Made by a program: the position numbers and the translations under genes
NCBI RefSeq assembly: GCF_003918875.1
Contig: NW_025767431.1
Coordinates: 372,001-436,000 of the forward strand
From: Haliotis rubra
Taxonomy: Eukaryota
Length of the DNA: 64,000 nt
Direction of reading: 5' to 3'
Notes under the pieces: model-generated
Databases searched by the model: none
Seen by the model: only the letters and a program-made list of their open reading frames with translations
Told to the model about the DNA's origin: nothing
Part shown: positions 1 to 64,000 of the stretch, piece after piece
Layout: each line of letters opens with the position of its first letter
Numbering within the stretch: position 1 is the stretch's first letter

Positions 1-1549
1 AAATCCGTGTTATATAAGGCTAGATTCATGATTTTCGTTATGGTTGCTCTCTCGTGAAAGTTCCCATCCAACAGTTACTGTTTTTTCATTTGAGAAATTT
101 TACGAAAGTATTTTTGTTTAGATTAACACAATATCATTCAACCGTACAATTCACGCACCCAAACCAATTTTGACTCTAACATTTCATGCCTAAAAGTAAG
201 GATTGCTGAATTGAACCAGATATTCAAAGACCTCACTATTTCACTTTTGCATACTAGCTGACAACATTGTACCTGAATAAACATTTCCAAAAGAACGTTA
301 TAAAACCCTTGGGCATTTCTCCTGCCATCTTCGAACACACAATGGCAGGCCGGGTTTTATCAGTATGCATAGAAAACACAACAATTCGTTTGAGCATGTG
401 TCAGTATCAGTACCTTGTATCGGGTTTGTCTGCTAAACGAGAAAATACTGAAATTCCACTTGAATTTTAATTACAGTTGCACGTATGAGAAAAACAATAC
501 ATGATGAAATATCGTTGTTAATGGCAGTATCTCATTTTGGATATATCAGTGAATATGGGATTTGAATGACAACATGGTATTGAATGTTTATGATATAATA
601 ACACATACTGAAGATGGACATGAGAATATATATGTTGATGAATAATTATGGCAGTATGTACATGTCAAACATGCAGATGTGATTGCCATTGCTTGGAATG
701 ATGAGATGATTAAATGTTAGACATAGACATTGACAACAGTTGTGTAGATTGCAGCAAACATCGGTTTATGGAAGATGGAGATACATCGATAGCCAATATT
801 GAAAGGTGAGTCTCAGTGTTTAAACACTGGATGTTTGCTCTCCCATTAAGGTCTCTTCTGTGTCTGTAAGAAAAACCTTTATCGTGAGTTACGTCTTGTA
901 TGCTTCTATTTTGGAGGTATTCACAGCGTACAATGGGAGCGCTGTCGACCTGTATGTAATCGAAAACACCAAAAGCTACAATACACTGTTTAATGATAAC
1001 TCGAAACATTTGCCAGTTATACAAGTGTAATCGATTCAGTTTTAATTTTAATTTAGCTGGGTGTTTATGTGCAAAATAATTTAACAGTATTATACTGACC
1101 CATATTTTGCCATCATTTTTCTCTAAGAAAAGACATAAATTGAGTGCATCAAACACACTGAAGATACTGGTGCAGGGGAGGTAACTGTGGCTTGCGATGG
1201 CTAAAACATTTCACATTCATCTTTGATATAATGAAGCTGTTTACTACATGCGAAAGTTTCCAACCTGTGATGTACATATCACAACAACATGAACCGTAAC
1301 ATGTCATTGACAGGTCTCGTTTTCACCAAACAAAGTATATAATAATACAGTTATGTTTCTTTCATACATGTGCAAGTCCTGCTATCATACAAGTCTAAGG
1401 TCTGATTTTCAGTTTCCCCGAAGTTGCACAAACATTTATAAATTGGTCTTAACGTGAGGAATATAATCATGTCTAATTCGTTGCATAATTCTAAAGACGT
1501 GAGATATGAAATAAGATCAGACGTTAGGATGAATTATTACATAAATACT

Positions 1550-3215
1550 TTAATAGCTGAAAGGTATCCAAATATATATACCATCTTCGGTCGTTTGTAT
1601 GTCTCTGTTGTCATATCTGACTGGTCCTCGGGGTGTTTGTCTCTGTTTCCATCTCCAGAAGGCAACAACAGCTACCAATAGTATTACGGCCAGGAAAAAT
1701 GACATCAAACAGACGATGGCAACAGCATGAGGAGAAGCTTGTATTAACAGAGATGTCATCAGATTTGTAAAGTTTCCAGTGTCATGTTCGCCTTAACACA
1801 TTTGCACAATATATTGATGGTAATTGCAAAGAATTATGAACAATTTATTTTTTCAACTGCCCATTACAGTTAACAGATACTTTCTGAGGCCAAACAACTT
1901 CTCAACAACTTGATGTCATCTCATTACATGTGAGGAAAATCTTTACAGATGCTGAATAATATAGTTACCATCTTGCACCGTTATCCCATCTGGACTCACC
2001 AACGTGGCAGACGAAGACTTCAAGTTCTCAGTAACAGTGACTGCTTTCTCGTTTGCATCCTCAACTGCCAATATGTGATCAATATATTGATATCGTCATC
2101 AACGAGGAAAGCATACATTGTATCATATACTTTGCACCTTTTGCCTTAGTTGTATACAGAGAGAGAGAGAGNNNNNNNNNNNNNNNNNNNNNNNNNNNNN
2201 NNNNNNNNNNNNNNNNNNNNNNNNNNNNNNNNNNNNNNNNNNNNNNNNNNNNNNNNNNNNNNNNNNNNNNNNNNNNNNNNNNNNNNNNNNNNNNNNNNNN
2301 NNNNNNNNNNNNNNNNNNNNNNNNNNNNNNNNNNNNNNNNNNNNNNNNNNNNNNNNNNNNNNNNNNNNNNNNNNNNNNNNNNNNNNNNNNNNNNNNNNNN
2401 NNNNNNNNNNNNNNNNNNNNNNNNNNNNNNNNNNNNNNNNNNNNNNNNNNNNNNNNNNNNNNNNNNNNNNNNNNNNNNNNNNNNNNNNNNNNNNNNNNNN
2501 NNNNNNNNNNNNNNNNNNNNNNNNNNNNNNNNNNNNNNNNNNNNNNNNNNNNNNNNNNNNNNNNNNNNNNNNNNNACACATCCANNNNNNNNNNNNNNNN
2601 NNNNNNNNNNNNNNNNNNNNNNNNNNNNNNNNNNNNNNNNNNNNNNNNNNNNNNNNNNNNNNNNNNNNNNNNNNNNNNNNNNNNNNNNNNNNNNNNNNNN
2701 NNNNNNNNNNNNNNNNNNNNNNNNNNNNNNNNNNNNNNNNNNNNNNNNNNNNNNNNNNNNNNNNTATGTTCATTTACCGGGACATAAATCTTGACACTTC
2801 TTCAACCTCCCTTGGACCTCAGCCTGGTGGCAGAGATGAGCACAGCTGCGGCAGTCTCTTGTATCACCATCGTAATAATAATCTCTTTGGCAGGCTGTAG
2901 AATCAAATCAACATTGTATATAATTGAACAAATAGAGTCTCTAGATTGATGACAGTTGATCGTCAGTGCTCAGAGTATTGGTCTTTGTAACATTGATATG
3001 ATCACTGAAGACGCCACAATTGCCTGCTGACGGATCAAGAACCTTGTCGCTACTCGTGATAAGACATGACAGTCGTATGAAACTTCGTCGTTGCCGTTAA
3101 TCGTGTGTGTTATTCGTGTGGAAGCAGTCTGTGCACATTCATAAATCACATGCATACATAAGACGTTTGTTTCCGGAAACACTACCCTACATTCACCATC
3201 ACTTGGAGGCAACAT
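1550..3215 (-). CDS. TNFRSF13/Grindelwald-like single-CRD transmembrane receptor, paralog D (terminal exons uncertain)
   Basis: Phase-1 exons with AG/GT borders. CRD exon 2778-2894 reads CQRDYYYDGDTRDCRSCAHLCHQAEVQGRLKKCQDLCP (not in the ORF track). Stalk exon 1969-2064 (VEDANEKAVTVTENLKSSSATLVSPDGITVQD, 96 nt as in paralog A). TM exon from 1791 (AVAIVCLMSFFLAVILLVAVVAFWRWKQR), ending at a donor after 1582 or the stop at 1550. Candidate first exon 3197-3215 (MLPPSD|gtgaat) is tentative. An N gap lies in the CRD-stalk intron. Confidence 0.7.
2172..2764. other. Assembly gaps (N runs 2172-2575 and 2585-2764) after a (GA)n microsatellite
   Basis: N characters. Confidence 0.99.
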
Positions 3216-4109
3216 GTATGTTGAAGATTGTAATGACGCAAGTAGTGTTACGAGAAAAGATACAATGCGAGTGTACGAGCAATGTGTTCAGTACCTTTCA
3301 TGATCCACCCATTACCGCCTTATTTAAATAACCCGCTACACGCAGGGAGCGGTCATTACATAGGACGTGCCCTGCGATGGTCTCTGTTTGTTTTCAGTAA
3401 TTCACAGCATATATGTAGCTGTTTGTTTTGATGATGTATACTATTGAACCTTAGTAATTTTAGAATGAAATATAAGATTAGGACAATGGAGAACTGTGAC
3501 AGGTTTTGTAAACCATCACTGTGCACTCTCCCCAGCTGTGGAGAAGTCAGTCTGACACACATCCAGCTGTGTTTCTTCCGGTTGTGTGTTCTGTCATAGA
3601 ACAAGCCACTCGACATTGAACCCCTTTTCAATGTGTTCATGCAGATATTCAGAAAGACTCTCTCGGGTAAATCAGTTTCTGTCAGTTGTTGTGTCCTTTT
3701 ATATGTCCCTAAATCTGTACAGCAGTCATCATGCGTCAATATTAAAAAAAATGTGTGAATAGAACGCCAACGCTATGGAACACCCAGTCTCGATAATCCG
3801 ACGAAATAAAATTCCATTGGGCGTCCACTGCAAAACATGGCTGAAAATTCAATGAATGAATGAAAAGATTCGCAACCCAAACAGTGGATTATAATGCAGG
3901 TTTTTATTTCGTTCGATGTGTTTATGTTTCATTAAATATGTATAATCAGTAAATATGTAAATTTACTGATTCCGTCAGGGATTATGTATATTTACTGAAA
4001 TTATCAGGAAATACCATATTAACTGAAATCTGCACTGATTCATTATACATATTTATTGAAATCAAGATCAACTGCAACATGTTCTTGATCAAACTTAACA
4101 AGTGCATTA

Positions 4110-4265
4110 GTGAGTAAGTGAGTTTAGCTTTACGCCGATTTCAGGCAATATTCCAGCAACATTACGTCAGGGGGCACCAGAAATGGGCTTCACATATTGT
4201 ACCCATGTGGGGAATCTAACCCAGGTTTTTTGAGTGACGACTGAAAGCTTTAACCACCAGGCTAC
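4110..4265 (-). mobile_element. tRNA-derived SINE, family 1
   Basis: Matches the 32066-32232 copy (caccagaaatgggcttcaca..ttgtacccatgtggggaatc); (ACTC)n-type tail. Confidence 0.8.
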
Positions 4266-4789
4266 TGGGTGCACTTTACGGATGTACCATAAATTACATT
4301 TTATAATCTAAGAGACAAGTTGTAACTAACAGGACATTTGTGCCCTAGGCTTCAAATGTAAGCAACAAAATATTTCATATAAAATATATAAATATATATG
4401 AACATAACGTCAATACAACCATCTTGACTGTCCTTAGAAACAGATTCTATCTGACGGAAAGGTCGATATAGATGTGAGAAGTATCTGAATAGTCAACTGA
4501 AAATCAGCCTTGATACCAGGTGTCTGCGTGGGGTGTCTCTACTCAAAGTCGCATCATGTGTTTATGAATCACGTTTCACTTAATACAGTAATAATTTCCC
4601 CGTATATGCATTGTTTTGCTATATATATGGCGAAATCGTTGGGTCCATATCTGGACCCGGCGAGATAACCCAAAACGTCCGGGCTCCAAGCGGGGAAGAT
4701 AACCGATATCTGGTTCCTCAATTTTGTGCTCGACGTCATGGAATGTAACACAATAAAATGACGTCATGTATTCCTTGACGTCAGATTTA

Positions 4790-5690
4790 GTTGCTCCTTT
4801 GATTGGCATTCTTGAAGTTGGGTAGATGAAGAATGGGGACTATTTTTATGGATATACAACTTCTTTATTCTAAATAGGCGATGTTTCGATATAGATTCTA
4901 ATGTCGTTGTCAAGCAAGTGATACATGGGAAGTATTTTGGGTGATATATATACATGAGATGTTTGTACAATAGATGAGGGATGAGGCGAAAATGAGTTGG
5001 TTAGACAATAGAATAGGTTGATAACACAGGATTAAGTAGGTTGGTAGGAAGCCAGTAAAGAACATGTACATAGTTGTATACATAAGGGATAAAGGATGTT
5101 GATGGGCAGCCAGTAGGAAATGATATACATAGGTTGTTTACATAAGTGGTAAAGGGACTGTTGGGAAGCTAGTGGTGAAGTGATGTTTACACAATAGATG
5201 TACAATAGATAATGTACAGTGTTACACAATGGATAATGTACAGTGCTACAAAAGGGATAACGTACAGTGTTACACACTAGATAATGTACAGTGTTACACA
5301 CTAGATAATGTTTAGTGTTACACAATGGATAATGTACAATGGTTGAGTAGGGTTACATGAAGTTAATTGAGCAAGTGATGATAGGCCTTGGGGGTGAAAT
5401 ATCCTTAATCTCTGTTAATGGCTGAGCAAATCTTCTTTATGTGGACAGCTTCAAGTAGTTTTCGGGTTTTGAAATCAGGCTAGTTCCTTTCGATGACTTT
5501 GGTGGTGTTCCAACTGATGTTGTGGTTCGGGTTGGCTTTAAGGTGGTCGGTTATGGCGGATATGTTTCTTACTGAGTCCTGGGGTTCTTTGATCCTAATG
5601 GTGACTGGTCTTGATGTTTCATCAATATAGGATTCGCCTCAGTCCCATTCTATCTGGTTTAGATTTAGTTGCGGCAAACTTTGGCAGGTG
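4790..5690 (-). mobile_element. Penelope-like retroelement remnant (GIY-YIG endonuclease 3' part plus pLTR)
   Basis: Minus strand reads ESYIDETSRPVTIRIKE..SAITDHLKANPNHNISWNTTKVIERN*PDFKTRKLLEAVHIKKICSAINRD*, with in-frame stops. Terminal segment 4790-4925 recurs at 32717-32888 and 62440-62580. Confidence 0.8.
5208..5340. repeat. 24-bp minisatellite (gataatgtacagtgttacacaatg), ~5.5 copies
   Basis: Units start at 5208, 5232, 5256, 5280, 5304, 5328. Confidence 0.9.
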
Positions 5691-5699
5691 ATCGGACGC

Positions 5700-5960
5700 T
5701 AGCGTCGCTTTCCAGTAGATTGATGAAACTGAATGAATAAGTGGAACGGGGGAAATTCCTTCGGATGAATTCAATGAGCCGAAGTATGTTGAAAGTATGA
5801 AAAAAGAAAATACAAGAAGAAAAACGGAGTATAATGTGAAGATGCTCAACACCTGGCTGTTATCGGAGAAGGGGATCGTGAAATTTTGCAAATCGACGCG
5901 AAAGTATTGGACCCGTATCCGACATGCTTATGTTTCGTCAGCAAGAAAAACTGTACGTTT
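5700..5960 (+). mobile_element. Probable Crypton (DUF3504/tyrosine recombinase) N-terminal relic
   Basis: MKKENTRRKTEYNVKMLNTWLLSEKG...YVSSARK resembles the NTxxxTxxxxxxFxxW and ARKKDG region of Crypton-derived proteins. Confidence 0.45.
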
Positions 5961-6390
5961 TCAGTGTTTGAGTCAAATATTTTTGCAATGTATAAAGGTT
6001 TTTAAAAATGATAGATTCTTGCTTGGTAAGTATTAAGTGATAACAAATATTATCACCAAACATCGTTTGTAAGTGACACATCAAATGTGGCTAAGCATTC
6101 TTTAATTTCTCTGGTATGAGGCCTTTGGCAGGTTATAATTCTTTTTGTGTATCGCATAACAATATGTGCACTAATATCAATCACAGCCATGCTTGAATCA
6201 TTCTTAATATACGAAATTTTCGAAAACTCACAAGGAACTAACCCTCATCCCTACTGGCTGACATTGGTTGGTCAGCCTTATGACTTGTTTCATTATGTAT
6301 GCTTTCTGTATGGGATGTTGTTTATGATATTGTTTAGTGCAGGCCATTTACAGGCTGTCCAGAAAGGCCTTGAAATTTGAGTGTGGCATT

Positions 6391-8437
6391 TCACGGTGTT
6401 TTTTGTAGATTGGTAGTAATATACCATGTTGTGCGGGGGGTGTCGTTGTGTTTCTTTTGTATTTCGAAGGATGGGATTGCTCTTTTCAGGAGCACAGCAA
6501 GCGCCATGATTGAAATCAAGATGATCAGAACAGACAGAATAACGACCGCGTATTGTGCTCCGGGGGAACTATCTGAAAGAAAGAAAATTATAATGATTAA
6601 ATTTTAGAAATGGAAAACACTCGAATGTCACTGATACTGAATATATAGTCAAACATCATTGTGTCGACCTTTAATGTGCCGAACTGCGTATTTCCAATAC
6701 ACTCTCAAATTGTGTCGAACCTTGGATAACTTGGAGTATTTACGTAGTGTCATTCAACTTCCACACACGTGTTTCATTCTATATACATTTGGGAAGATGG
6801 TGTGAATATAATATTCTGGGAAACCCCTTTCAAAGGGGAGAAATTGACAATCGATACTTGACATTTTTAATTACAAGTAATGTAAAAAAAAAGCTCCTGG
6901 CTTTGTGGAGGGAATCTCATCTGGGACATTAGGATAATGATCCACCTATGCTTCAATCAGGGACCATGCTGCTCATCTATAGTTTTAATGTACTTGATAT
7001 GTACAAGACAGAGACAGAGCAAATACATGCTAGTTTTGTTCAAAAACATAGATACAGTTGAATGAATCACAGAGTTGCGTCACTTTAAGTAGCATTAAAA
7101 CACTGTCTAACAACAGTTTTCATAGAGGTAACATATGCTACATATATATAGTTTGTTTGCAGTGAAAAAGAACCGATGAATTTCACTTTAAGCGAAAAAG
7201 TAAATTGAATAAAGTGAAATTAAGCTTGCGAATCCTCATAATTTTACCTAACCAATTGAACATGTAATTATCAGAATTTTATTCAACTTAGGATAAAAGT
7301 TGTTTAACAAACGATCATAGATTCAAATCGCTATTATTGGTTTGTATTACATGGGGTAAGCGCAGCATTTGGAATAGTGAAACAAATGCACGTACTGTAC
7401 TTGATAAGCTTTAACTTAGACCAAACCAGCTTGTTGTCTGAGTTTCATTTAATGTGCTTATCCCCTTGTAATACAAATCAATAATAGCGATTTGAAAATA
7501 CAGTGTATCCTCGTTTGTTAAAAAACTTTTATCCTAAGTTAAATAAGATTCTGAGGTTTAAATGTTCAACTGGCAAGTAACACTTATGAGAATTCGCAAT
7601 CTCAGTTTCACTTTATTCGATTTACTTTTTTGTTTAAGGTGAAATTTTCACTGCTAACAGACTATTGGGTTATTAATGACAATGATTGTAGAATGCATAC
7701 TAATTGGCAAATCTGATCCTATAATGAATATACATCAACTGCAAAACATGTTACTTTCTATACCCACATTTGAACATCAACTGCAATTCCAAGTAGGCAT
7801 ATAATTAATACTAGGCATTTGTTTCATTTTTGTCTCCAGCTTTATTTTTGTCGGACACTCTGAAAGATATATACTTGTTGCCTTCAGTGCAAATTACTGC
7901 AGGATCGAAATGCACGTTTTCTTTTAGGATTGTTTTACTTACCACTGCTCAGGTTGATGGTTGATTGCTCGTAAGCAGGTGTCACAAAGTGTGTGACCTG
8001 ATCAATCGGTACATCCGTGACAGGCGCTCCGACACCGACTGAAACGCATGAGCCATTTATGGAATGACCACACATGAAGATTGAAATAAAGTGCAGTGTT
8101 ATCCTCACAAATTCAAGTTTATAATGCATGATACATGAAATGCATTTACTACAAAGTGTGTGATTACTGTAGAAATAGATTCATATATTTCATGTAAATA
8201 CCTTTGTGTTCTGAAAATGGAAATACATTTTATTCTAAAGAAGTATCGGTCTTAAGGTGTCATTTTCAGTGGTTTCATTCTGTTATTTACATTTTTTACA
8301 ATACCTGGACAATATTTTCGACAAAGTTCGACCGTCCCTCTGACAGTAGCTTGGTGGCATAATTCATCACAAGGTTGGCATGTCCCAGACACTGGTTCCA
8401 AGTAAAAGTCGTTTGAGCACTTCGACATCTTCGACAT
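6391..8437 (-). CDS. TNFRSF13/Grindelwald-like single-CRD transmembrane receptor, paralog A (~136 aa, no signal peptide)
   Basis: CRD exon 8305-8437 (MSKMSKCSNDFYLEPVSGTCQPCDELCHQATVRGTVELCRKYCP). Stalk exon 7943-8038 (VGVGAPVTDVPIDQVTHFVTPAYEQSTINLSS). TM exon 6572-6391 (DSSPGAQYAVVILSVLIILISIMALAVLLKRAIPSFEIQKKHNDTPRTTWYITTNLQKTP*). All junctions phase 1. In-frame stops lie just upstream of the ATG. The 3' end could splice further. Confidence 0.8.
6818..6827. promoter_or_regulatory. NF-kB-consensus site GGGAAACCCC in an intron of paralog A
   Basis: Matches GGGRNNYYCC; motif match only. Confidence 0.3.
7148..7665. mobile_element. Foldback/MITE element with ~210-bp imperfect inverted arms
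   Basis: 7148-7365 is the reverse complement of 7454-7665 (atagtttgtttgcagtgaaaa ... ttttcactgctaacagactat). Confidence 0.85.
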
Positions 8438-9940
8438 ACCTCTTCTGGTTCACACTGCTGATTAAAGACAGACTGTAGATAAGGGACGCCATGATTGATT
8501 TATCATTATTTGCATTTTAAAAGAATAAAGGTTATGTTTTGTCTTTTGAAACAGAAACAATATTCTGTCACAATTATCATAACTGTCCTATGAAAATATA
8601 ATCATATTGAATTTACTTTTCTTTAACAAAGTATAGCCGATAGAATTATACAGTTAGGGACTGAAATTGGACAATATGTACTACTCAAAAAGACTGAAGA
8701 ACAACTGATTATTATAAATTTATCTGTCCTGACATTGAAGGCGTTATTAGGCGTCTTTTGAGGAGCATTTATGGTATGGTGCAACTGTCTCCTGAGTTGC
8801 AATTCGCTGTGTGTCCCTTTATAAGTCAGAAATTTATGATCGGTGGATAATATTCCAACCTCGAAATCTGATCATGTTTCAAGGTTTCACCAGCACCGTA
8901 TATGTTCTCGAGGGTTTCACCCAAGGAACAAACGCAACGGACCTGCATCGGATGGTGCTTACTTCTTACGCCATGATATAACTGGAATATCACTCACTCA
9001 CTCCAACCCCCCAAAAACAACACACACACATGCGCGCACGCGCACACATACCCACAAACACACTCACTCCGCGCTATTTTCGCGGATTATCTTTCCACTC
9101 TACCCAGGTGACCTTTGGAAGTGACGTCGACGTCACCACTCTTACTGTTAATTTTCCATAGAACGTCTCTTGTGTGTGAATCTGATTAGACAAGTTTTGT
9201 CGTTCTTTCGGATGAATAGAACAGATCTTGTATTTTTATTAATGAATGTCACAAAGATATATGGCCGAATGTATCATTTCATAAGTTATAACATAAATCA
9301 GTTTATGACGTCTAGGCATCGACTCTCTACAGCAATAATTCGCTCAAATGGCAAAACAACATTTGTGTAGTACTAAAGTGTAGACTTCTATAGTCTGTAC
9401 TGTAGAGTATGTGTAGATCGTAGTTGTACTTTCATTTTATATTGTCATAACTTGTACCTTGTCCACTTCATATTGAACAAAATAGGTTAAAACTAAGACA
9501 AAGTATCAATAAATGTCTGATTAATCGAACGTATAAAACGGTTTCTACTCACCAGTATGTCTGTCGTAATACCAACACATCTTTCAGTGACTTTGGTATT
9601 CCCTATCATTATGACTAAAAGGAAGCTGACATCACCGGAAAACCTGACTCACTGCACAATATGTCCATATAGGTTTGGTGACAGTACTGCCATATTAATT
9701 CCTTTGTAGCTATTTGTATCGATTTTGTAAACTTCGTTAATTATGTAAGACAATAATTGTTAAGTATATCAAATCTTTTTGTTGTTGGTAGTTGTTTTTT
9801 TCACAGATTGATTCCTGATCAACTTTTAGTTTCAGCTTGGGGGTCGACACATAACAGTCAATTAATAACAACGCCAAACCCTTTGGAAAATCCATGGCTG
9901 TATAGTCATGACTAGTACAAGCTATTAAATGGTATTGAAC

Positions 9941-10148
9941 GCGTGAAGATCCGTGTTAGATTATTTCTTCCCATGTTTGTCGTAAGAGACGACTAACGGG
10001 TCAAGCTCGCTGACTGGGTTGACACATGTCATAGTATCCTAATTGTGAAGATTGAAGGTTATGATGTCAATCACTGGATTGTCTGGTCCACACTCGATTA
10101 TTTACTGACCTTGCAAATTGCTGAGTGCGGTGTTATACAACAAACAAG
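9941..10148 (+). mobile_element. SINE family 2 (gtcgtaagaggcgactaa core)
   Basis: Homologous to 19500-19743. Confidence 0.75.
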
Positions 10149-11349
10149 CATTAAATAGAATGATATCACGAAAAGGTGGCTTCTTCAAAGTATTTGGATT
10201 TCTTTTATTAATACACTTTCATTAACCTAACTTGCTGCATTTGACTTCATATTAATATTTTCCACACTGAGTAACCACATACATTATATTTTACCAACTT
10301 CACACACGTGTCTTCATGTATTGGGTTTTACCAAATATTTAATATTCTGTTACAAACATATATGACAATAAGGAAGCAAAACAGCACTAAACATTTGTAT
10401 GGACCGCTGAAAATTAGTGATAACATCGGGTGTTCGCGAAGGAAGTTGCCCCTACCGATAGCAACCGCTACTTGCAGAATTTGGTGTACGAAAACAAGTG
10501 GCTCTTACTTGAAACCCATGAACTTAGGTACGGTGCTAAAAAAACTGTCAACATCTTGAAATCGATTCACGACTGCAGGTTTCATAGGTAAAGGAACGCA
10601 ACTGTAGACTGCAAGTGATTGTACGAGTGAATCAAGTTCCGTGCAGTGTACACAGAGGGCATACATTGCGGAAGTAAGATTTGTATAAACGTATTGTCGT
10701 TGAGATCGAATTCTACCACAAAACACCCGGTTTGATCAAATTATAGTTTACTTATATGGTAATTCCAGTCAGCTTGTTTACTGCCGTCGATCAAGGGCAT
10801 GAAGTAATTTAGTTGTGTCGGGAATTATTTCAATCATTAGCATGATACTTAGTTCTATCTAGATGGGTGTCCATGTCTCACACTGTTTTTCTCAAATTTT
10901 TCTTCTCTGAATCACCAACCTACGTACCAGTATTACACCCAAGAGACACAAAACTAGGTACTTTGGATGTGATCATGTTCAGCTAATATCGGATGCCTAG
11001 TCATACTACCAATGTATTGTCAACATTACGCATGCCCGTAGTCTAAAAGTATTAGTAAACTGGAGTGTCCCACCATGTATTTGTTGATCACTGTCCTTCC
11101 TACAACAGCCAAGAATGTGTCGTAAAATCTATGTACGTATCAGATCTGTTCTTTTCCTCTATACAATGAACCAAAACATGTGACTACATCAGAATATTAA
11201 ATGATAACAAGCAGCAACCACATAACAGCAGTAGGTGACGCTGTTTTAGAATGTAAGCTGCGTAGTTGGAGTTTCCGGCAAGTTCACTTCCCATTCTATA
11301 TATAGTGAGTCAGCCGCCGACATCAGATATTCTGTTTGCTTAAACCGAA

Positions 11350-11500
11350 TGGGTAAGTTTAGTTTTACGCCTCTTTCCGCAATATTATGTGAATATCACG
11401 GCGGGGGACACCAGAAATGGGTTGCACACATTGTACCCATGTGGGGAATCGAACCCGAACCCGACAGAACGCTTTTACCACTAGATTTCCCCACCAACCC
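11350..11500 (-). mobile_element. SINE family 1, partial
   Basis: gcgggggacaccagaaatgggttgcacacattgtacccatgtggggaatcgaaccc. Confidence 0.75.
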
Positions 11501-12024
11501 TACAAGCTATATGAGATTCTCTCAAGGTTTTCGTACTCCCATTCCTCATCTTTGCTCAACATGAAACAACCCAGGCGTTTTGTAATTTATTGGCTCATTT
11601 GACAAACAATATTACATGGTTGAAGATCAAAGTCAAGAGTAGAAAGATTGATAACTCTTTCCTTCCTATGTCGCTAGCCGCTAAAACATTTTCATATCAA
11701 AGGTCCGTGAAGCATTTGCATGCGATGACGGTAGTTTGTGGTATAAGAGTGTCGATGTCCGTTAGAGCTTTTTGAGAAATGGATGGGGGTGCTCAGTTCA
11801 TTTTCACCCTTTTTCATAGAGTTTCATGGCCATTTAATAATCTTTCAGGACGAAAGAGGGGGTGTCCACACCCCTGCACATCCCCCATCCCCCGGATCCG
11901 CCTATGTTGTGATACGTGGCCATTTGACTTGCCTTTACATCTGTTTGTGCCGAGTTCTACTGGTTTGACAGGATACGCTCACCCTTCGCAATCATCTGAT
12001 TGATAAATTCCCCAGACAATACTA

Positions 12025-12227
12025 GGTAGAACCGGTCTTTTGCAATTAAGCTCGAAGCGACTAACGGGATCGCGTGGTAGGGCTCTCTTTGATGCATCCC
12101 AATTACTTAGATTGATGTTCATGATGTCGGTCACTCGAGTGTCTGATCCAGACTCGATTATTTCAGACTGCCTTTATATATCATATAGCTAGAAAATTTG
12201 CTGAGTGCGACGTTAGCAAACAACAAA
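12025..12227 (+). mobile_element. SINE family 2, degenerate
   Basis: cgactaacgggatcg...ccagactcgattattt...ttgctgagtgcgacgtt. Confidence 0.65.
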
Positions 12228-12480
12228 CTCCTTGCAAAGCCGAAATCGCACAAGCGAATGTTTTGCCGTTGTTAATTCCCTTGGACATTTCTACCAGAAT
12301 CAGACATCAAAAAGAGGATAACTTGACTGAAAATAGGATGCTTTGAATTTCAAAACTGCCATCATCTCCAACAATAACTCTAAGCCTCGTCCCATGTCCT
12401 ACCCAAAAGATAGTTTTACTGGGTGATATCCAATCCCACGTAAAAACTAGAAACTTTGATAGTACACCCTTCCTCCCAGG

Positions 12481-12643
12481 AGTGAGTGAGTTAAGTGTTT
12501 AGCCGCTTCAGCAATATTGCAGCAATATCACGGCGGGGGACACCAGAAATGGGCTTCACACATTGTACCCATTTGGGGATTCGAACCCGGGTCTTCGATG
12601 TGACGAGCGAACGCTGTAATCACTAGGCTGACCCCACCTCCCC
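12481..12643 (-). mobile_element. SINE family 1
   Basis: Near full-length, with tRNA-like B box (ggttcgaatcc on minus strand). Confidence 0.85.
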
Positions 12644-13356
12644 TTTCTCCCTGGAATCACGCAATTCCGCTAATCAACTGTACAAACATCTCAGGGTGTT
12701 ATGTGTGTATAACATGATTTCCTGGGATGATTTATCTGTTTTGTAACGAACACACATATCGAGAGAACATACACATTTTATTCTACCTGGGACACACATT
12801 ACAACTACATGCAAACAGAATGCAAACATTATAGAGTCTAAACAACTAAGAAACCATAACTACAAATGTTAATATAAAGAAAACACCTACATCCATTCTA
12901 TCGTTTTATGCATGACATTAAGATTATGTAGCATTGTTCTGTGCTCAACACAATTATCTCAGTCTGCTCATAGAACCAAACAAAAACGATACAATGTTTG
13001 TCATGGCTGAGCTCTGTCGGTTGTACAGTATGCATTTGGCGATGTGCACTCTTATAGTACTACTATGTACCGATGGACATGACGCATACTCTCAAGCAGT
13101 CCTTTCTGTCATTTCTCTAGTTCATGCAGTCCTTTCTGTCAATTCTCTAGTTCAATCATTTTATTCTTCGTCTCTCCTCGGGCGCCGCTGTCCTTCTTCG
13201 TGTGATCTCGTCTCTCGCGAGAGTATTTGTCTTCCTGGCATCTCGACTTGATTATCTTGCCACTGAGGATCGTTCCAACATATCTTTCAAGTGTTCTGTC
13301 TTTAAATTGTCTTTTTCAATTCTTTTTCTTCAAAACGTTTTAATTTGTCTATCCCA

Positions 13357-15857
13357 TCACACGTCTTCAATGGGTGTAGCAATAGGGCCACGTCCCGGTC
13401 TGTATATGGGATCTGAAATTAAGAATATGAGATTACATACCGGTTCTCTACTACAGCATACATTTTTCATGGTTCAGCACCAAACCGACTGAAACATTGA
13501 AGTAGATTTGTATAAACATGGGTGATCGTTTATGAAATTTTAAATGAATTTATAAAATTGAAATATTTGTGAATCCATTCTCTTAATACTCACTGAGGCT
13601 CTCCCTGATCTCGGGGTCTTCTTCGACCTGTGTAGGGTGCCTGGTAAATATATGTCGTGAAACAAACGATTTAATGTTGCCAACACAACCTCTTCCAAAC
13701 ACAGCCGTCACAGCAACCAGTCCCAACGCACATACAACCAGGAAGCCAACTCCTATCCAAACACCAGTTGTTAAGGATGCATAGTTGCTTTCTGGAAGAA
13801 ACAAATACAACTTGTAATATTGAAGCTTTGCATCACCATAAAGCGAAACTGATGGGAACTATAAAGATTTGCTGTTTTAGGGTTTCTTGGCCGTTGGAGA
13901 CAATATTGACCTCATTCTACAGTGAATATGTGAAATATGGTAGCTGTGGTGTGTCAGTGTGATACTCAATATAACAGCACATGTTGAGGAATCAGTTGTG
14001 TGAAACAATATACTAACTGAAACACTCCTACTCACATCACCTAGTCACCCAGAATACCAGTATTAACTGTTTGGTCCCTTATACAAGTCTAAAGCTTCGA
14101 TGTAGATGGTCTAAATAATTAAAAAAATAATTCATAATTGATGCTGCTACAAACGACAGATCAGACATGCTTTAACATAACCAAATATTTGAATCACAAT
14201 GGAACAAAATGTTGTGGGTCAAAAGCCCATGCAAAAATTGCTTTTTTTCGGTCGGACACATAAATTCTCAGAGAAATGGGCCTATGAGGGTGCAATGATA
14301 TAAAAGAATAATGGAAAGGGTGTAACGTAATTTACCAGTTTCTGGGCTTCTCTCGGCAGTGTAGGCTGAGACATTTGCTGGTAAAATCACCTTTGGCTCT
14401 GTGTGGGAACTTGTCGAGGATGTATTCTGGTCGGACCAGTCTGAAATATTGTAGAATCACAATAACAGGTTGACTCATTCATTACACTCAAAGACCTATT
14501 AGCAAAACGATCAACATGTATGGTCCATTAATCAGTTTTCAAAATATACATGTATGACAACCTAAAGAAGGAATACACACATTGAACAGATGAACGTATG
14601 GCTGAAATACTGACGAAATGACAGTTAAGTTGAATACAATGACTTCTTACCTGGACAAAGCCTCTGACAGTCGTCTCGACGTGCGTGTGGAGGGAGGCAC
14701 AGAGATCTACAATGTTCACATCTGTCCACATTGACATCGTAGAAATGTTGTACAGGACACTGGTGATGGATGGGCTTGTACCCTGAAACAACATTAGAAT
14801 TGAGTTATTAGTATACGTAATCATTTTAGTAGGGTACAGATCTTAACCTTTGTGGATCGGGTGAGACTAGATGGATTGATAGAGAAATATTATGTGTGGA
14901 CAAACTGATATTCCAAATCATTAATCAAGCAACAGGATTGATGTTAAACATAAACTGGGAATGTAGCCTGTAATTTAATGTATATTTCAAAATACCTATC
15001 CCATTAACGCGTCCCATGATGACTTCTGTGTTAAAAAATGCGATGAGTGAGTGAGGGGAAAATGTTAAAAGCCGCATCAACAATTTTGCAGCTATTCGCG
15101 GCAAGAAATACATTTTGTATAATACTATATACTATGGATACAAATAAGAATGATCGTGAAATTTAATAAAAAATTACAGGCAAATATCACATTCAAAGAG
15201 AAAAACTTGACTACTGAGATAAAATAATTTTCAGTATTCATTATTCTATATTTTGTATAATTTGATTTCTTTTAAATAAACTAAATTTTATAAATGGTGA
15301 AAAATTCGATGAGGATCGATGTGCTTCAAGTGGTGGTACATTGATCCGTTTAACTACAAACGTCACACCTTCTCGAATAGTCATTCAAGAACGACAACTC
15401 TGCCAAAGTGTTCAGACACCCGATACAAGGAAGTTATTCCGTTACAAAAAGACATATATATGGGACTGCCCTATATAACAGTTTCAACGATATTGCTTAA
15501 TTTTCACTCTAACGAATTTAATAAAGCCCGGTAAAGTTTCAGTGTCAAACTCGATTCGAACGTTATGGACTGAATCATACACGTCAGCTATATCTGAAAC
15601 ACCATTATATATCCGACGGTGAAAAGGAAAATATTATTGCTTCACTCACCTGGACACATATCCCGACATCTTGTCACTGTTCTCTGTGCCCGAGTAAACT
15701 CACAGATGTCACTACAGGGATCGCAGTTACCTGTGGCAGGGTCCAGGTAGCTCACACCTGGGTTACAGATGCTGCTTGCCCCCAACAACGACGGTAATGC
15801 AAGTCCCACAAATACCAAAACACATCCTTGAACTGTTGAAGTATAGCTTACGAACAT
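13357..15857 (-). CDS. TNFRSF13/TACI-like two-CRD type I transmembrane receptor, paralog B (232 aa)
   Basis: Five exons with phase-1 GT-AG joins, 699 nt in total. 15650-15857: signal peptide + CRD1 CNPGVSYLDPATGNCDPCSDICEFTRAQRTVTRCRDMCP. 14651-14782: CRD2 CPVQHFYDVNVDRCEHCRSLCLPPHARRDDCQRLCP. 14336-14440: S/T-rich stalk. 13594-13791: TM GVWIGVGFLVVCALGLVAVTAVF + HPTQVEE. 13357-13412: PIYRPGRGPIATPIEDV*. Kozak CCACCATG. Confidence 0.88.
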
Positions 15858-15892
15858 GGTGGATACAAGCCAAATCCGGGACTGTTTTCTTC

Positions 15893-15900
15893 CTTTTATA
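15893..15900 (-). promoter_or_regulatory. TATA box (TATAAAAG) of paralog B
   Basis: About 36-43 nt upstream of the Kozak ATG at 15857. Confidence 0.55.
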
Positions 15901-16086
15901 GAAGTTGCTATAGAATAAGCTGAAATACAGTCCTGTGAACGACCGCGACCCTTGCCTATACTGATTCATGTCGTGTAGGTAAATTTCTTAAATACTGACG
16001 AAATCCTCTCGAAGGTTCCAGAGCCTTCGGTGACTCGAAAACAAGTGTCGTCACCGGATGTTGTGAAATATCGACTATTTTTAGAA

Positions 16087-16097
16087 GGGAATTCCCC
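16087..16097. promoter_or_regulatory. Palindromic NF-kB site GGGAATTCCC(C)
   Basis: Perfect kB palindrome ~190 bp upstream of the paralog B TATA box. Confidence 0.55.
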
Positions 16098-17009
16098 TGC
16101 ACTTGACTACTCAAGTCGGGTGCTGCAGTGTGTACCGTTAGTCATCGGCTGTCACTGCGCTGGGTATACGTATGTTGCAATCTCCTGTTGTGAACGTATA
16201 AACATTAAGTCACGAGGGGACGTCTATTACAGTTATGAGCTAGGATGACTGGACTATGTGTCGCCAACCATAACAAAAGCTACGCCAGCTAAAAACATTG
16301 TTACCTGACAGCATTGTAAACATGAATATGCTCACCCGCTAGGTGAAGGTCAACGAGCTGTTCAGACTGATAGGGGCTAGTCACAACTGGTTATTCTTAT
16401 ACAATGACGTTGTATATTTATATTTAAATGCATAAACCATGGCCATGTATATAAATAATCTTGTTTATCACCACTTTTTAAAAAACATATGATTTTATTT
16501 TTACATTTTATTTTATTATATGTCCAAAAACCCCTGATTTATATGAAAATTTACACCATTTCTCCGATAAGAAATCAAAACCTAGAAGTTTGAAAAGTAC
16601 ATGCACAATCTGAGAGTCAAAGTTGCATTTTCTCAAGTGTAAAAAATATATTTTAAAAATGTTAGGGTCGGGTCGAAATTTTGGGTCGGGCGGTAATGAG
16701 AAACAAAAATATTTTTCATCGTCACGGTTTATACAATTCAGTGTAAATATATAATGTCATTGCAGAATAATACCTAGTCATGTCAATCCACCCGAAACAG
16801 ATTACATGTGCATGCAAACACAATGGGGCCATGACGCTTGGAAATAATTTACACACAAGTATCAGTGCGGCACAACCTTGTGGCGAAATATAATACTTTA
16901 GTTTTTCTGACAGAGTTATTTTTGATAAGCTATATATATGATTGTGATATTAACAACTGGGTTCTACGTTCTCTCTGATATTTGATATCATATTTGAATT
17001 TAATAATAC

Positions 17010-19475
17010 CCCGGCACTACCTTCAGTATGTCTCACCCGGCACTACGTTCAGTCTGCCTCACCATGGCCCTACGTTCAGTCAGCCTCACACCGGCACTAC
17101 GTTCAGTCAGTATCACCCCGGCACTGCATTCAGTCTGTCTCACCATGGCACTATGTTCAGTCTGTATCACCATGGCACTACGTTCAGTCTGTCTCACCCC
17201 GGCACAGCATTCAGTCTGTCTCACCATGGCACTATGTTCAGATTGTCTCCCCCCGGTCTCCCTCACCCTAGAACAACGTAGCGGTCTGTCTCACCCCGGA
17301 ACTACGTTCAGTCTGCCTCACCATGACACTACATTCAGTCTGTCTCACCCCGAGACAACATTCAGTCTGTCTCATCATGGCACTATCTTCAGTCGGTCTT
17401 ACCCTGACACTACGTTCAGCCTGCCTCACCCCAGCACTATGTTCAGTCTGTCTCACCCTGGCACTACATTCAGTCTGTCTCAAGCCGGCACTACGTTCAG
17501 TCTGCCTCACTTGGCACTATGTTCAGTCTGTATCACCCCGGTACTACGTTCAGTCTGTCTCACCATGGCACAATGTGCAGTTTGTCTCACGCTAGCACTA
17601 CGTTCAGTTTACCTCACTCTGGCACTGCGTTCAGTCTGTCTCACCATGGCACTAAGTTCAGCCTGTCTCACCCCGGCACTACGTTCAGTCTGCCTCACCC
17701 TAGCACTACGTAGCGGTCTGTCTCACCCCGGCACTACTTTCAGTCTGCCTCACCTCGGCACTGCATTCAGTCTGTCTCACCATGGCACTACTTTCAGTCT
17801 GCCCAACCCCGGCACTACGTTCAGTCCGCCTCAACCAAGCACCTGTTCAGTTTGTCTCAGCCAGCACTACGTTCCGTCTGCCCCACCCCGGCACCTATTC
17901 AGTCTGTCTCACCATTGCACGATGTTCAGTCTGTCTCACCCCATCACTAGGTTCAGTCTGTCTCACCATGGCACTATGTTCAGTCTGTCTTAACATGGCG
18001 CTATGTTCAGTTTGTCTCATCCCGGCACTACGTTCAGTCTGCCTCACCCCGGCACTGCATTCAGTCTGTCTCACCATGGCACTACGTTCAGTCAGACTCA
18101 CCCGAGCACTACGTTCATTTTGTATCACCCCTGCACTACGTTCAGTCTGCCTCACCCCGACACTACGTTCAGTCTGCCTCACCCCGGCACTACGTTCAGT
18201 CTGTACCAACCTGCACCACATTCAGTCTTTCTCATCCCGGCACTACATTCAGTCTGCCCCACCCGTCACTGCATTCAGTCTGTATCACCCGGGCACTACG
18301 TTGAGTCTGTCTCACCCGGCACTGCATTCAGTCTCTCTCACCCCTGCACTACGTTCAGTCTGTCTCACCCCAGCACAACATTCAGTCTGTCTCACCATGG
18401 CACTATGTTCAGTCTGTCTCACCATGGCACTATGTTCAGTCTGTCTCACCATGGCACTATGTTCAGTCTGTCTTACTCTGACACTACATTGAGTCTGCCT
18501 CACCCGTCACTGCACTCAGTCTGTATCATCCGGGCACTACGTTCAGTCTGTCTCACCCGGCACTGCAATCAGTCTCTCTCACTATGGAACAAAGGTCAAT
18601 CTGTTTCACCCCAGCACAATATTCAGTCTGTCTCACCATGGCACTATGTTCAGTCTGCCTCACCCCGGCACAACGTTCAGTCTGCCTCACCCCGGCACTA
18701 CGTTCATTCTGTATCACCCCTGCACTACGTTCAGTCTGCCTCACCCCGGCACTACATGCAGTCTGCCTCATCCCGCCACTACGTTCAGTCTGTCTCATCC
18801 CGGCACTACGTTCAGTCTGTCTCATCCCGGCACTACGTTCAGTCTGCCTCACCCGGCACTACGTTCATTCTGCCTCACCCCGGCACTACGTTCATTCTGT
18901 ATCACCCCGGCACTACGTTCAGTCTGTACCACCCCGGCACTACATGCAGTCTGCCTCATCCCGGCACTACGTTCAGTCTGCCTCACCCCAGCACTACGTT
19001 CATTCTGTATCACCCGGCACTACGTTCATTCTGTATCACCCCGGCACTACGTTCATTCTGTATCACCCCGGCACTACGTTCAGTCTGTACCACCCCGGCA
19101 CCACATTCAGTTTGTCTCACACTAGCACTACGTTCAGTCTGCCTCACTCCCGCACTACGTTCATTCTGTATCACCCCGGCACTACGTTCAGTCTGTCTCA
19201 TCCCGGCACTACGTTCAGTCTGTATCACCCCGGCACTACGTTCAGTCTGTATCACCCCGGCACTACGTTCAGTCTGCTCCACTCCCGCAGCACGTTCATT
19301 CTGTATCACCCCGGCACTACGTTCAGTCTGTGTCAACGCGGCACTACGTCCAGTCTGTATCACCCCTGCACTACGTTCAGTCTGTCTCATCCCGGCACTA
19401 CATGCAGTCTGTATCACCCCGGCACTACGTTCAGTCTGTATCACCCCGGCACTACGTCCAGTCTGTATCAATGTC
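17010..19475. repeat. 27-bp minisatellite (cactacgttcagtctgtctcaccccgg), ~90 copies
   Basis: 9-aa periodic translations (HPGTTFSLS / TPALRSVCL / PRHYVQSVS) in several frames. Confidence 0.97.
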
Positions 19476-19499
19476 TCATGAAGTACCTTGGCTTCGTCA

Positions 19500-19743
19500 A
19501 CCCGTGAAGGTCCGGGTTAGAATGTGCCTTCAGTATCCAATGCTTGTCGTAAGAGGCGACTAACGTAATCGGGTGGTCAGGCTCAAGACTTACTTGACAC
19601 ATGTCATCGGTTCACAATTGCGCAGATCGATGCTCATGTTGTTGATCACTGGATTGTCTGGTCCAGACTCGATTATTTACAAACCGCCGCCAAATAGCTG
19701 GAATATTGCTGAGTGCGGCGTAAAACTAAACTCACTCACTCAC
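19500..19743 (+). mobile_element. SINE family 2 (possibly MetaSINE-like core)
   Basis: cccgtgaag...gtcgtaagaggcgactaa...gaatattgctgagtgcggcgtaaaactaaactcactcact; about 8 copies in the window. Confidence 0.8.
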
Positions 19744-20763
19744 TTGGCTTTGTCAGTTCGCTTAATAAGAACATTTATTTTCACATTTTTGAATTGACAC
19801 CTTCCTAAGCATGTATATGCCATATTTCAGATTTTATATGGATTTGCCACGAAACCCAAACTGCAGAGTGTTAAGGCTGGTTTACACATCGATCTAGTCC
19901 ATCTGGTCACGATGCTCTGATCACAGTTGCACCTTGGCCATGCATGAGACTCGGTGATTACAAGAGGTATGCTGACAATGGTAGAAGACATACAATAATG
20001 AGCGAACTGCTTGCAAGGATTACGTAATACCACAGAGCGACATTGAGTATTCCAGGTATTGTTAAAACAGAAACGAAAACGTATCTATCGATCATGCAGA
20101 GCCGAACAGTATCATTGCGCGAGAGGAGGGAGTAGAGAACATTGGAAGTAGCAGAATGGATATCGATCAAGAACTGGGTACATGACTGTCGACAAGCCAA
20201 CCGGTAAGTTTCTCGTCTTTCCCATGCCATGAAAGTCTTTATTGTCTGTATTCCTTGCCAAAACATTCATTCTAAGCTGAAGCCGACATCGTCGCAACGA
20301 AAATACCACGGTTAATTATTACATATCTGAGTACATAAAACATAACAATTTTAGTAAATGTGACCAGTCTCGATCTACAAAATAACTGACAGTGGAAGGA
20401 GGAATTCAGACAGAGACGGAAATACCATCATCAAATATAATGTTGTTGTCATGGATTTCAATGCCATGGCCATTGTGGTTACTTCATTATGTAAATGAAG
20501 TATTATGTAAATGCGCATGCGTCAATACATGGAAAAGGCAGCAATCGATCGACAGCACAGCGGCATCATTCAAGAGTAGAAAATGAAACGTTTAGACATC
20601 ATATTTTCGGCAGTTATCGTCTACGAATTGAATTATCATCTGAAAAGACGACCAATACCTTGGTAGCACATGTATATTACTACACAGGGTCCAAATCCAC
20701 ACAACGTTCGTAGCACTACGACATTCGTAAGCCTAAATAAACTATGACTATGAGTCCCCTGCA

Positions 20764-20970
20764 TTCAACATTTCCTTTATATCGAGCAATATTCCAACAG
20801 CTCCAGCCTTTAGTGTGGACATTTCACAACTTTAAGGTACAGCCGAGCGTCTTCTCTGCATCAGGATTTCAGAGACGGTCATGCCTCTCTTGCCCAGAAG
20901 TTGTTTGATGAGGGTTACAACATAAAATGCCTCAGTAAAACTTTCAAGACGTTTTATGGTGGACATCTGA
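20764..20970 (+). mobile_element. Penelope-like RT C-terminal fragment
   Basis: SSNIPTAPAFSVDISQL..YSRASS..QDF...LAQKLFDEGYNIKCLSKTFKTFYGGH, with frameshift/stop. Confidence 0.65.
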
Positions 20971-21385
20971 AGGAAATTTCAATATTTGATGCATCAGTCG
21001 GATGCGGATTGTTTGGAAACCTGTCATTCTTTAAATGGGGGGTTGGGGTTGGGGGTTCTTACCATTGAATATTTGCTCATAAATATAAATGAGAATGTTG
21101 TTCCATAATCATTAATCTCTGCTGAAAGTGAAGTAAGTTGTACGATTCATACCGTTCTAGCAAAGGATCGGTGCTCAGATCCACAGATAACTGTTTTGTT
21201 TCGTGATGTCTACGTGATGAATCTGAATGGTATGTTTTGTTCCTGTCAAGTGACATTAATATATTAATGTGACCAGTTTCAGTGTATTTCATGGCACCTT
21301 CCCTCATAATCTTGCACCATCTAACGAATCGCAGTTGTCAGTAGGTGTATGTTCTAATCTAATCTCCTCTGGAACTGAAGGGAAG

Positions 21386-22502
21386 ATGACGATGTGTTCG
21401 AAAGACTTCTACAGGGACGAAGAATCTGGGAAGTGTCAGTCTTGCGCTGAGTTGTGCCATCAAGCCGAGGTTAGAGGAACTGTTGACCCCTGCAGCAGAC
21501 TTTGTCCAGGTAAAACCTTTAGTACTACACATGTTGTACTTTACCTAATGGTTCATTTATATTTAATTATAGTTATCAACAAAACATTTCTTCTTGTGTG
21601 ACACATTTTCTGAATGTGTTTCAGTCTCTTTACATGACCCTGTTACGGAGACACAAACTGGAGTATCAACAACTATAGCCAGTGCAGCGGGGACAATGCC
21701 TTTGTCACTAAATAACGGTAAGCATGCAGCACGTATACACTGCAATGTCCTCGTCACAGATCAGTCGAGATACTGTTTGATTTGTTGGTTGGTTGTTAAA
21801 CGCCGCACTCAGCAATATTCCAGCTATATGGCGGCGGTCTGGAAATAATAGAGCCTGGACAAGATAATCCAGTGATCAACAGCATGAGCTTCGATCTACA
21901 TAATTGGGATACGGTGACAAGCGTTAGCCAAGTCATCGCTGACACCACCCGATCCTGTTAGCCGCCTCTTACGACAAGCATGAGTTGCTGCAGACCAATT
22001 CTATTACTGAACTTAAGGGCTGGATACTGTTTTGAGTTGAATGATGGTAGGGTGTGGAGAAACAGGGGTGAACGAAATGCCAACTGTACCATTGCTGAAC
22101 ATGATCGCCTTGGGAGGAAGTTTGATTGCATCGACTGGAATGCTGGTTGGACATCGGACTGACCTTGTCGTCGTAAGGGTTGTCAAGGCAGTTGTACGTT
22201 ACAGGGACGAAATTTTCATACCAGTGGCCCCAACTGATGTATCTTATAATTCACCAGATCAACGTGGCATTTTGATTTCTTGTCAATCGTCTCTTCCAGA
22301 TGGATACCTGATGCCAGAGGTGTTAGTAATTACACTGGGAGTGGGCATCATCCTGGTGGCTCTGGCGGGCTTTGTCATCTTGTTCTATCAAAGAAGTTGG
22401 CGAAGAACCGACCGCAGTTCAAAACGGCCTGGAAAAGACCCAGGCACATATGGGTATACTGTATCTTCTATCAGTGCAACATTTCTAGCCAAATCTTACT
22501 GA
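21386..22502 (+). CDS. TNFRSF13/Grindelwald-like single-CRD transmembrane receptor, paralog C (~139 aa)
   Basis: CRD exon 21386-21509 (MTMCSKDFYRDEESGKCQSCAELCHQAEVRGTVDPCSRLCP). Stalk exon 21625-21717. TM exon 22300-22502 (VLVITLGVGIILVALAGFVILFYQRSWRR...). All joins phase 1. Possible upstream exon 20182-20203 (MTVDKPT|gtaagt); 3' end uncertain. Confidence 0.8.
21780..22015 (-). mobile_element. SINE family 2 in an intron of paralog C
   Basis: Reverse complement of 19500-19743. Confidence 0.8.
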
Positions 22503-23139
22503 CTATATGAAGCAACCCGACTTTGCCTTTGTGTTGTGTCTAGCAGCTCTTATAACAAGCAGTATATATTCAAGTGGCGGATAGGAGGTGTGACATGTTA
22601 GTCATGTAAGAAAACATACCTTTTTATCAGTTTTGTTGCGAGCTAGTAAATATGAAAGATCAACAAATCATGTGCATATTGTAACCCTCTGCAGTATTTA
22701 GGCGATACGATCCCATACCTTAATGTTATCAATCATAAGACAATACACGTTTCCTTCATCATAGAAGTGGTCAGTGTAGCTGCCAAGTCTGTTGAGATAA
22801 GAGAAATAAGATGGTGACAAGTAAGCTGACAAAGATGTACAAAAATGTTGCAAAGGGTACGTGCGTTACTCGGGTGGAAAGCGTCACCGAAGCAAGAAAA
22901 CGTCAGGGTCAACACTTAACCATGATACCCGTATCAAATACATCGCTTTAAAAAAGTATGTTTGCTTTGTATCATTTTTAACCACCATCAAGCATGATTG
23001 TATACATTCTTTTGCCAACCAGGTGGCTCTCAATATTGGCATAAAAGCATTTATATCTAGTCAAAGCGTTATCCATGGTAATGCTTATATGTCACCAGCA
23101 TGATATTGTGTATTGTTTACATGTCGTGACCGTTTTTAG

Positions 23140-23267
23140 AAATATTCCAGCAATATCACGACAGGGGACAGCGTAAATGGGCTTCACACATTGTACCCTT
23201 ATAAAGAGTCGAACCAGGGTGTTCAGAGTGACGAACGGACGCTTTAACCAACAGACTACCCCACCGC
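23140..23267 (-). mobile_element. SINE family 1
   Basis: aatattccagcaatatcacg...gctttaacca..gactaccccaccgc. Confidence 0.75.
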
Positions 23268-23599
23268 TGCTCATAGTATTGTGAAATAACCACTGTATTT
23301 CATTATTTTTGAAAGAAAAATGTTCGCCCATGTCGTCACTAATGACGTCATAATCAAAGAGTCTTGTAATTTTGTTTTCATTCATGGAACATATTGTGTA
23401 TTATGTTGTCACTTTACTGATCACGGTTAATTGAGACGCATAGGCTTACGATTCAAAAAATCAACCACAACCTACAACGAATGTTTAATTACCTTTGTAG
23501 CATGTTTAATATATTGTGTTTTGTCTTTTTCCAGAGACTTGAACAATAAAAACTGAAAGAAATGCCTTTAAATGTTTTCATCCAGCCCAGGCACACAAA

Positions 23600-23760
23600 C
23601 TACTATCCAGTGATCAACATCATGAGCATCTATCTACGCAACTGGGATACGATGACATGTGTCGACCAAGTCAGCGAGCCTGACCACCCGATCCCGTTGG
23701 TCGCCTCTTATGACAAGCATGGGTTACTAAAGATCAATTCTAACCCGGATTTTCACGGGT
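23600..23760 (-). mobile_element. SINE family 2, partial
   Basis: ccagtgatcaacatcatgagc...gtcgcctcttatgacaagc...cacggg. Confidence 0.75.
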
Positions 23761-24646
23761 CTTTTTACGTGTATGTGTATAAAAGGGTAGGACATTTATG
23801 TCTGCAAACGTCAGATTATATTCTGTTGATACCAACTAGTCATATTTTCACAACTGGCAGACCGACTCTGTGGTACATGGAAAGTGTTCGTAGAGCGGAA
23901 AGTCTGGGGTTTGAACCCCGGCACACCAAAAGTTGATTATTGTTACACTACCAGGCGCTCGTTAGTAAATGGACCCGACGTCTCGTGATAATGAATCATA
24001 CTGTGTTACGTAACGCACGGCTCAAGAGGTCAACCACTGTTGTCGAGACAGACAGCCTTCAAGCTGACAAGCCGCTCAACATCGGGTGTATAGGTACAGA
24101 TACTTCACGAACCTGTGACTCACGCTATGGTATATGTGTCGATTACTATTGTTGTAATGGGAATGCCCATGTTCTGTTCATGGTCATTCAGTCGACCCCA
24201 GTAAGCATACACAGATTATGACCTGCAAATAGATGAATAGGCTACTTTTGAAAAACTACATCTAACATTTCGTTTATAAATATTCTCAGTCTTTCTGTAA
24301 CATAAGAAGAAATGAAAACTCAGTTCAAAGACTTGCGCAATTCTGTTTGGCCAGTCAACACATCACATTCCCCTTTGGATTGATTTATCCATATCATTTA
24401 GCTGTTTGGAGAGATTGTTTATTACGCTTCAACTGGTTTGTTTACTGGACCAACTGTCAGTAAATAGAACAAAGAAAATTCGTTCCATAAATATATAAAG
24501 GTATTAAAATTCACTCTTTTATCATAGGAATACCATACATGGTTACATACATAGCAGCTGATCACTGATCCCCCGATCTTTTGATCGTTGTTTTTGGTAA
24601 GCAAAGACTGGATGATCTTGTCAAGAAAAGAGTATATGAGTGAGTG

Positions 24647-24880
24647 AGTGAGTTAATATTTATCTTCACATCGGCAATATTTCAGCTATATCGTGAAGAG
24701 AACAATTAATTATCATAATAAACATCAATAAATTTAGAAATTAGCAACCTGTTGCCGATGACCAGTAAAAGTGCTAGAGTGTCACAGAGAAGGTAAAACT
24801 AGCATGTAGTGAAACGATTTTATTATAGGGAACATTACAATATGAAAACGGGCTATGGGTCACCAGCAACTGACTGTAGA
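24647..24880 (-). mobile_element. Non-autonomous retroposon family 3 ((ACTC)n tail; caacaactgaaggtagatcaccat core)
   Basis: Other copies at ~29097-29560, 31860-32290, 40531-40775, 51092-51600, 55560-56074, 61420-61690, 62090-62397. Confidence 0.7.
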
Positions 24881-24883
24881 TCA

Positions 24884-24992
24884 GGGCCCCGTTCCACAAA
24901 GCGATGGTAGAGCTAAGATGATCGTAACTCCCAAACCTTAACATAGACTTACGACTGTCGTATCGCTACGATTGCTTTGAGGAACGGGGCCC
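24884..24992. mobile_element. ~110-bp hairpin MITE
   Basis: TIR gggccccgttccacaaagcgat / attgctttgaggaacggggccc; relatives at 27156-27265, 32927-33040, 43160-43282, 47927-48036. Confidence 0.75.
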
Positions 24993-25209
24993 AGTTCGCT
25001 AACAAACTAAAAGATAAACAAGCTAAGAACCAAATAGATACAACGGCGATCAACCCCATCTGTGAACTCTGTAATTATAACCATAATGAAGACGAGAACC
25101 ACGTATTTGTTTGCTTGTGCCAAGTATAATCAAGCCAGAACTACAGAAGCTACAATCAGAGGCACACTAACCATTCAGGCAATTTTCATGTCACAAAAGA
25201 ATTATGTAC

Positions 25210-25620
25210 AGCTATTTATTACTCACCCGTTGAAGATATCACTGTTTAATAATTTTACAATGTTATTACACATGGTGTAATAACATCACGTGGTGCCGTA
25301 CGTATGACATAAAATTGGTTAACAGTTATGACGTCACAATGCTAATACCTCTGTCACAATAGTATTAGTACCTTGCTAGACTCGCGGAAAGCTGTCAGCC
25401 ATCACACTCGTTGAATTCTTAGGAAAGAAGTACTTTGCTCGATATTATTTTGCTAATGTTGGGTGAGTAATAAATAAAATACTAAACTATATCTCGTGTA
25501 ATACCATATTTATGAAACTCGTGAATAGTATTGGTATCTACCTCGCTTTCGCTCGTTAGATACCAAACCGTTCACGCGTTTCATAAATATGGTATTACAC
25601 GGGACAAAAATTCTCTATTT
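25210..25620. mobile_element. Non-autonomous DNA element with internal hairpins (ctcgctttcgctcg loop), possibly Crypton-type
   Basis: Hairpin gtgtaataccatatttatgaaac...gtttcataaatatggtattacac; similar hairpins at 41695-41856 and 58968-59100. Confidence 0.55.
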
Positions 25621-26182
25621 ATATCAATTAAATATTTAAAATAAGATCAATATGAAACTAAAATGTGTATGATCACGTGTAATTTATATTGTATTTGTCA
25701 ACTGTATCAAGGGCCTTACGGCCCAAATACTACTGACTAAACTTCTGTTCTGTTCTGAAGGTAGATCACCATACTAGGGTCCATGGGGACATTACGTTCT
25801 CTACCTGCGTGCACCCTAGCTGGATTTACATCGTGCCTTCAGGTGTTGGCGATTGTTCAGACAATATTAAGACACCCATCTTTTTCTTTTAGCGAAGTAG
25901 AACACATTGTATGTTCATTGTATGCTACTGCACATATTAGTTCCGATATCAATAAAGAAACATTCCAAAGCAAGCGTTTTAGCATACTTTTATCCATAGA
26001 CCTGAGTTATCGGCACAGATTTCAAGGAAACTTAAAATTCATTCGCTGCTATTGATAAGACATCAGTGGTCGAACAGGTATTGAGTTCAGTGTGATAAGC
26101 GAAATGGGAAGTTCGAATCCCCAGTAATAATTATTTAACACTTCACGTTAAACCCCTTCCATCGACGGGTGGATTTTGGTAG

Positions 26183-26472
26183 GAGTGAGTAAGTGAGTGA
26201 GTTTAGTTTTACGCCGCACTCAGCAATATTCCAGCTATATGGTGGCGGTCTGTAAATAATCGAGTCTTGACCAGACAATCCAGTGATCAACAGCATGAGC
26301 ATCGATCTGCATGAGCATCGATCTGCACAATTGGGAACCGATGACATGTGTCAACCAAGTCAGCGAATCTGACCACCCGCTCCCGTTAGTCGCCTCATAC
26401 GACAAGCATAGTCGCCTTTTATGGCAAGCACATGGGTTGCTGAAGACCAATTCTACCCCGGATCTTCACGGG
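26183..26472 (-). mobile_element. SINE family 2 with target-site duplication, inserted after the duplication
   Basis: Direct repeat acgggtggattttggtagga at 26165-26184 and 26468-26487; empty site in unit 2 near 43060. Confidence 0.85.
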
Positions 26473-28380
26473 TGGATTTTGGTAGGAAGCCCAAAGTGAT
26501 ACAGGTCTCAGACGATCATCACTTTAGTTAAGACCACAGCATGGAAGTGATGCCGACATACCAAGGCGGGTGCTGGGTTCTAACCCACAATACAGATTGC
26601 TATCATGTCTAAGCAACCAATCATTCAGCGAATTATGACCATTAGAAAGAATGAAATTTGAACGGTTTGATGCAGGTGGTTCCAGTTCAACTAGGGACTG
26701 TGACTAAAAGGTTCCGAACTTAACTACGTGAAAGTATAATATACAAATCATGCTTAACAGTTTCGAGTGTGGAATTCATTCCATGCTTACAGGCTGTATT
26801 TAAACCAAATACACAAGTAGGTAGCGTTTATCAGTAGGGAGTGACCAGGAAGACTTCACAATTGTTCTTCCACATCCAGCGTGTACTTTACCTTTTTGTG
26901 AATGAATTCTCGAATACCATTTTATCAGGCTGGAGACACCATTTCCGGATATGTCCAGATACACGTCGGAAACAATAACGAGTCTGGTTGCACACACCTC
27001 GTTTGGTTGTCCAATTACATAGTTCATAGTAATAATGTCCGTCATATACAAATACGTCATACCGTAATCAACCGTATCACTGTAATATGTAATAAAAATG
27101 TAATAATTCACTGCCACGAAAAATGGAGATGGACTACCCTCTCGTTTATTGCGCTGGGTCCCGTTGTACAAAACGGCCTTTGCGCTAAAGCTACTTTAAG
27201 TGTATGTTAAGGTATGGGAGTTACGGTCATCTTAGCGCTAAGATCGTTTTGTACAACGGCACCCTGACAAGGGTTATGATAAGGATTGGTAAGGGACAAA
27301 GGAAAGCGGAATCAACCTCATGTGTCGGATAAACACTTGCACTAACAATTCATGTCTCTTACAATATTTTACCCACTTGCGAAAAATCTCATGCATTCAA
27401 AAGAATGTATGTAACTACATTTGTACCTATTTACTCTTTACCTGTTTGAAAAAACGAGACGCATATCCATGTCAAGTGGAAGTCAATTGTCATTTAGTCA
27501 TCCGGATCGATCAGAACACTATTAACCATTTAATGTATGCCAGAAAAAGCACAAAAGGACGCACAAACCAGGCCATAGTGTTCGCTTTCATTAGAGAACT
27601 GTTTTTCATGTAACTGGCATTGGCGTAAATATATGAACTGAAACGTAATCGATCTTAACCCAGTAATTTTGTTTATGTATTTCTCACCAAACTCAAACAG
27701 CACTAGAGCATACAGGCGAAATAACTTATTAAATACTAAATTCATTTCATGGTAAATAGTATGGATGTATTTTATGGATGTATAATTGTTTAGCCATATT
27801 TATTCAACCCGCACAAATCACTCTCAGTGTATGCAGACATGAGAAATTCATATATAGTACTATAAGTGTTTTGTCTTTTTAAAGAATATATTGGTATAAA
27901 GTGTATAAAATGGTAGAAAACCTTCAGACTCTTGAAAAGGTTCTTTTTCGTGTCGCGCTATGAACGTGTTTGCAAGCATGGATGTTTTGTTGTTGTCGCT
28001 GTGGTTGTTACCCTTCCAAAACAATACCTGTAAACATTGAATTTCGCAATGTGTCTGGATGAATTGAATAATTCTGCATACACGTGCAGGCTTATACACA
28101 GGTTAGTGTAACCTGTGTACACAAAGGGTGTCGGTAATTTCCCAAGCCCAGACGTCAACCGCCTAACCCCGTTGCCAAAAATACGCCAAAGAGACAAGGC
28201 ACTGTGTGTTTGTGAGAGAGACGCGGAACGATGGTAGAAAATTTCCACTCACATGTGAATGGGCCATGGTTCTGTTTTTTTCTTTTGTCATCAATGCAGT
28301 GTTTTGCCGCACCGTGATATGTCGCAATGATTGTATATTAAACCAAGTATCCACAACCGTCCATCATAAACGAATGGATC

Positions 28381-31300
28381 ATGTCTTGCCACGCAGCATT
28401 CCCAACCATCGGGAAACTGAAAACATTTACAATAACGTTAGATAATCCCGAGGGAGTGTACTCACCGTACGACGACGTCAAGGGTCATGTAAAGGTGGAA
28501 TTGAAAGACAAAATGAAAATGAGAGGTAAGTTCTTGCATTATCACACATTTGGACAATTGCTAGAATAGTAAAAGACAATATGCCACCACATAGACGTTT
28601 CAGTGACAATTACGATATCACAAAATTTATTATGGGAACAGTTAATTGTTTAAAAAAATCCCCGTTTGTTTCCCCCTGTTTGAGGGGTGGGTGGTAAATC
28701 GATCAACATATCCACTCGTTTCCGAAACAGAACTCCGAACTTGGCGAACTTTTGCTGATTTAAATTCTTTTTCTATTATCTATGATTTGTTTGATTTGTT
28801 TTCATGACGACAAGTTGAACTTATACTTATGAGGAGGGTATTGCTCTTTCTGAAGCAGAAATCAAAACGTTGAATATTATTCAATGAAGCTAGCCAAATC
28901 TGACTTTTGGTGAATTCGTGCGTTTTGATGATCAGAGATAATGAAATATTTTGTCTTCTTTGAACTGAAGGTATCCAGTGGCAATGAACCAAAACTGGGG
29001 AACTAGTAACCAAGCAACATTTGCAATTTGCATACTTTTGTTGGTATGTGAATGCATGTTTGTGTGTGTGCGCGCTCTTGCGAGCTGAAGCCGAGCGAGT
29101 GAGAGAGTTAAAATTTAAACTCACATCGGCATTATTTTAGCCATATCGTGACTAGGAGAAATATATAAGATTTGACAAAATAAATATCTTTTGACAAAGG
29201 AGAGTAAAATAACTAGACTATCATAGATTAACACCTAAAACTAGCAATTTATCATAATATACTGGACAAAAATAGTTAGGGATATATGTAAATTTTGAAA
29301 TTATGAATAATGATCTATTTATTCATTGACACACTGATGAAATATCAATAATAAAAATACCAATACACCTAACTTATTTTGTCCAGTATAAAACAATAAT
29401 TAAACTTGCAACAATACAATATAAAAATGGGCGATAGATCGCCAACAACTGAAGGTAGATCACCATAGCTAGAGGCCATGGGGACGTACAGTACTTTTGC
29501 TACTCTTGCTGGATCTATACCATCCCTTCAGATGTTAGCGATTTTGAGCAAATTAGCCATGGATTAAAGGAACACATATACGATTTAAAAACATAGTACA
29601 AATAAATAGACTTTGAATGACGTGGGCTCACGTACCGCTGAAGCTGAAATTATCAGCCTTTTACAGTGTGTTACAATACAATTACAACTATTCGTGTTCT
29701 GGACACATTCCATGATGTGTTCTAGTTAATGTTAACTAATGCCTGGTTGGATGACCACTCACATGAAGTGTTAAATAGGGTTTGAGTTGTTGCTGATTTG
29801 ATGAAGTTAGCCTAAAATGTTTTCTACAAATCGTATCTCTTCAAAAGCTACTTGACTTTTCTACTCACAAGACAGCAAGAGGGGCGTTGAGTCAGCCCAG
29901 TGGTTATAGCATTCGCAGGACCCGGGTTCGACCCTTTTCCTTTATGTCGAGCCCAGAAGTTGTTCAGTCGAGATAGACATTGTATGGTAGACATGTAGAG
30001 GGCATTTCCAAATTTAACTGATCAGTGAAAGAATTATGTCCTTCAAAATTCTCTATTTCTAGGTTTATCATATGTCAGCGTGTGGTTTTCTTGTTTTGGG
30101 GATATTTTTCAGGTGGACAATTTGCCTTTGTATGTGTTTGTGGCTGTTGACACCAGTAGGCCAGGATTTGCTCACGGTGTTTAGAACACCTGGTACCCTT
30201 GCAATTTGATTGTGATTGATAACAAAAGCGACAAAACCTTTTTCACATTCACAAGATTTGATACAACACACTTGATATGGATGTGCAACTTCTTTATCAT
30301 TTACACACGACGTTTCTCGGCGAATACTTGACGAAAATGGGAAAAGAAATTGGGTGACTGATATTAGAGAGTTGTTGTACAAAACTGGTTATGGTTATGT
30401 GTGGTGTAATCACAATGTTCAGTTACATGCAAATTTTATCATATCATTTACACAAAGAATGAAAGATATCTATTTCCAGTCTTGGTCGGAATCACTACTT
30501 CTATCCGAAATTGTTTATACTATAAGCAATGGAAATCGCACCTACGTTTTGAAGACTATATAGCAAATATCGACGTAAAGAAGTTCCGTATACCTACCTC
30601 TCTCTCGTTTTCGTTGCTCTTCCCATGCATTATTTATTGAAACTGGCAGGTATACAGGTATACAGAGAGAAAAAACCCAGAATATGTCAATTATGTAATA
30701 TGAATACTGTTAAGGATGAACTACATTTCCTTCTAATCTGTCCTGTTTATACGACTCTACGAACGATCTACCTGAAGCTATACTATTATAAGCATCCAAG
30801 TGTAAGAACATTAATTTCACTATTACATACATACATACATACATACATTTGTATAGCGCCGATATCCAGCTCAGCTCAGCTGCTCAAAGGCGCTTTGTTT
30901 TCCCCTCGTTCACTGGACGTCAATCTCAACGGCACATCGCATTGTCAATCTCAACTCCCTTGGGAGCATACAACTCTTGCAGAGACTAGGCGCACCGAGT
31001 TAACGGGGCATTCCCATCCTTACGAGGTACCCATTCACAGCTGGGTGGACTGGGACACATAGTCACAGTACTTTGTCCAAGTTTTACTGCACGTTGCTGT
31101 ACCCGCAACTGGGTGTTTGCACGTATTCATGTGGCCACCATCTGGTCATATACCAACGGATTCGTGGGTTCTTTTAAGTGCACAGGGTTGTGTACTGTAC
31201 ACTAGGGGTTGTGACAACACTGAAAGAGTCTGCACACAAAGTTGACTCCAAGGTTTTTACACCCGGTCACAGGTGGGCTCGATCCCGTCACCTCACGCTC

Positions 31301-34300
31301 GCTGGATCACTAGCCTGGCGCTTTAGCCAGTTCGCCCACCGCGCCCCCAACAGATACTACCGCATCACTATTACAGAATCTGGCAATGTACATCTATTTC
31401 GCTATGAGATTAAGAAAAAGTATTTTTACAGAAAAGAATTTATAAATGTAAACTTTAAATGTACTACAGGCTTGTGGCCTTTTTAAGTACTGAAATAAAG
31501 ATTGATTGATTGACTTGCCCCTTCATCATTCACCTGATGAAGGGGCAAGTATTAGCTCAGAAACGTCTTGTGTGAATAATAAAGAAGTTGCACTTCCATA
31601 TCAACTGTGTTGTATTACCCTACCAACTTCTAGATGCCCATCAAACATCTGATCCACAAGATTTGAGTTAATCCCGACTATATCATGGGCACATATTCAT
31701 TACTATCAAATAGGGAATCCAATGATGCCAGGTGTTGGCGAAAGGCTGAGTGTACCCTACCTCGATGGTAAAGATAGATCTGAAAATATAAATGACAGTG
31801 AAAAGCCGCTGTCCCATATTAGATTTGTTGTATGTATCCAATTGACATCATGCTAGACTATAGACCCCCATGGTGATCTACCTTCGGTTGTTGGCAATCT
31901 ATAGCCTGTTTATATATTGTCTTGTCATGTATAGATACAATGTTAAAATTTAATTACTAGTTTTAAAATTTATGTCTGTGATAATCTAGCTGTTTTACTG
32001 TTGACAGGTTTTTATCTTTTACCTTTAAATTTGTAATTCTATCACTTGATTTAGTCACAATATGGCGGGGCGGTGGGGTAGCCTAGTGATTAAAGCGTTG
32101 GCTCGTCACGCCGAAGACCCGGGTTCGAATCCCCACATGGGTAAATGTGTGAAGCCCATTTCTGGTGTCCCTCGCCAGGATGTTGCTGGAATTATTGCTA
32201 AAAGCGGCGTAAAACCAAACTCAGTCAGTCAGTCACAATATGGCTGAAATACTGCCGATGTGACTTAAAACCTTAACGTACTCACTCACTAGATTATTGA
32301 CACATATAGCTGGAATATTTCGTAAAACTAAACTCACTCACTCACTCACTAGATGATTGACCTACTTATCCAGATCAGACTTAGAGGGTATTTGAAATCT
32401 CCTTTACAATATATTGTATTTTTGTAATTATACAAATACGACTGAGTATAATATCAGATGATAATATTTGCTCTTGCCAGGCATCAGACTTCATTTCTAC
32501 GGTGGCGCGGAAGTGGAATGGAAAGAGCTTAAGAAGGTGGGAGACCAAACCTACACGGAGTACTACAGAGCAAATGAAACCTACCTTAACTTTGAAATGG
32601 TTTTATTTGGTAAAGGTATGAAAGTCTGCTACACTTCACATTATTATCATTCAAATGTGTTACCTTTAATGCAGTCAGATAATGGCTTACCTGTGGTCAT
32701 CACCTGCTGAATGATAAAAAATGAGGACTATTTTTATGGATATACAACTTCTTTATTCAAGCACTTGCTTGACAACGATATTAGAATCTATGTCGAAACG
32801 TCGCCTATACAGAGTAAAGAAGTTGTATATCCATAAAAATACTCCTCATTCTTCATCTACCCAACTTCTAGAATGCCAATCAAAGAAGTGCTGTATGATA
32901 GTATAATGAAATTGTGTGCAAAGATCCGGGACCCCGTTCCACAGAGCGATCGGAAAGTCCTGACTGTCGCAACTCTATGTTAAAGAATAGGAGTTGCGAT
33001 CAACATAGTGCTACGATAACTTTGTGGGACAGACCCCGGATCAAGGCCATTGTATTCAAGAACTACTTCTCACACACCAGCAGCCATCAAGCCATATACA
33101 TAGATGCATACCACTGTAGGGGTAGTTTGGTCGAGTTTGTTTGCTAATTGTTTGTTTGAGGTTGCATGGCAGAAGTTGTGCTGTGAGACGTCTGACAACA
33201 AACAAACACTTACAGTGTCATGCACGCCGTGTGATAGACCATGTCTCTGCGAAGGATAGGACATGCTTACCCTTTTCGCTAACAGCTCTTTCCATCGTTG
33301 ATATTCAGTTCTGTTCATATAAGTTTCCCTGTTGTTCTTCCTTTCACTTGTACAACCACTTGTTTCGGGGGACAATCGAGAACGCACAAACAGAATATGA
33401 AACTGCGAATCAAATGTGCAGGTATTGTCTCAATAAGATGCAGTAATCAGATGTTTCTTGGTAAGAACCTCAGCATGTTCAGTTCAGCATATTTAGGAGA
33501 GGTTCAATAGAGATAAGAGGTGAAATTTAGTTTTCTTATATTGTGAGTGAGTTAGTTTTACGCCTCTTGAAGCAATATTCCAGCAATATCACGGCAGGGG
33601 ACACCAGAAATGGGCTTCACACATTGTACCCACGTTGGGAAGCGAAGATCGTCAGCGTGACGAATGAACGCTTCAACCTCTTGGCTACCACACCGCCCCT
33701 TTACACATACAATGCTAACAACATAATGTAAGTGGGATTCTTGTACGGATATGTTAAACATGTCATGCATGTCATGTTATTGTTGTTACGGTTACACGTC
33801 GGAATATGTGGCCACTACATATTGTAAAGAGGTTACGTTAAAGCATCAGCGATATAGATAATAATATTCGTATTGACAAAATATCTGTGTACTTACGTAT
33901 TTTTCATAAAAACGTCTGCCTGAAAACGAAAACACATCTCGACAAAAATACAGCTCTAGATTACACGTACAGCTTCCTGCAATAAAGCAGTCTAAATCTC
34001 AAAAGACTCAATATTTACCATTCACATTTTGTAGCGTCGGGACAAGGGGGAGACAACCCTACTCTACCCGCAGGAAGTTATACATATCCGTTCCGACACC
34101 GGCTGCCAGGACCTCTACCTTCCTCGTTTGAGAGTTATGCGGGGAAAATAAGGTACTGGATCAAAGGTACCATTGACAAGCCATGGAAGTTTAACCACAC
34201 AACGAAAAAGGTTTTTACAGTTGCCGATAAACTCGACCTCAACGATCGCCCCGGAACGAGGGTAAGTGAGAGATACTCCGCAAAATTATTCCATTTCATT

Positions 34301-36715
34301 GTTAACGTAAACAACTTGAAGTAATGATCAAATACGGACCATGCAAGGATAATACACAGTTGTAAGATCCTTGATTGTTGTAAAAAAGAAGATTTGTTCA
34401 TGTGTTTTCAGGGCATTATTGCAAATTATTTTGAATCGAATTAATTAACGAAATAGAAATGCAAGAATATTTGCATATTTATGATTGCAGAAAGCTTCAC
34501 GAGGAGAAGACGAAATTAACCTATGTTGCTTGTGGTGCAAATCTGGGCCAATCAGCTGTAAGTTTGAACTTGACCGAAGTGGCTATGTTCCGGGGGAATC
34601 TATTCCTATCAAAGCGGAGATCATCAACCACAGTAACAGGAGGATGTGGAGGTCACGCGCAGAGCTACACATGGTATATAAGAGTAGTGTGGTATATAAG
34701 ACATGTTTACTTTCAAAGTCAATTTACTTTTCAACTCAACAGTTCCTCTTGCTTGTGGTAGCTCAGGCAATAACAAACATCACACTGGGGTCAACATTGT
34801 GGGAGTGATGGTACTGGTAGAACACCTGGTGTTCAGGGATCCAATGATGTAACTTGTATCACTGTTCAGCCTTTTACTCTAACTGGAATCTGCATCAGCA
34901 GAGACCGCTTATTCTCTTGACGAGGTATTGGTGATTCTAAATATATTTTATATTGTAAAAGAATGAAAACATATAACGGTTGGCCATTTGCTTAAATTTA
35001 GGTACTTTTGTCATTTCAATGTAAGGAATCATGTTGTACAATCAGTTAGTATGCGCCCGTTTATAAAGTAGACGACAATCTGAGTGTGATAATTCATGTT
35101 TACATTTTGGCTCGTTTTAGACCGAGGCGCTTTATTCATTGATCCCATTTTCTCCAGGCCAATAGACTATGTTCTTTGTTCTAGCATGTCAGTTATCACG
35201 CAACCACTAAGTCAGTAACACATACCAAGAAAATAGGGGAAATATCCCACGGAGGAATTCTTCCTGGAGACTCGGATACATGGAATGGAGACCTTCTACC
35301 GATACCACCATTGCTGCCATCTGAACTAAGTGGATGTCGAATCATTGGAATTCAGTATTTTGTGAGGGTAATTGTTCTGGCATTTACGTAAAAGGTTTTT
35401 ACTTACAAATCAGACGTATACGACATTTATAATTGTTTCTTATAGGAAATAATACATTTCTTGACGCCTTTTAGCTAAATAAACGTGCATTCAAATGGGC
35501 TGCTTGTTGTTAACAGTTTACCCGTCGGTGTGGCCAAAATATAAATTACCTTTATTTTTTTTATCTATGGACTACTGTTTGTTATGTTGCAGTTCTGTGT
35601 AGTTCCCGTTGGACCCGCATACCAGTTAGAGATACCGCTCAAAATAATCATCGGAACTATTCCACTCAGAGAATCTGTTCCTCCAAGGCAGGGTCCAAGC
35701 CAGTCGCACCTTCATCAGGAGAGAGCACAGGCTTTTGCTCCATCCACATCACAGCGTGAGTCTTCCTGTTTCTGTGATACTTCCTGAAATCTACAACCAG
35801 GTCCTTGGCAAATACACTAAACTTAACGTCGTATGTTGAAGACGAATCGTGACGTTTGTCGCTCTTACAACCCTAAAAAATACAGTATATTATAATAATA
35901 ATCTGTAAACCGAGAGATCAAACTCAATGTCAGAAATTCGCTACATTGTTAAAGCAACCAAAAAGAGCTATTTTCACCTTCCTTTGCTTCGAAGAAGTGT
36001 TCAGTATCTTAGCCCACGTCGGATGCTCTTTATCAAAAGTCAGCTGACAGTAAGAAACAAAGATTACGGGCATCCCAGCATTTCCAGTCATCTTCTGTGT
36101 CATATGTTTTGTTCATTCAGATACATCGGTAGTTAACCCGTGAAGATAAGAGTCAGAATTGATCTTTAGTAACGCCTGCTTGCCGTAAGAGGCGACTAAC
36201 AGGATCGGGTGGTCAGGCTCGCTGACTTGGTTGACACATGTCATCGGTTCCAATTTGGGTAGATCAATGCTCACTGGATTGTCTGATCCAGACTCGATTA
36301 TTTAGAGACCGCCACCGTATAACTGGGACATTGCTGAGTACAGCTTTTACCAACAAACCAATCAGAAGACAAACATTGATAGTTAAGTCAATATATTTCC
36401 AACACTGAACCCATCTTCTTATTCGTTGTATTAACAAGAGATCCATGTCAGTTACAAGTATGTTTGAGCATGTTCTTTGTAAGTATAATCCATGTATTTT
36501 TCCTCGCCTGAAAAGTAATTTTTTAATGAATTGTCGTTTCAGCAACACCAACCTATGCCGAGAGTACGTTTGGCAAGGTGAACATAAAAGATGTGGACGA
36601 CACTGAGTATACCAAAGGAGACACGGACTATGCTCCAATGTATGCTTACTACAACGAGGGATCAACAGCTGAGTCTGCAACTGGGGACAAAGAGACTTCA
36701 GCTCCTCCGCAGTAG
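28381..36715 (+). CDS. Alpha-arrestin / arrestin domain-containing protein (ARRDC-like), copy 1, 402 aa, lacking PPxY motifs
   Basis: Seven GT-AG exons: 28381-28525, 32481-32615, 34035-34261, 34491-34673, 35185-35367, 35593-35755, 36543-36715 (1209 nt, open frame). Motifs GVYSP..VKGHV, YPF..LP..LPSSFE..GKIRYW, DKPWKF, CCLWC, GYVPGE, IIIGTIPL. The start codon equivalent to copy 2 is ATC (28408); the in-frame ATG is at 28381. Confidence 0.88.
29097..29560 (-). mobile_element. Retroposon family 3
   Basis: cacatcggcattattttagccatatcgtgac...gccaacaactgaaggtagatcaccat. Confidence 0.7.
30332..30830 (+). mobile_element. Non-LTR retrotransposon 3' fragment
   Basis: NWVTDIRELLYKTGYGYVW...SRFRCSSHALFIETGRY...RICQLCNMNTVKDELHFLLICPVY; tail resumes ~31350-31512 (aataaa + gatt repeats). 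Confidence 0.75.
30825..31350 (-). mobile_element. tRNA-derived SINE with a Deu/Nin-like domain
   Basis: cccagtccacccagctgtgaatgggtacc on the minus strand, (ATGT)n tail; second copy at 53075-53520 (+). Confidence 0.7.
31531..31575 (+). ncRNA. Minimal hammerhead-ribozyme-like motif (Penelope type)
   Basis: CTGATGA (31534-31540), degenerate stem II ggggc..gctc, GAAAC, GTC triplet (31565-31567). Confidence 0.5.
32066..32232 (+). mobile_element. SINE family 1, full length, nested in a family-3 element
   Basis: tRNA-like head ggggcggtggggtagcctagtga...ggttcgaatcccc with A and B boxes. Confidence 0.85.
32717..32888. mobile_element. Short palindromic Penelope pLTR-derived insertion
   Basis: Inverted arms gaggactatttttatggatatacaacttcttta / taaagaagttgtatatccataaaaatactcctc; near-perfect 12-bp TSD tgctg(a/t)atgata; absent in copy 2 (~47885). 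Confidence 0.7.
33543..33700 (-). mobile_element. SINE family 1
   Basis: Homology to the family consensus. Confidence 0.8.
36136..36362 (+). mobile_element. SINE family 2 in intron 6, shared with copy 2 (59895-60103) and so predating the duplication
   Basis: Same position in both paralogs. Confidence 0.8.
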
Positions 36716-36800
36716 ATACATCATCATTGCCAGTAGCTGTAACAAAACTGCAGCATTCAGTCTCTCACCAGTAGATAACATATTTATTGCTAGTATAAGT

Positions 36801-36966
36801 AGTATCTGTAACAATGTGCACAGCTAAGATTTCAGCTACTTCTCAGTAGATGCATCTTCATCTAGATGCATAACTAGTATCTGTAACAATGTGCACAGCT
36901 AAGATTTCAGCTACTTCTCAGTAGATGCATCTTCATCTAGATGCATAACTAATATCTGTAACAATG
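36801..36966. repeat. 75-bp tandem repeat in the 3' UTR of ARRDC copy 1
   Basis: Units at 36801, 36876, 36951 (agtatctgtaacaatgtgcacagctaagatttcagctacttctcagtagatgcatc...). Confidence 0.9.
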
Positions 36967-38604
36967 TGATACTTCAGGCAAACCCACCAGTCGGTTTAGT
37001 GCTGAATAACGGACAGTTACATTATTTGTTTCAATCTTTGTGTTAATAAATGTTCGATTTTAGTTTCCCAATACCTCCTAAGATAGTAGTAATCATTATT
37101 GTGATTGAATTATTTTTAGTTATGCAGATTAAACTGATCGATTGTCTGATACTGGTAGAAAAAGGTTTTATTTTGTTCACTTTTTCTTTTTACACATAGC
37201 AGAAAGAGAGGTTATATACATAGAGAAAGAGAGGGTAACTCCACAAATAGTCACGGCATAATAATGTACTTAAGTCTTGATAAGTTGACAAGAATCCTTT
37301 GTATTTAGAGTATTTCAGTATCCACTGCGGGGACAAAAGCTGGTTAGGGGGCCACTTATAAAGTTTCGTCTGTGGTTTTCTGCGTCATAATTTATGGACT
37401 TAATCCACGTACAGGTTACTTTCCTTAGCAGAGCCCAATATAAAAACAAAACAGGAAGATTGCACTTCTTTGTTCTGTATCAATATATTTACATGAACCA
37501 ATATACCCATATTAAAACTGTAATGATATTGCCATACGTATTTCCGATGTTCTCGAAATATAGAACAGCACAGGGTTGTCTGCGAAACGTTGTCATGATT
37601 ATGACTTCACATATGAACTTGACCAAGATCATATATCGTAACCTGTACACGGATTAAGTCCACGATGCTCTCATGGAAACAGCAAAGGGCACCAAATCAG
37701 TTTAAACATTGACAAGTTTCAGTTGTAGAATATGATCTCAAAACGTTTCGATGTTATACTCCAAAACGAATGCTTTTTTTCAGTTTAAATCCGTCTTTCT
37801 TGCGCAGGAAAGTAACTCAAAACGTACCTGTTTAAGAAATTATAAAAAGAAAACAAATATCTGAAACATATAGAAAGTTTTTTAATATAAAATCAAATGA
37901 TGTCCTAGTCTCCAAATGGGTTTGTTCAACAATCTTCAACATTCTGATGATGTGCATAATGGCGTCCATTGAAAAATCAGATATTAACATTGATCGTGAT
38001 TAGAACATTGTTATTGTGAAGCTTTCGAGGGTTTTTAACGTTCGGAGCATTTTTTGAAATGTTAAAATTTGACTCATCACTGTCAAAATGATGTTCGATA
38101 AGATTTCATAAATTCCATGCACCTTATGATCCCATGAGTTTTCGGGTGAACAGATAAATTGCCTTTGCATGTGTTTGTTGCGCTCACCTTTTAAGCGAAT
38201 GCCTTGTAGATATGCAAATACGGAGATATGCAAATATATAAATCATTGAGATATTGTGATATGGGCAACGTTACTCTCATGCTGCGAGGTAAGCAAACAG
38301 CAACTTCCAGACAATCATGAATTGGTCTTGTATATTTTCGAGACGCGATCTGGAACTTGATAGAATATAGGAATTTTGTGATACATGTATCTCCATTGTT
38401 TCCAAACTTTGAGGAAAGGCAAACGTAGCATTCATCAATTTATTTATCTGTTATCAGATTACCACTGATGATCACATAACTGACGAGGTACGACGACAAG
38501 GTAAACCTGGTCGGTGCGTAAAGGGAGATAACCTAGTATGTAAAACTGACACTAGAAGTGACTGAGACCGACATGAACCATACTTCGTTAGTTAGCTGCT
38601 GCAT

Positions 38605-38895
38605 TATTACCCCCCGTCCATGAGTCCCTCCGTCCGTCCGTCCGTCCATGCGAGATGATGGGTACAGATTTTCTCAAAGATAGGGAAACCAAATTTGTTA
38701 TATATTTTCAGGACATGAATTTCTTGATACAGTTCAAAAACGGAAACCGAATTTGTTACAGAAGTATGGCCCTTGTCATGCGCTTCTTGACTTTTTGCAC
38801 TTTGTCCCCTATGGGAACAGATTTTCTCATGAATTTTTTTCAAAATAGGAACAGAACACTGTGGAGGGGGATACTGATGACCATGCCTATTGTTA
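38605..38895 (+). mobile_element. Helentron-associated (HINE/DINE-like) non-autonomous element
   Basis: tattacccccc...(ccgt)n microsatellite...ggagggggatact architecture. Confidence 0.45.
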
Positions 38896-39990
38896 TATAT
38901 GTCAATATGTATATGTATCGATGTTTTTTATGTTATTTTGATGTTTACTATTTAATGTATATTTTAAAATTCAAACATGTTTGTATGGAAGAACAATTTA
39001 CATCTGATCAGAGGTCATGTATGGAGAAATAAAAAACTTGAACTATGGTCATTTGCCTTCCATCCTTCCATGCCACAGTCACCTAAAGTCTGTATATTTC
39101 ATTTAGGAAAACAATATTGTGTGACCATCTATCTGTTTCTATCAGGAGAGAAACACGATTGAACACATCTTCAGTGAAGACTTTATTAAAAATAGGCTTG
39201 GTCTGTTGGCATTCAGCCCTGTGCATCTTACGAATCGCACGGTACTTAAGAGCAAAGGATCGCCCATGTAGCTCTGGCCTTCTGTTGAGAATTTGATAAC
39301 CTTGACAAACAGTTGGTCTTCACGGTAATATATATAAGGGGCACGGAGAGAGTGAACTAAGATCGATATGACAGACGTCTCAGTGTTCACTACAATCTTG
39401 CTCCATCTACATCCAATATTGCTATGTGACTCTGAGAGGTGGGGTGCATAAGGAAATTGAAACTGTTCATCATTTTTTTTAGCATGTGAACAAATTTCAA
39501 ATGGTGGACGCCAGACTCCCAATGCAGTAAAATACGGTGAATGTGGACGTCATCATCCGTACATAAATAGATATCGTAGAACTCTGAACTACCGATGTCT
39601 TTTAACGGCATTTAGAAGTTGTTATAGATCACCAAGATATCCCGAAACGTTGTGTGGAAAGAATAAAGAAGCTTAAATCCATAAAATATCTTGGTCATCT
39701 GAACTACTGATTAAAACTTTGAAAGATGCTTGCAGATTGCCTTGCATGAAAGGCTAAAGACATGTTGATGTACTTGAACAAATGTAGTTAACAACGAGGA
39801 GAGTTCTATGGATATACAACTTTAATATAATATGAGGGACGTTTCGGTGTCGCTATTAACACCTTTATCAAGCATGTGATGTACAATACTGAAGGCAAGG
39901 TTGTATATACATAGTAAAGATTGAACTGTATGTGATTGATGTTTGCACAATTAATGAGGTTGATGTACAAGGTTGGAGGATGTTTACACA

Positions 39991-40158
39991 TGAGTGAGTG
40001 AGTGAGTATGGTTTTACGCCGCTTTTAGCAATATTCCAGCAATATCACGGCGGGGGACACCGGAAATGGGCTTCACACATTGTACCCATGTGGGGAATCG
40101 AACCCGGACCTTCGGCGTGACGGGCGAACGCTATGGACACTTGGCTACCCACCGCCCC
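39991..40158 (-). mobile_element. SINE family 1, full length
   Basis: Close to consensus; flanked by direct repeat tgtttacacatg. Confidence 0.85.
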
Positions 40159-42031
40159 TGTTTACACATGGAGGTATTTGTTACACAAACAGAATAGCCT
40201 ATGGGTGGGGTGGGGTGGGGGTGGGCCGGGGTTATTGGGATGAAGCCAGTTATAAATCAGAAAGGAGAATAATGGGATTAAGATTGTTTGGTGATGAGTT
40301 GGTTGTAGGCAGTAGGGATTTAATAATCTTGGTCTGTGTGCATGGCTGGGTGGAGTCTCTTGATGTGAATGGCTTCAATGACTCCAACCCACCATGAACA
40401 TCATACCAACTCCTAAATGCCACTCAAAGAAGTTAATTGTGGTTAAAATAAGTCTGTGTCGAATGTATGATTTTTTCCTCTTCCACATGCTATGGGGATT
40501 GTGCGGTTGTCTCAAAGAATAGGAGACAAAGTGAGTGAGAGTTAATATTTAACGTCAAATCGGCAATATTTCAGCCATATTTTGACGACAAAAAGTTATG
40601 TACTAAGAATAAACATATGTATACTTATTTAAAAACCTGCCAGCGTAGGACAGTATAACGACTAGAATATCACAATTCGATTAAAACTAGTTTGAGTTCA
40701 GTGTAAAATGTTAAATCATTTCAAAACAACACAATATAGATCACCAACAACTGAAGGTACATCACCATACTAGGGTGTAGGAGACAAAGAATAATTCCAA
40801 TCACATTTTGTTGTAAATATTCTCTTCCAAGTATGGGACAGCACAATATGTAAGAGTTCAATACATATAATTTATTGCCCATATGGGAAGGAGAACACAG
40901 GGAAGTATTTTTCCTGTAGGTCCCTAGGGAGGTTACCCATTTTGTTGAATGTTGATTGGTTGCTTCAGAAAATGATTTCATTGGTTAAAAACAATATGCC
41001 GGAACTACTTCATTCATCTTTTCAATTCATTCATTGTACACTCACACTTTCCTGTACACGAAATTAAGAACATCACAGTACATCACTGTAAACTCTTGGA
41101 AATAACAGTTGAAGAAAAACAATACGTCTGATTGAAATCAAGTGAAGCTTAAGAACGTCAATGTTACTGGTGACGTCACACCTTGTGACGTCACGAACCA
41201 TCCTTACTCTGTTGCCGATGTAAACAAACATGACATCTTTGCAATCTCCAATAAATGTGAATGACAAACTGAAGGTTGATGGCGGCCTATTGGGAAAATT
41301 TGTATATTTTTAGCGACTGAACACGTTCAATGTTTAGTTTGTTGTGAGGACTGAACAAGAGAGATGTAAGTTCCCAGGTTTCGCATCCGTGTTGTGCCTG
41401 ACAGACCAACAACACACACACATTTGGTAAAATACGGTTTTGTTTGCAATTATTAATACACAGTTCAAGCATTCAATTACAGGATGCCCAGGGAGCACAT
41501 ATTTAAGAAACTATACCGTTAAGTTAGTTGAGAAAAACACGTTTCTAAGGGAGTATTTAGTCTCGCGTAATACACCCGTTTAAGATAGCGGTAATGCGAT
41601 GACGCGCCGGGACATGGAGATTCTCCACATTGCGGATTTCCTTAGGGAGAAACTGCTGTTTTCATTTTAGCCGATTTTTTAGATCGAAAACTGATATGGG
41701 TAATAAAAACAATAACCAACTGGTGACGGGGAATGGCACATTATCTTTCCCCTCGTTATATTAAGTAGGTGATCCTCTCGCCAAGGCTCGAGAATTACGT
41801 AATTATTATAACTCGGGAGAGATACTCTGTCATTCCCCGTCATTCGTTAGTTATTGTCTGAATCTACAACAGTAAAACGTTTACTAGATTCTGACCAATG
41901 TATATTTTAACACGGATCAAAAGTGGATCGAAATAGTCTTGTAAAGCTGAGATCAGGATTGCTGAGATTGAAAATAAAAAATACCTGGATATGGCTTAGT
42001 TTGGATTTGTACCAGGGGGCATGTCCGACAT

Positions 42032-42685
42032 CTGATACGGCTGCTGTTGTTTTAGTCGCAATATCATGGCCCCTCTGACATTGAAGTTTCTGTTTTATTC
42101 GCCATATCATGGCCCCTCTGACACTGAAGTTCCTGTTCTAGTCGTGATATCATGGCCCCTCTGATACTGAAGTTCCTGTTTTAGTCGTGATATCATGGCT
42201 CTTCTAACGCTGAAGTTCCTGTTTTAGTCTCGATACCATGGCCCTTTTGATACTGTAGATGCTGTTTTAGTCGCGATATCATGGCCCCTCTGAGACTAAA
42301 GTTCCTGTTTTAGTCACGATATCATGGCCCCTCTGATACTGTAGATGCTGTTTTAGTCGCGATATCATGGCCCCTCTCATACTGCAGATGCTGTTTTAGT
42401 CGCGATATCATGGCCCCTCTGATACTCTAGCTGCCCTTTTAGTCGCGATATCATGGTCTCTCTGATACTGAAGTTCCTGTTTTAGTCGCGATATCATGAC
42501 CCCTCTGATACTGTAGATGCTGTTTTAGTCGCGATATCATGGCCCCTCTCATACTGCAGATGCTGTTTTAGTCGCGATATCATGGCCCCTCTCATACTGC
42601 AGATGCTGTTTTAGTCGCGATATCATGGCAATTCCAATACTGAAGTTCATGCTTTTGTCGTGATATCATGGCCCCTCTGATACTG
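42032..42685. repeat. 43-bp minisatellite (gttttagtcgcgatatcatggcccctctgatactgtagatgct), ~15 copies
   Basis: atatcatgg recurs at 42061, 42104, 42147 and onward. Confidence 0.95.
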
Positions 42686-43832
42686 GTGGGTCGTGTCAAG
42701 AAAAGAGTATATGAATTATGATTATGGTTTATGTAGATGTAACACTGCCAACTTGTTAGTAATATTATGACACCCAGCTGTTCCTTTTAGCAAAGTAGCA
42801 AGCATAGTTGTATGCTCATTGTATGCTATTGCACATATCAGTTCCGATATTAATAATGAAACATCCACAAGCAAGCGTTTTAGCATATCCACTGACCTGA
42901 GTTATCGATACTGATTTCAAGGAAACTTAAAATACACATTCGTTGCTATTGAGAAGACCTCAGTGGCTGAACAGGTATTGAGTTCAATGTGATCAGCAAC
43001 ATGTAAAGTTCGAATCCCCAGTAATAGTTAGTATTTAACAGTTCACGTGAAACCCCTTGCTGCCTTTTGGTTGGAAGTCCAAAGTGATACATGTCTAAGA
43101 CGGTCATCACTTTACCTAAGCCCACGGAATTGATGTGATGCTGACACACCAAGGCGGGTCCTGGGCCTCCTTTCACAATGCACTAAGGTGATCGTAAGTC
43201 ACTTAGGTAACTTTAGTGTAATGTTAAAGAATGGGAGTTAAGGTTAACCTTAGTAAACGTTGCTTTCGTGAAAGGAGCCCCTTGATTCCAAACCACAATA
43301 TAGATTGCTAACACATCTGAGCAACACATCACTCAGCGAATTATGGCCCTTAGTAAGAATGAAATTTGAAAGGTGTGAGGCAGATGGATTCCAGCTCAAT
43401 TTGGGACTGTGACGAAATGGTTCCGAACTAAACTACCAGATAGTATAATATACAAAACATCCTTAACAGTTTCGGGTGTGAAATTCTGTCCATGCTTACA
43501 GGCTGTATTTAAACCAAAAACACAAGCAGGCAGCGTATATCAGTAGGGAATGATCAGGAAGACTTCACAATAGTTCTGCCACATCCTGCATCTTCGATTC
43601 CCGTTTGTTAATGAATTTGCGTCTGGTTGCACACCTCGACAAGTTGTCCAAATGCATAGTTCATAGTGTTAATGCCCGTAATATACGTCATACCATAATC
43701 ACACTTATCATCGTAATATGTAATAAATATGTATGATATACTAATAATTTACTTACACGAAAATTGGAGATGGATTACCCTCTCATTTATTGCGCTGGAC
43801 TGGTTTTGATAAGGGTTGGTTGGGAAAAGGAC

Positions 43833-44426
43833 AAGTGCTGGTATTGGCATACAACTTGCGATACAGTACATCACAATACTAAAATTTTCAGTCACAACCA
43901 TATATTGCTAAAGCATTGTGCATTGAAGCTGTGAAACGATACGAATACCGACATAAGGGTGGCGATACGATACGTATCACGATACTAAATCTTTAATTCT
44001 AACACTAACTTATAAAACACCTTAAGATCAAAACAAAACCATTTTAATGAATTTCGTCAAATTCCGTCAGCGTTTTTCAATGTTCATCCGTAAACGAGAA
44101 AATTAAGTTTATACACGGACTTTGTGAATGTTGATAACATGCGAGCGTTATGTCTGACACACTTCTTGACGCAAGAATTTGCGAGGAAACGTTTACTTAT
44201 GAAGGGAAAATAAGTAAGCATACATTTTAATCATCAAACAAAAGTAAGTTGTTTTTCTTGACAGATATCGCGAGTCGGCAGTAATGAAGTTAAACATCGA
44301 TGTATCGTGGCTCATTTGAAGTATCGTATCGGGATATACGACAATGTAAAACTTTGTATCGATTCACAATATCGGCGGCCCATGGATCGATGCATCGATG
44401 CGTATCGATGAATCGTCACACCACTA
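43833..44426. mobile_element. hAT-like non-autonomous element(s) rich in CGATA motifs
   Basis: Subterminal cgata/tatcg arrays; absent at the paralogous site ~27297. Confidence 0.5.
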
Positions 44427-45216
44427 CAAAGGAAAGTGGAATCATGTGTCGGATACACGCTTGTACTAGCGACTCATGTGTCTAACAGTATTTCACCCAT
44501 TGTCGAGAAATGTCATACATTGTTCATACATTCAAAAGAACGTATATAACAACTTTTGTCCCTATTTACTCTTTACTCTATCTGCTTAAACCCGAAGAAT
44601 GCCTAGCCTTATCAAGTATAAGACAGTTGTCATATAGTCATCCAGATCGATCAGATTCTCAAACACTATAAAGCATTAATGTTTGCCAGCAAACACACAT
44701 AAACACGCACAAGCCAGGCCATAACGTTCGCTTTCATTTTCGTTTTCATGTGACTAACATTAGCGTAATACTTCGTGTTGCGCTGTGAACGTGGTTGCAG
44801 GCATGGATGTTTTGTTGTTGTCGCTGTTGCTATTACCCTTCCAAAAGAATACCTGTAAAACATTGAATTTTGCTATGCGTCTGGATGAATTGAATAATTC
44901 TGCATACACGTGCAGGCATATACACAGGTTAATGTAACATGTGTACACAAAGGGTTTGGGTAATTTTCCCAGGCCAGACGTCAACCACCTAATCCCATTT
45001 CCAAAAATACGCTTAAGTCGTTGCGTATTTGTGAAAGAGACGCGGTACGATTGTGGAAAGGGTCCATTCATATGTGAATAGCCATGGTTCTGGGTTGTTT
45101 TTTTGGGCATATCATCAGTGTAGTGTTCTGCCGCCTCGTGATATGTCGCAATGATCCTACTTTAAACCGAGTATACACAACCTTGCTTTATAAGGGAACA
45201 AGCAGCGGTCCTAACC

Positions 45217-48200
45217 ATGGGCAAACTGAAATTATTTACAATAATTTTAGATAAGCCTACGGGAGTGTACTCACCGTGCGATTATCTCCAGGGTCATGTA
45301 CAGGTGGAATTGACAGGTAAAATGAAAATGAGAGGTAAGTTCTTGCATTATCACACATTTGGACAATTGCTAGAATAGTAAAAGGCAATATGCCACGTTC
45401 GTTTTCTGTTTACGGAACAGATCTCCGAACGTGGTGAACGGGGGCCTTTTGCTGATTTGAATTCTTTTTTCATTATTAATATTTTGTTTGATTCGTTTTC
45501 ATAACTCATGACAAGTTTAACTTATACTTACAAGTAGGGTTGTGCTCTTTTCCGAAGCAGAATTCTAAACTCTGAATATTATTTAATATAACTAGCCAAT
45601 TAAAAATCAGACTATTGGTGATCAGAGATGATGAAATATTTTGAAAGCATTAATTTTGTCTTCTTTGAATTGAAGGTTTCCAACGACGATGAATCAAAGT
45701 TAGGGAACCAATAACAAAACACTATTTGCAATTTGCACAATAGCATCAGTTGATGACTTTTGTTTGTATATGAATGTATGGTTGTGTGCGCGCGCTTGAG
45801 AGGTGGAAGTGGGGGCGGACGGGTACCTGTGGATAATGTTGGGTCATACCCAACACTCCCTCCATTTCCCCTGTTCGTCCACAGAGAACCAAAAACGACA
45901 TAGGGACAAAAACGACTACAGTATAAAGATCAGCTAAGGTGATTGAAGTGAATGTTTCATAAATCATAGACCGTCTGTATATGGACTTTGCCTGTAATTC
46001 CATTGTGTATTCATCTTGATTATGGTGGTGTATATACAAGGATCTGCAGTAATAAAGGCCGTATATATTCCATGTATCTTCTGGATGAAAGACCATGTAC
46101 ACTTAATCATACCATGTTATTGTTACACATACCTCACAAGGAATGCGTCACGATATTGCTGAAATATTGCAAATGTGACGTAAAATCTTAACTCACTCAC
46201 TCACAAGGAATGGGTGAGTGAGTTTAGTTTTACGCCACTTTTAGCATTATTCCAGCAACATCAGAGCGGGGGACACCAGAAATGGGCTTCACACATAGTA
46301 CCCTGTGGGGAATGGAACCCGGGTCTTCGGCGTGACGAGCGAATGCTTTAATTACGAGGATAGTCGACCAACCTAGGCTAGAAGTGACAGCTTAAATAAA
46401 CAGTAGTCGCTAGGCCAGCTGAAGCTGAAAACGTTAGATGTTTACAATGCATTACACTACAGCTATAACACATCGTGTTGTCGACTCATTCCACGATGTG
46501 CCCCACCTAAATGTCAACTAATGTCTTCTTGGATAACCACTGAGGGTCATAGAGGGTTGTTTAACTTGTTGGAGTTGTTGTTGATTTGATTAAATGAGCC
46601 TAAACTGTTTACCAATATCGTATCTCTTCATTTACTGCACGAAGCATACCGGGCTTTTGAACACGCTCAACAAACCAGGCTTTTGAACACGCTCCACAGT
46701 GGTTGAAGCATTCACTGGTGACGTCGAGAACCCGGGTTCGATCCCGAACATGTCTTTCATGTGTGAAAACACACTTTTGGTGTCCCCTGCATTCACCTTA
46801 CCTATGTGTCGAGCAATTTTCCAAAAGTTCCAGCTTTGGTGTTTACATTTCACAACTTTTGAGAAACAAACGATCATCCGACCGTAGTTTGAAAGATCGT
46901 CATATGACTCCTGCACAGAAGTTGTCCAATGAATGTTATAACATTCAAGACCTCAGTAAAACGTTCAAAATGCTGCGCTAAAATTTGGAAATATTTCCCA
47001 ATTTTAACTCATCACAAACAGCAATTATGTCAGTTACAAATGTNNNNNNNNNNNNNNNNNNNNNNNNNNNNNNNNNNNNNNNNNNNNNNNNNNNNNNNNN
47101 NNNNNNNNNNNNNNNNNNNNNNNNNNNNNNNNNNNNNNNNNNNNNNNNNNNNNNNNNNNNNNNNNNNNNNNNNNNNNNGTTATTTGTTTTGGCTTGCCTT
47201 TGCATGTGTTTGGGGCGTGTGCCACCAGTAAGGCAGCATTTGTTCACGGTGTCAAGAACAACTGGTTACATCGGTATATGATAGTGATTGATAAAATAAG
47301 TGACAAAACGTTTTTCATATCCACATATCGAGTTTATGATCCCGACTACATCATGGGCAAGTATTTATGAATCACTATCAAATAGGGATGTTATCAGGTG
47401 TTCGCGAAAAGGTGAGTGTATTCTACCCCACTGGTGAAGATAGCTCTGAAGATGAAATGACAGTGAAATGCTGCTTTCAGAGTTGAGATATATTATATGT
47501 ATCCAATTCACACCATGCTAGATTAGTGACCTACTTATCCAGATCAGGGTTATTTGAAATCTCTTTTTCAATATATTGTATCTTTGTAATGATACAAATA
47601 CGACTATCAGATGATAATATTTGCTCTTCTTGCCAGGCATCAGACTTCATATCTATGGTGGCGCGGAAGTGAAATGGGAAGAGATTGAGAGGAGGGATCG
47701 AGAAGGGAGTTCTGATTGGAGTGGAGAAACCAGGTGCACACACGAAGCAAATGAGACCTACCTTAACAATGAAATGGTTCTATTTGGTAAAGGTATTAAA
47801 ACCTGCTTCAATTAATATATTTTATCATTCAAATGTTTTACCTTTAATGCAATCATTAAATGGTTTACGTTTGATGATCAGTTGCTGAATGACAAGATAG
47901 GATAATTACATTGCGTGTGAACATCCCGGACCCCATTCCCCCAAAGCGATCGGAGCGGCATGACTGTCGCAAATCTATGTTAAAGAGTTACGATCATCAT
48001 AGTGCAACAATCACTTTGTGGGGGACCCGCCCCCTGGTCAAGGTCATTGTATTCAAGAACTTCTTCTCAAACACGATCAGTCAAGCCACATACAAAGATG
48101 CATACAATTAGCTGTCTTGTTTGTTGTTAACTGTTTGTTTGAGGTTTCCGCTACAGAACTTGTGCTATGCGACGGTTCACAACAAACAAACCCTTACAAT

Positions 48201-51200
48201 GTCATGTATATTGTGTGAAAGACCAATTCTTCTACGGGAAGGGGAGGGCATTCTTACCCTTTTCACTAACACCTGTTTTCATTGTTGATATTCAGTTATC
48301 TGTTCATTTATACTCCCTGCTGTTCTTCCTTTCACTTGCACACCCAATGTTTCCGAGTACAATTGAGATTGGCTATTTTCTGGCTTGACATTTTGTCAAT
48401 GTGAGGTAGGTGTTTTTCTCAACAGAAGCCGTTAAAAATCGCACATGACAACTTCAAAATGAACAGTGCATAATTTTACAATAGCAGTCTCAAAAACAGT
48501 TTGAATCTACGTGTACAAGTAAGTATAAAGGATGGTCGTTGTCCACATGGCAGAATGGAATTGGCACAAATAGAACAACGTCGGTTCACTAACACGCCTG
48601 TAGAAGAGAGGACGCTCTTGAGGACTAGATGCATGTACCCCTCCCCCATCCCCACACACTACCCACTGTATAAAGATATCAGACTTCTCCGATTTAACTG
48701 ATGTACAGAAGGTGGATTAAATTCTCTTCTCGCCTGAAGTGATTTTAAACAGTGTCAAGACCTGCAAAGCTATTTTAACTGCGAGTAGTATAGGTAGTAT
48801 AGACAGTTCTGTTACAGGTACCACTCATTGCATTATTTGTGGTCAGATAAGCTCCCATCGATGATTCAAAATGGCGTCTTTCGTTGAGGACCATCGTTGG
48901 ATGTCCCTATATATACTCACACGCAAAAGTAACGCAAGTCAAGTAAAAAGCAGATATGTATGTAATTTTCAATATTAAACACGAGAAATGCAAACAGGGT
49001 GAGATAGACAAAAAAATGAGTGGAGACATTTCATTGGCTGATGACATCATTAAGTTTTCGAAAGGTAAAGGGGTTGAAAAGAACGGATCTCGCTGGTGTT
49101 GATGGGTAATGTGCCGATCTTGTCGAGGGGTTGTGACCCTTGGACGATCGCTCCGAGGAAAGTCATCTGTGGTCTTTGTAGCGTTGGAGACGGTAAATAG
49201 TGGTTATGTTTACGTCGAAATGACGGGCACCATTTTGGACAGACACTCCAGCTTCCGAACGTCTGATAGCCTTGTTTCTTTCAGTTTGAGTTAAGCGTGG
49301 CATTGTTGAACAAGTAATAGACCTAATTTTTGTGCAGTCTTATTCCCACTTCGCGGTGGCGTGTGGTCCTGTGCACAGAGCTCAGGTCACGAATCAGTTG
49401 AAGTTAAGCAACGTCGAGCTCGGACAGTCCTTTGATGGCCGTGTTTGGCAGCTTGACTCCTGACAGTTTCTAGGACTTCAGTCCTACCCCACAACATGTG
49501 GTCTCCAATTAGGCAAGTGAGTTTGTTCCAAATTGCCTCTGTTCACCCAGCAGAAAATGGGTACCCAGTTGGATAAAGTCATGTGACTATAACCTTCTAG
49601 CGCCTAACAGGCAGCTTGGGTGATCCGGGGTAATAGGAATCAGATTCTGATTAAGCGCCGCGAGCAATCACTTGGTGTTTGGAGACTGTGCACTACAGAA
49701 GATGACTTATTATTACTAATGGTAGTGACAATTCGTGCATGTTAGATTTCACGAGAGGTGTGTGCATGATACCCACATGTTCATTGATATGGTGCGTTTT
49801 GGCGATTCCTTCTATTGATGTGTTTTTGCTCGGACCTTCCAAAACGCAACAAAAATTATTGATAACACCATCAGGCTTCACTATATGCCAAAACCCCATA
49901 TAAATTAAGGGTCCGAGTTTGTTTCCTATTTGGATTAAAACTTGCATTTCTTATGCGTGTTAGTATATATATCTAAACAAATTATTTTATGTATTTTAAA
50001 AAAGAAAATTAATACATGAAGCCACCCTGAAGTGTTTGAACGACCGTTTCTCAATCAATGTCCACGTGATATACCTATTATTTAACTACTCTTTTATATT
50101 TTAATTGTGAGAGAGGTAATACATGTACCATGTCGTGGGGTAAGAATATGCTGCCCCATATGCCCTACAGGATAACCTGACAATGTCTCTAATACTGACA
50201 TTGTATTTTCTATTAATTATCATCTGTTTTCAGAAACACTTCTGATAATATTAGAGGAAAATAAAAAAAAAGAAGAAAATCTAAAAATAGAGATTGAAAA
50301 CCTCGAGAGTAAGTATGGAGAAACTATTGTGGAAGGATTAGATAGCAAAACACAAGGATTACAACAGTTACGACAAAAGAAAATAGACGGCATGTTGGTA
50401 AGATCTAAAGCTAAATGGATTGATGAAAGAAAGTGGATCAGTAAAATACTTTTGTAACCTAGAGACTAGAAATTATATCAGCAAAAACATGAAGGAGCCA
50501 GAGACGCCTAACTTCTGGCGATGAAATAATGATAAGAAGCTACCAAATTTTACCATGATCTATACTCATCAAAAGATCACCTAAAGATATTGACCTGAAT
50601 ATTAGTTAACAAGATATATGTAAGATTGAAACTGCAGATACAACTGAAGGCCCAGTAAATAATGATGAACACCTACATGTAACTGCACTTAAAAAATCTA
50701 AAAATAACAAACGTCCAGACTCTGGTGGCTTCTCCTAAGAAATTTTAAAACATTTTCTGGATTGACCTTAGAGACCTTATATAAAGATCACTAAATTTCA
50801 GCTTTGAAACCTAGAAACAAGGAATTATAACAGACATATTGGAAAGACAGACATATTGGAACGAATATTCGTATGATTTATGACTTACTCTTACAGACAG
50901 AATCCAAACAAATACCAGTTATGCTATTACTTGTAGATTTTGAAAAGGCTTTTGATTCAATCTTGGTCTTTTATTTTTAATATCAATTCATTGCGGCTGC
51001 AGACAAAGGGACCCGTTTGCTCCCTTTATATTCTTACTTTGCTCAGAAATATTATAAACTCTTATGAAGAAAAATATAGATATCAAAGGAATAGTGAGTG
51101 AGTTAAAATTTATCGTCACATCGGCATTATTTCAGCCATATCGTGACAATTCATTTTATACATAGTAATTAAAAGTAAATTGTAAAAACCTGTCAACGAA

Positions 51201-54200
51201 GGACAGTGAAATAACTAGACTATCACAGATTCGAATTTAAGACTAGTAATTAGATCTTAAACAGTTTATGTAGATGACAATACAATATAAAAACAGGCTA
51301 TATATTGCCAACAACTGAAGGTAGATCACCATACTAGGGACCATGGGGACTTACAGTAGATATGCTTCCTGCATGGGCCCTAGCTGGATTTACATCACCC
51401 CTTCAGCTGTTAGCAATTGAGATAAAGCTAGCCATATATTAACATAACAGATATTCTACGATTAAAAAAGTGGAGTTTATATTTACTGGGAATGTTTTGG
51501 GACTTACGTTCCCTCTTAGGAGGACAATAATTTTACAGTACTTTAACCCAACTCGAGGATACAGCCACTAACAATCTGAGTTAGGAATTCAAACTTCCAA
51601 TCATAAAATTCTTACCTATTTACAAATCATTTGACAAATCTAATTCTATTTAAAAATGCAATAACTAGATGAGAACTGATATTATTAAATAGATCCTTCA
51701 TAGTTCGTGATTTAATATAGTTTTCCCTTGTGATGGAATATTCAACACAGTATATCAAAGGAATAATGATAGATGGCATTGAATACTTGCTTGTGCAATA
51801 TGCACATGACACTGGATTTATCTTAGATGGTTCAAAGAAATCTTTCGAAGCTGTAAATAATACGTTAGACATATATGCACAAATGTCAGGACTGAAGATC
51901 AGTTATGACATATCAAAAGTCATATGGACAGGAAGCTTTTGAAACAGACCATATTTAGACCAGATTTAAACCTGCGTTGGAACCCTGGGTACTTCAGCAT
52001 TCTTGGACTCAATTATGAAAGTAAAATCTATGAAATTGTGGAAATTAATAAAAGCTGGATGAAAAGAACTATAACGCCTTTTGGGGAAATTGCTATAATA
52101 AAGGCCTTGCTCATTTCCAAATTAAAGTTTCTCTTTCTCACTCTTCCCAACCCACCCACAGAGTTTCTTAAGAAATTGAATGGTATTTTGTTTAGTTTCC
52201 TTTGGGATAATATGCCTGACAAAATAGAGCGGTCAGTAGTTTGTAAGCCACTTGTTGAAGAAGAGCTTGGAATGATAAATATATTTGCATATGTTGATGC
52301 TTTGAAAATAACATGGATTAGAAAATTACCTTGTGCTGATTATGGAAGGAAGAAGGGAAAACTCTTCATTTAAGATTATCCACAGTATTAAACTTTGGCA
52401 ATGAATACATTTCATACAGACGATACTTTTGACTTGATACTACTACTAGTCAAATATTATGTTATAAATGTAAGCTGAGAAAGATAATTCCTATGTTGTC
52501 ATACTTCAAGAAGGAATTAAAGTATTAGTACTTTGAAGAAAAAGCCAGATGTTGGAATAAATCAAAGTTTAATGAATTCAAAAGTAGACGGGCAATGTAT
52601 GTAAAACTTAGATTAGTTCAATGTTATGGTAGAGAATACATGGGTATGAAGGAGAGAGCGAGTGATATATCTTTGCTTAATTATTTTAATATAAAAAATG
52701 GCCGAAGTGGACGACTTTATACATATGACATGGGTGGCCAAGACATGCCCTTGGACACCTCATTCATGGGTGACACCGTAAGCGATGAACTTTTAAAGAC
52801 GACTGTGAATGCTTATTACGAACACTTAAAGAAATACGAAAGTCACGCCGATCCTATAGGTCATGACTATACTAAGTTCCAAATTGATCAAAAAGGATAC
52901 TGCGACTGAAAGCTCATTCGGGTACCAATCTCATGAATTCCGGCACTAGAAACCCCCTTGCATTGTCCATGCTTGCCGGAAGCCATGGTGTTTACTTTGT
53001 CCACGATGAATTTGGTCTGGTAGACTATCGTTGAAAACTTCCGGGAAAACCACCAAAACAATGCAAACAGTGCAGACCGAGCTCGAGGTTGGAGGTGCCA
53101 GGATTGACCAAATCTGTGACCGGGTATAAAAACCTTGGAGTCAACTTGTGTGCGGACTCATTGTTGTCACAACCCCTAGTGTACAGTACACAACCCCGTG
53201 CACTTAGAAGAACCCACGAATCCACTGGTACATGAAAAAAAAAGCGGCCACATGAATACTTGCACACACCTAGTTGTGGGTATAGCAACGTGCAGTAAGA
53301 CAAAGTACTGTGACTACGTGTCCCAGTCCACCCAGCTGTGACTGGGTACCTCGTTCGGATGGGAAAGTCACATTAACTTGGTGTGCCTAGTGGCTGCAAC
53401 AGTTGGATGATTCCCAGGGGGTTGAGATTGTTTGCCGCTGAGATTGAGATCCAATGATTGAGGGTAAAAAAAAAAATACACTTTGAGCATGCATGTGGGA
53501 TGGACTATAGAGCTATTTACATAGCCATATAATAATGATAAGAAAGAAGAATAAATTCATCAAGCAAAATAAACTTTTTAGAAATTATGAAAAAAACACT
53601 TCTACAGGCAACTGAAAACAATCGGTGATGGAGAGCACGACAAGCGGCAGGTTCTGGAAACAGTTGTGGTCTGTAGCCGGCGACTGTAACCTTGAGGCAC
53701 CATGGGTCCGTGATTATGACCATGCAATGCATGAGAAAGTAACTAGGTCGTTTGTCTGTTACCTTTCACCAGACTGCCTGAAAAGTGTCATCAAAAAGTC
53801 CAACTCTAATACAGCTACAGGGCCTGATGGCATTCGAAACCGGTATTGGAAACTGTTCCCCTCTGTCAAAACACCATTACTCTACTGCTTCAATACTCTG
53901 GTGGACACAGGTGATGTTCCTCCATGGTTCTGCAAAGGTCGCACAATACTCCTTCCCCAAAAAGGAGACTTGACTGATCCTAAATACTTCCACCCTATCA
54001 CATGTTTGAATACTCAGTATAAAATCTTCACAGGGTCTCTGACAAACCTCGTGTCATCCTACTGTTCTCCCAATGATATAATTTATTGAGAGCAGAAGTG
54101 AGCGAGAAAGGGATGTTGGGGGTGCAAGGATCAACTTCTTGTACAAAAAATGATTTTGGAAGAGGCTAAAACATATCAGCACGACCTCTCCATGTGCTGG

Positions 54201-57200
54201 ATTGACAACAAAAAAGAAAGAGCCATACGGCTCTGTCCCTCATGAATGGATTCTGAAGTCTCTTCATTGTATCGACCACCCGGAGCGACTACTTGATTTA
54301 ACAAGTCTTTAATGAGTTGCTGGTCGACTCAACTTGAGATGTACTCGCAAGGGCAGGTGCTGACTTCGGAATCTATTTTAATCAGAAGGGGAATCAGGGC
54401 TCCAGATAAGGGCCGTATCGGCTTATGTACTGCTAAAATGTATGCACAATACGACAGGAAATAATTTAGGAAACGTGGCAGATACGCACCACAGCAATAG
54501 TGTAAGGTCTTAGAATCATTTACAGACGTATGTATCTACAAAAAGTATTTTCTTTATTGTATATTGACCTGTTTACACAAGACTAGCAATGTTGTTGTGC
54601 ATATATGAAACGAAACACACATTTACTGATACGCCATTAAAGTCCATTCAGTACTCTTAATGCTCTCTTAAGTTTTTCCAGTTCTCCTATATTTAAAAAA
54701 TTAGGAGTATGTACTCCTGATGTTGAAAAAGTATCTGGAGCCCAGGGGAATTTTCCAGGGGGACTCCTTCAGTCCTTCACTTATTTGTTTGTCTCTAAAT
54801 TCTTTGAGCTTCCTGCTCAACCGAGAGGAAGGTAACCATCCCGGACCTCCTCAGCACAGATCCCCAACATCGCTTACTCATTTCCTTTACATGGATGACA
54901 TCGAGCTCCTTGCCAAAGGAGATACCAATTTGAAAGAACAAGTTCTCCTTGTCGAGTCCTTTTCTAATGATATTGGCATGACATTTGGACTGGACAAATG
55001 TAATACTCTTCATTTGAAACGTGGCAAGGTGGTTCATGGTGGATCGGTCAAGTTACAGGGGGGAGGAGTTATTGAACATCTTGTGGAAGATCAGGCCTAC
55101 ACCTATCTTGGAATGCAAGTTCGATACAAGCTCCAGAGTGCCCAAATTCAAGAAAAACTTCGGGCCGAGTACATATCTCGCTTGAAGAAAATCTGGAGCT
55201 CAGGCGCCAGTTCTCTAAGTACTTTCTGTCTTTTGCTTGTTTGGGAATGCAGGAGATAACTCCCCTATTCATCGTCAAAGTTAGGTGATCATTTACAAAA
55301 GATTACTTTATATTTCGAAGAATCCACTGTCCCAGGTCTAGACTCTGGTTGTTTTTCATTGATTCGATTTGCTCTAAGGATTTCATTCTTGTCGATTGGG
55401 GTGTCTAATTCATTTTGCAATTTTTCCATCACGAGGGACAGTTAAGGATCTTTTTCATATAATGTCAATTATCGTTTAATAATCGAATTTTTAAAAGAAA
55501 TAGAATTATTAGATACATTTTGATTAATATTTTTTGTAAATGGTAAATGTAAATGGTATTTTATACATAGCAGTATACATTAGCAACTGCAATTGTTAGC
55601 GGCTATATCCTTTTTAGGCTGTGAAACAATCGTAAAATAATTGTCCTACCGAGAGGGCACGTAAATCCCAAAACTTTCAAAGTTAAATATAAGCATACCA
55701 GATTTTTAAACGTAATATTTTGGTCTTTTAAAGTTGGGCTATTTTTTTCCTACAATCGCCAGTGGCTGAAGGGATGGTGTAAATCCAACTACAGTCCATG
55801 CATGTAGCAAAGGTACCGTAAGTCTCCTTTGTCTCTAGTATGGTGATCTAATTTCAGTTGTTTGGTGATCTATAGCCTGTTTTTAAATTGTATCGACCTC
55901 TATTGTTAAACTTTAGTTTTAGATTTATTTACTAGTTTTAAATATATACCTGTGATATTCTAGTTGTTTTACTGTCCTTCGCTGACAGATGTTTATAATA
56001 TAGTTTTAATCATTATAAATCTATAGCTTGTTTTAGTCACGATATGGCTGAAGTATTGATATATCACTCACTCATTTTGCAAAGTATTTGGAAGGGTTTG
56101 GGGTATTTAGTTCTGAAAGAGACCAAGTAGTTTTCGTCATGCATACAGTCCTGCTCAGGGTCGGAATACAGATTTTGAGATAAAAAAGAAATCAAGTCTG
56201 GCTTGCTGCTTTGGAATGTTTTTCCACCTGGTATATTGCCTTGTATCAATATTGAGGTCACGCCAGGTATCCACCAGATTTAATTGATCTAACTTCTCTA
56301 TGATTATTTCCTTAGCATTAGGATTATTTACATGTTTATAGTTCTCTAAACCGGTAGTTGGATGCATAACTATAAGGTCCAGTCAGCACACAACACCATT
56401 GATTTATATTATCAAATTCATCAATTTCTTCTAAAAGGGTATTGTAGAATGCTTATTTGGTCCATAGACATTAGTTAAAGTCAACTTTATGCCGTCCACA
56501 CTTGTGTCTACAGACGACATTTTAATCTTCGATGGGAGCTTATCTGATCACAAATAACGCCATGAGGGGTACCTGTAACAGAACTGTCATTCCCTATACT
56601 ACTCAACCCGTACAGATTTCGTATGTCCCAGCTAATCATTTGATCGTTTGAAAACATCTGCTCTTTGTAGCATATTTCAATCTTTTAAATGTGTGTTTTG
56701 CATTTCATCTTTAACAAATACTTTTACAATATACGTTTAATTATCTCATGCACTTTTAATGCCCTTTGTGATAAGCAATATATTGTTAGTTTCTGTGAAT
56801 ATCTTATGTCATTTCGTGTTACATCGTCTCTCAAAAGCCAGTTTTTTTGGATGGCTCGCTCTACGTTTATATGTAAATTCTATGTTTGTACTTTTGGCTT
56901 AAGAGCAGAGACGTGAATAAAAATATATGTCTGTCTGTCCGTCTGTCTGTCTGTCGAGAATATGACACTGCGTGTTAAATCTCGCATGTATTGTTTAAGT
57001 AAGATTCAGTAATCCGATATTTATTGATGATTACCTCTGTGCGTTCAATTCTTCTTACACGTATATTTAACAGAGGCTCAAACGAGAAATGGGGTTAATA
57101 CAGGACGATGTACAATTTTGTTTACATATGCAATGCTAACCGCATTGTAAAACTGGGATTCTTGTACGAAGATATTAAATATGTCATGTGTAACAGTCTC

Positions 57201-60200
57201 TTTGTTGTTGTTTTGGTTACAGGTATGTCCTTATTCCAATACACGTCAGAACATGTGGCCACCATATGTAGTAACGAGGTTAAGTTTATTCATCAAATTC
57301 GTACTGACCATATATCTGTGTACTTGCGTATTTTTCACCAAAAGTCTGCCTGAAAGCGAAACTATATCTCGACAAAATTAAAAACTTGTTCTTCCTGTTA
57401 TAGTTTATGTTAAATCTCAAAAGACTCAATATTTACCATTTCCCATTTTGTAGCGTCGGGACAAAAAGGAGACAACCCAACACTACCTGCAGGAAGTTAT
57501 ACATTTCCTTTCCGATACCAGCTGCCATATTCTCTACCTCCCTCGTTTGAGGGTTCGGTCGGAAGAATAAGATACTGGATTACAGGTACCATTGACAAGC
57601 CATGGAAGTTTGACGACAGAACGAAAAAGGTGTTTACAGTTGCCGGTCAACTCGACCTCAACCAGCGCCCCGAAGCAATGGTAGGTGATAGATAGTGCGC
57701 AAAATTATTCCATATAATTGTTAACCATGTAAGGATATTTCAGGGTTGTGTGAGGCTTGAATGTTGCGAAAACGAAGATATGTTCATGTGTTTGCAGAGA
57801 ATAGCTGCAAATTGTTTTAAACCATTTAACAAATAGAATTGCAGGCAATAGTTGCTTATGTATGATTGCAGAAAGTGTTGCGAGGTGAAGACGAAATTTA
57901 CATATGTTGCCTGTGCTGCGAATCTGGGCCAATCAGCTGTAACTTTGAACTTGACCGAAGTGGCTACGTTCCTGGGGAATCTATTCCTATCAAAGCCAAG
58001 ATCACCAACCACAGTAACAGGACGATTCGGGGATCAAGCGCAGTATTATACTCGGTATGTAAGAATAGTGTGACATATAAGAATAGCTCATATCTTGACG
58101 TGTTTACTTTGAAAGTCAATTTACTCTTCAACTCAACAGTTCTTCTTGCTTCTGGTAGCTTAGGCAATAACAAACATCACTCTGGTATCAACATTGTGGG
58201 AGTGATAAATAGAATCTCACCCTCGTGTCTACTGATATCAATTATATCAACAATCGTTGATAAAGAAAATGAAAAATGTACATCTCTCAACACTGTACTA
58301 CCATTAGGCTTGTAGTGCAGCAATGTCATAGCATTGTGACGTCATCAAGTTGATGACGTCATAGCATTGTTAGGGTATTGTACAAAATCTACTGTCAAAA
58401 CACTGTCGTTTATTTTAAATTAGATACTAATGTCATTTCAGTGTAAGGTATCATATTGTACAGTTATTATGAACCCGTATATAAAGTAGATTAAAACGTG
58501 GGATGATGTACGTGTACATTTTGGCTCATTATAGATCGAGACCCTGTATTTATTGATGCCATTTTCTCAAGGCTTAGAGACTATGCTCTGTGTTCTAGAT
58601 GGTCACCTATTATGCAACGACAAAGTCAAAAACAGAGGAAAACATAATAGGGAAACTATCCCACAGAAGAATTCTTCCTGGAGACTCAGATACATGGAAT
58701 GGAGACCTTCTACCGATTCCACCATTGCCTCCATCTGACCAAAGGGGATGTCGAATCATTGGAATTGAGTATTATGTGAAGGTAAAAATAAGTCAGATTT
58801 GTGAAGCTAAAAATAAATCAGATTTATACGACAGTTATAATTGTCAGTTATAGGAAATAACAGTTTTTAGGCTCCAAATTGCTAATAAACGTGCAGTGTA
58901 CGGCATACTGTTTACCCGTCGCTGTGCGGGAAACATATTAACGTGTATATCTTGGATCTGTGGACTATTATATTACATCGTGTCTCGGGAAATACGGGGT
59001 TTTATCAGTCCCGAGTAAGGTTGTATACTTACTTTGCCGAGTAACCTTCCGAAGGACTGATAAAATCCCGTATTTCCCGACACACGATGTGATAACGCAT
59101 TTATCTGGCCGAATGTTTTTACTAAATCAAAAGAAAACAATACGCATCGAATCGACTTGTTTTTATTTATGTGATCGATTGACCTCAATGCAGCGCACGT
59201 TACTAAAGGCTTGGCGATGCACGCTATTCTCACTTCGCGTGGTCACCGAGGCGTGGCGGGATAATATGACTTTTGTACTCCCTGCTCGCGGATCGTGACG
59301 GGTGAACATGGTATTTTAGCAGAGTCATGTGAACCAATCAAAACTCGACATTCTTACATGAGGCTGGATACTGTTTGTTATGTTGCAGTTCTCTGTAGTT
59401 CCCACTGGACCTGCAAGCCAGTTAGATATACGGCTGAAAATAATCATTGGAACCATTCCTCTCTTGCCTGGGATCGGAGAGCCTATTCCTCCAAGTTACG
59501 GTCCAGGGCAGTGGCAGCTTCATCAGGGGAGAGTACAGGCTTTTGCTCCACCAACAACATCACAGCGTGAGTCTTCTTACTGTGTTACTTCCTCAAATCT
59601 ACACACTAAACGCCGTATATCGAAGACGAATTGTGCCGTTTGTCGCTGTTAAAACCCTACTATGTATTTAACCAACCTTAAACTGAAAGATCGAACTCAA
59701 TATCAGAAATTCTCTAAAACAACATTTACCCTTTCTTCGCTTCGAAGAATTGTTCAAGGTTTAACAGTATCTTAGCCCACTTAGGAAGCACTTTATCCAG
59801 AGTCGGCTAACAGTAAGAAGATTACGGGCATCCCAACATTTTCAGTCATCCCTCTTTGCCATATATTTTGTTCATTCTGATACATCGGTAGTTGACCTGT
59901 GAAGACCCGAGTTAAATTGATCTTCAGCCACCCACGCTGGTCATAAGAGGCGAGTAAGGGGATCAGGTGGTCATGCTCGCTGACTTGGTACACTCATGAC
60001 ATCGCATCCAAATTGCAGAGATCGATGCTCATGCTATTGATGATTGGGGATTGTCTGCTCCAGACTAATTTTTTTTACAGGTGCGGCGTTAAACAACAAC
60101 CAATTAGCTAACCAAGATATAAGTCATACATCATATTTCCAAAATTGGACCCCTCTTCTCATTCGTTGTATTATCAAAAGATCCATGCCAGTTACAAGTT

Positions 60201-60506
60201 TCCTACGTAAAACGTGTTCTTTCTAAGTGTAATTCATCGCGTGGCTTTGCGTTTTTCCTAGCCAGAAAAGTAACTATTGAATGCTTTTTCGTTTCAGCAA
60301 CACCAACGTATGCCGAGAGTACGTTTGGTAAGGTGAACATAAGAGATGTGGACGACACTGAGTATACCAAAGGAGACACGGACTATGCTCCAATGTATGC
60401 TTACTACAACGAGGGATCAAGAGCTGAGCCTTCAGCTCCTCCACAGTACTTAGATGCATCCACATCTCCAGTAACAACACTGAAGCCTCCAGTCACTCAC
60501 CAATAG
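45217..60506 (+). CDS. Alpha-arrestin / arrestin domain-containing protein (ARRDC-like), copy 2, 417 aa, with PPSY and PSAPPQY
   Basis: Seven GT-AG exons: 45217-45334, 47637-47792, 57454-57680, 57872-58054, 58599-58781, 59389-59566, 60298-60506 (1254 nt, open frame); starts aaccATGG-MGKLKLF. Confidence 0.92.
46213..46360 (-). mobile_element. SINE family 1
   Basis: Homology to the family consensus. Confidence 0.8.
47044..47178. other. Assembly gap
   Basis: N run. Confidence 0.99.
48912..49967 (-). mobile_element. Internally deleted Tc1/mariner element
   Basis: TIRs tatactcacacgcaaaagtaacgcaagt / acttgcatttcttatgcgtgttagtata, TA flanks; from ATG 49303: MPRLTQTERNKAIRRSEAGVSVQNGARHFDVNITTIYRL...RPRVTTPRQDRHI (frameshifted). 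Confidence 0.85.
49350..49710 (+). mobile_element. SINE with a 5S rRNA-derived segment and Deu-like domain, nested in Tc1
   Basis: gaagttaagcaacgtcgagctcggacagtcctttgatgg (49400-49438) resembles the 5S internal control region; ctctgttcacccagcagaaaatgggtaccc downstream. Confidence 0.6.
50150..52560 (+). mobile_element. L1/Tx1-clade LINE ORF2 remnant
   Basis: GMLVRSKAKWIDE, KYFCNLE, VDFEKAFDS, QYAHDT, ALLISKLKFL..LPNP, FSFLWDNMPDKI; many stops and frameshifts; interrupted by a family-3 element. Confidence 0.85.
53075..53520 (+). mobile_element. Deu/Nin-domain SINE, same family as 30825-31350
   Basis: gagtcaacttgtgtgcggactc...cccagtccacccagctgtgactgggtacc. Confidence 0.7.
53560..55200 (+). mobile_element. 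R2/NeSL/R4-group non-LTR retrotransposon RT remnant
   Basis: ATGPDGIRNRYWK, PITCLNTQYKIFT, RRGIFQGDSFSP, HFLYMDDI, DIGMTFGLDKC, YTYLG. Confidence 0.85.
54395..54744. mobile_element. MITE (CAGGG termini, 7-8 bp TSD) inserted in an RT motif
   Basis: TIR cagggctccagata / tatctggagccca; TSD (a)ggggaat; removing it restores IRRGIFQGDS. Confidence 0.85.
55200..56510 (-). mobile_element. L1/Tx1-clade LINE remnant (endonuclease and RT start), opposite orientation
   Basis: LTNVYGPN, LVDTWRDLN..RQYT..QQARLDFFFIS, GVISCIPK..KDRKYLENWR. Confidence 0.8.
58968..59369. mobile_element. Hairpin-bearing non-autonomous DNA element in intron 5 of copy 2
   Basis: catcgtgtctcgggaaatacggg..ttttatcagtcc / ggactgataaaatcccgtatttcccgacacacgatg; absent in copy 1. 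Confidence 0.65.
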
Positions 60507-62089
60507 ATGCATCTTTATTGCTAGTATGTATAGCAACATGCAGAGCTTAACCTTCTCCACAGATGCATCTTTACCAAAGTGTTGTAACAAATACATCAGT
60601 CCATATCCGGTTACTTCTCAGTATTTGCGTCTTTATGCATAACCAGTATCTGTAACAATGCACGCAGCTTAGACTGCATCTTGCACAGGAAAGTCACTCA
60701 AAACGTACCTGTTTAGAAAATATCAAACGAAAGAGATATCTGAAACATATAGAAAGTTTCGTAATATAAAATGATATGATATCTCCAAATGGGTTTGTTC
60801 AACAATCTTCAACATTCTGATGATGTTCTTAATAGCGTCCTTTTTAAAAATCACAAGATGTTTACACAAGAAAGCAATTTTTACACGAACAGAAAAGGCT
60901 GGAGGGGGGGGGGGTGTTATTGGGCAGAAGCCAGTGATATGACTGACAGGATATTAATTGGTTAAATTTTGCTTGGTGATGGGTTGGTTGTAGACAGTGG
61001 GCATGTTTTATCCTTGGTATCTGTTCATAGCCGCTTGAAGTCTCTTGATGTGAATGGCTTCAATGACTCCAACCGGCCTTGAACGGACTTGTTCATCACA
61101 CCAACTTCTAAATTCCACTCAGAAAAGTTAATTGTGGTTAAAATAAGTATGTGTCGAATGTATGAATTTTACTATTTTCACATGCTATGGGGATTGTGAG
61201 GTTTTCATAAAGTGTAGCAGCCAAAGAATAATTCCTATCACATTCTGCTGTAAACATGCTCTTCCAAGCATGGGACAGCGCAATGTGTAAGAGTTCAATG
61301 CATATAATGTATACAACCTTTAAACTTTACTAGAACCTTAACAATGTTTATATTTTAACATGGATAAAAAATGGATCGAAATATTCGTGTAGTGAATGAG
61401 TGAACGAAATATTCTTGTAGTGAGTGAGTGAATTAAGATTTGAAGTCACATCGGCAATATTTCAGCCGTATCGTGACTAAAACTACTTCTAAATACTTAA
61501 TACATACATATAATATATAAACCTCTGTCAACGAAGGACAGTAAAATTACTAGATTATCACAAAATGAGTTAAAAGTAGGTAGCATATATCTTTATAAGA
61601 AGAAATCTATTTTTGGACAATGCTATGTAAAAATGGGCTTTTGATCGCCAAGAACTGAAGGTAGACCACAATACTTGAGACCAGGGAGGAAATAATCTTG
61701 TAAAGCTAAGAGCAGAATAGCTTAGACTGAAAATTTGAAAAACGAAAATGGCTTAGTTTTGATTTGTACTAGCGGGCGTGTCCGACATGAAATTTCGGTA
61801 TACAAGACGAATACCATTTTGTGCTAATTTATTCGTTTAGTGATGTTGGATCATGTTCACAACTAACATCACTTAGATAAGAATATGACAGGATGCACAC
61901 ACATCCGCACATCCGCACGCACACACACATACACACATGTAAGTGACCGACCGACCGAACTGACTGACTGACTGACTGACTCACTCACTCACAATCTAGA
62001 GTGTCTCTATGGTGGAAATAGTGCTAGACTTACTCACTCACTATTATAGAGCGGCTTAACGGTGGAAATAGTGCCTCACTCTCTCACTA

Positions 62090-62397
62090 TCTAGATTCCA
62101 ACTAGGGTCCAAAGGTACTCTTAGTCCCCATGGTCCCTAGTATGGTGATCTACCTTCAGTTGTTGGCGATCTATAGCCTGTTTTTATCTTGTATTGTCCT
62201 AATAGTGCTATTAGTTTGAACCTTCCACACTAGTTTTAAATCTAATTGTGATATTCTTGTTGTTTTACTGTCCTTCGATGACAGGTTCTATAATATACAC
62301 ATATTCTATTTCAATGTAAAATGTTCTCGTCACGATACGGCTGAAATATTGCCGATGTGACGTTAAATATAAATATAAACTCACTCACTCACTCACT
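62090..62397 (+). mobile_element. Retroposon family 3
   Basis: tggtgatctaccttcagttgttggcgatctatagcc...gccgatgtgacgttaaa..(actc)n. Confidence 0.75.
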
Positions 62398-62439
62398 ATC
62401 TAGAGTGTATATATGGTGGTAATAATGACTGACTCATTC

Positions 62440-62580
62440 ACTTCTTTGATTGGCATTCTAGAAGTTGGGTAGATGAAGAATGAGGTCGTTGCTTGACAAT
62501 GACATTAGAATCTATATCGAAACGTCGAATATACAGAATAAAGAAGTTTGTATATCAACAAAAATAGTCCTCATTCTTCA
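62440..62580. mobile_element. Penelope pLTR-derived palindromic fragment
   Basis: Same sequence family as 4790-4925 and 32717-32888. Confidence 0.6.
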
Positions 62581-63189
62581 CTCATTTACTATCTACAGTT
62601 GGCTACATTGCAGAAATAGTGCCGATGCGACGTTAAGGGCAGAATTTGTGTGTGTGTGTTTCTCAAAAACAACTTTTTTTATTCCAACACCGCCTACTCA
62701 AACCTAAAACGTACCAACTCGTCATATAAAATGTTACCACCAAAAAGAATCAGAGTTATGACCCTTGACAACAGCCCGACCACGATGTCTGCTACTCGCA
62801 AAGCAGACGAAACGAAACCAAACATCTGGTCTATTTTGAAGTATCACCTTCATATCCCTTTTAAAGTGTGAATAGTGTCATCTTAATTTGATAACCTCTT
62901 AAAATTTATGAACTCTATAAACATAATCATGGACGATTGGCCTTGACACAAATGGGTTACTTAGAAACAAAATAATGGATGTCGGACAACTGGTAGTTTA
63001 GGCTGCGGACTTTGTGTACCCCTCTGATAAGTCTTATTTGGCACGGCTCCCACAGCCGAAAGCTATGAAATACACAATGCCATTTTGGAAAGTGGTCAAA
63101 TGTAACGTATGTTATATTTGGGATTATACTTTCTTAGTAAAGTACAGATTCTAGTAATTTTGGGGTTGATGGATGGGACATTGTGTATT

Positions 63190-64000
63190 TCATGGCTCTC
63201 TTGACTCTGGTATAGTACCTGACTGTTTCAAGCAGGCGCTCGTGACCCCATTACTCAAGAAATCTTCAGACCCGTATCAAACCTTCCATTTTCTTTCAAA
63301 AATAATGGAGAAAGTGGTCTTCCTGTCTTTGGACAAACAGGAAGTTGCTTTGTCTCTGTGAACCATTCCATTTTAATATTCCCGCTTCAAGCTTTGGTGT
63401 AGCAGGCACAGTCCTATCCTGGTTGGAATCTTTCTTTGACAAGAGATCTATGAGCGTACACATTGACGGAGTCTGTTCTGGTCATAAGGACCTGAAGCGT
63501 GGAGTTCCACAAGGATCTGTGCTGGGTTTGTCCTCTTTTCGATGTACATGCAGCCTCTAGGAAGAATAATTTGTCAGCATTCAATCAACTTCGACAGCTA
63601 TGCAGATGATCAGCAGTTGTATGTTGGCATAAAGCATAAAAGAATCCAGGATGGAGTCGATCAACTACAGATATGCATAAAGTGCATTCAGAACTGGATG
63701 TCAGCTAATTTTCTAAAGCTCAACAGTGATAAAACTGAGTCTATGGTCAGGAACGCCTGAACAGCTGAACGAAGTTGACAGTACCAGTCTGCTGGTAGGA
63801 ATATCTTCTGTGCTTCCTCAGTCAAGAATTTTGGAGTTGAAATTAACAAATGCATGCCAGGAATATCACAGGCACTCAAAACAGCAAGAACCGCTAATTG
63901 CAAGCTCCACACCATCGGTAGAATCCGAAAGTATTTGGATTCTGATACCTGCAAAATGTTTATTCATTCTTATGTCTCGTCCCATCTGGACTGTTGCAAC
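63190..64000 (+). mobile_element. CR1/L2-clade LINE RT remnant, running off the window
   Basis: SLDSGIVPDCFKQALVTPLLKK, GVPQGSVLG, YADDQQLY, WMSANFLKLNSDKTE. Confidence 0.85.

What the first reader, a model, noticed from the sequence alone, without database searches (positions are those of the whole stretch)
1550..22502. Cluster of four TACI/BCMA/Grindelwald-type TNF-receptor genes in an invertebrate
Seen: five exons encode a C-x4-5-Y-x-[DE]-x4-C-x2-C-x3-C-x8-11-C-x3-CP domain. Each gene then has a phase-1 S/T-rich stalk exon (93-105 nt) and a TM exon. Two of the CRD exons (2778-2894, 14651-14782) are invisible in the ORF track. Established: this six-cysteine spacing matches TNFRSF13B/17 (TACI, BCMA) CRDs and Drosophila Grindelwald rather than the classical multi-CRD TNFR repeat. 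Inference: a lineage-specific expanded family of small TNF-ligand receptors, easily missed by automated annotation, in an animal without B cells.
Basis: partly seen in the sequence, partly recalled or inferred. Interest (0 to 1): 0.82.

Follow-up and report, generated by a model that had tools for sequence, protein, structure and literature searches.

The report
Abalone cluster of mini TNF-receptor genes
This stretch of blacklip abalone DNA carries four small membrane-receptor genes whose cysteine-rich head is predicted to fold like fly Grindelwald and human BCMA/TACI TNF receptors. It is a real, lineage-specific expansion of a receptor kind already described in invertebrates, and no function has been tested.

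Summary
Exactly five exons in the 64-kb window encode the six-cysteine motif; about 0 are expected by chance. They belong to four genes of Haliotis rubra, each built as CRD, Ser/Thr-rich phase-1 stalk exon and transmembrane exon. Three are already RefSeq models named 'uncharacterized' (LOC124259300, LOC124259270, LOC124259298). The fourth, gene B, is uncalled in H. rubra but intact, with dN/dS 0.37 against its H. rufescens orthologue.

The TNF-receptor reading is supported by computation.
- A profile of 124 family CRDs hits only TACI and BCMA at the top of the PDB (E 3e-4 to 8e-3).
- AlphaFold models of two CRDs give a hairpin plus helices.
- Against 48,161 PDB chains, the matches with Z of 2 or more are Grindelwald (Z 5.2), BCMA, TACI and Fn14, plus one unrelated chain at Z 2.1.

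Gene C is type I with two CRDs and a conserved PxQ TRAF-like tail motif. Genes A, B and D lack signal peptides, as BCMA does. The assembly gap lies inside an intron of gene A.

Grindelwald-like receptors in molluscs are already catalogued in a preprint. This scan had already found the same family at two other places on this scaffold and on one other piece of the genome.

The parts
3295..3301 (-). Gene A (LOC124259300): candidate first coding exon, ATGAAAG followed by GT ('MK' plus 1 nt)
   Evidence: It is the only ATGAAAG|GT match on the minus strand between 2895 and 6390; 4367-4407 was skipped. It fits the N-terminus MK|ACQRD of P0007/P0095. The assignment is inferred, because the exon is too short to align.
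2778..2894 (-). Gene A CRD exon (117 nt, phase 1-1)
   Evidence: It matches XP_046549362 residues 3-41 at 100%.
2172..2764 (.). Assembly gap (two N runs) inside gene A's intron between the CRD and stalk exons
   Evidence: The gap is intronic and the phases match on both sides. It was not filled.
1969..2064 (-). Gene A stalk exon (96 nt, phase 1)
1582..1737 (-). Gene A transmembrane exon
820..949 (-). Gene A alternative last coding exons: 921-949 (isoform X2) and 820-863 (isoform X1, which ends in TSSV)
8305..8437 (-). Gene B exon 1: start codon directly followed by the CRD (MSKMSKC...), with no signal peptide. The gene is not called in the H. rubra annotation.
7943..8038 (-). Gene B stalk exon (96 nt, phase 1)
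6391..6572 (-). Gene B transmembrane and tail exon, running to the stop codon
   Evidence: dN/dS against H. rufescens is 0.37.
15650..15857 (-). Gene C (LOC124259270) exon 1: signal peptide plus CRD1
   Evidence: The exons reproduce XP_046549333 exactly.
14651..14782 (-). Gene C CRD2 exon (132 nt, phase 1-1)
   Evidence: AlphaFold and fold search.
14336..14440 (-). Gene C stalk exon (105 nt)
13594..13791 (-). Gene C transmembrane exon, whose tail carries the motif HPTQVEED
13357..13412 (-). Gene C last coding exon (...PIATPIEDV, then stop)
20182..20203 (+). Gene D (LOC124259298) first coding exon (MTVDKPT)
21345..21509 (+). Gene D CRD exon. The acceptor is at 21381 in isoform X2 and 21345 in X1. 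There is no signal peptide.
21625..21717 (+). Gene D stalk exon (93 nt)
22300..22502 (+). Gene D transmembrane and tail exon

Best explanation
The window holds four paralogous genes of Haliotis rubra. They encode small single-pass membrane proteins of the TNF-receptor superfamily, in the minimal class that includes Drosophila Grindelwald and vertebrate BCMA, TACI and Fn14.

Each ectodomain has one CRD (genes A, B, D) or two (gene C). A CRD is about 40 residues: a beta-hairpin closed by one disulfide, then a helix-loop-helix with spacing C-x3-C-x9/11-C-x3-C. It sits on a Ser/Thr-rich stalk of about 40 residues that is probably O-glycosylated, followed by one transmembrane helix and a tail of 30-55 residues.

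The most likely mechanism is inferred, not shown. The hairpin and the helix loop would insert between two protomers of a trimeric abalone TNF-family ligand, as Grindelwald does with Eiger. Three receptors would cluster, and the tail would recruit TRAF-type adaptors. Gene C is type I and has a conserved membrane-proximal PxQ motif (PTQVEED), so it is the best candidate for a signalling receptor. Genes A, B and D start 1-12 residues before the first cysteine and have no signal peptide, giving type III topology like BCMA, TACI and BAFF-R. Their short tails have no recognisable TRAF motif, so they may act as co-receptors, as membrane decoys, or through unknown partners.

The four genes are one part of a much larger tandem family, on this scaffold and in other abalones.
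For: Gene structure and conservation:
- Motif and gene models. The window exons with canonical GT-AG sites reproduce RefSeq proteins P0001 and P0004 exactly. For P0007 and P0095 they reproduce residues 3 to the end, downstream of a short, inferred first exon.
- Orthologues lie in the same order in H. rufescens and H. cracherodii.
- Selection is purifying: dN/dS is 0.14 for gene C and 0.37 for gene B.

Sequence evidence for the family:
- A profile of the five CRDs finds 93 proteins at E<1e-3, with 1-4 CRDs. Most have a signal peptide or a bare N-terminus, a stalk of about 40 aa, one TM and a tail.
- A profile of 124 CRDs against the PDB puts 12 TACI/BCMA chains on top (E 3.4e-4 to 7.6e-3), with all six cysteines aligned. 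Grindelwald scores E 0.17.
- 47 of 124 CRDs hit Pfam TACI-CRD2, 46 hit BCMA-Tall_bind and 11 hit TNFR_c6.
- UniProt names some gastropod members 'TNFR-Cys domain-containing protein'.

Fold evidence:
- AlphaFold gives pLDDT 86 for C-CRD1 and 81.5 for C-CRD2, each a hairpin plus helices.
- Foldseek's top hit is Grindelwald 6zsy (TM 0.73, prob 0.96), followed by BCMA.
- For C-CRD1, VIA-align against 48,161 chains finds only four with Z>=2: Grindelwald 5.2 (42 of 43 residues, rmsd 2.7), BCMA 2.9 and 2.0, and TACI 2.1.
- For C-CRD2 it finds Grindelwald 5.2, BCMA 3.4, Fn14 3.1, TACI 2.2 and one unrelated chain at 2.1.
- The register of the alignment (model 1-43 to Grnd 36-78) puts C22/C26/C38/C42 on Grnd C57/C61/C73/C77, and the near-invariant Tyr/Phe on Grnd Phe46 (PMC8024323).

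Tail motifs:
- PxQx[ST] occurs in 13 of 78 tails, against 3.8 +/- 1.8 in shuffles. PxQxxD occurs in 6, against 1.2 +/- 1.1.
- PTQV is conserved in gene C orthologues and in Gigantopelta. Batillaria has PVQET.
Against: - No binding, signalling or expression experiment exists.
- The single exons do not reach Pfam significance (best E 0.49).
- Foldseek E-values are not significant for so small a domain, and Z 5.2 is modest by the tool's own caveat.
- The DxL ligand-contact motif of BCMA, TACI and BAFF-R is absent: Asp is kept but Leu is not.
- Grindelwald has eight cysteines; these CRDs have six.
- The tails of A, B and D have no TRAF-like motif.
- The motif-enrichment test ignores the relatedness of the sequences.
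Runs guessed to be RNA hold 16-22% of the words of genes B and C, about the exon share.
Confidence: 0.72

Rival explanations
1. A mollusc-specific family of small cysteine-rich membrane proteins that only resembles minimal TNFR CRDs. The fold (hairpin plus disulfide-stapled helix-loop-helix) would be convergent or very distantly related, and the proteins would bind something other than TNF ligands.
For: - Sequence similarity to TNFRs is marginal: E 3e-4 only with a 124-sequence profile, and the single exons are not significant.
- Z 5.2 is below the level the tool calls safe.
- CxxxC...CxxxC helix hairpins also occur in unrelated scorpion toxins, which appear at E 0.016-0.16.
- The DxL motif is absent.
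Against: - In two exhaustive fold searches the matches are Grindelwald, BCMA, TACI and Fn14 with one unrelated chain at Z 2.1. They cover the whole domain.
- The cysteine register is identical to BCMA's in the hairpin and to Grindelwald's in the C2 module.
- The architecture and the PxQ tail motifs fit TNFRs.
- A preprint using its own HMM already files molluscan CxxCxxxC single-CRD proteins as grnd homologues (10.1101/2024.07.27.603686).
Confidence: 0.15
2. They are true TNFR-family members, but genes A, B and D do not signal. Lacking signal peptides and TRAF motifs, and with tails of 31-42 residues, they would be membrane-bound decoys or modulators of the signalling receptor C and its relatives.
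For: - Tails are short and lack [PSAT]x[QE]E or PxQ motifs.
- They form a separate CRD subgroup: A, B and D share 39-61% identity, against 21-38% with C's CRDs.
- Gene A also has an annotated isoform without a TM (P0006).
Against: - BCMA and BAFF-R are also type III with short or atypical motifs, and they do signal.
- The D-type tails share a conserved C-terminal 'VSSISA' stretch across species, which suggests an interaction site.
- No functional data exist either way.
Confidence: 0.3
3. Some of the four, above all the unannotated gene B, are decaying or unexpressed duplicates.
For: - Gene B is not called in the H. rubra annotation.
- A two-CRD neighbour present in H. rufescens and H. cracherodii is missing from H. 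rubra, so the cluster does gain and lose genes.
Against: - Gene B has an intact ORF, canonical splice sites and all six cysteines.
- It has an annotated orthologue in H. rufescens and dN/dS of 0.37.
- Four runs guessed to be RNA hold 18-22% of its stretch, about the exon share.
Confidence: 0.08

Closest known systems
Drosophila Grindelwald (Grnd), PDB 6zsy/6zt0
   Same: - It is the best structural match for both modelled CRDs (Z 5.2, 40-42 residues, rmsd 2.5-3.0; TM 0.73).
- It is also a hairpin followed by a helix-loop-helix.
- Its C2 spacing C-x3-C-x11-C-x3-C is identical and in register.
- A conserved aromatic residue sits at the position of Phe46.
- It has a small ectodomain (a single CRD in Grnd), one TM, a short tail and no death domain.
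   Different: - Grnd has eight cysteines, with an X2 hairpin carrying two disulfides. These CRDs have six, with a one-disulfide A1-like hairpin.
- The sequence match is not significant (E 0.17).
- Gene C has two CRDs.
- Genes A, B and D lack a signal peptide.
- Orthology with Grnd is not shown.
Human BCMA (TNFRSF17) and TACI (TNFRSF13B) CRD2
   Same: - They are the only significant sequence matches in the PDB (E 3e-4 to 8e-3 with the family profile).
- The register C-x4-Y/F-x-D-x5-C-x2-C-x3-C...C-x3-C is the same.
- Both are type III, without a signal peptide, like genes A, B and D.
- TACI has two CRDs, like gene C.
   Different: - The loop between Cys4 and Cys5 is 9-11 residues here, against 6-8.
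- The DxL ligand-contact motif is not conserved.
- The structural Z is only 2-3.4.
- Their BAFF/APRIL ligands and B-cell role are vertebrate features.
- Tails are much shorter here.
Human Fn14 (TNFRSF12A)
   Same: It has a single CRD described as a one-disulfide hairpin plus a C2 module (PMC8024323), which is the module pair that the cysteine pattern here suggests. It appears at Z 3.1 for C-CRD2.
   Different: Cysteine spacing in its C2 module differs. The Pfam stn_TNFRSF12A model matched only 1 of 124 CRDs, weakly.
Invertebrate 'grnd homologs' of preprint 10.1101/2024.07.27.603686
   Same: The preprint describes TNFRs with a single CRD and a CxxCxxxC signature in Mollusca, Annelida and Cnidaria, with lineage-specific expansions. 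It is the same kind of protein.
   Different: - Haliotis is mentioned there only for its TNF ligand.
- The largest expansion reported is 12 paralogues, in Capitella. Abalone appears to have more.
- I did not see type III topology, two-CRD members or cluster structure described in the passages I read.

Membership tests
TNF-receptor superfamily, minimal-CRD class (BCMA/TACI/Fn14/Grnd-like) | CRD fold: an N-terminal disulfide-closed beta-hairpin module plus a C-terminal helix-loop-helix module | tested here: met
   AlphaFold gives pLDDT 86 and 81.5 with strands followed by helices. In the exhaustive fold searches, the matches at Z>=2 are Grnd, BCMA, TACI and Fn14, plus one unrelated chain at Z 2.1.
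TNF-receptor superfamily, minimal-CRD class (BCMA/TACI/Fn14/Grnd-like) | Significant sequence or profile similarity to known TNFR CRDs | tested here: met
   The family profile A2 hits TACI at E 3.4e-4 and BCMA at 8.7e-4. 47 of 124 CRDs hit Pfam TACI-CRD2 (best E 4.8e-5, below the gathering score for most). The five window exons on their own are not significant.
TNF-receptor superfamily, minimal-CRD class (BCMA/TACI/Fn14/Grnd-like) | Single-pass membrane protein with the CRD(s) extracellular at the N-terminus (type I or type III) | tested here: met
   Each gene has one hydrophobic segment of 21 or more residues, 38-48 residues after the last CRD. Gene C has a signal peptide. A, B and D start at or just before Cys1. 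Topology is predicted only.
TNF-receptor superfamily, minimal-CRD class (BCMA/TACI/Fn14/Grnd-like) | Binds a trimeric TNF-family ligand | not testable with these tools
   No multimer modelling or binding assay is available. TNF-ligand arrays in this genome are known only from unchecked scan notes.
TNF-receptor superfamily, minimal-CRD class (BCMA/TACI/Fn14/Grnd-like) | Cytoplasmic TRAF-interacting motif (PxQx[T/S/D], [PSAT]x[QE]E) | tested here: inconclusive
   Gene C has PTQVEED, conserved in three Haliotis species and as PTQVVD in Gigantopelta. The motifs are enriched in family tails against shuffles. A, B and D have none.
BAFF/APRIL receptor subgroup (BCMA, TACI, BAFF-R) | DxL motif at the hairpin tip that contacts the ligand | tested here: not met
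   Asp is kept in 113 of 124 CRDs. The residue two positions later is G, V, H, N, A or D, not Leu. The window CRDs read DPA, EPV, DEE, DGD and DVN.
BAFF/APRIL receptor subgroup (BCMA, TACI, BAFF-R) | Type III topology (no signal peptide) | tested here: met
   A, B and D and their orthologues start with Met 1-12 residues before Cys1. Gene C is type I.
Grindelwald orthologues | X2 hairpin with two intercalated disulfides (eight cysteines in the CRD) | tested here: not met
   There are only six invariant cysteines, with one pair in the hairpin. The Grnd description is taken from PMC8024323.
Grindelwald orthologues | C2 module C-x3-C-x11-C-x3-C and an aromatic residue (Phe46) packed between the modules | tested here: met
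   The spacing is x3/x11/x3 in A, B, C-CRD1 and D, and x9 in C-CRD2. The alignment register 1-43 to 36-78 puts the four cysteines and the Tyr/Phe (123 of 124 CRDs) on C57/C61/C73/C77 and F46. Nested disulfide pairing itself could not be checked.
Grindelwald orthologues | Significant sequence similarity or phylogenetic orthology | tested here: inconclusive
   The family profile scores E 0.17 against 6zsy over the full domain. No tree including arthropod Grnd was built.

The most novel reading that the evidence does not exclude
The signal-peptide-less (type III) mini-receptors A, B and D share BCMA's exact hairpin register. They could be surviving invertebrate members of the same ancient lineage that gave rise to vertebrate BCMA, TACI and BAFF-R. 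Grindelwald-type and BCMA-type receptors would then be one bilaterian clade. In abalone, this cluster would pair a TRAF-coupled two-CRD signalling receptor (C) with tail-poor type III decoys or co-receptors matched to the expanded TNF-ligand arrays.
Probability: 0.15. Interest if true: 0.6.

Novelty: new member of a known kind. Interest (0 to 1): 0.36.

Why it matters
Abalones are farmed animals that suffer from viral and bacterial disease, and their TNF pathway is known mostly from a ligand. This work names a set of 'uncharacterized' RefSeq genes, plus one uncalled gene, as probable minimal TNF receptors. That gives candidate receptors for the expanded molluscan TNF ligands.

It also shows that type I and type III topologies, and one- and two-CRD forms, coexist in one tandem family. 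This bears on how the BCMA/TACI/Fn14/Grindelwald class evolved. The kind of receptor is already described in invertebrates, so the gain is annotation and a test system, not a new principle.

Tried and rejected
- Pfam on the five exons alone gave nothing significant (TACI-CRD2 E 0.49).
- The five-sequence profile against the PDB put TACI on top, but only at E 0.5. It became significant only with the 124-CRD profile.
- The search for homologous proteins with P0001 and P0010 returned only close Haliotis orthologues, and no H. rubra protein for gene B.
No splice-junction evidence was obtained. I sent those places to no search tool afterwards, and the local scan for gene A's first exon skipped them.
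- Model coordinates are not exposed, so disulfide connectivity (C2 nested against D2 crossed) could not be read.
- I first considered genes A and B to be one two-CRD gene, with B's phase-1 donor joining A's phase-1 acceptor. I rejected this because B has its own stalk and TM exons, orthologous to the three-exon H. rufescens gene P0010, and A has its own RefSeq start.
- P0003 is annotated 'laminin subunit alpha-like'. I rejected that as a naming artefact for a four-CRD family member.
- A TRAF6 motif PxExx[Ar/Ac] is not enriched in the tails.

Full report
**Source and observation**

The window is Haliotis rubra (blacklip abalone) scaffold QXJH01000716.1; window position plus 372000 gives the record position.

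A six-frame regex scan finds exactly five copies of C-x4/5-[YF]-x-[DE]-x5-C-x2-C-x3-C-x9/11-C-x3-C. They lie at 2782-2892(-), 8309-8419(-), 14655-14759(-), 15654-15767(-) and 21395-21505(+), with none in the other 42 kb. A family HMM on all stop-free segments finds the same five (E 4e-17 to 5e-12); the next hit is at E 0.68. One hundred local-composition shuffles give 0.00 full and 0.02 core matches per window. The motif is real and not chance.

**Gene models**

A profile of the five CRDs against 1.84 billion representative proteins returned 93 hits. Among them are the RefSeq products of this very locus:
- P0001 = XP_046549333, LOC124259270, which I call gene C.
- P0004 and P0094 = LOC124259298 isoforms X2 and X1, gene D.
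- P0007 and P0095 = LOC124259300 isoforms X2 and X1, gene A. P0006 is a further annotated product of this gene that lacks the transmembrane segment.

All are named 'uncharacterized protein'. Re-deriving the exons with canonical AG/GT sites reproduces these proteins exactly, except that for gene A only residues 3 onward were rebuilt.

| Gene | Strand | Coding exons |
|---|---|---|
| C | - | 15650-15857 (signal peptide + CRD1), 14651-14782 (CRD2), 14336-14440 (stalk), 13594-13791 (TM), 13357-13412 |
| D | + | 20182-20203, 21381-21509 (X1 acceptor at 21345), 21625-21717, 22300-22502 |
| A | - | candidate start exon 3295-3301, 2778-2894, 1969-2064, 1582-1737, then 921-949 or 820-863 |
| B | - | 8305-8437, 7943-8038, 6391-6572 |

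Gene B has no H. rubra protein in the collection, and no gene is called there. Its exons were built by homology to H. rufescens P0010. They give an intact protein of 133-136 aa with canonical splice sites.

'Four genes' is correct. I considered and rejected a fusion of A and B.

**The assembly gap**

The N runs 2172-2575 and 2585-2764 sit in gene A's intron between the CRD exon and the stalk exon. The donor is at 2777 and the acceptor at 2065. The phases agree (1/1), and RefSeq joins the two sides. The gap-free H. rufescens orthologue shows CRD (L002 14134-14247), stalk (about 14580-14681), TM (about 15092-15289) and last exon (about 16346-16387) in the same order, with no extra exon. I did not look up or fill the gap letters.

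**What the domain is**

On the single exons, Pfam is silent; the best hit is TACI-CRD2 at E 0.49.

With an alignment of 124 CRDs from the family (A2), the PDB search puts twelve TNFRSF13B/17 sequences on top. TACI 1xu1 scores E 3.4e-4 and BCMA 1oqd scores 8.7e-4, with all six cysteines aligned. Grindelwald follows at E 0.17 over its whole domain. Scanned one by one, 47 of 124 CRDs touch Pfam TACI-CRD2, 46 touch BCMA-Tall_bind and 11 touch TNFR_c6. UniProt already labels some gastropod members 'TNFR-Cys domain-containing protein'.

AlphaFold2 models of gene C's CRD1 (pLDDT 86) and CRD2 (pLDDT 81.5) show a two-stranded hairpin followed by short helices.
- Foldseek ranks Grindelwald first (6zsy TM 0.73, prob 0.96; 6zt0 TM 0.74), then BCMA. 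E-values are not significant for 43 residues.
- The exhaustive aligner was run against 48,161 representative PDB chains. For CRD1 it finds only four chains with Z>=2: Grindelwald 5.2 (42/43 residues, rmsd 2.7), BCMA 2.9 and 2.0, and TACI 2.1.
- For CRD2 it finds Grindelwald 5.2, BCMA 3.4, Fn14 3.1, BCMA 2.6, TACI 2.2 and one unrelated chain at 2.1.

That test is passed.

**Comparison with Grindelwald and with BCMA/TACI**

The Grnd paper (PMC8024323) describes an X2 hairpin with two disulfides, followed by a C2 helix-loop-helix with spacing C57-x3-C61-x11-C73-x3-C77. Phe46 packs between the two modules.

The structural alignment runs model 1-43 to Grnd 36-78. In that register the abalone C22/C26/C38/C42 fall exactly on those four cysteines. 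The family's almost invariant Tyr/Phe (123 of 124) falls on Phe46.

The differences are these:
- The abalone hairpin has one disulfide, as in BCMA, TACI and Fn14, not two.
- The hairpin register C-x4-Y-x-D-x5-C is that of BCMA.
- The DxL contact motif of the BAFF/APRIL receptors is not kept.

The domain is therefore best described as a BCMA-like hairpin joined to a Grnd-like C2 module. It belongs to the minimal-CRD class of TNFRs, but it is not demonstrably an orthologue of any one of them.

**Architecture and likely mechanism**

Of the 78 family members that begin with Met and have a predicted transmembrane segment, 58 have a signal-peptide-like N-terminus. The median stalk is about 40 aa and tails run from 7 to 191 aa. 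Family members carry one to four CRD copies.

In the window, gene C is type I with two CRDs. Genes A, B and D begin MK|AC..., MSKMSKC... and M..GKMTMC..., with no hydrophobic leader. Their orthologues also carry a Met 1-3 residues before Cys1.

Family tails are enriched for TRAF-type motifs compared with shuffled tails:

| Motif | Tails with motif (of 78) | Shuffled mean +/- sd |
|---|---|---|
| PxQx[ST] | 13 | 3.8 +/- 1.8 |
| PxQxxD | 6 | 1.2 +/- 1.1 |
| [PSAT]x[QE]E | 26 | 14.7 +/- 3.1 |

This test ignores the relatedness of the sequences. Gene C carries HPTQVEED 21 residues after the membrane. The motif is conserved in H. asinina and H. cracherodii and appears as RPTQVVD in Gigantopelta. 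A Batillaria member even has PVQET. Genes A, B and D have no such motif.

My inferred mechanism is ligand-trimer binding through the hairpin and helix loop, as in Egr:Grnd. Gene C would signal through TRAFs. A, B and D would act as co-receptors or decoys, or signal through unknown partners.

**Evolution**

The A/B/D CRDs share 39-61% identity, against 21-38% with C's two CRDs. Orthologues of all four genes exist in other abalones.
- In H. rufescens, the B orthologue is followed 4 kb downstream by an uncalled A orthologue (L002).
- In H. cracherodii, the order is D(-), then C (L005).
- dN/dS is 0.14 for gene C and 0.37 for gene B, so both are under constraint.
- Three sampled 21-kb loci within H. 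rufescens chr 17.79-18.0 Mb hold 14 CRD exons.

The family reaches at least Gigantopelta, Batillaria, Littorina, Nucella, Babylonia and the clam Ruditapes.

This scan had already reported the same family on this scaffold, 248 kb and 64 kb before the window (s1-325280, s1-335038), and on another piece of the genome (s1-335046). I did not re-check those windows. P0023 (LOC124259284), on the same scaffold, is a family hit.

**Expression**

Four runs of one study, guessed to be RNA, hold 16-17% of the sampled words of 13500-16000 (gene C). Four others hold 18-22% of 6300-8500 (gene B). That is about the exon share.

Those places were sent to no search tool afterwards.

Logan contigs of 0.9-2.5 kb encode whole family proteins (P0011, P0021, P0025, P0027, P0041, P0053). 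They are most simply read as spliced transcripts in other species, but that is an inference.

**Novelty**

A 2024-26 preprint (10.1101/2024.07.27.603686) reports 115 grnd-like receptors with a single CRD and a CxxCxxxC signature across invertebrates, molluscs included, with lineage-specific expansions. This finding is therefore a new set of members of a known kind.

The points specific to this window are:
- type I and type III forms mixed in one cluster;
- a two-CRD member with a TRAF-like motif;
- one uncalled gene;
- an abalone expansion that seems to exceed the maximum of 12 paralogues reported there.

Noticed in passing
window 17008-19470: A 27-bp minisatellite of about 92 copies (77-79% matches) lies between genes C and D. 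The GenBank annotation calls a 126-aa gene on it (window about 19010-19390, minus strand), which is probably spurious. In H. cracherodii, the matching interval between D and C holds the CRD1 exon of a two-CRD gene that is absent from the H. rubra window.
   Followed up: partly
L005 5164-21694 (H. cracherodii); L002 1-5258 (H. rufescens): A two-CRD, signal-peptide-less family gene (P0002/P0098) has its two CRD exons about 13 kb apart in H. cracherodii. The orthologue of gene C is nested in the intron between them. H. rubra has no trace of either of these CRD exons in the window.
   Followed up: partly
window 8420-8437 (-): Gene B begins with a 9-bp tandem duplication, ATGTCGAAG twice, giving MSKMSK. 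Two in-frame start codons are therefore possible.
   Followed up: no
window 1582-1737 (-): P0006, a product of gene A, uses an acceptor inside the TM exon. The frame shifts, giving a protein with neither a signal peptide nor a TM. Its meaning is unclear; it is possibly a non-productive transcript.
   Followed up: no
L002 14128-16387 (H. rufescens): The orthologue of gene A is present with CRD, stalk, TM and last exons, but it is not called in the H. rufescens annotation.
   Followed up: partly
window 54720-55259 (+) and 57866-58315 (+): There is a reverse-transcriptase fragment (Pfam RVT_1, E 2.5e-10) and an exon with an Arrestin_C domain (E 5.6e-10). An arrestin-domain gene therefore lies at the far end of the window, near the PSAPPQY note s1-322383.
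   Followed up: no
window about 4118-4274, 11349-11600, 12495-12660, 23092-23385: A short interspersed repeat recurs on both strands. Its ORF artefacts share the string HQKW(A/V)xHIVPMWGI, and it is probably a SINE.
   Followed up: no
window 820-863 (-): Gene A isoform X1 ends in ...EQTSSV, a class I PDZ-ligand-like C-terminus. Gene C ends in ...PIEDV. This is of possible interest because Grnd is reported to bind the PDZ protein Veli.
   Followed up: no

What the first reader, a model, noticed from the sequence alone, without database searches (positions are those of the whole stretch)
35680..60449. Paired alpha-arrestins: one keeps ligase/ESCRT docking motifs, the other has none
Seen: copy 2 has PPSY (59488-59499) and PSAPPQY (60429-60449). 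At the same positions copy 1 has PPRQ (35680-35691) and TSAPPQ-stop. The usual PPPxY site reads PTPTY in both. Established: PPxY binds NEDD4-family WW domains and P[ST]AP binds the TSG101 UEV domain (used by ARRDC1 for microvesicle budding). Inference: copy 1 keeps an intact arrestin fold but cannot recruit ligase, so it could act as a natural decoy or dominant-negative partner of copy 2.
Basis: partly seen in the sequence, partly recalled or inferred. Interest (0 to 1): 0.75.

Follow-up and report, generated by a model that had tools for sequence, protein, structure and literature searches.

The report
Abalone alpha-arrestin pair with swapped docking motifs
Two neighbouring abalone alpha-arrestin genes really do differ in their ligase and ESCRT docking motifs, but the copy with motifs gained its two PPxY sites recently. 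The copy without motifs is one of many such relatives, so nothing shows it acts as a decoy.

Summary
The window (Haliotis rubra) holds two tandem alpha-arrestin genes on the + strand, each with 7 exons and an intact ORF. Copy 1 is 28381-36715 (402 aa). Copy 2 is 45217-60506 (417 aa). The N gap lies in intron 1 of copy 2 and touches no motif.

The word "keeps" is wrong. Six related Haliotis genes end at PSAPPQ-stop or close variants, and four of them read PPxQ-like where copy 2 has PPSY. The family's usual PPxY was lost (PTPTY) before the duplication. Copy 2 then gained PPSY by three substitutions. It gained PPQY by a 4-bp insertion that destroyed the old stop codon and added 19 further residues after the new Tyr. 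Copy 1 kept the old stop and lost the old C-terminal PSAP through a 21-bp insertion.

Both ORFs have been kept open by selection, yet both evolve fast (omega 0.9 and 0.7, against 0.22 in relatives). Copy 2 is the faster copy.

Motif-less alpha-arrestins are common: 15 of 139 relatives, human ARRDC5 and several fly genes. No RNA data were available, so the decoy idea stays untested.

Another note of this scan on the same window (s1-322383) had already proposed the 4-bp insertion. I tested it and it holds.

The parts
28381..36715 (+). Copy 1 (c1), an alpha-arrestin gene of 402 aa. Coding exons: 28381-28525, 32481-32615, 34035-34261, 34491-34673, 35185-35367, 35593-35755, 36543-36715.
   Evidence: Spliced ORF open with all GT-AG junctions. 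The annotated protein P0002 maps exactly to these exons but skips exon 5. Pfam Arrestin_N and Arrestin_C match.
45217..60506 (+). Copy 2 (c2), an alpha-arrestin gene of 417 aa. Coding exons: 45217-45334, 47637-47792, 57454-57680, 57872-58054, 58599-58781, 59389-59566, 60298-60506.
   Evidence: Spliced ORF open. The annotated protein P0154 maps to exons 2-7, plus a 75-nt extra exon at 50234-50308, and starts at ATG 45328.
47044..47178 (.). Assembly gap inside intron 1 of copy 2.
   Evidence: the flanks are collinear with intron 1 of copy 1, and no coding sequence is nearby.
35680..35691 (+). PPRQ in copy 1, the ancestral-like PPxQ state.
   Evidence: The two nearest relatives read CCT CCG CTG CAG (PPLQ); copy 1 reads CCT CCA AGG CAG.
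59488..59499 (+). PPSY in copy 2, a derived PPxY.
   Evidence: AGT TAC against AGG CAG in copy 1 and CTG CAG in the two nearest relatives: three substitutions in two codons. Present in X1 and X4 contigs.
35750..36556 (+). PTPTY in copy 1, split by intron 6 (last bases of exon 6 plus the first 14 of exon 7). It sits at the position of the family's canonical PPxY.
   Evidence: Relatives read PPPSY or PPPTY followed by AE at this column.
59561..60311 (+). PTPTY in copy 2, at the same position and with the same loss.
   Evidence: The loss is shared by both copies, so it predates the duplication.
36543..36675 (+). Conserved tail block in copy 1 (PTPTYAESTFGKVNI.DVDDTEYTKGDTDYAPMYAYYNEGS). The matching block in copy 2 is 60298-60430.
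   Evidence: Only 4 differences in 133 nt between the copies (2 synonymous, 2 not), against about 17% in other exons and about 30% in introns. The block is conserved across molluscan relatives.
36676..36696 (+). 21-bp in-frame insertion specific to copy 1 (approximate placement). Together with a P>T change it turns the ancestral PSAP into TSAP.
   Evidence: Absent from copy 2, P0152 and P0151. Most relatives have PSAP here.
36713..36715 (+). Ancestral stop codon (TAG) directly after ...SAPPQ in copy 1.
   Evidence: The stop and the following ATA(C/T)A... are shared with P0151 (TAG) and P0152 (TAA). Six related Haliotis proteins end at this residue.
60429..60449 (+). PSAPPQY in copy 2: the ancestral PSAP joined to a new PPQY.
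60447..60506 (+). Stop-loss extension of copy 2. TA[CTTA]GAT replaces TAGAT, giving Tyr plus 19 residues read from former 3' UTR, up to TAG at 60504-60506.
   Evidence: Four-way alignment of the 3' ends. No indel in X1, X2 or X4 contigs.
28381..28410 (+). Moved start codon of copy 1. The family ATG is ATC at 28408-28410, and a new in-frame ATG lies at 28381.
   Evidence: The two nearest relatives have ATA/ATT and an in-frame TGA where copy 1 has ATG and TGC.

Best explanation
These are two young tandem paralogues of an alpha-arrestin clade that has expanded in abalone (NCBI names them 'ARRDC3-like').

Shown:
- The clade's ancestral tail carried a canonical PPxY, a conserved acidic/aromatic block, and PSAPPQ followed directly by the stop codon.
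- The common ancestor of the two copies lost the canonical PPxY (PPPxY became PTPTY).
- After the duplication, copy 2 made two new PPxY sites. PPSY arose by three substitutions in a PPxQ. PPQY arose when a 4-bp insertion destroyed the stop codon, fusing the old PSAP to a new Tyr and adding 19 further residues from the former 3' UTR.
- Copy 1 kept the old stop and the PPxQ. It lost PSAP through a 21-bp in-frame insertion, so it has none of these motifs.
- Both ORFs have been kept open, but both evolve about 3 to 4 times faster at replacement sites than their relatives. Copy 2 is the faster copy.

Inferred:
- Copy 2 works as a NEDD4-type ligase adaptor with a TSG101 handle. The regain of PPxY looks compensatory.
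- Copy 1 is a weakly constrained alpha-arrestin without these motifs, of the ARRDC5 kind. If it acts at all, it does so through its arrestin fold and the conserved tail block, not through WW ligases.
- Competition with copy 2 for cargo is possible but is supported by nothing here.
For: Gene models and domains.

Identity and family: P0002 and P0154 are the annotated H. rubra proteins. TXNIP and ARRDC3 are the nearest solved relatives.

Polarity of the motif changes:
- Protein alignment with six Haliotis paralogues, all ending at PSAPPQ-stop or close variants, four of them PPxQ-like at the PPSY site.
- Nucleotide alignment of the 3' ends, showing the stop and downstream UTR shared by copy 1, P0151 and P0152, with the small insertion only in copy 2.
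- Codon alignment at the PPSY site.

Sister relation of the two copies: 100/100 support; branch lengths 0.17 for copy 1 and 0.31 for copy 2.

Selection:
- Branch codon model: omega 0.90 (copy 1), 0.71 (copy 2), 0.57 (stem), 0.22 (background). Equality with the background is rejected at p 4e-4 for copy 1 and 3e-5 for copy 2.
- Introns show 16 indels per kb, 81% of them not multiples of three, yet no coding indel breaks the frame upstream of the ancestral stop; the only non-3n coding difference is the indel that removed that stop in copy 2.
- The chance that an ORF stays open under neutrality is about 2e-4 for copy 1 and 7e-9 for copy 2.
- Replacements on the copy 1 lineage avoid conserved columns (7 of 20 against 62% expected, p 0.014).
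- Copy 1's start codon was relocated together with removal of an in-frame TGA.

Independent reads: the tail of copy 2 appears unchanged in contigs of two samples and of a second organism label.

Motif-less members are common: 15 of 139 relatives lack both motifs. ARRDC5 and several fly alpha-arrestins lack PPxY and do not pull down WW proteins (PMC10110545, PMC10945707).
Against: - There are no expression data for either copy.
- Omega for copy 1 (p 0.79) and copy 2 (p 0.15) cannot be told from 1, so recent loss of constraint in either copy is not excluded.
- The annotated copy 1 model skips exon 5, which would break the arrestin C domain.
- Copy 1 has replacements at otherwise invariant residues: C>W in CCLCC, P>L, D>N.
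- That the new PPxY sites bind WW domains, and that their gain was selected, is inferred from the motif alone.
- Polarity rests on paralogues 53-67% identical. No true pre-duplication orthologue was found.
Confidence: 0.7

Rival explanations
1. Copy 1 is a selected natural decoy: it binds the same cargo as copy 2 but cannot recruit ligase or ESCRT, and so damps the action of copy 2.
For: Copy 1 has complete arrestin domains and no [PL]PxY or P[ST]AP. Its ORF has been maintained. Its replacements avoid conserved columns. Its start codon was rescued. It sits next to copy 2, so shared regulation is conceivable.
Against: Nothing shows co-expression or shared cargo. The motif-less state is mostly inherited, not acquired, since PPxQ, the stop and PTPTY are all ancestral or pre-duplication. 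Omega is 0.90. The proteins are only 72% identical, with many changes in the fold. Known motif-less alpha-arrestins act by other partners. 11% of relatives lack both motifs without a motif-bearing neighbour being needed.
Confidence: 0.1
2. Copy 1 is a gene in decay, recently released from constraint and on its way to becoming a pseudogene. Its lack of motifs is part of that decay.
For: Omega of 0.90 is not different from 1. The ancestral ATG is lost. PSAP is lost. There are replacements at invariant residues. The annotated model skips exon 5. No RNA or transcript-derived protein was found.
Against: No stop or frameshift in 402 codons, with a chance of about 2e-4 under neutrality. All indels are in frame. 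All splice sites are intact. The tail block is nearly unchanged. Its branch is half as long as that of copy 2. The new ATG came with removal of an in-frame stop.
Confidence: 0.15
3. Both copies still dock WW ligases through the shared non-canonical xPxY sites of the conserved tail block (TPTY and APMY). On this view the motif difference matters little.
For: The block that holds both sites is the best-conserved part of the two genes. TPTY sits exactly at the canonical PPxY column.
Against: WW group I ligands need [LP]P before xY (established knowledge). The YAPxY block is conserved even in relatives that also have a true PPxY, so it probably serves another purpose. Copy 2 making two fresh PPxY sites suggests the old site no longer sufficed.
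Confidence: 0.05

Closest known systems
Human ARRDC1 (PSAP plus PPxY tail; TSG101 and WWP2/NEDD4 recruitment, ARMM budding)
   Same: Alpha-arrestin fold followed by a tail that combines P[ST]AP and PPxY. Copy 2 has both, and most molluscan relatives do too.
   Different: Orthology to ARRDC1 was not tested. NCBI names these genes 'ARRDC3-like', and the nearest solved chains are TXNIP and ARRDC3. The PPxY sites of copy 2 are new and not homologous to the family's canonical site. Budding activity is unknown.
Human ARRDC5 and the PPxY-less Drosophila alpha-arrestins
   Same: Alpha-arrestin fold without any PPxY, as in copy 1. These proteins do not enrich WW-domain partners (PMC10945707) and have their own functions (PMC10110545).
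   Different: Copy 1 is a very young, lineage-specific paralogue rather than an old conserved gene. It evolves fast, and its function and expression are unknown.
Overlapping viral late domain PTAPPEY (Ebola VP40 type)
   Same: PSAPPQY in copy 2 overlaps a P[ST]AP with a PPxY in the same way. Two relatives carry PSAPPAY or PSAPPSY at the canonical site.
   Different: This is a cellular protein. The overlap arose by stop-codon loss at the C-terminus. The resemblance to VP40 is recalled from general knowledge and was not tested.
Short linear motif turnover and C-terminal extension by stop-codon loss
   Same: Loss of a motif at one site and gain at nearby sites in a disordered tail. ORF extension into the 3' UTR after a small indel.
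   Different: Here both gains fall in one paralogue soon after duplication, while the sister copy retains the ancestral terminus. This gives a clean before-and-after pair.

Membership tests
Alpha-arrestin (ARRDC/TXNIP family) | Arrestin_N domain | tested here: met
   PF00339 on exon 3: 75.9 bits for copy 1 and 81.8 bits for copy 2. The annotated proteins carry PF00339.
Alpha-arrestin (ARRDC/TXNIP family) | Arrestin_C domain | tested here: met
   PF02752 on exons 4 and 5 of both copies. Exon 5 of copy 1 alone scores 25.5 bits, just under the 27.7-bit cut-off for a whole protein.
Alpha-arrestin (ARRDC/TXNIP family) | Closest solved relatives are alpha- not beta-arrestins | tested here: met
   For the paralogue P0152: TXNIP 4ll1 at E 2.8e-28, C. 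elegans ARRD 7usy_J, ARRDC3 4r7x.
Alpha-arrestin (ARRDC/TXNIP family) | C-terminal [PL]PxY motif(s) for NEDD4-family WW domains (typical, not universal) | tested here: met
   Met for copy 2 (PPSY, PPQY). Not met for copy 1, which has none. 29 of 139 relatives also have none.
ARRDC1-type (ESCRT-recruiting) alpha-arrestin | P[ST]AP motif in the tail | tested here: met
   Copy 2 has PSAP at 60429-60440. Copy 1 reads TSAP, so the feature is not met for copy 1.
ARRDC1-type (ESCRT-recruiting) alpha-arrestin | Binding of the TSG101 UEV domain and vesicle budding | not testable with these tools
   Needs pull-down and budding assays.
ARRDC1-type (ESCRT-recruiting) alpha-arrestin | Orthology to vertebrate ARRDC1 | not tested
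   No vertebrate ARRDC sequences were placed in the tree. NCBI names say ARRDC3-like or ARRDC17-like.
Dominant-negative or decoy paralogue | Co-expression with the active paralogue | tested here: inconclusive
   No RNA run holds either gene. The 'RNA?' run X8 lies only on intronic repeats.
Dominant-negative or decoy paralogue | Purifying selection on the motif-less copy | tested here: inconclusive
   Omega 0.90, not different from 1. However, the ORF is maintained (about 2e-4 under neutrality) and replacements avoid conserved columns (p 0.014).
Dominant-negative or decoy paralogue | Shared cargo or partner with the active paralogue | not testable with these tools
   Needs interaction assays.

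The most novel reading that the evidence does not exclude
After an alpha-arrestin lost its canonical ligase-docking site, selection rebuilt that function in only one of two daughter copies. One of the two new sites came from a stop-codon-destroying insertion that created a virus-like PSAPPQY late-domain motif. The sister copy was kept as a ligase-blind and ESCRT-blind partner that modulates the first.
Probability: 0.1. Interest if true: 0.6.

Novelty: new member of a known kind. Interest (0 to 1): 0.3.

Why it matters
The pair is a tidy natural example of how short docking motifs in a disordered tail are lost and rebuilt. One daughter gene shows the ancestral terminus (PSAPPQ-stop). The other shows the same sequence turned into PSAPPQY by loss of the stop. 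For alpha-arrestin biology it offers two closely related proteins that differ in WW and TSG101 handles. That makes them a convenient pair for testing what those handles add. It is not a new kind of system, because motif-less alpha-arrestins and PSAP/PPxY tails are both well known.

Tried and rejected
- RNA evidence. Two run searches found only DNA holders. The three small 'RNA?' runs hold 0.01-0.02 of the words, and the one I laid (X8) lies only on intronic repeats. Expression could therefore not be tested. Reads were laid on the tail of copy 2, so the features of copy 1 were not checked in reads.\n- Three-taxon distance split of dS. It gave unstable values (omega for copy 1 from 0.66 to 2.75 depending on the outgroup) because outgroup dS is 0.4-0.7. 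I replaced it with a joint ML branch model.\n- First E2 donor choice (TTTG|GTAAAG). I dropped it for the donor 6 nt downstream, which the two nearest relatives (P0151, P0152) and both annotated proteins (P0002, P0154) use.\n- Exon 3 was first sought at 32890-33400, where a conserved non-coding ORF misled me. The real exon is at 34035-34261.\n- A compensated frameshift in exon 2 of copy 2 (gaps of 10 and 11 nt) was considered. No alternative frame resembles relatives, so I read it as an in-frame 21-nt difference.\n- Gene conversion as the cause of the near-identical exon 7 block. Similarity starts at the exon boundary and the flanking intron is diverged, so protein-level constraint is the simpler reading. 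Two synonymous differences where about 6.6 are expected (p about 0.04) leave conversion open.\n- Structure prediction of copy 1 was not done. The full spliced protein has no reference id, and the annotated P0002 lacks exon 5.\n- No closer orthologue of either copy was found in H. rufescens, H. cracherodii or H. asinina among proteins of 188-597 aa.
Full report
**What is there.** The window comes from Haliotis rubra: the annotated proteins that map to it are named 'arrestin domain-containing protein 3-like [Haliotis rubra]'. It holds two alpha-arrestin genes in tandem on the + strand.
- By comparing the two copies, translating the homologous blocks and fixing the splice sites, I obtained two 7-exon GT-AG models with open frames.
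- Copy 1 runs 28381-36715 (402 aa). Copy 2 runs 45217-60506 (417 aa).
- Exon lengths and intron phases match those of two relatives whose genes I mapped exactly: P0152 (H. rubra, same contig) and P0151 (H. rufescens).
- Pfam Arrestin_N and Arrestin_C match exons 3-5 of both copies. The nearest solved chains for the paralogue P0152 are TXNIP, a C. elegans ARRD protein and ARRDC3.
- The public annotation agrees with my exons. P0002 is copy 1 without exon 5. P0154 is copy 2 with a later start codon and an extra 75-nt exon at 50234-50308.

**The gap.** The N run at 47044-47178 lies in intron 1 of copy 2.
- Sequence on both sides is collinear with intron 1 of copy 1.
- No exon, frame or motif depends on the gap. 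All the motifs lie 12 kb downstream in exons 6 and 7.
- Only the attachment of exon 1 of copy 2 to the rest of the gene rests on this scaffold join.

**The observation.** I laid public contigs on 57400-60700:
- X1 shows no difference over exons 6 and 7 of copy 2.
- X2, a second sample, has one clean contig covering 60391-60700, which includes PSAPPQY and the extension. A further X2 contig over 60289-60420 carries the copy 1 letters at the listed diagnostic places, so it probably comes from copy 1.
- X4, filed under another organism label, has PPSY and PSAPPQY with no indel. In the exon 7 tail it shows only a Tyr>Phe change at 60403 and a synonymous change at 60467.

**Which state is ancestral.**
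- A search of protein representatives with exon 3 and a word search with P0002 returned a large molluscan family and a Haliotis-specific clade.
- In a tree the two copies are sisters (100/100) on a long stem. They sit next to P0151 and P0152.
- In the alignment six Haliotis relatives end at PSAPPQ, PSAPQQ, PSAPTQ, SAPPQ, PSAPPP or PSSHPQ, followed by the stop.
- At nucleotide level copy 1, P0151 and P0152 share CAG TAG/TAA ATA(C/T)A.... Copy 2 alone reads CAG TAC TTA GAT. A 4-bp insertion destroys the stop and lets translation run 19 further codons into former 3' UTR, up to TAG at 60504-60506.
- So the terminus of copy 1 is ancestral, and PPQY in copy 2 is new. Another note of this scan on the same window (s1-322383) had proposed this; it holds.
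- At the other site, four of the Haliotis relatives read PPLQ, PPPQ or PQIQ. At codon level the two nearest read CTG CAG, copy 1 reads AGG CAG and copy 2 reads AGT TAC. PPSY is therefore also new and needed three substitutions in two adjacent codons.
- The family's canonical PPxY (PPPSYAE or PPPTYAD in relatives) reads PTPTY in both copies, so it was lost before the duplication.
- The C-terminal PSAP is ancestral. Copy 1 lost it through a 21-bp in-frame insertion plus a P>T change.

In short, copy 2 did not 'keep' its ligase sites; it rebuilt them. Copy 1 is close to the ancestral tail minus PSAP.

**Are the genes alive?**
- The proteins are 72% identical, and pairwise dN/dS is 0.7-0.85 with dS about 0.22.
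- A codon branch model that I wrote (GY94 type, F3x4, tree ((c1,c2),P0151,P0152), 386 codons) gives omega 0.90 for copy 1, 0.71 for copy 2, 0.57 for their stem and 0.22 for the relatives.
- Both copies differ from the background (p 4e-4 and 3e-5). Neither differs from 1 (p 0.79 and 0.15).
The frames say otherwise.
- Introns 3-6 differ by 16 indels per kb, 81% of them not multiples of three. Within the coding region, no length difference breaks the frame upstream of the ancestral stop. The only non-3n difference is the indel complex at and just after that stop, which extends copy 2.
- With these rates, the chance of an ORF staying open under neutrality is about 2e-4 for copy 1 and 7e-9 for copy 2.
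- Replacements assigned to the copy 1 lineage avoid conserved columns (7 of 20 against 62% expected, p 0.014). Those of copy 2 do not (18 of 34).
- Copy 1 lost the family's ATG (now ATC). It also gained an in-frame ATG 27 nt upstream, together with a TGA>TGC change that removes the stop standing between them in both nearest relatives.
- The first 133 nt of exon 7 differ at only 4 places between the copies.

My reading is that both genes have been kept as coding genes, with relaxed or partly adaptive change. Copy 2, the motif bearer, is the faster and more derived copy.

**How it probably works.**
- From established knowledge, PPxY binds NEDD4-family WW domains and P[ST]AP binds the TSG101 UEV domain, as in ARRDC1. 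Copy 2 therefore has what an E3 adaptor with an ESCRT handle needs. Two independent gains after loss of the canonical site look compensatory. This is inference.
- Copy 1 has neither motif. Such alpha-arrestins are ordinary. Of 139 full-length relatives, 29 have no [PL]PxY in the tail, 53 have no P[ST]AP and 15 have neither.
- Human ARRDC5 is the one human member without PPxY (PMC10110545). It and the PPxY-less fly members do not enrich WW proteins in interactomes (PMC10945707). They have their own partners.
- The simplest expectation for copy 1 is therefore ligase-independent scaffolding through the fold and the conserved tail block. That block contains YAP[VM]Y, which fits a YxxPhi sorting signal; this is my inference and was not tested.
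- Alternatively, copy 1 may be drifting slowly toward loss. A decoy role is possible but has no support here.

**Limits.**
- No RNA run holds either gene, and no transcript-derived protein of either copy is in the protein collection.
- Polarity rests on paralogues 53-67% identical, not on a true pre-duplication orthologue.
- Indel expectations come from 1.6 kb of aligned intron.
- WW and UEV binding are predicted from motifs only.

**Verdict.** The evolutionary direction is corrected. The decoy idea is untested and not favoured. This is a new member of a known kind, with a neat case of motif turnover by stop-codon loss.

Noticed in passing
window 50234-50308: The annotated copy 2 protein (P0154) includes a 75-nt cassette exon with good splice sites (ttttcag|...|gtaagt) in an A-rich low-complexity part of the 9.7-kb intron 2. 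It would insert 25 residues (ETLLIILEENKKKEENLKIEIENLE) into the arrestin N domain and is absent from all relatives.
   Followed up: partly
window 51730-55260: Sense-strand retrotransposon remains lie in intron 2 of copy 2. The ORF at 54720-55259 matches Pfam RVT_1 (E 2.5e-10). This intron is 9661 nt, against 1419 nt in copy 1.
   Followed up: partly
window 58177-58400, 58954-59397, 59842-60063: Very high contig depth (1e4 to 1e6) in all four runs marks high-copy interspersed repeats inside introns 4, 5 and 6 of copy 2. The 'RNA?' run X8 touches only these repeats.
   Followed up: no
window 28381-28410: The start codon of copy 1 has moved. The family ATG is ATC, a new ATG lies 27 nt upstream, and the in-frame TGA seen in both nearest relatives is TGC in copy 1.
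   Followed up: yes
window 36543-36675 and 60298-60430: The first 133 nt of exon 7 are 97% identical between the copies, while neighbouring introns are about 70-77% identical. The encoded block (...GKVNI.DVDDTEYTKGDTDYAPMYAYYNEGS) is conserved across molluscs and its function is unknown. YAPM fits a YxxPhi signal. Partial gene conversion is not excluded.
   Followed up: partly
window 47690-47760 (exon 2 of copy 2): Copy 2 has a 21-nt longer and strongly diverged loop in the arrestin N domain (EIERRDREGSSDWSGETRCTHE). It replaces three residues that are nearly invariant in the family (T, T, Y).
   Followed up: partly
L001 3001-9403 (same contig as the window, record positions 451889-464291, reversed): A third paralogue, P0152 (393 aa), lies on the same 556-kb contig. 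It has the canonical PPTY and the C-terminal PSAP. It pairs with H. rufescens P0151 at omega about 0.2.
   Followed up: partly
window 30894-31294 and 53092-53473: An inverted repeat copy, 82% identical, is shared between intron 1 of copy 1 and intron 2 of copy 2. Several other dispersed repeat matches occur (29094-29591 with 51093-51469, 55703-56058 and 61419-61686).
   Followed up: no
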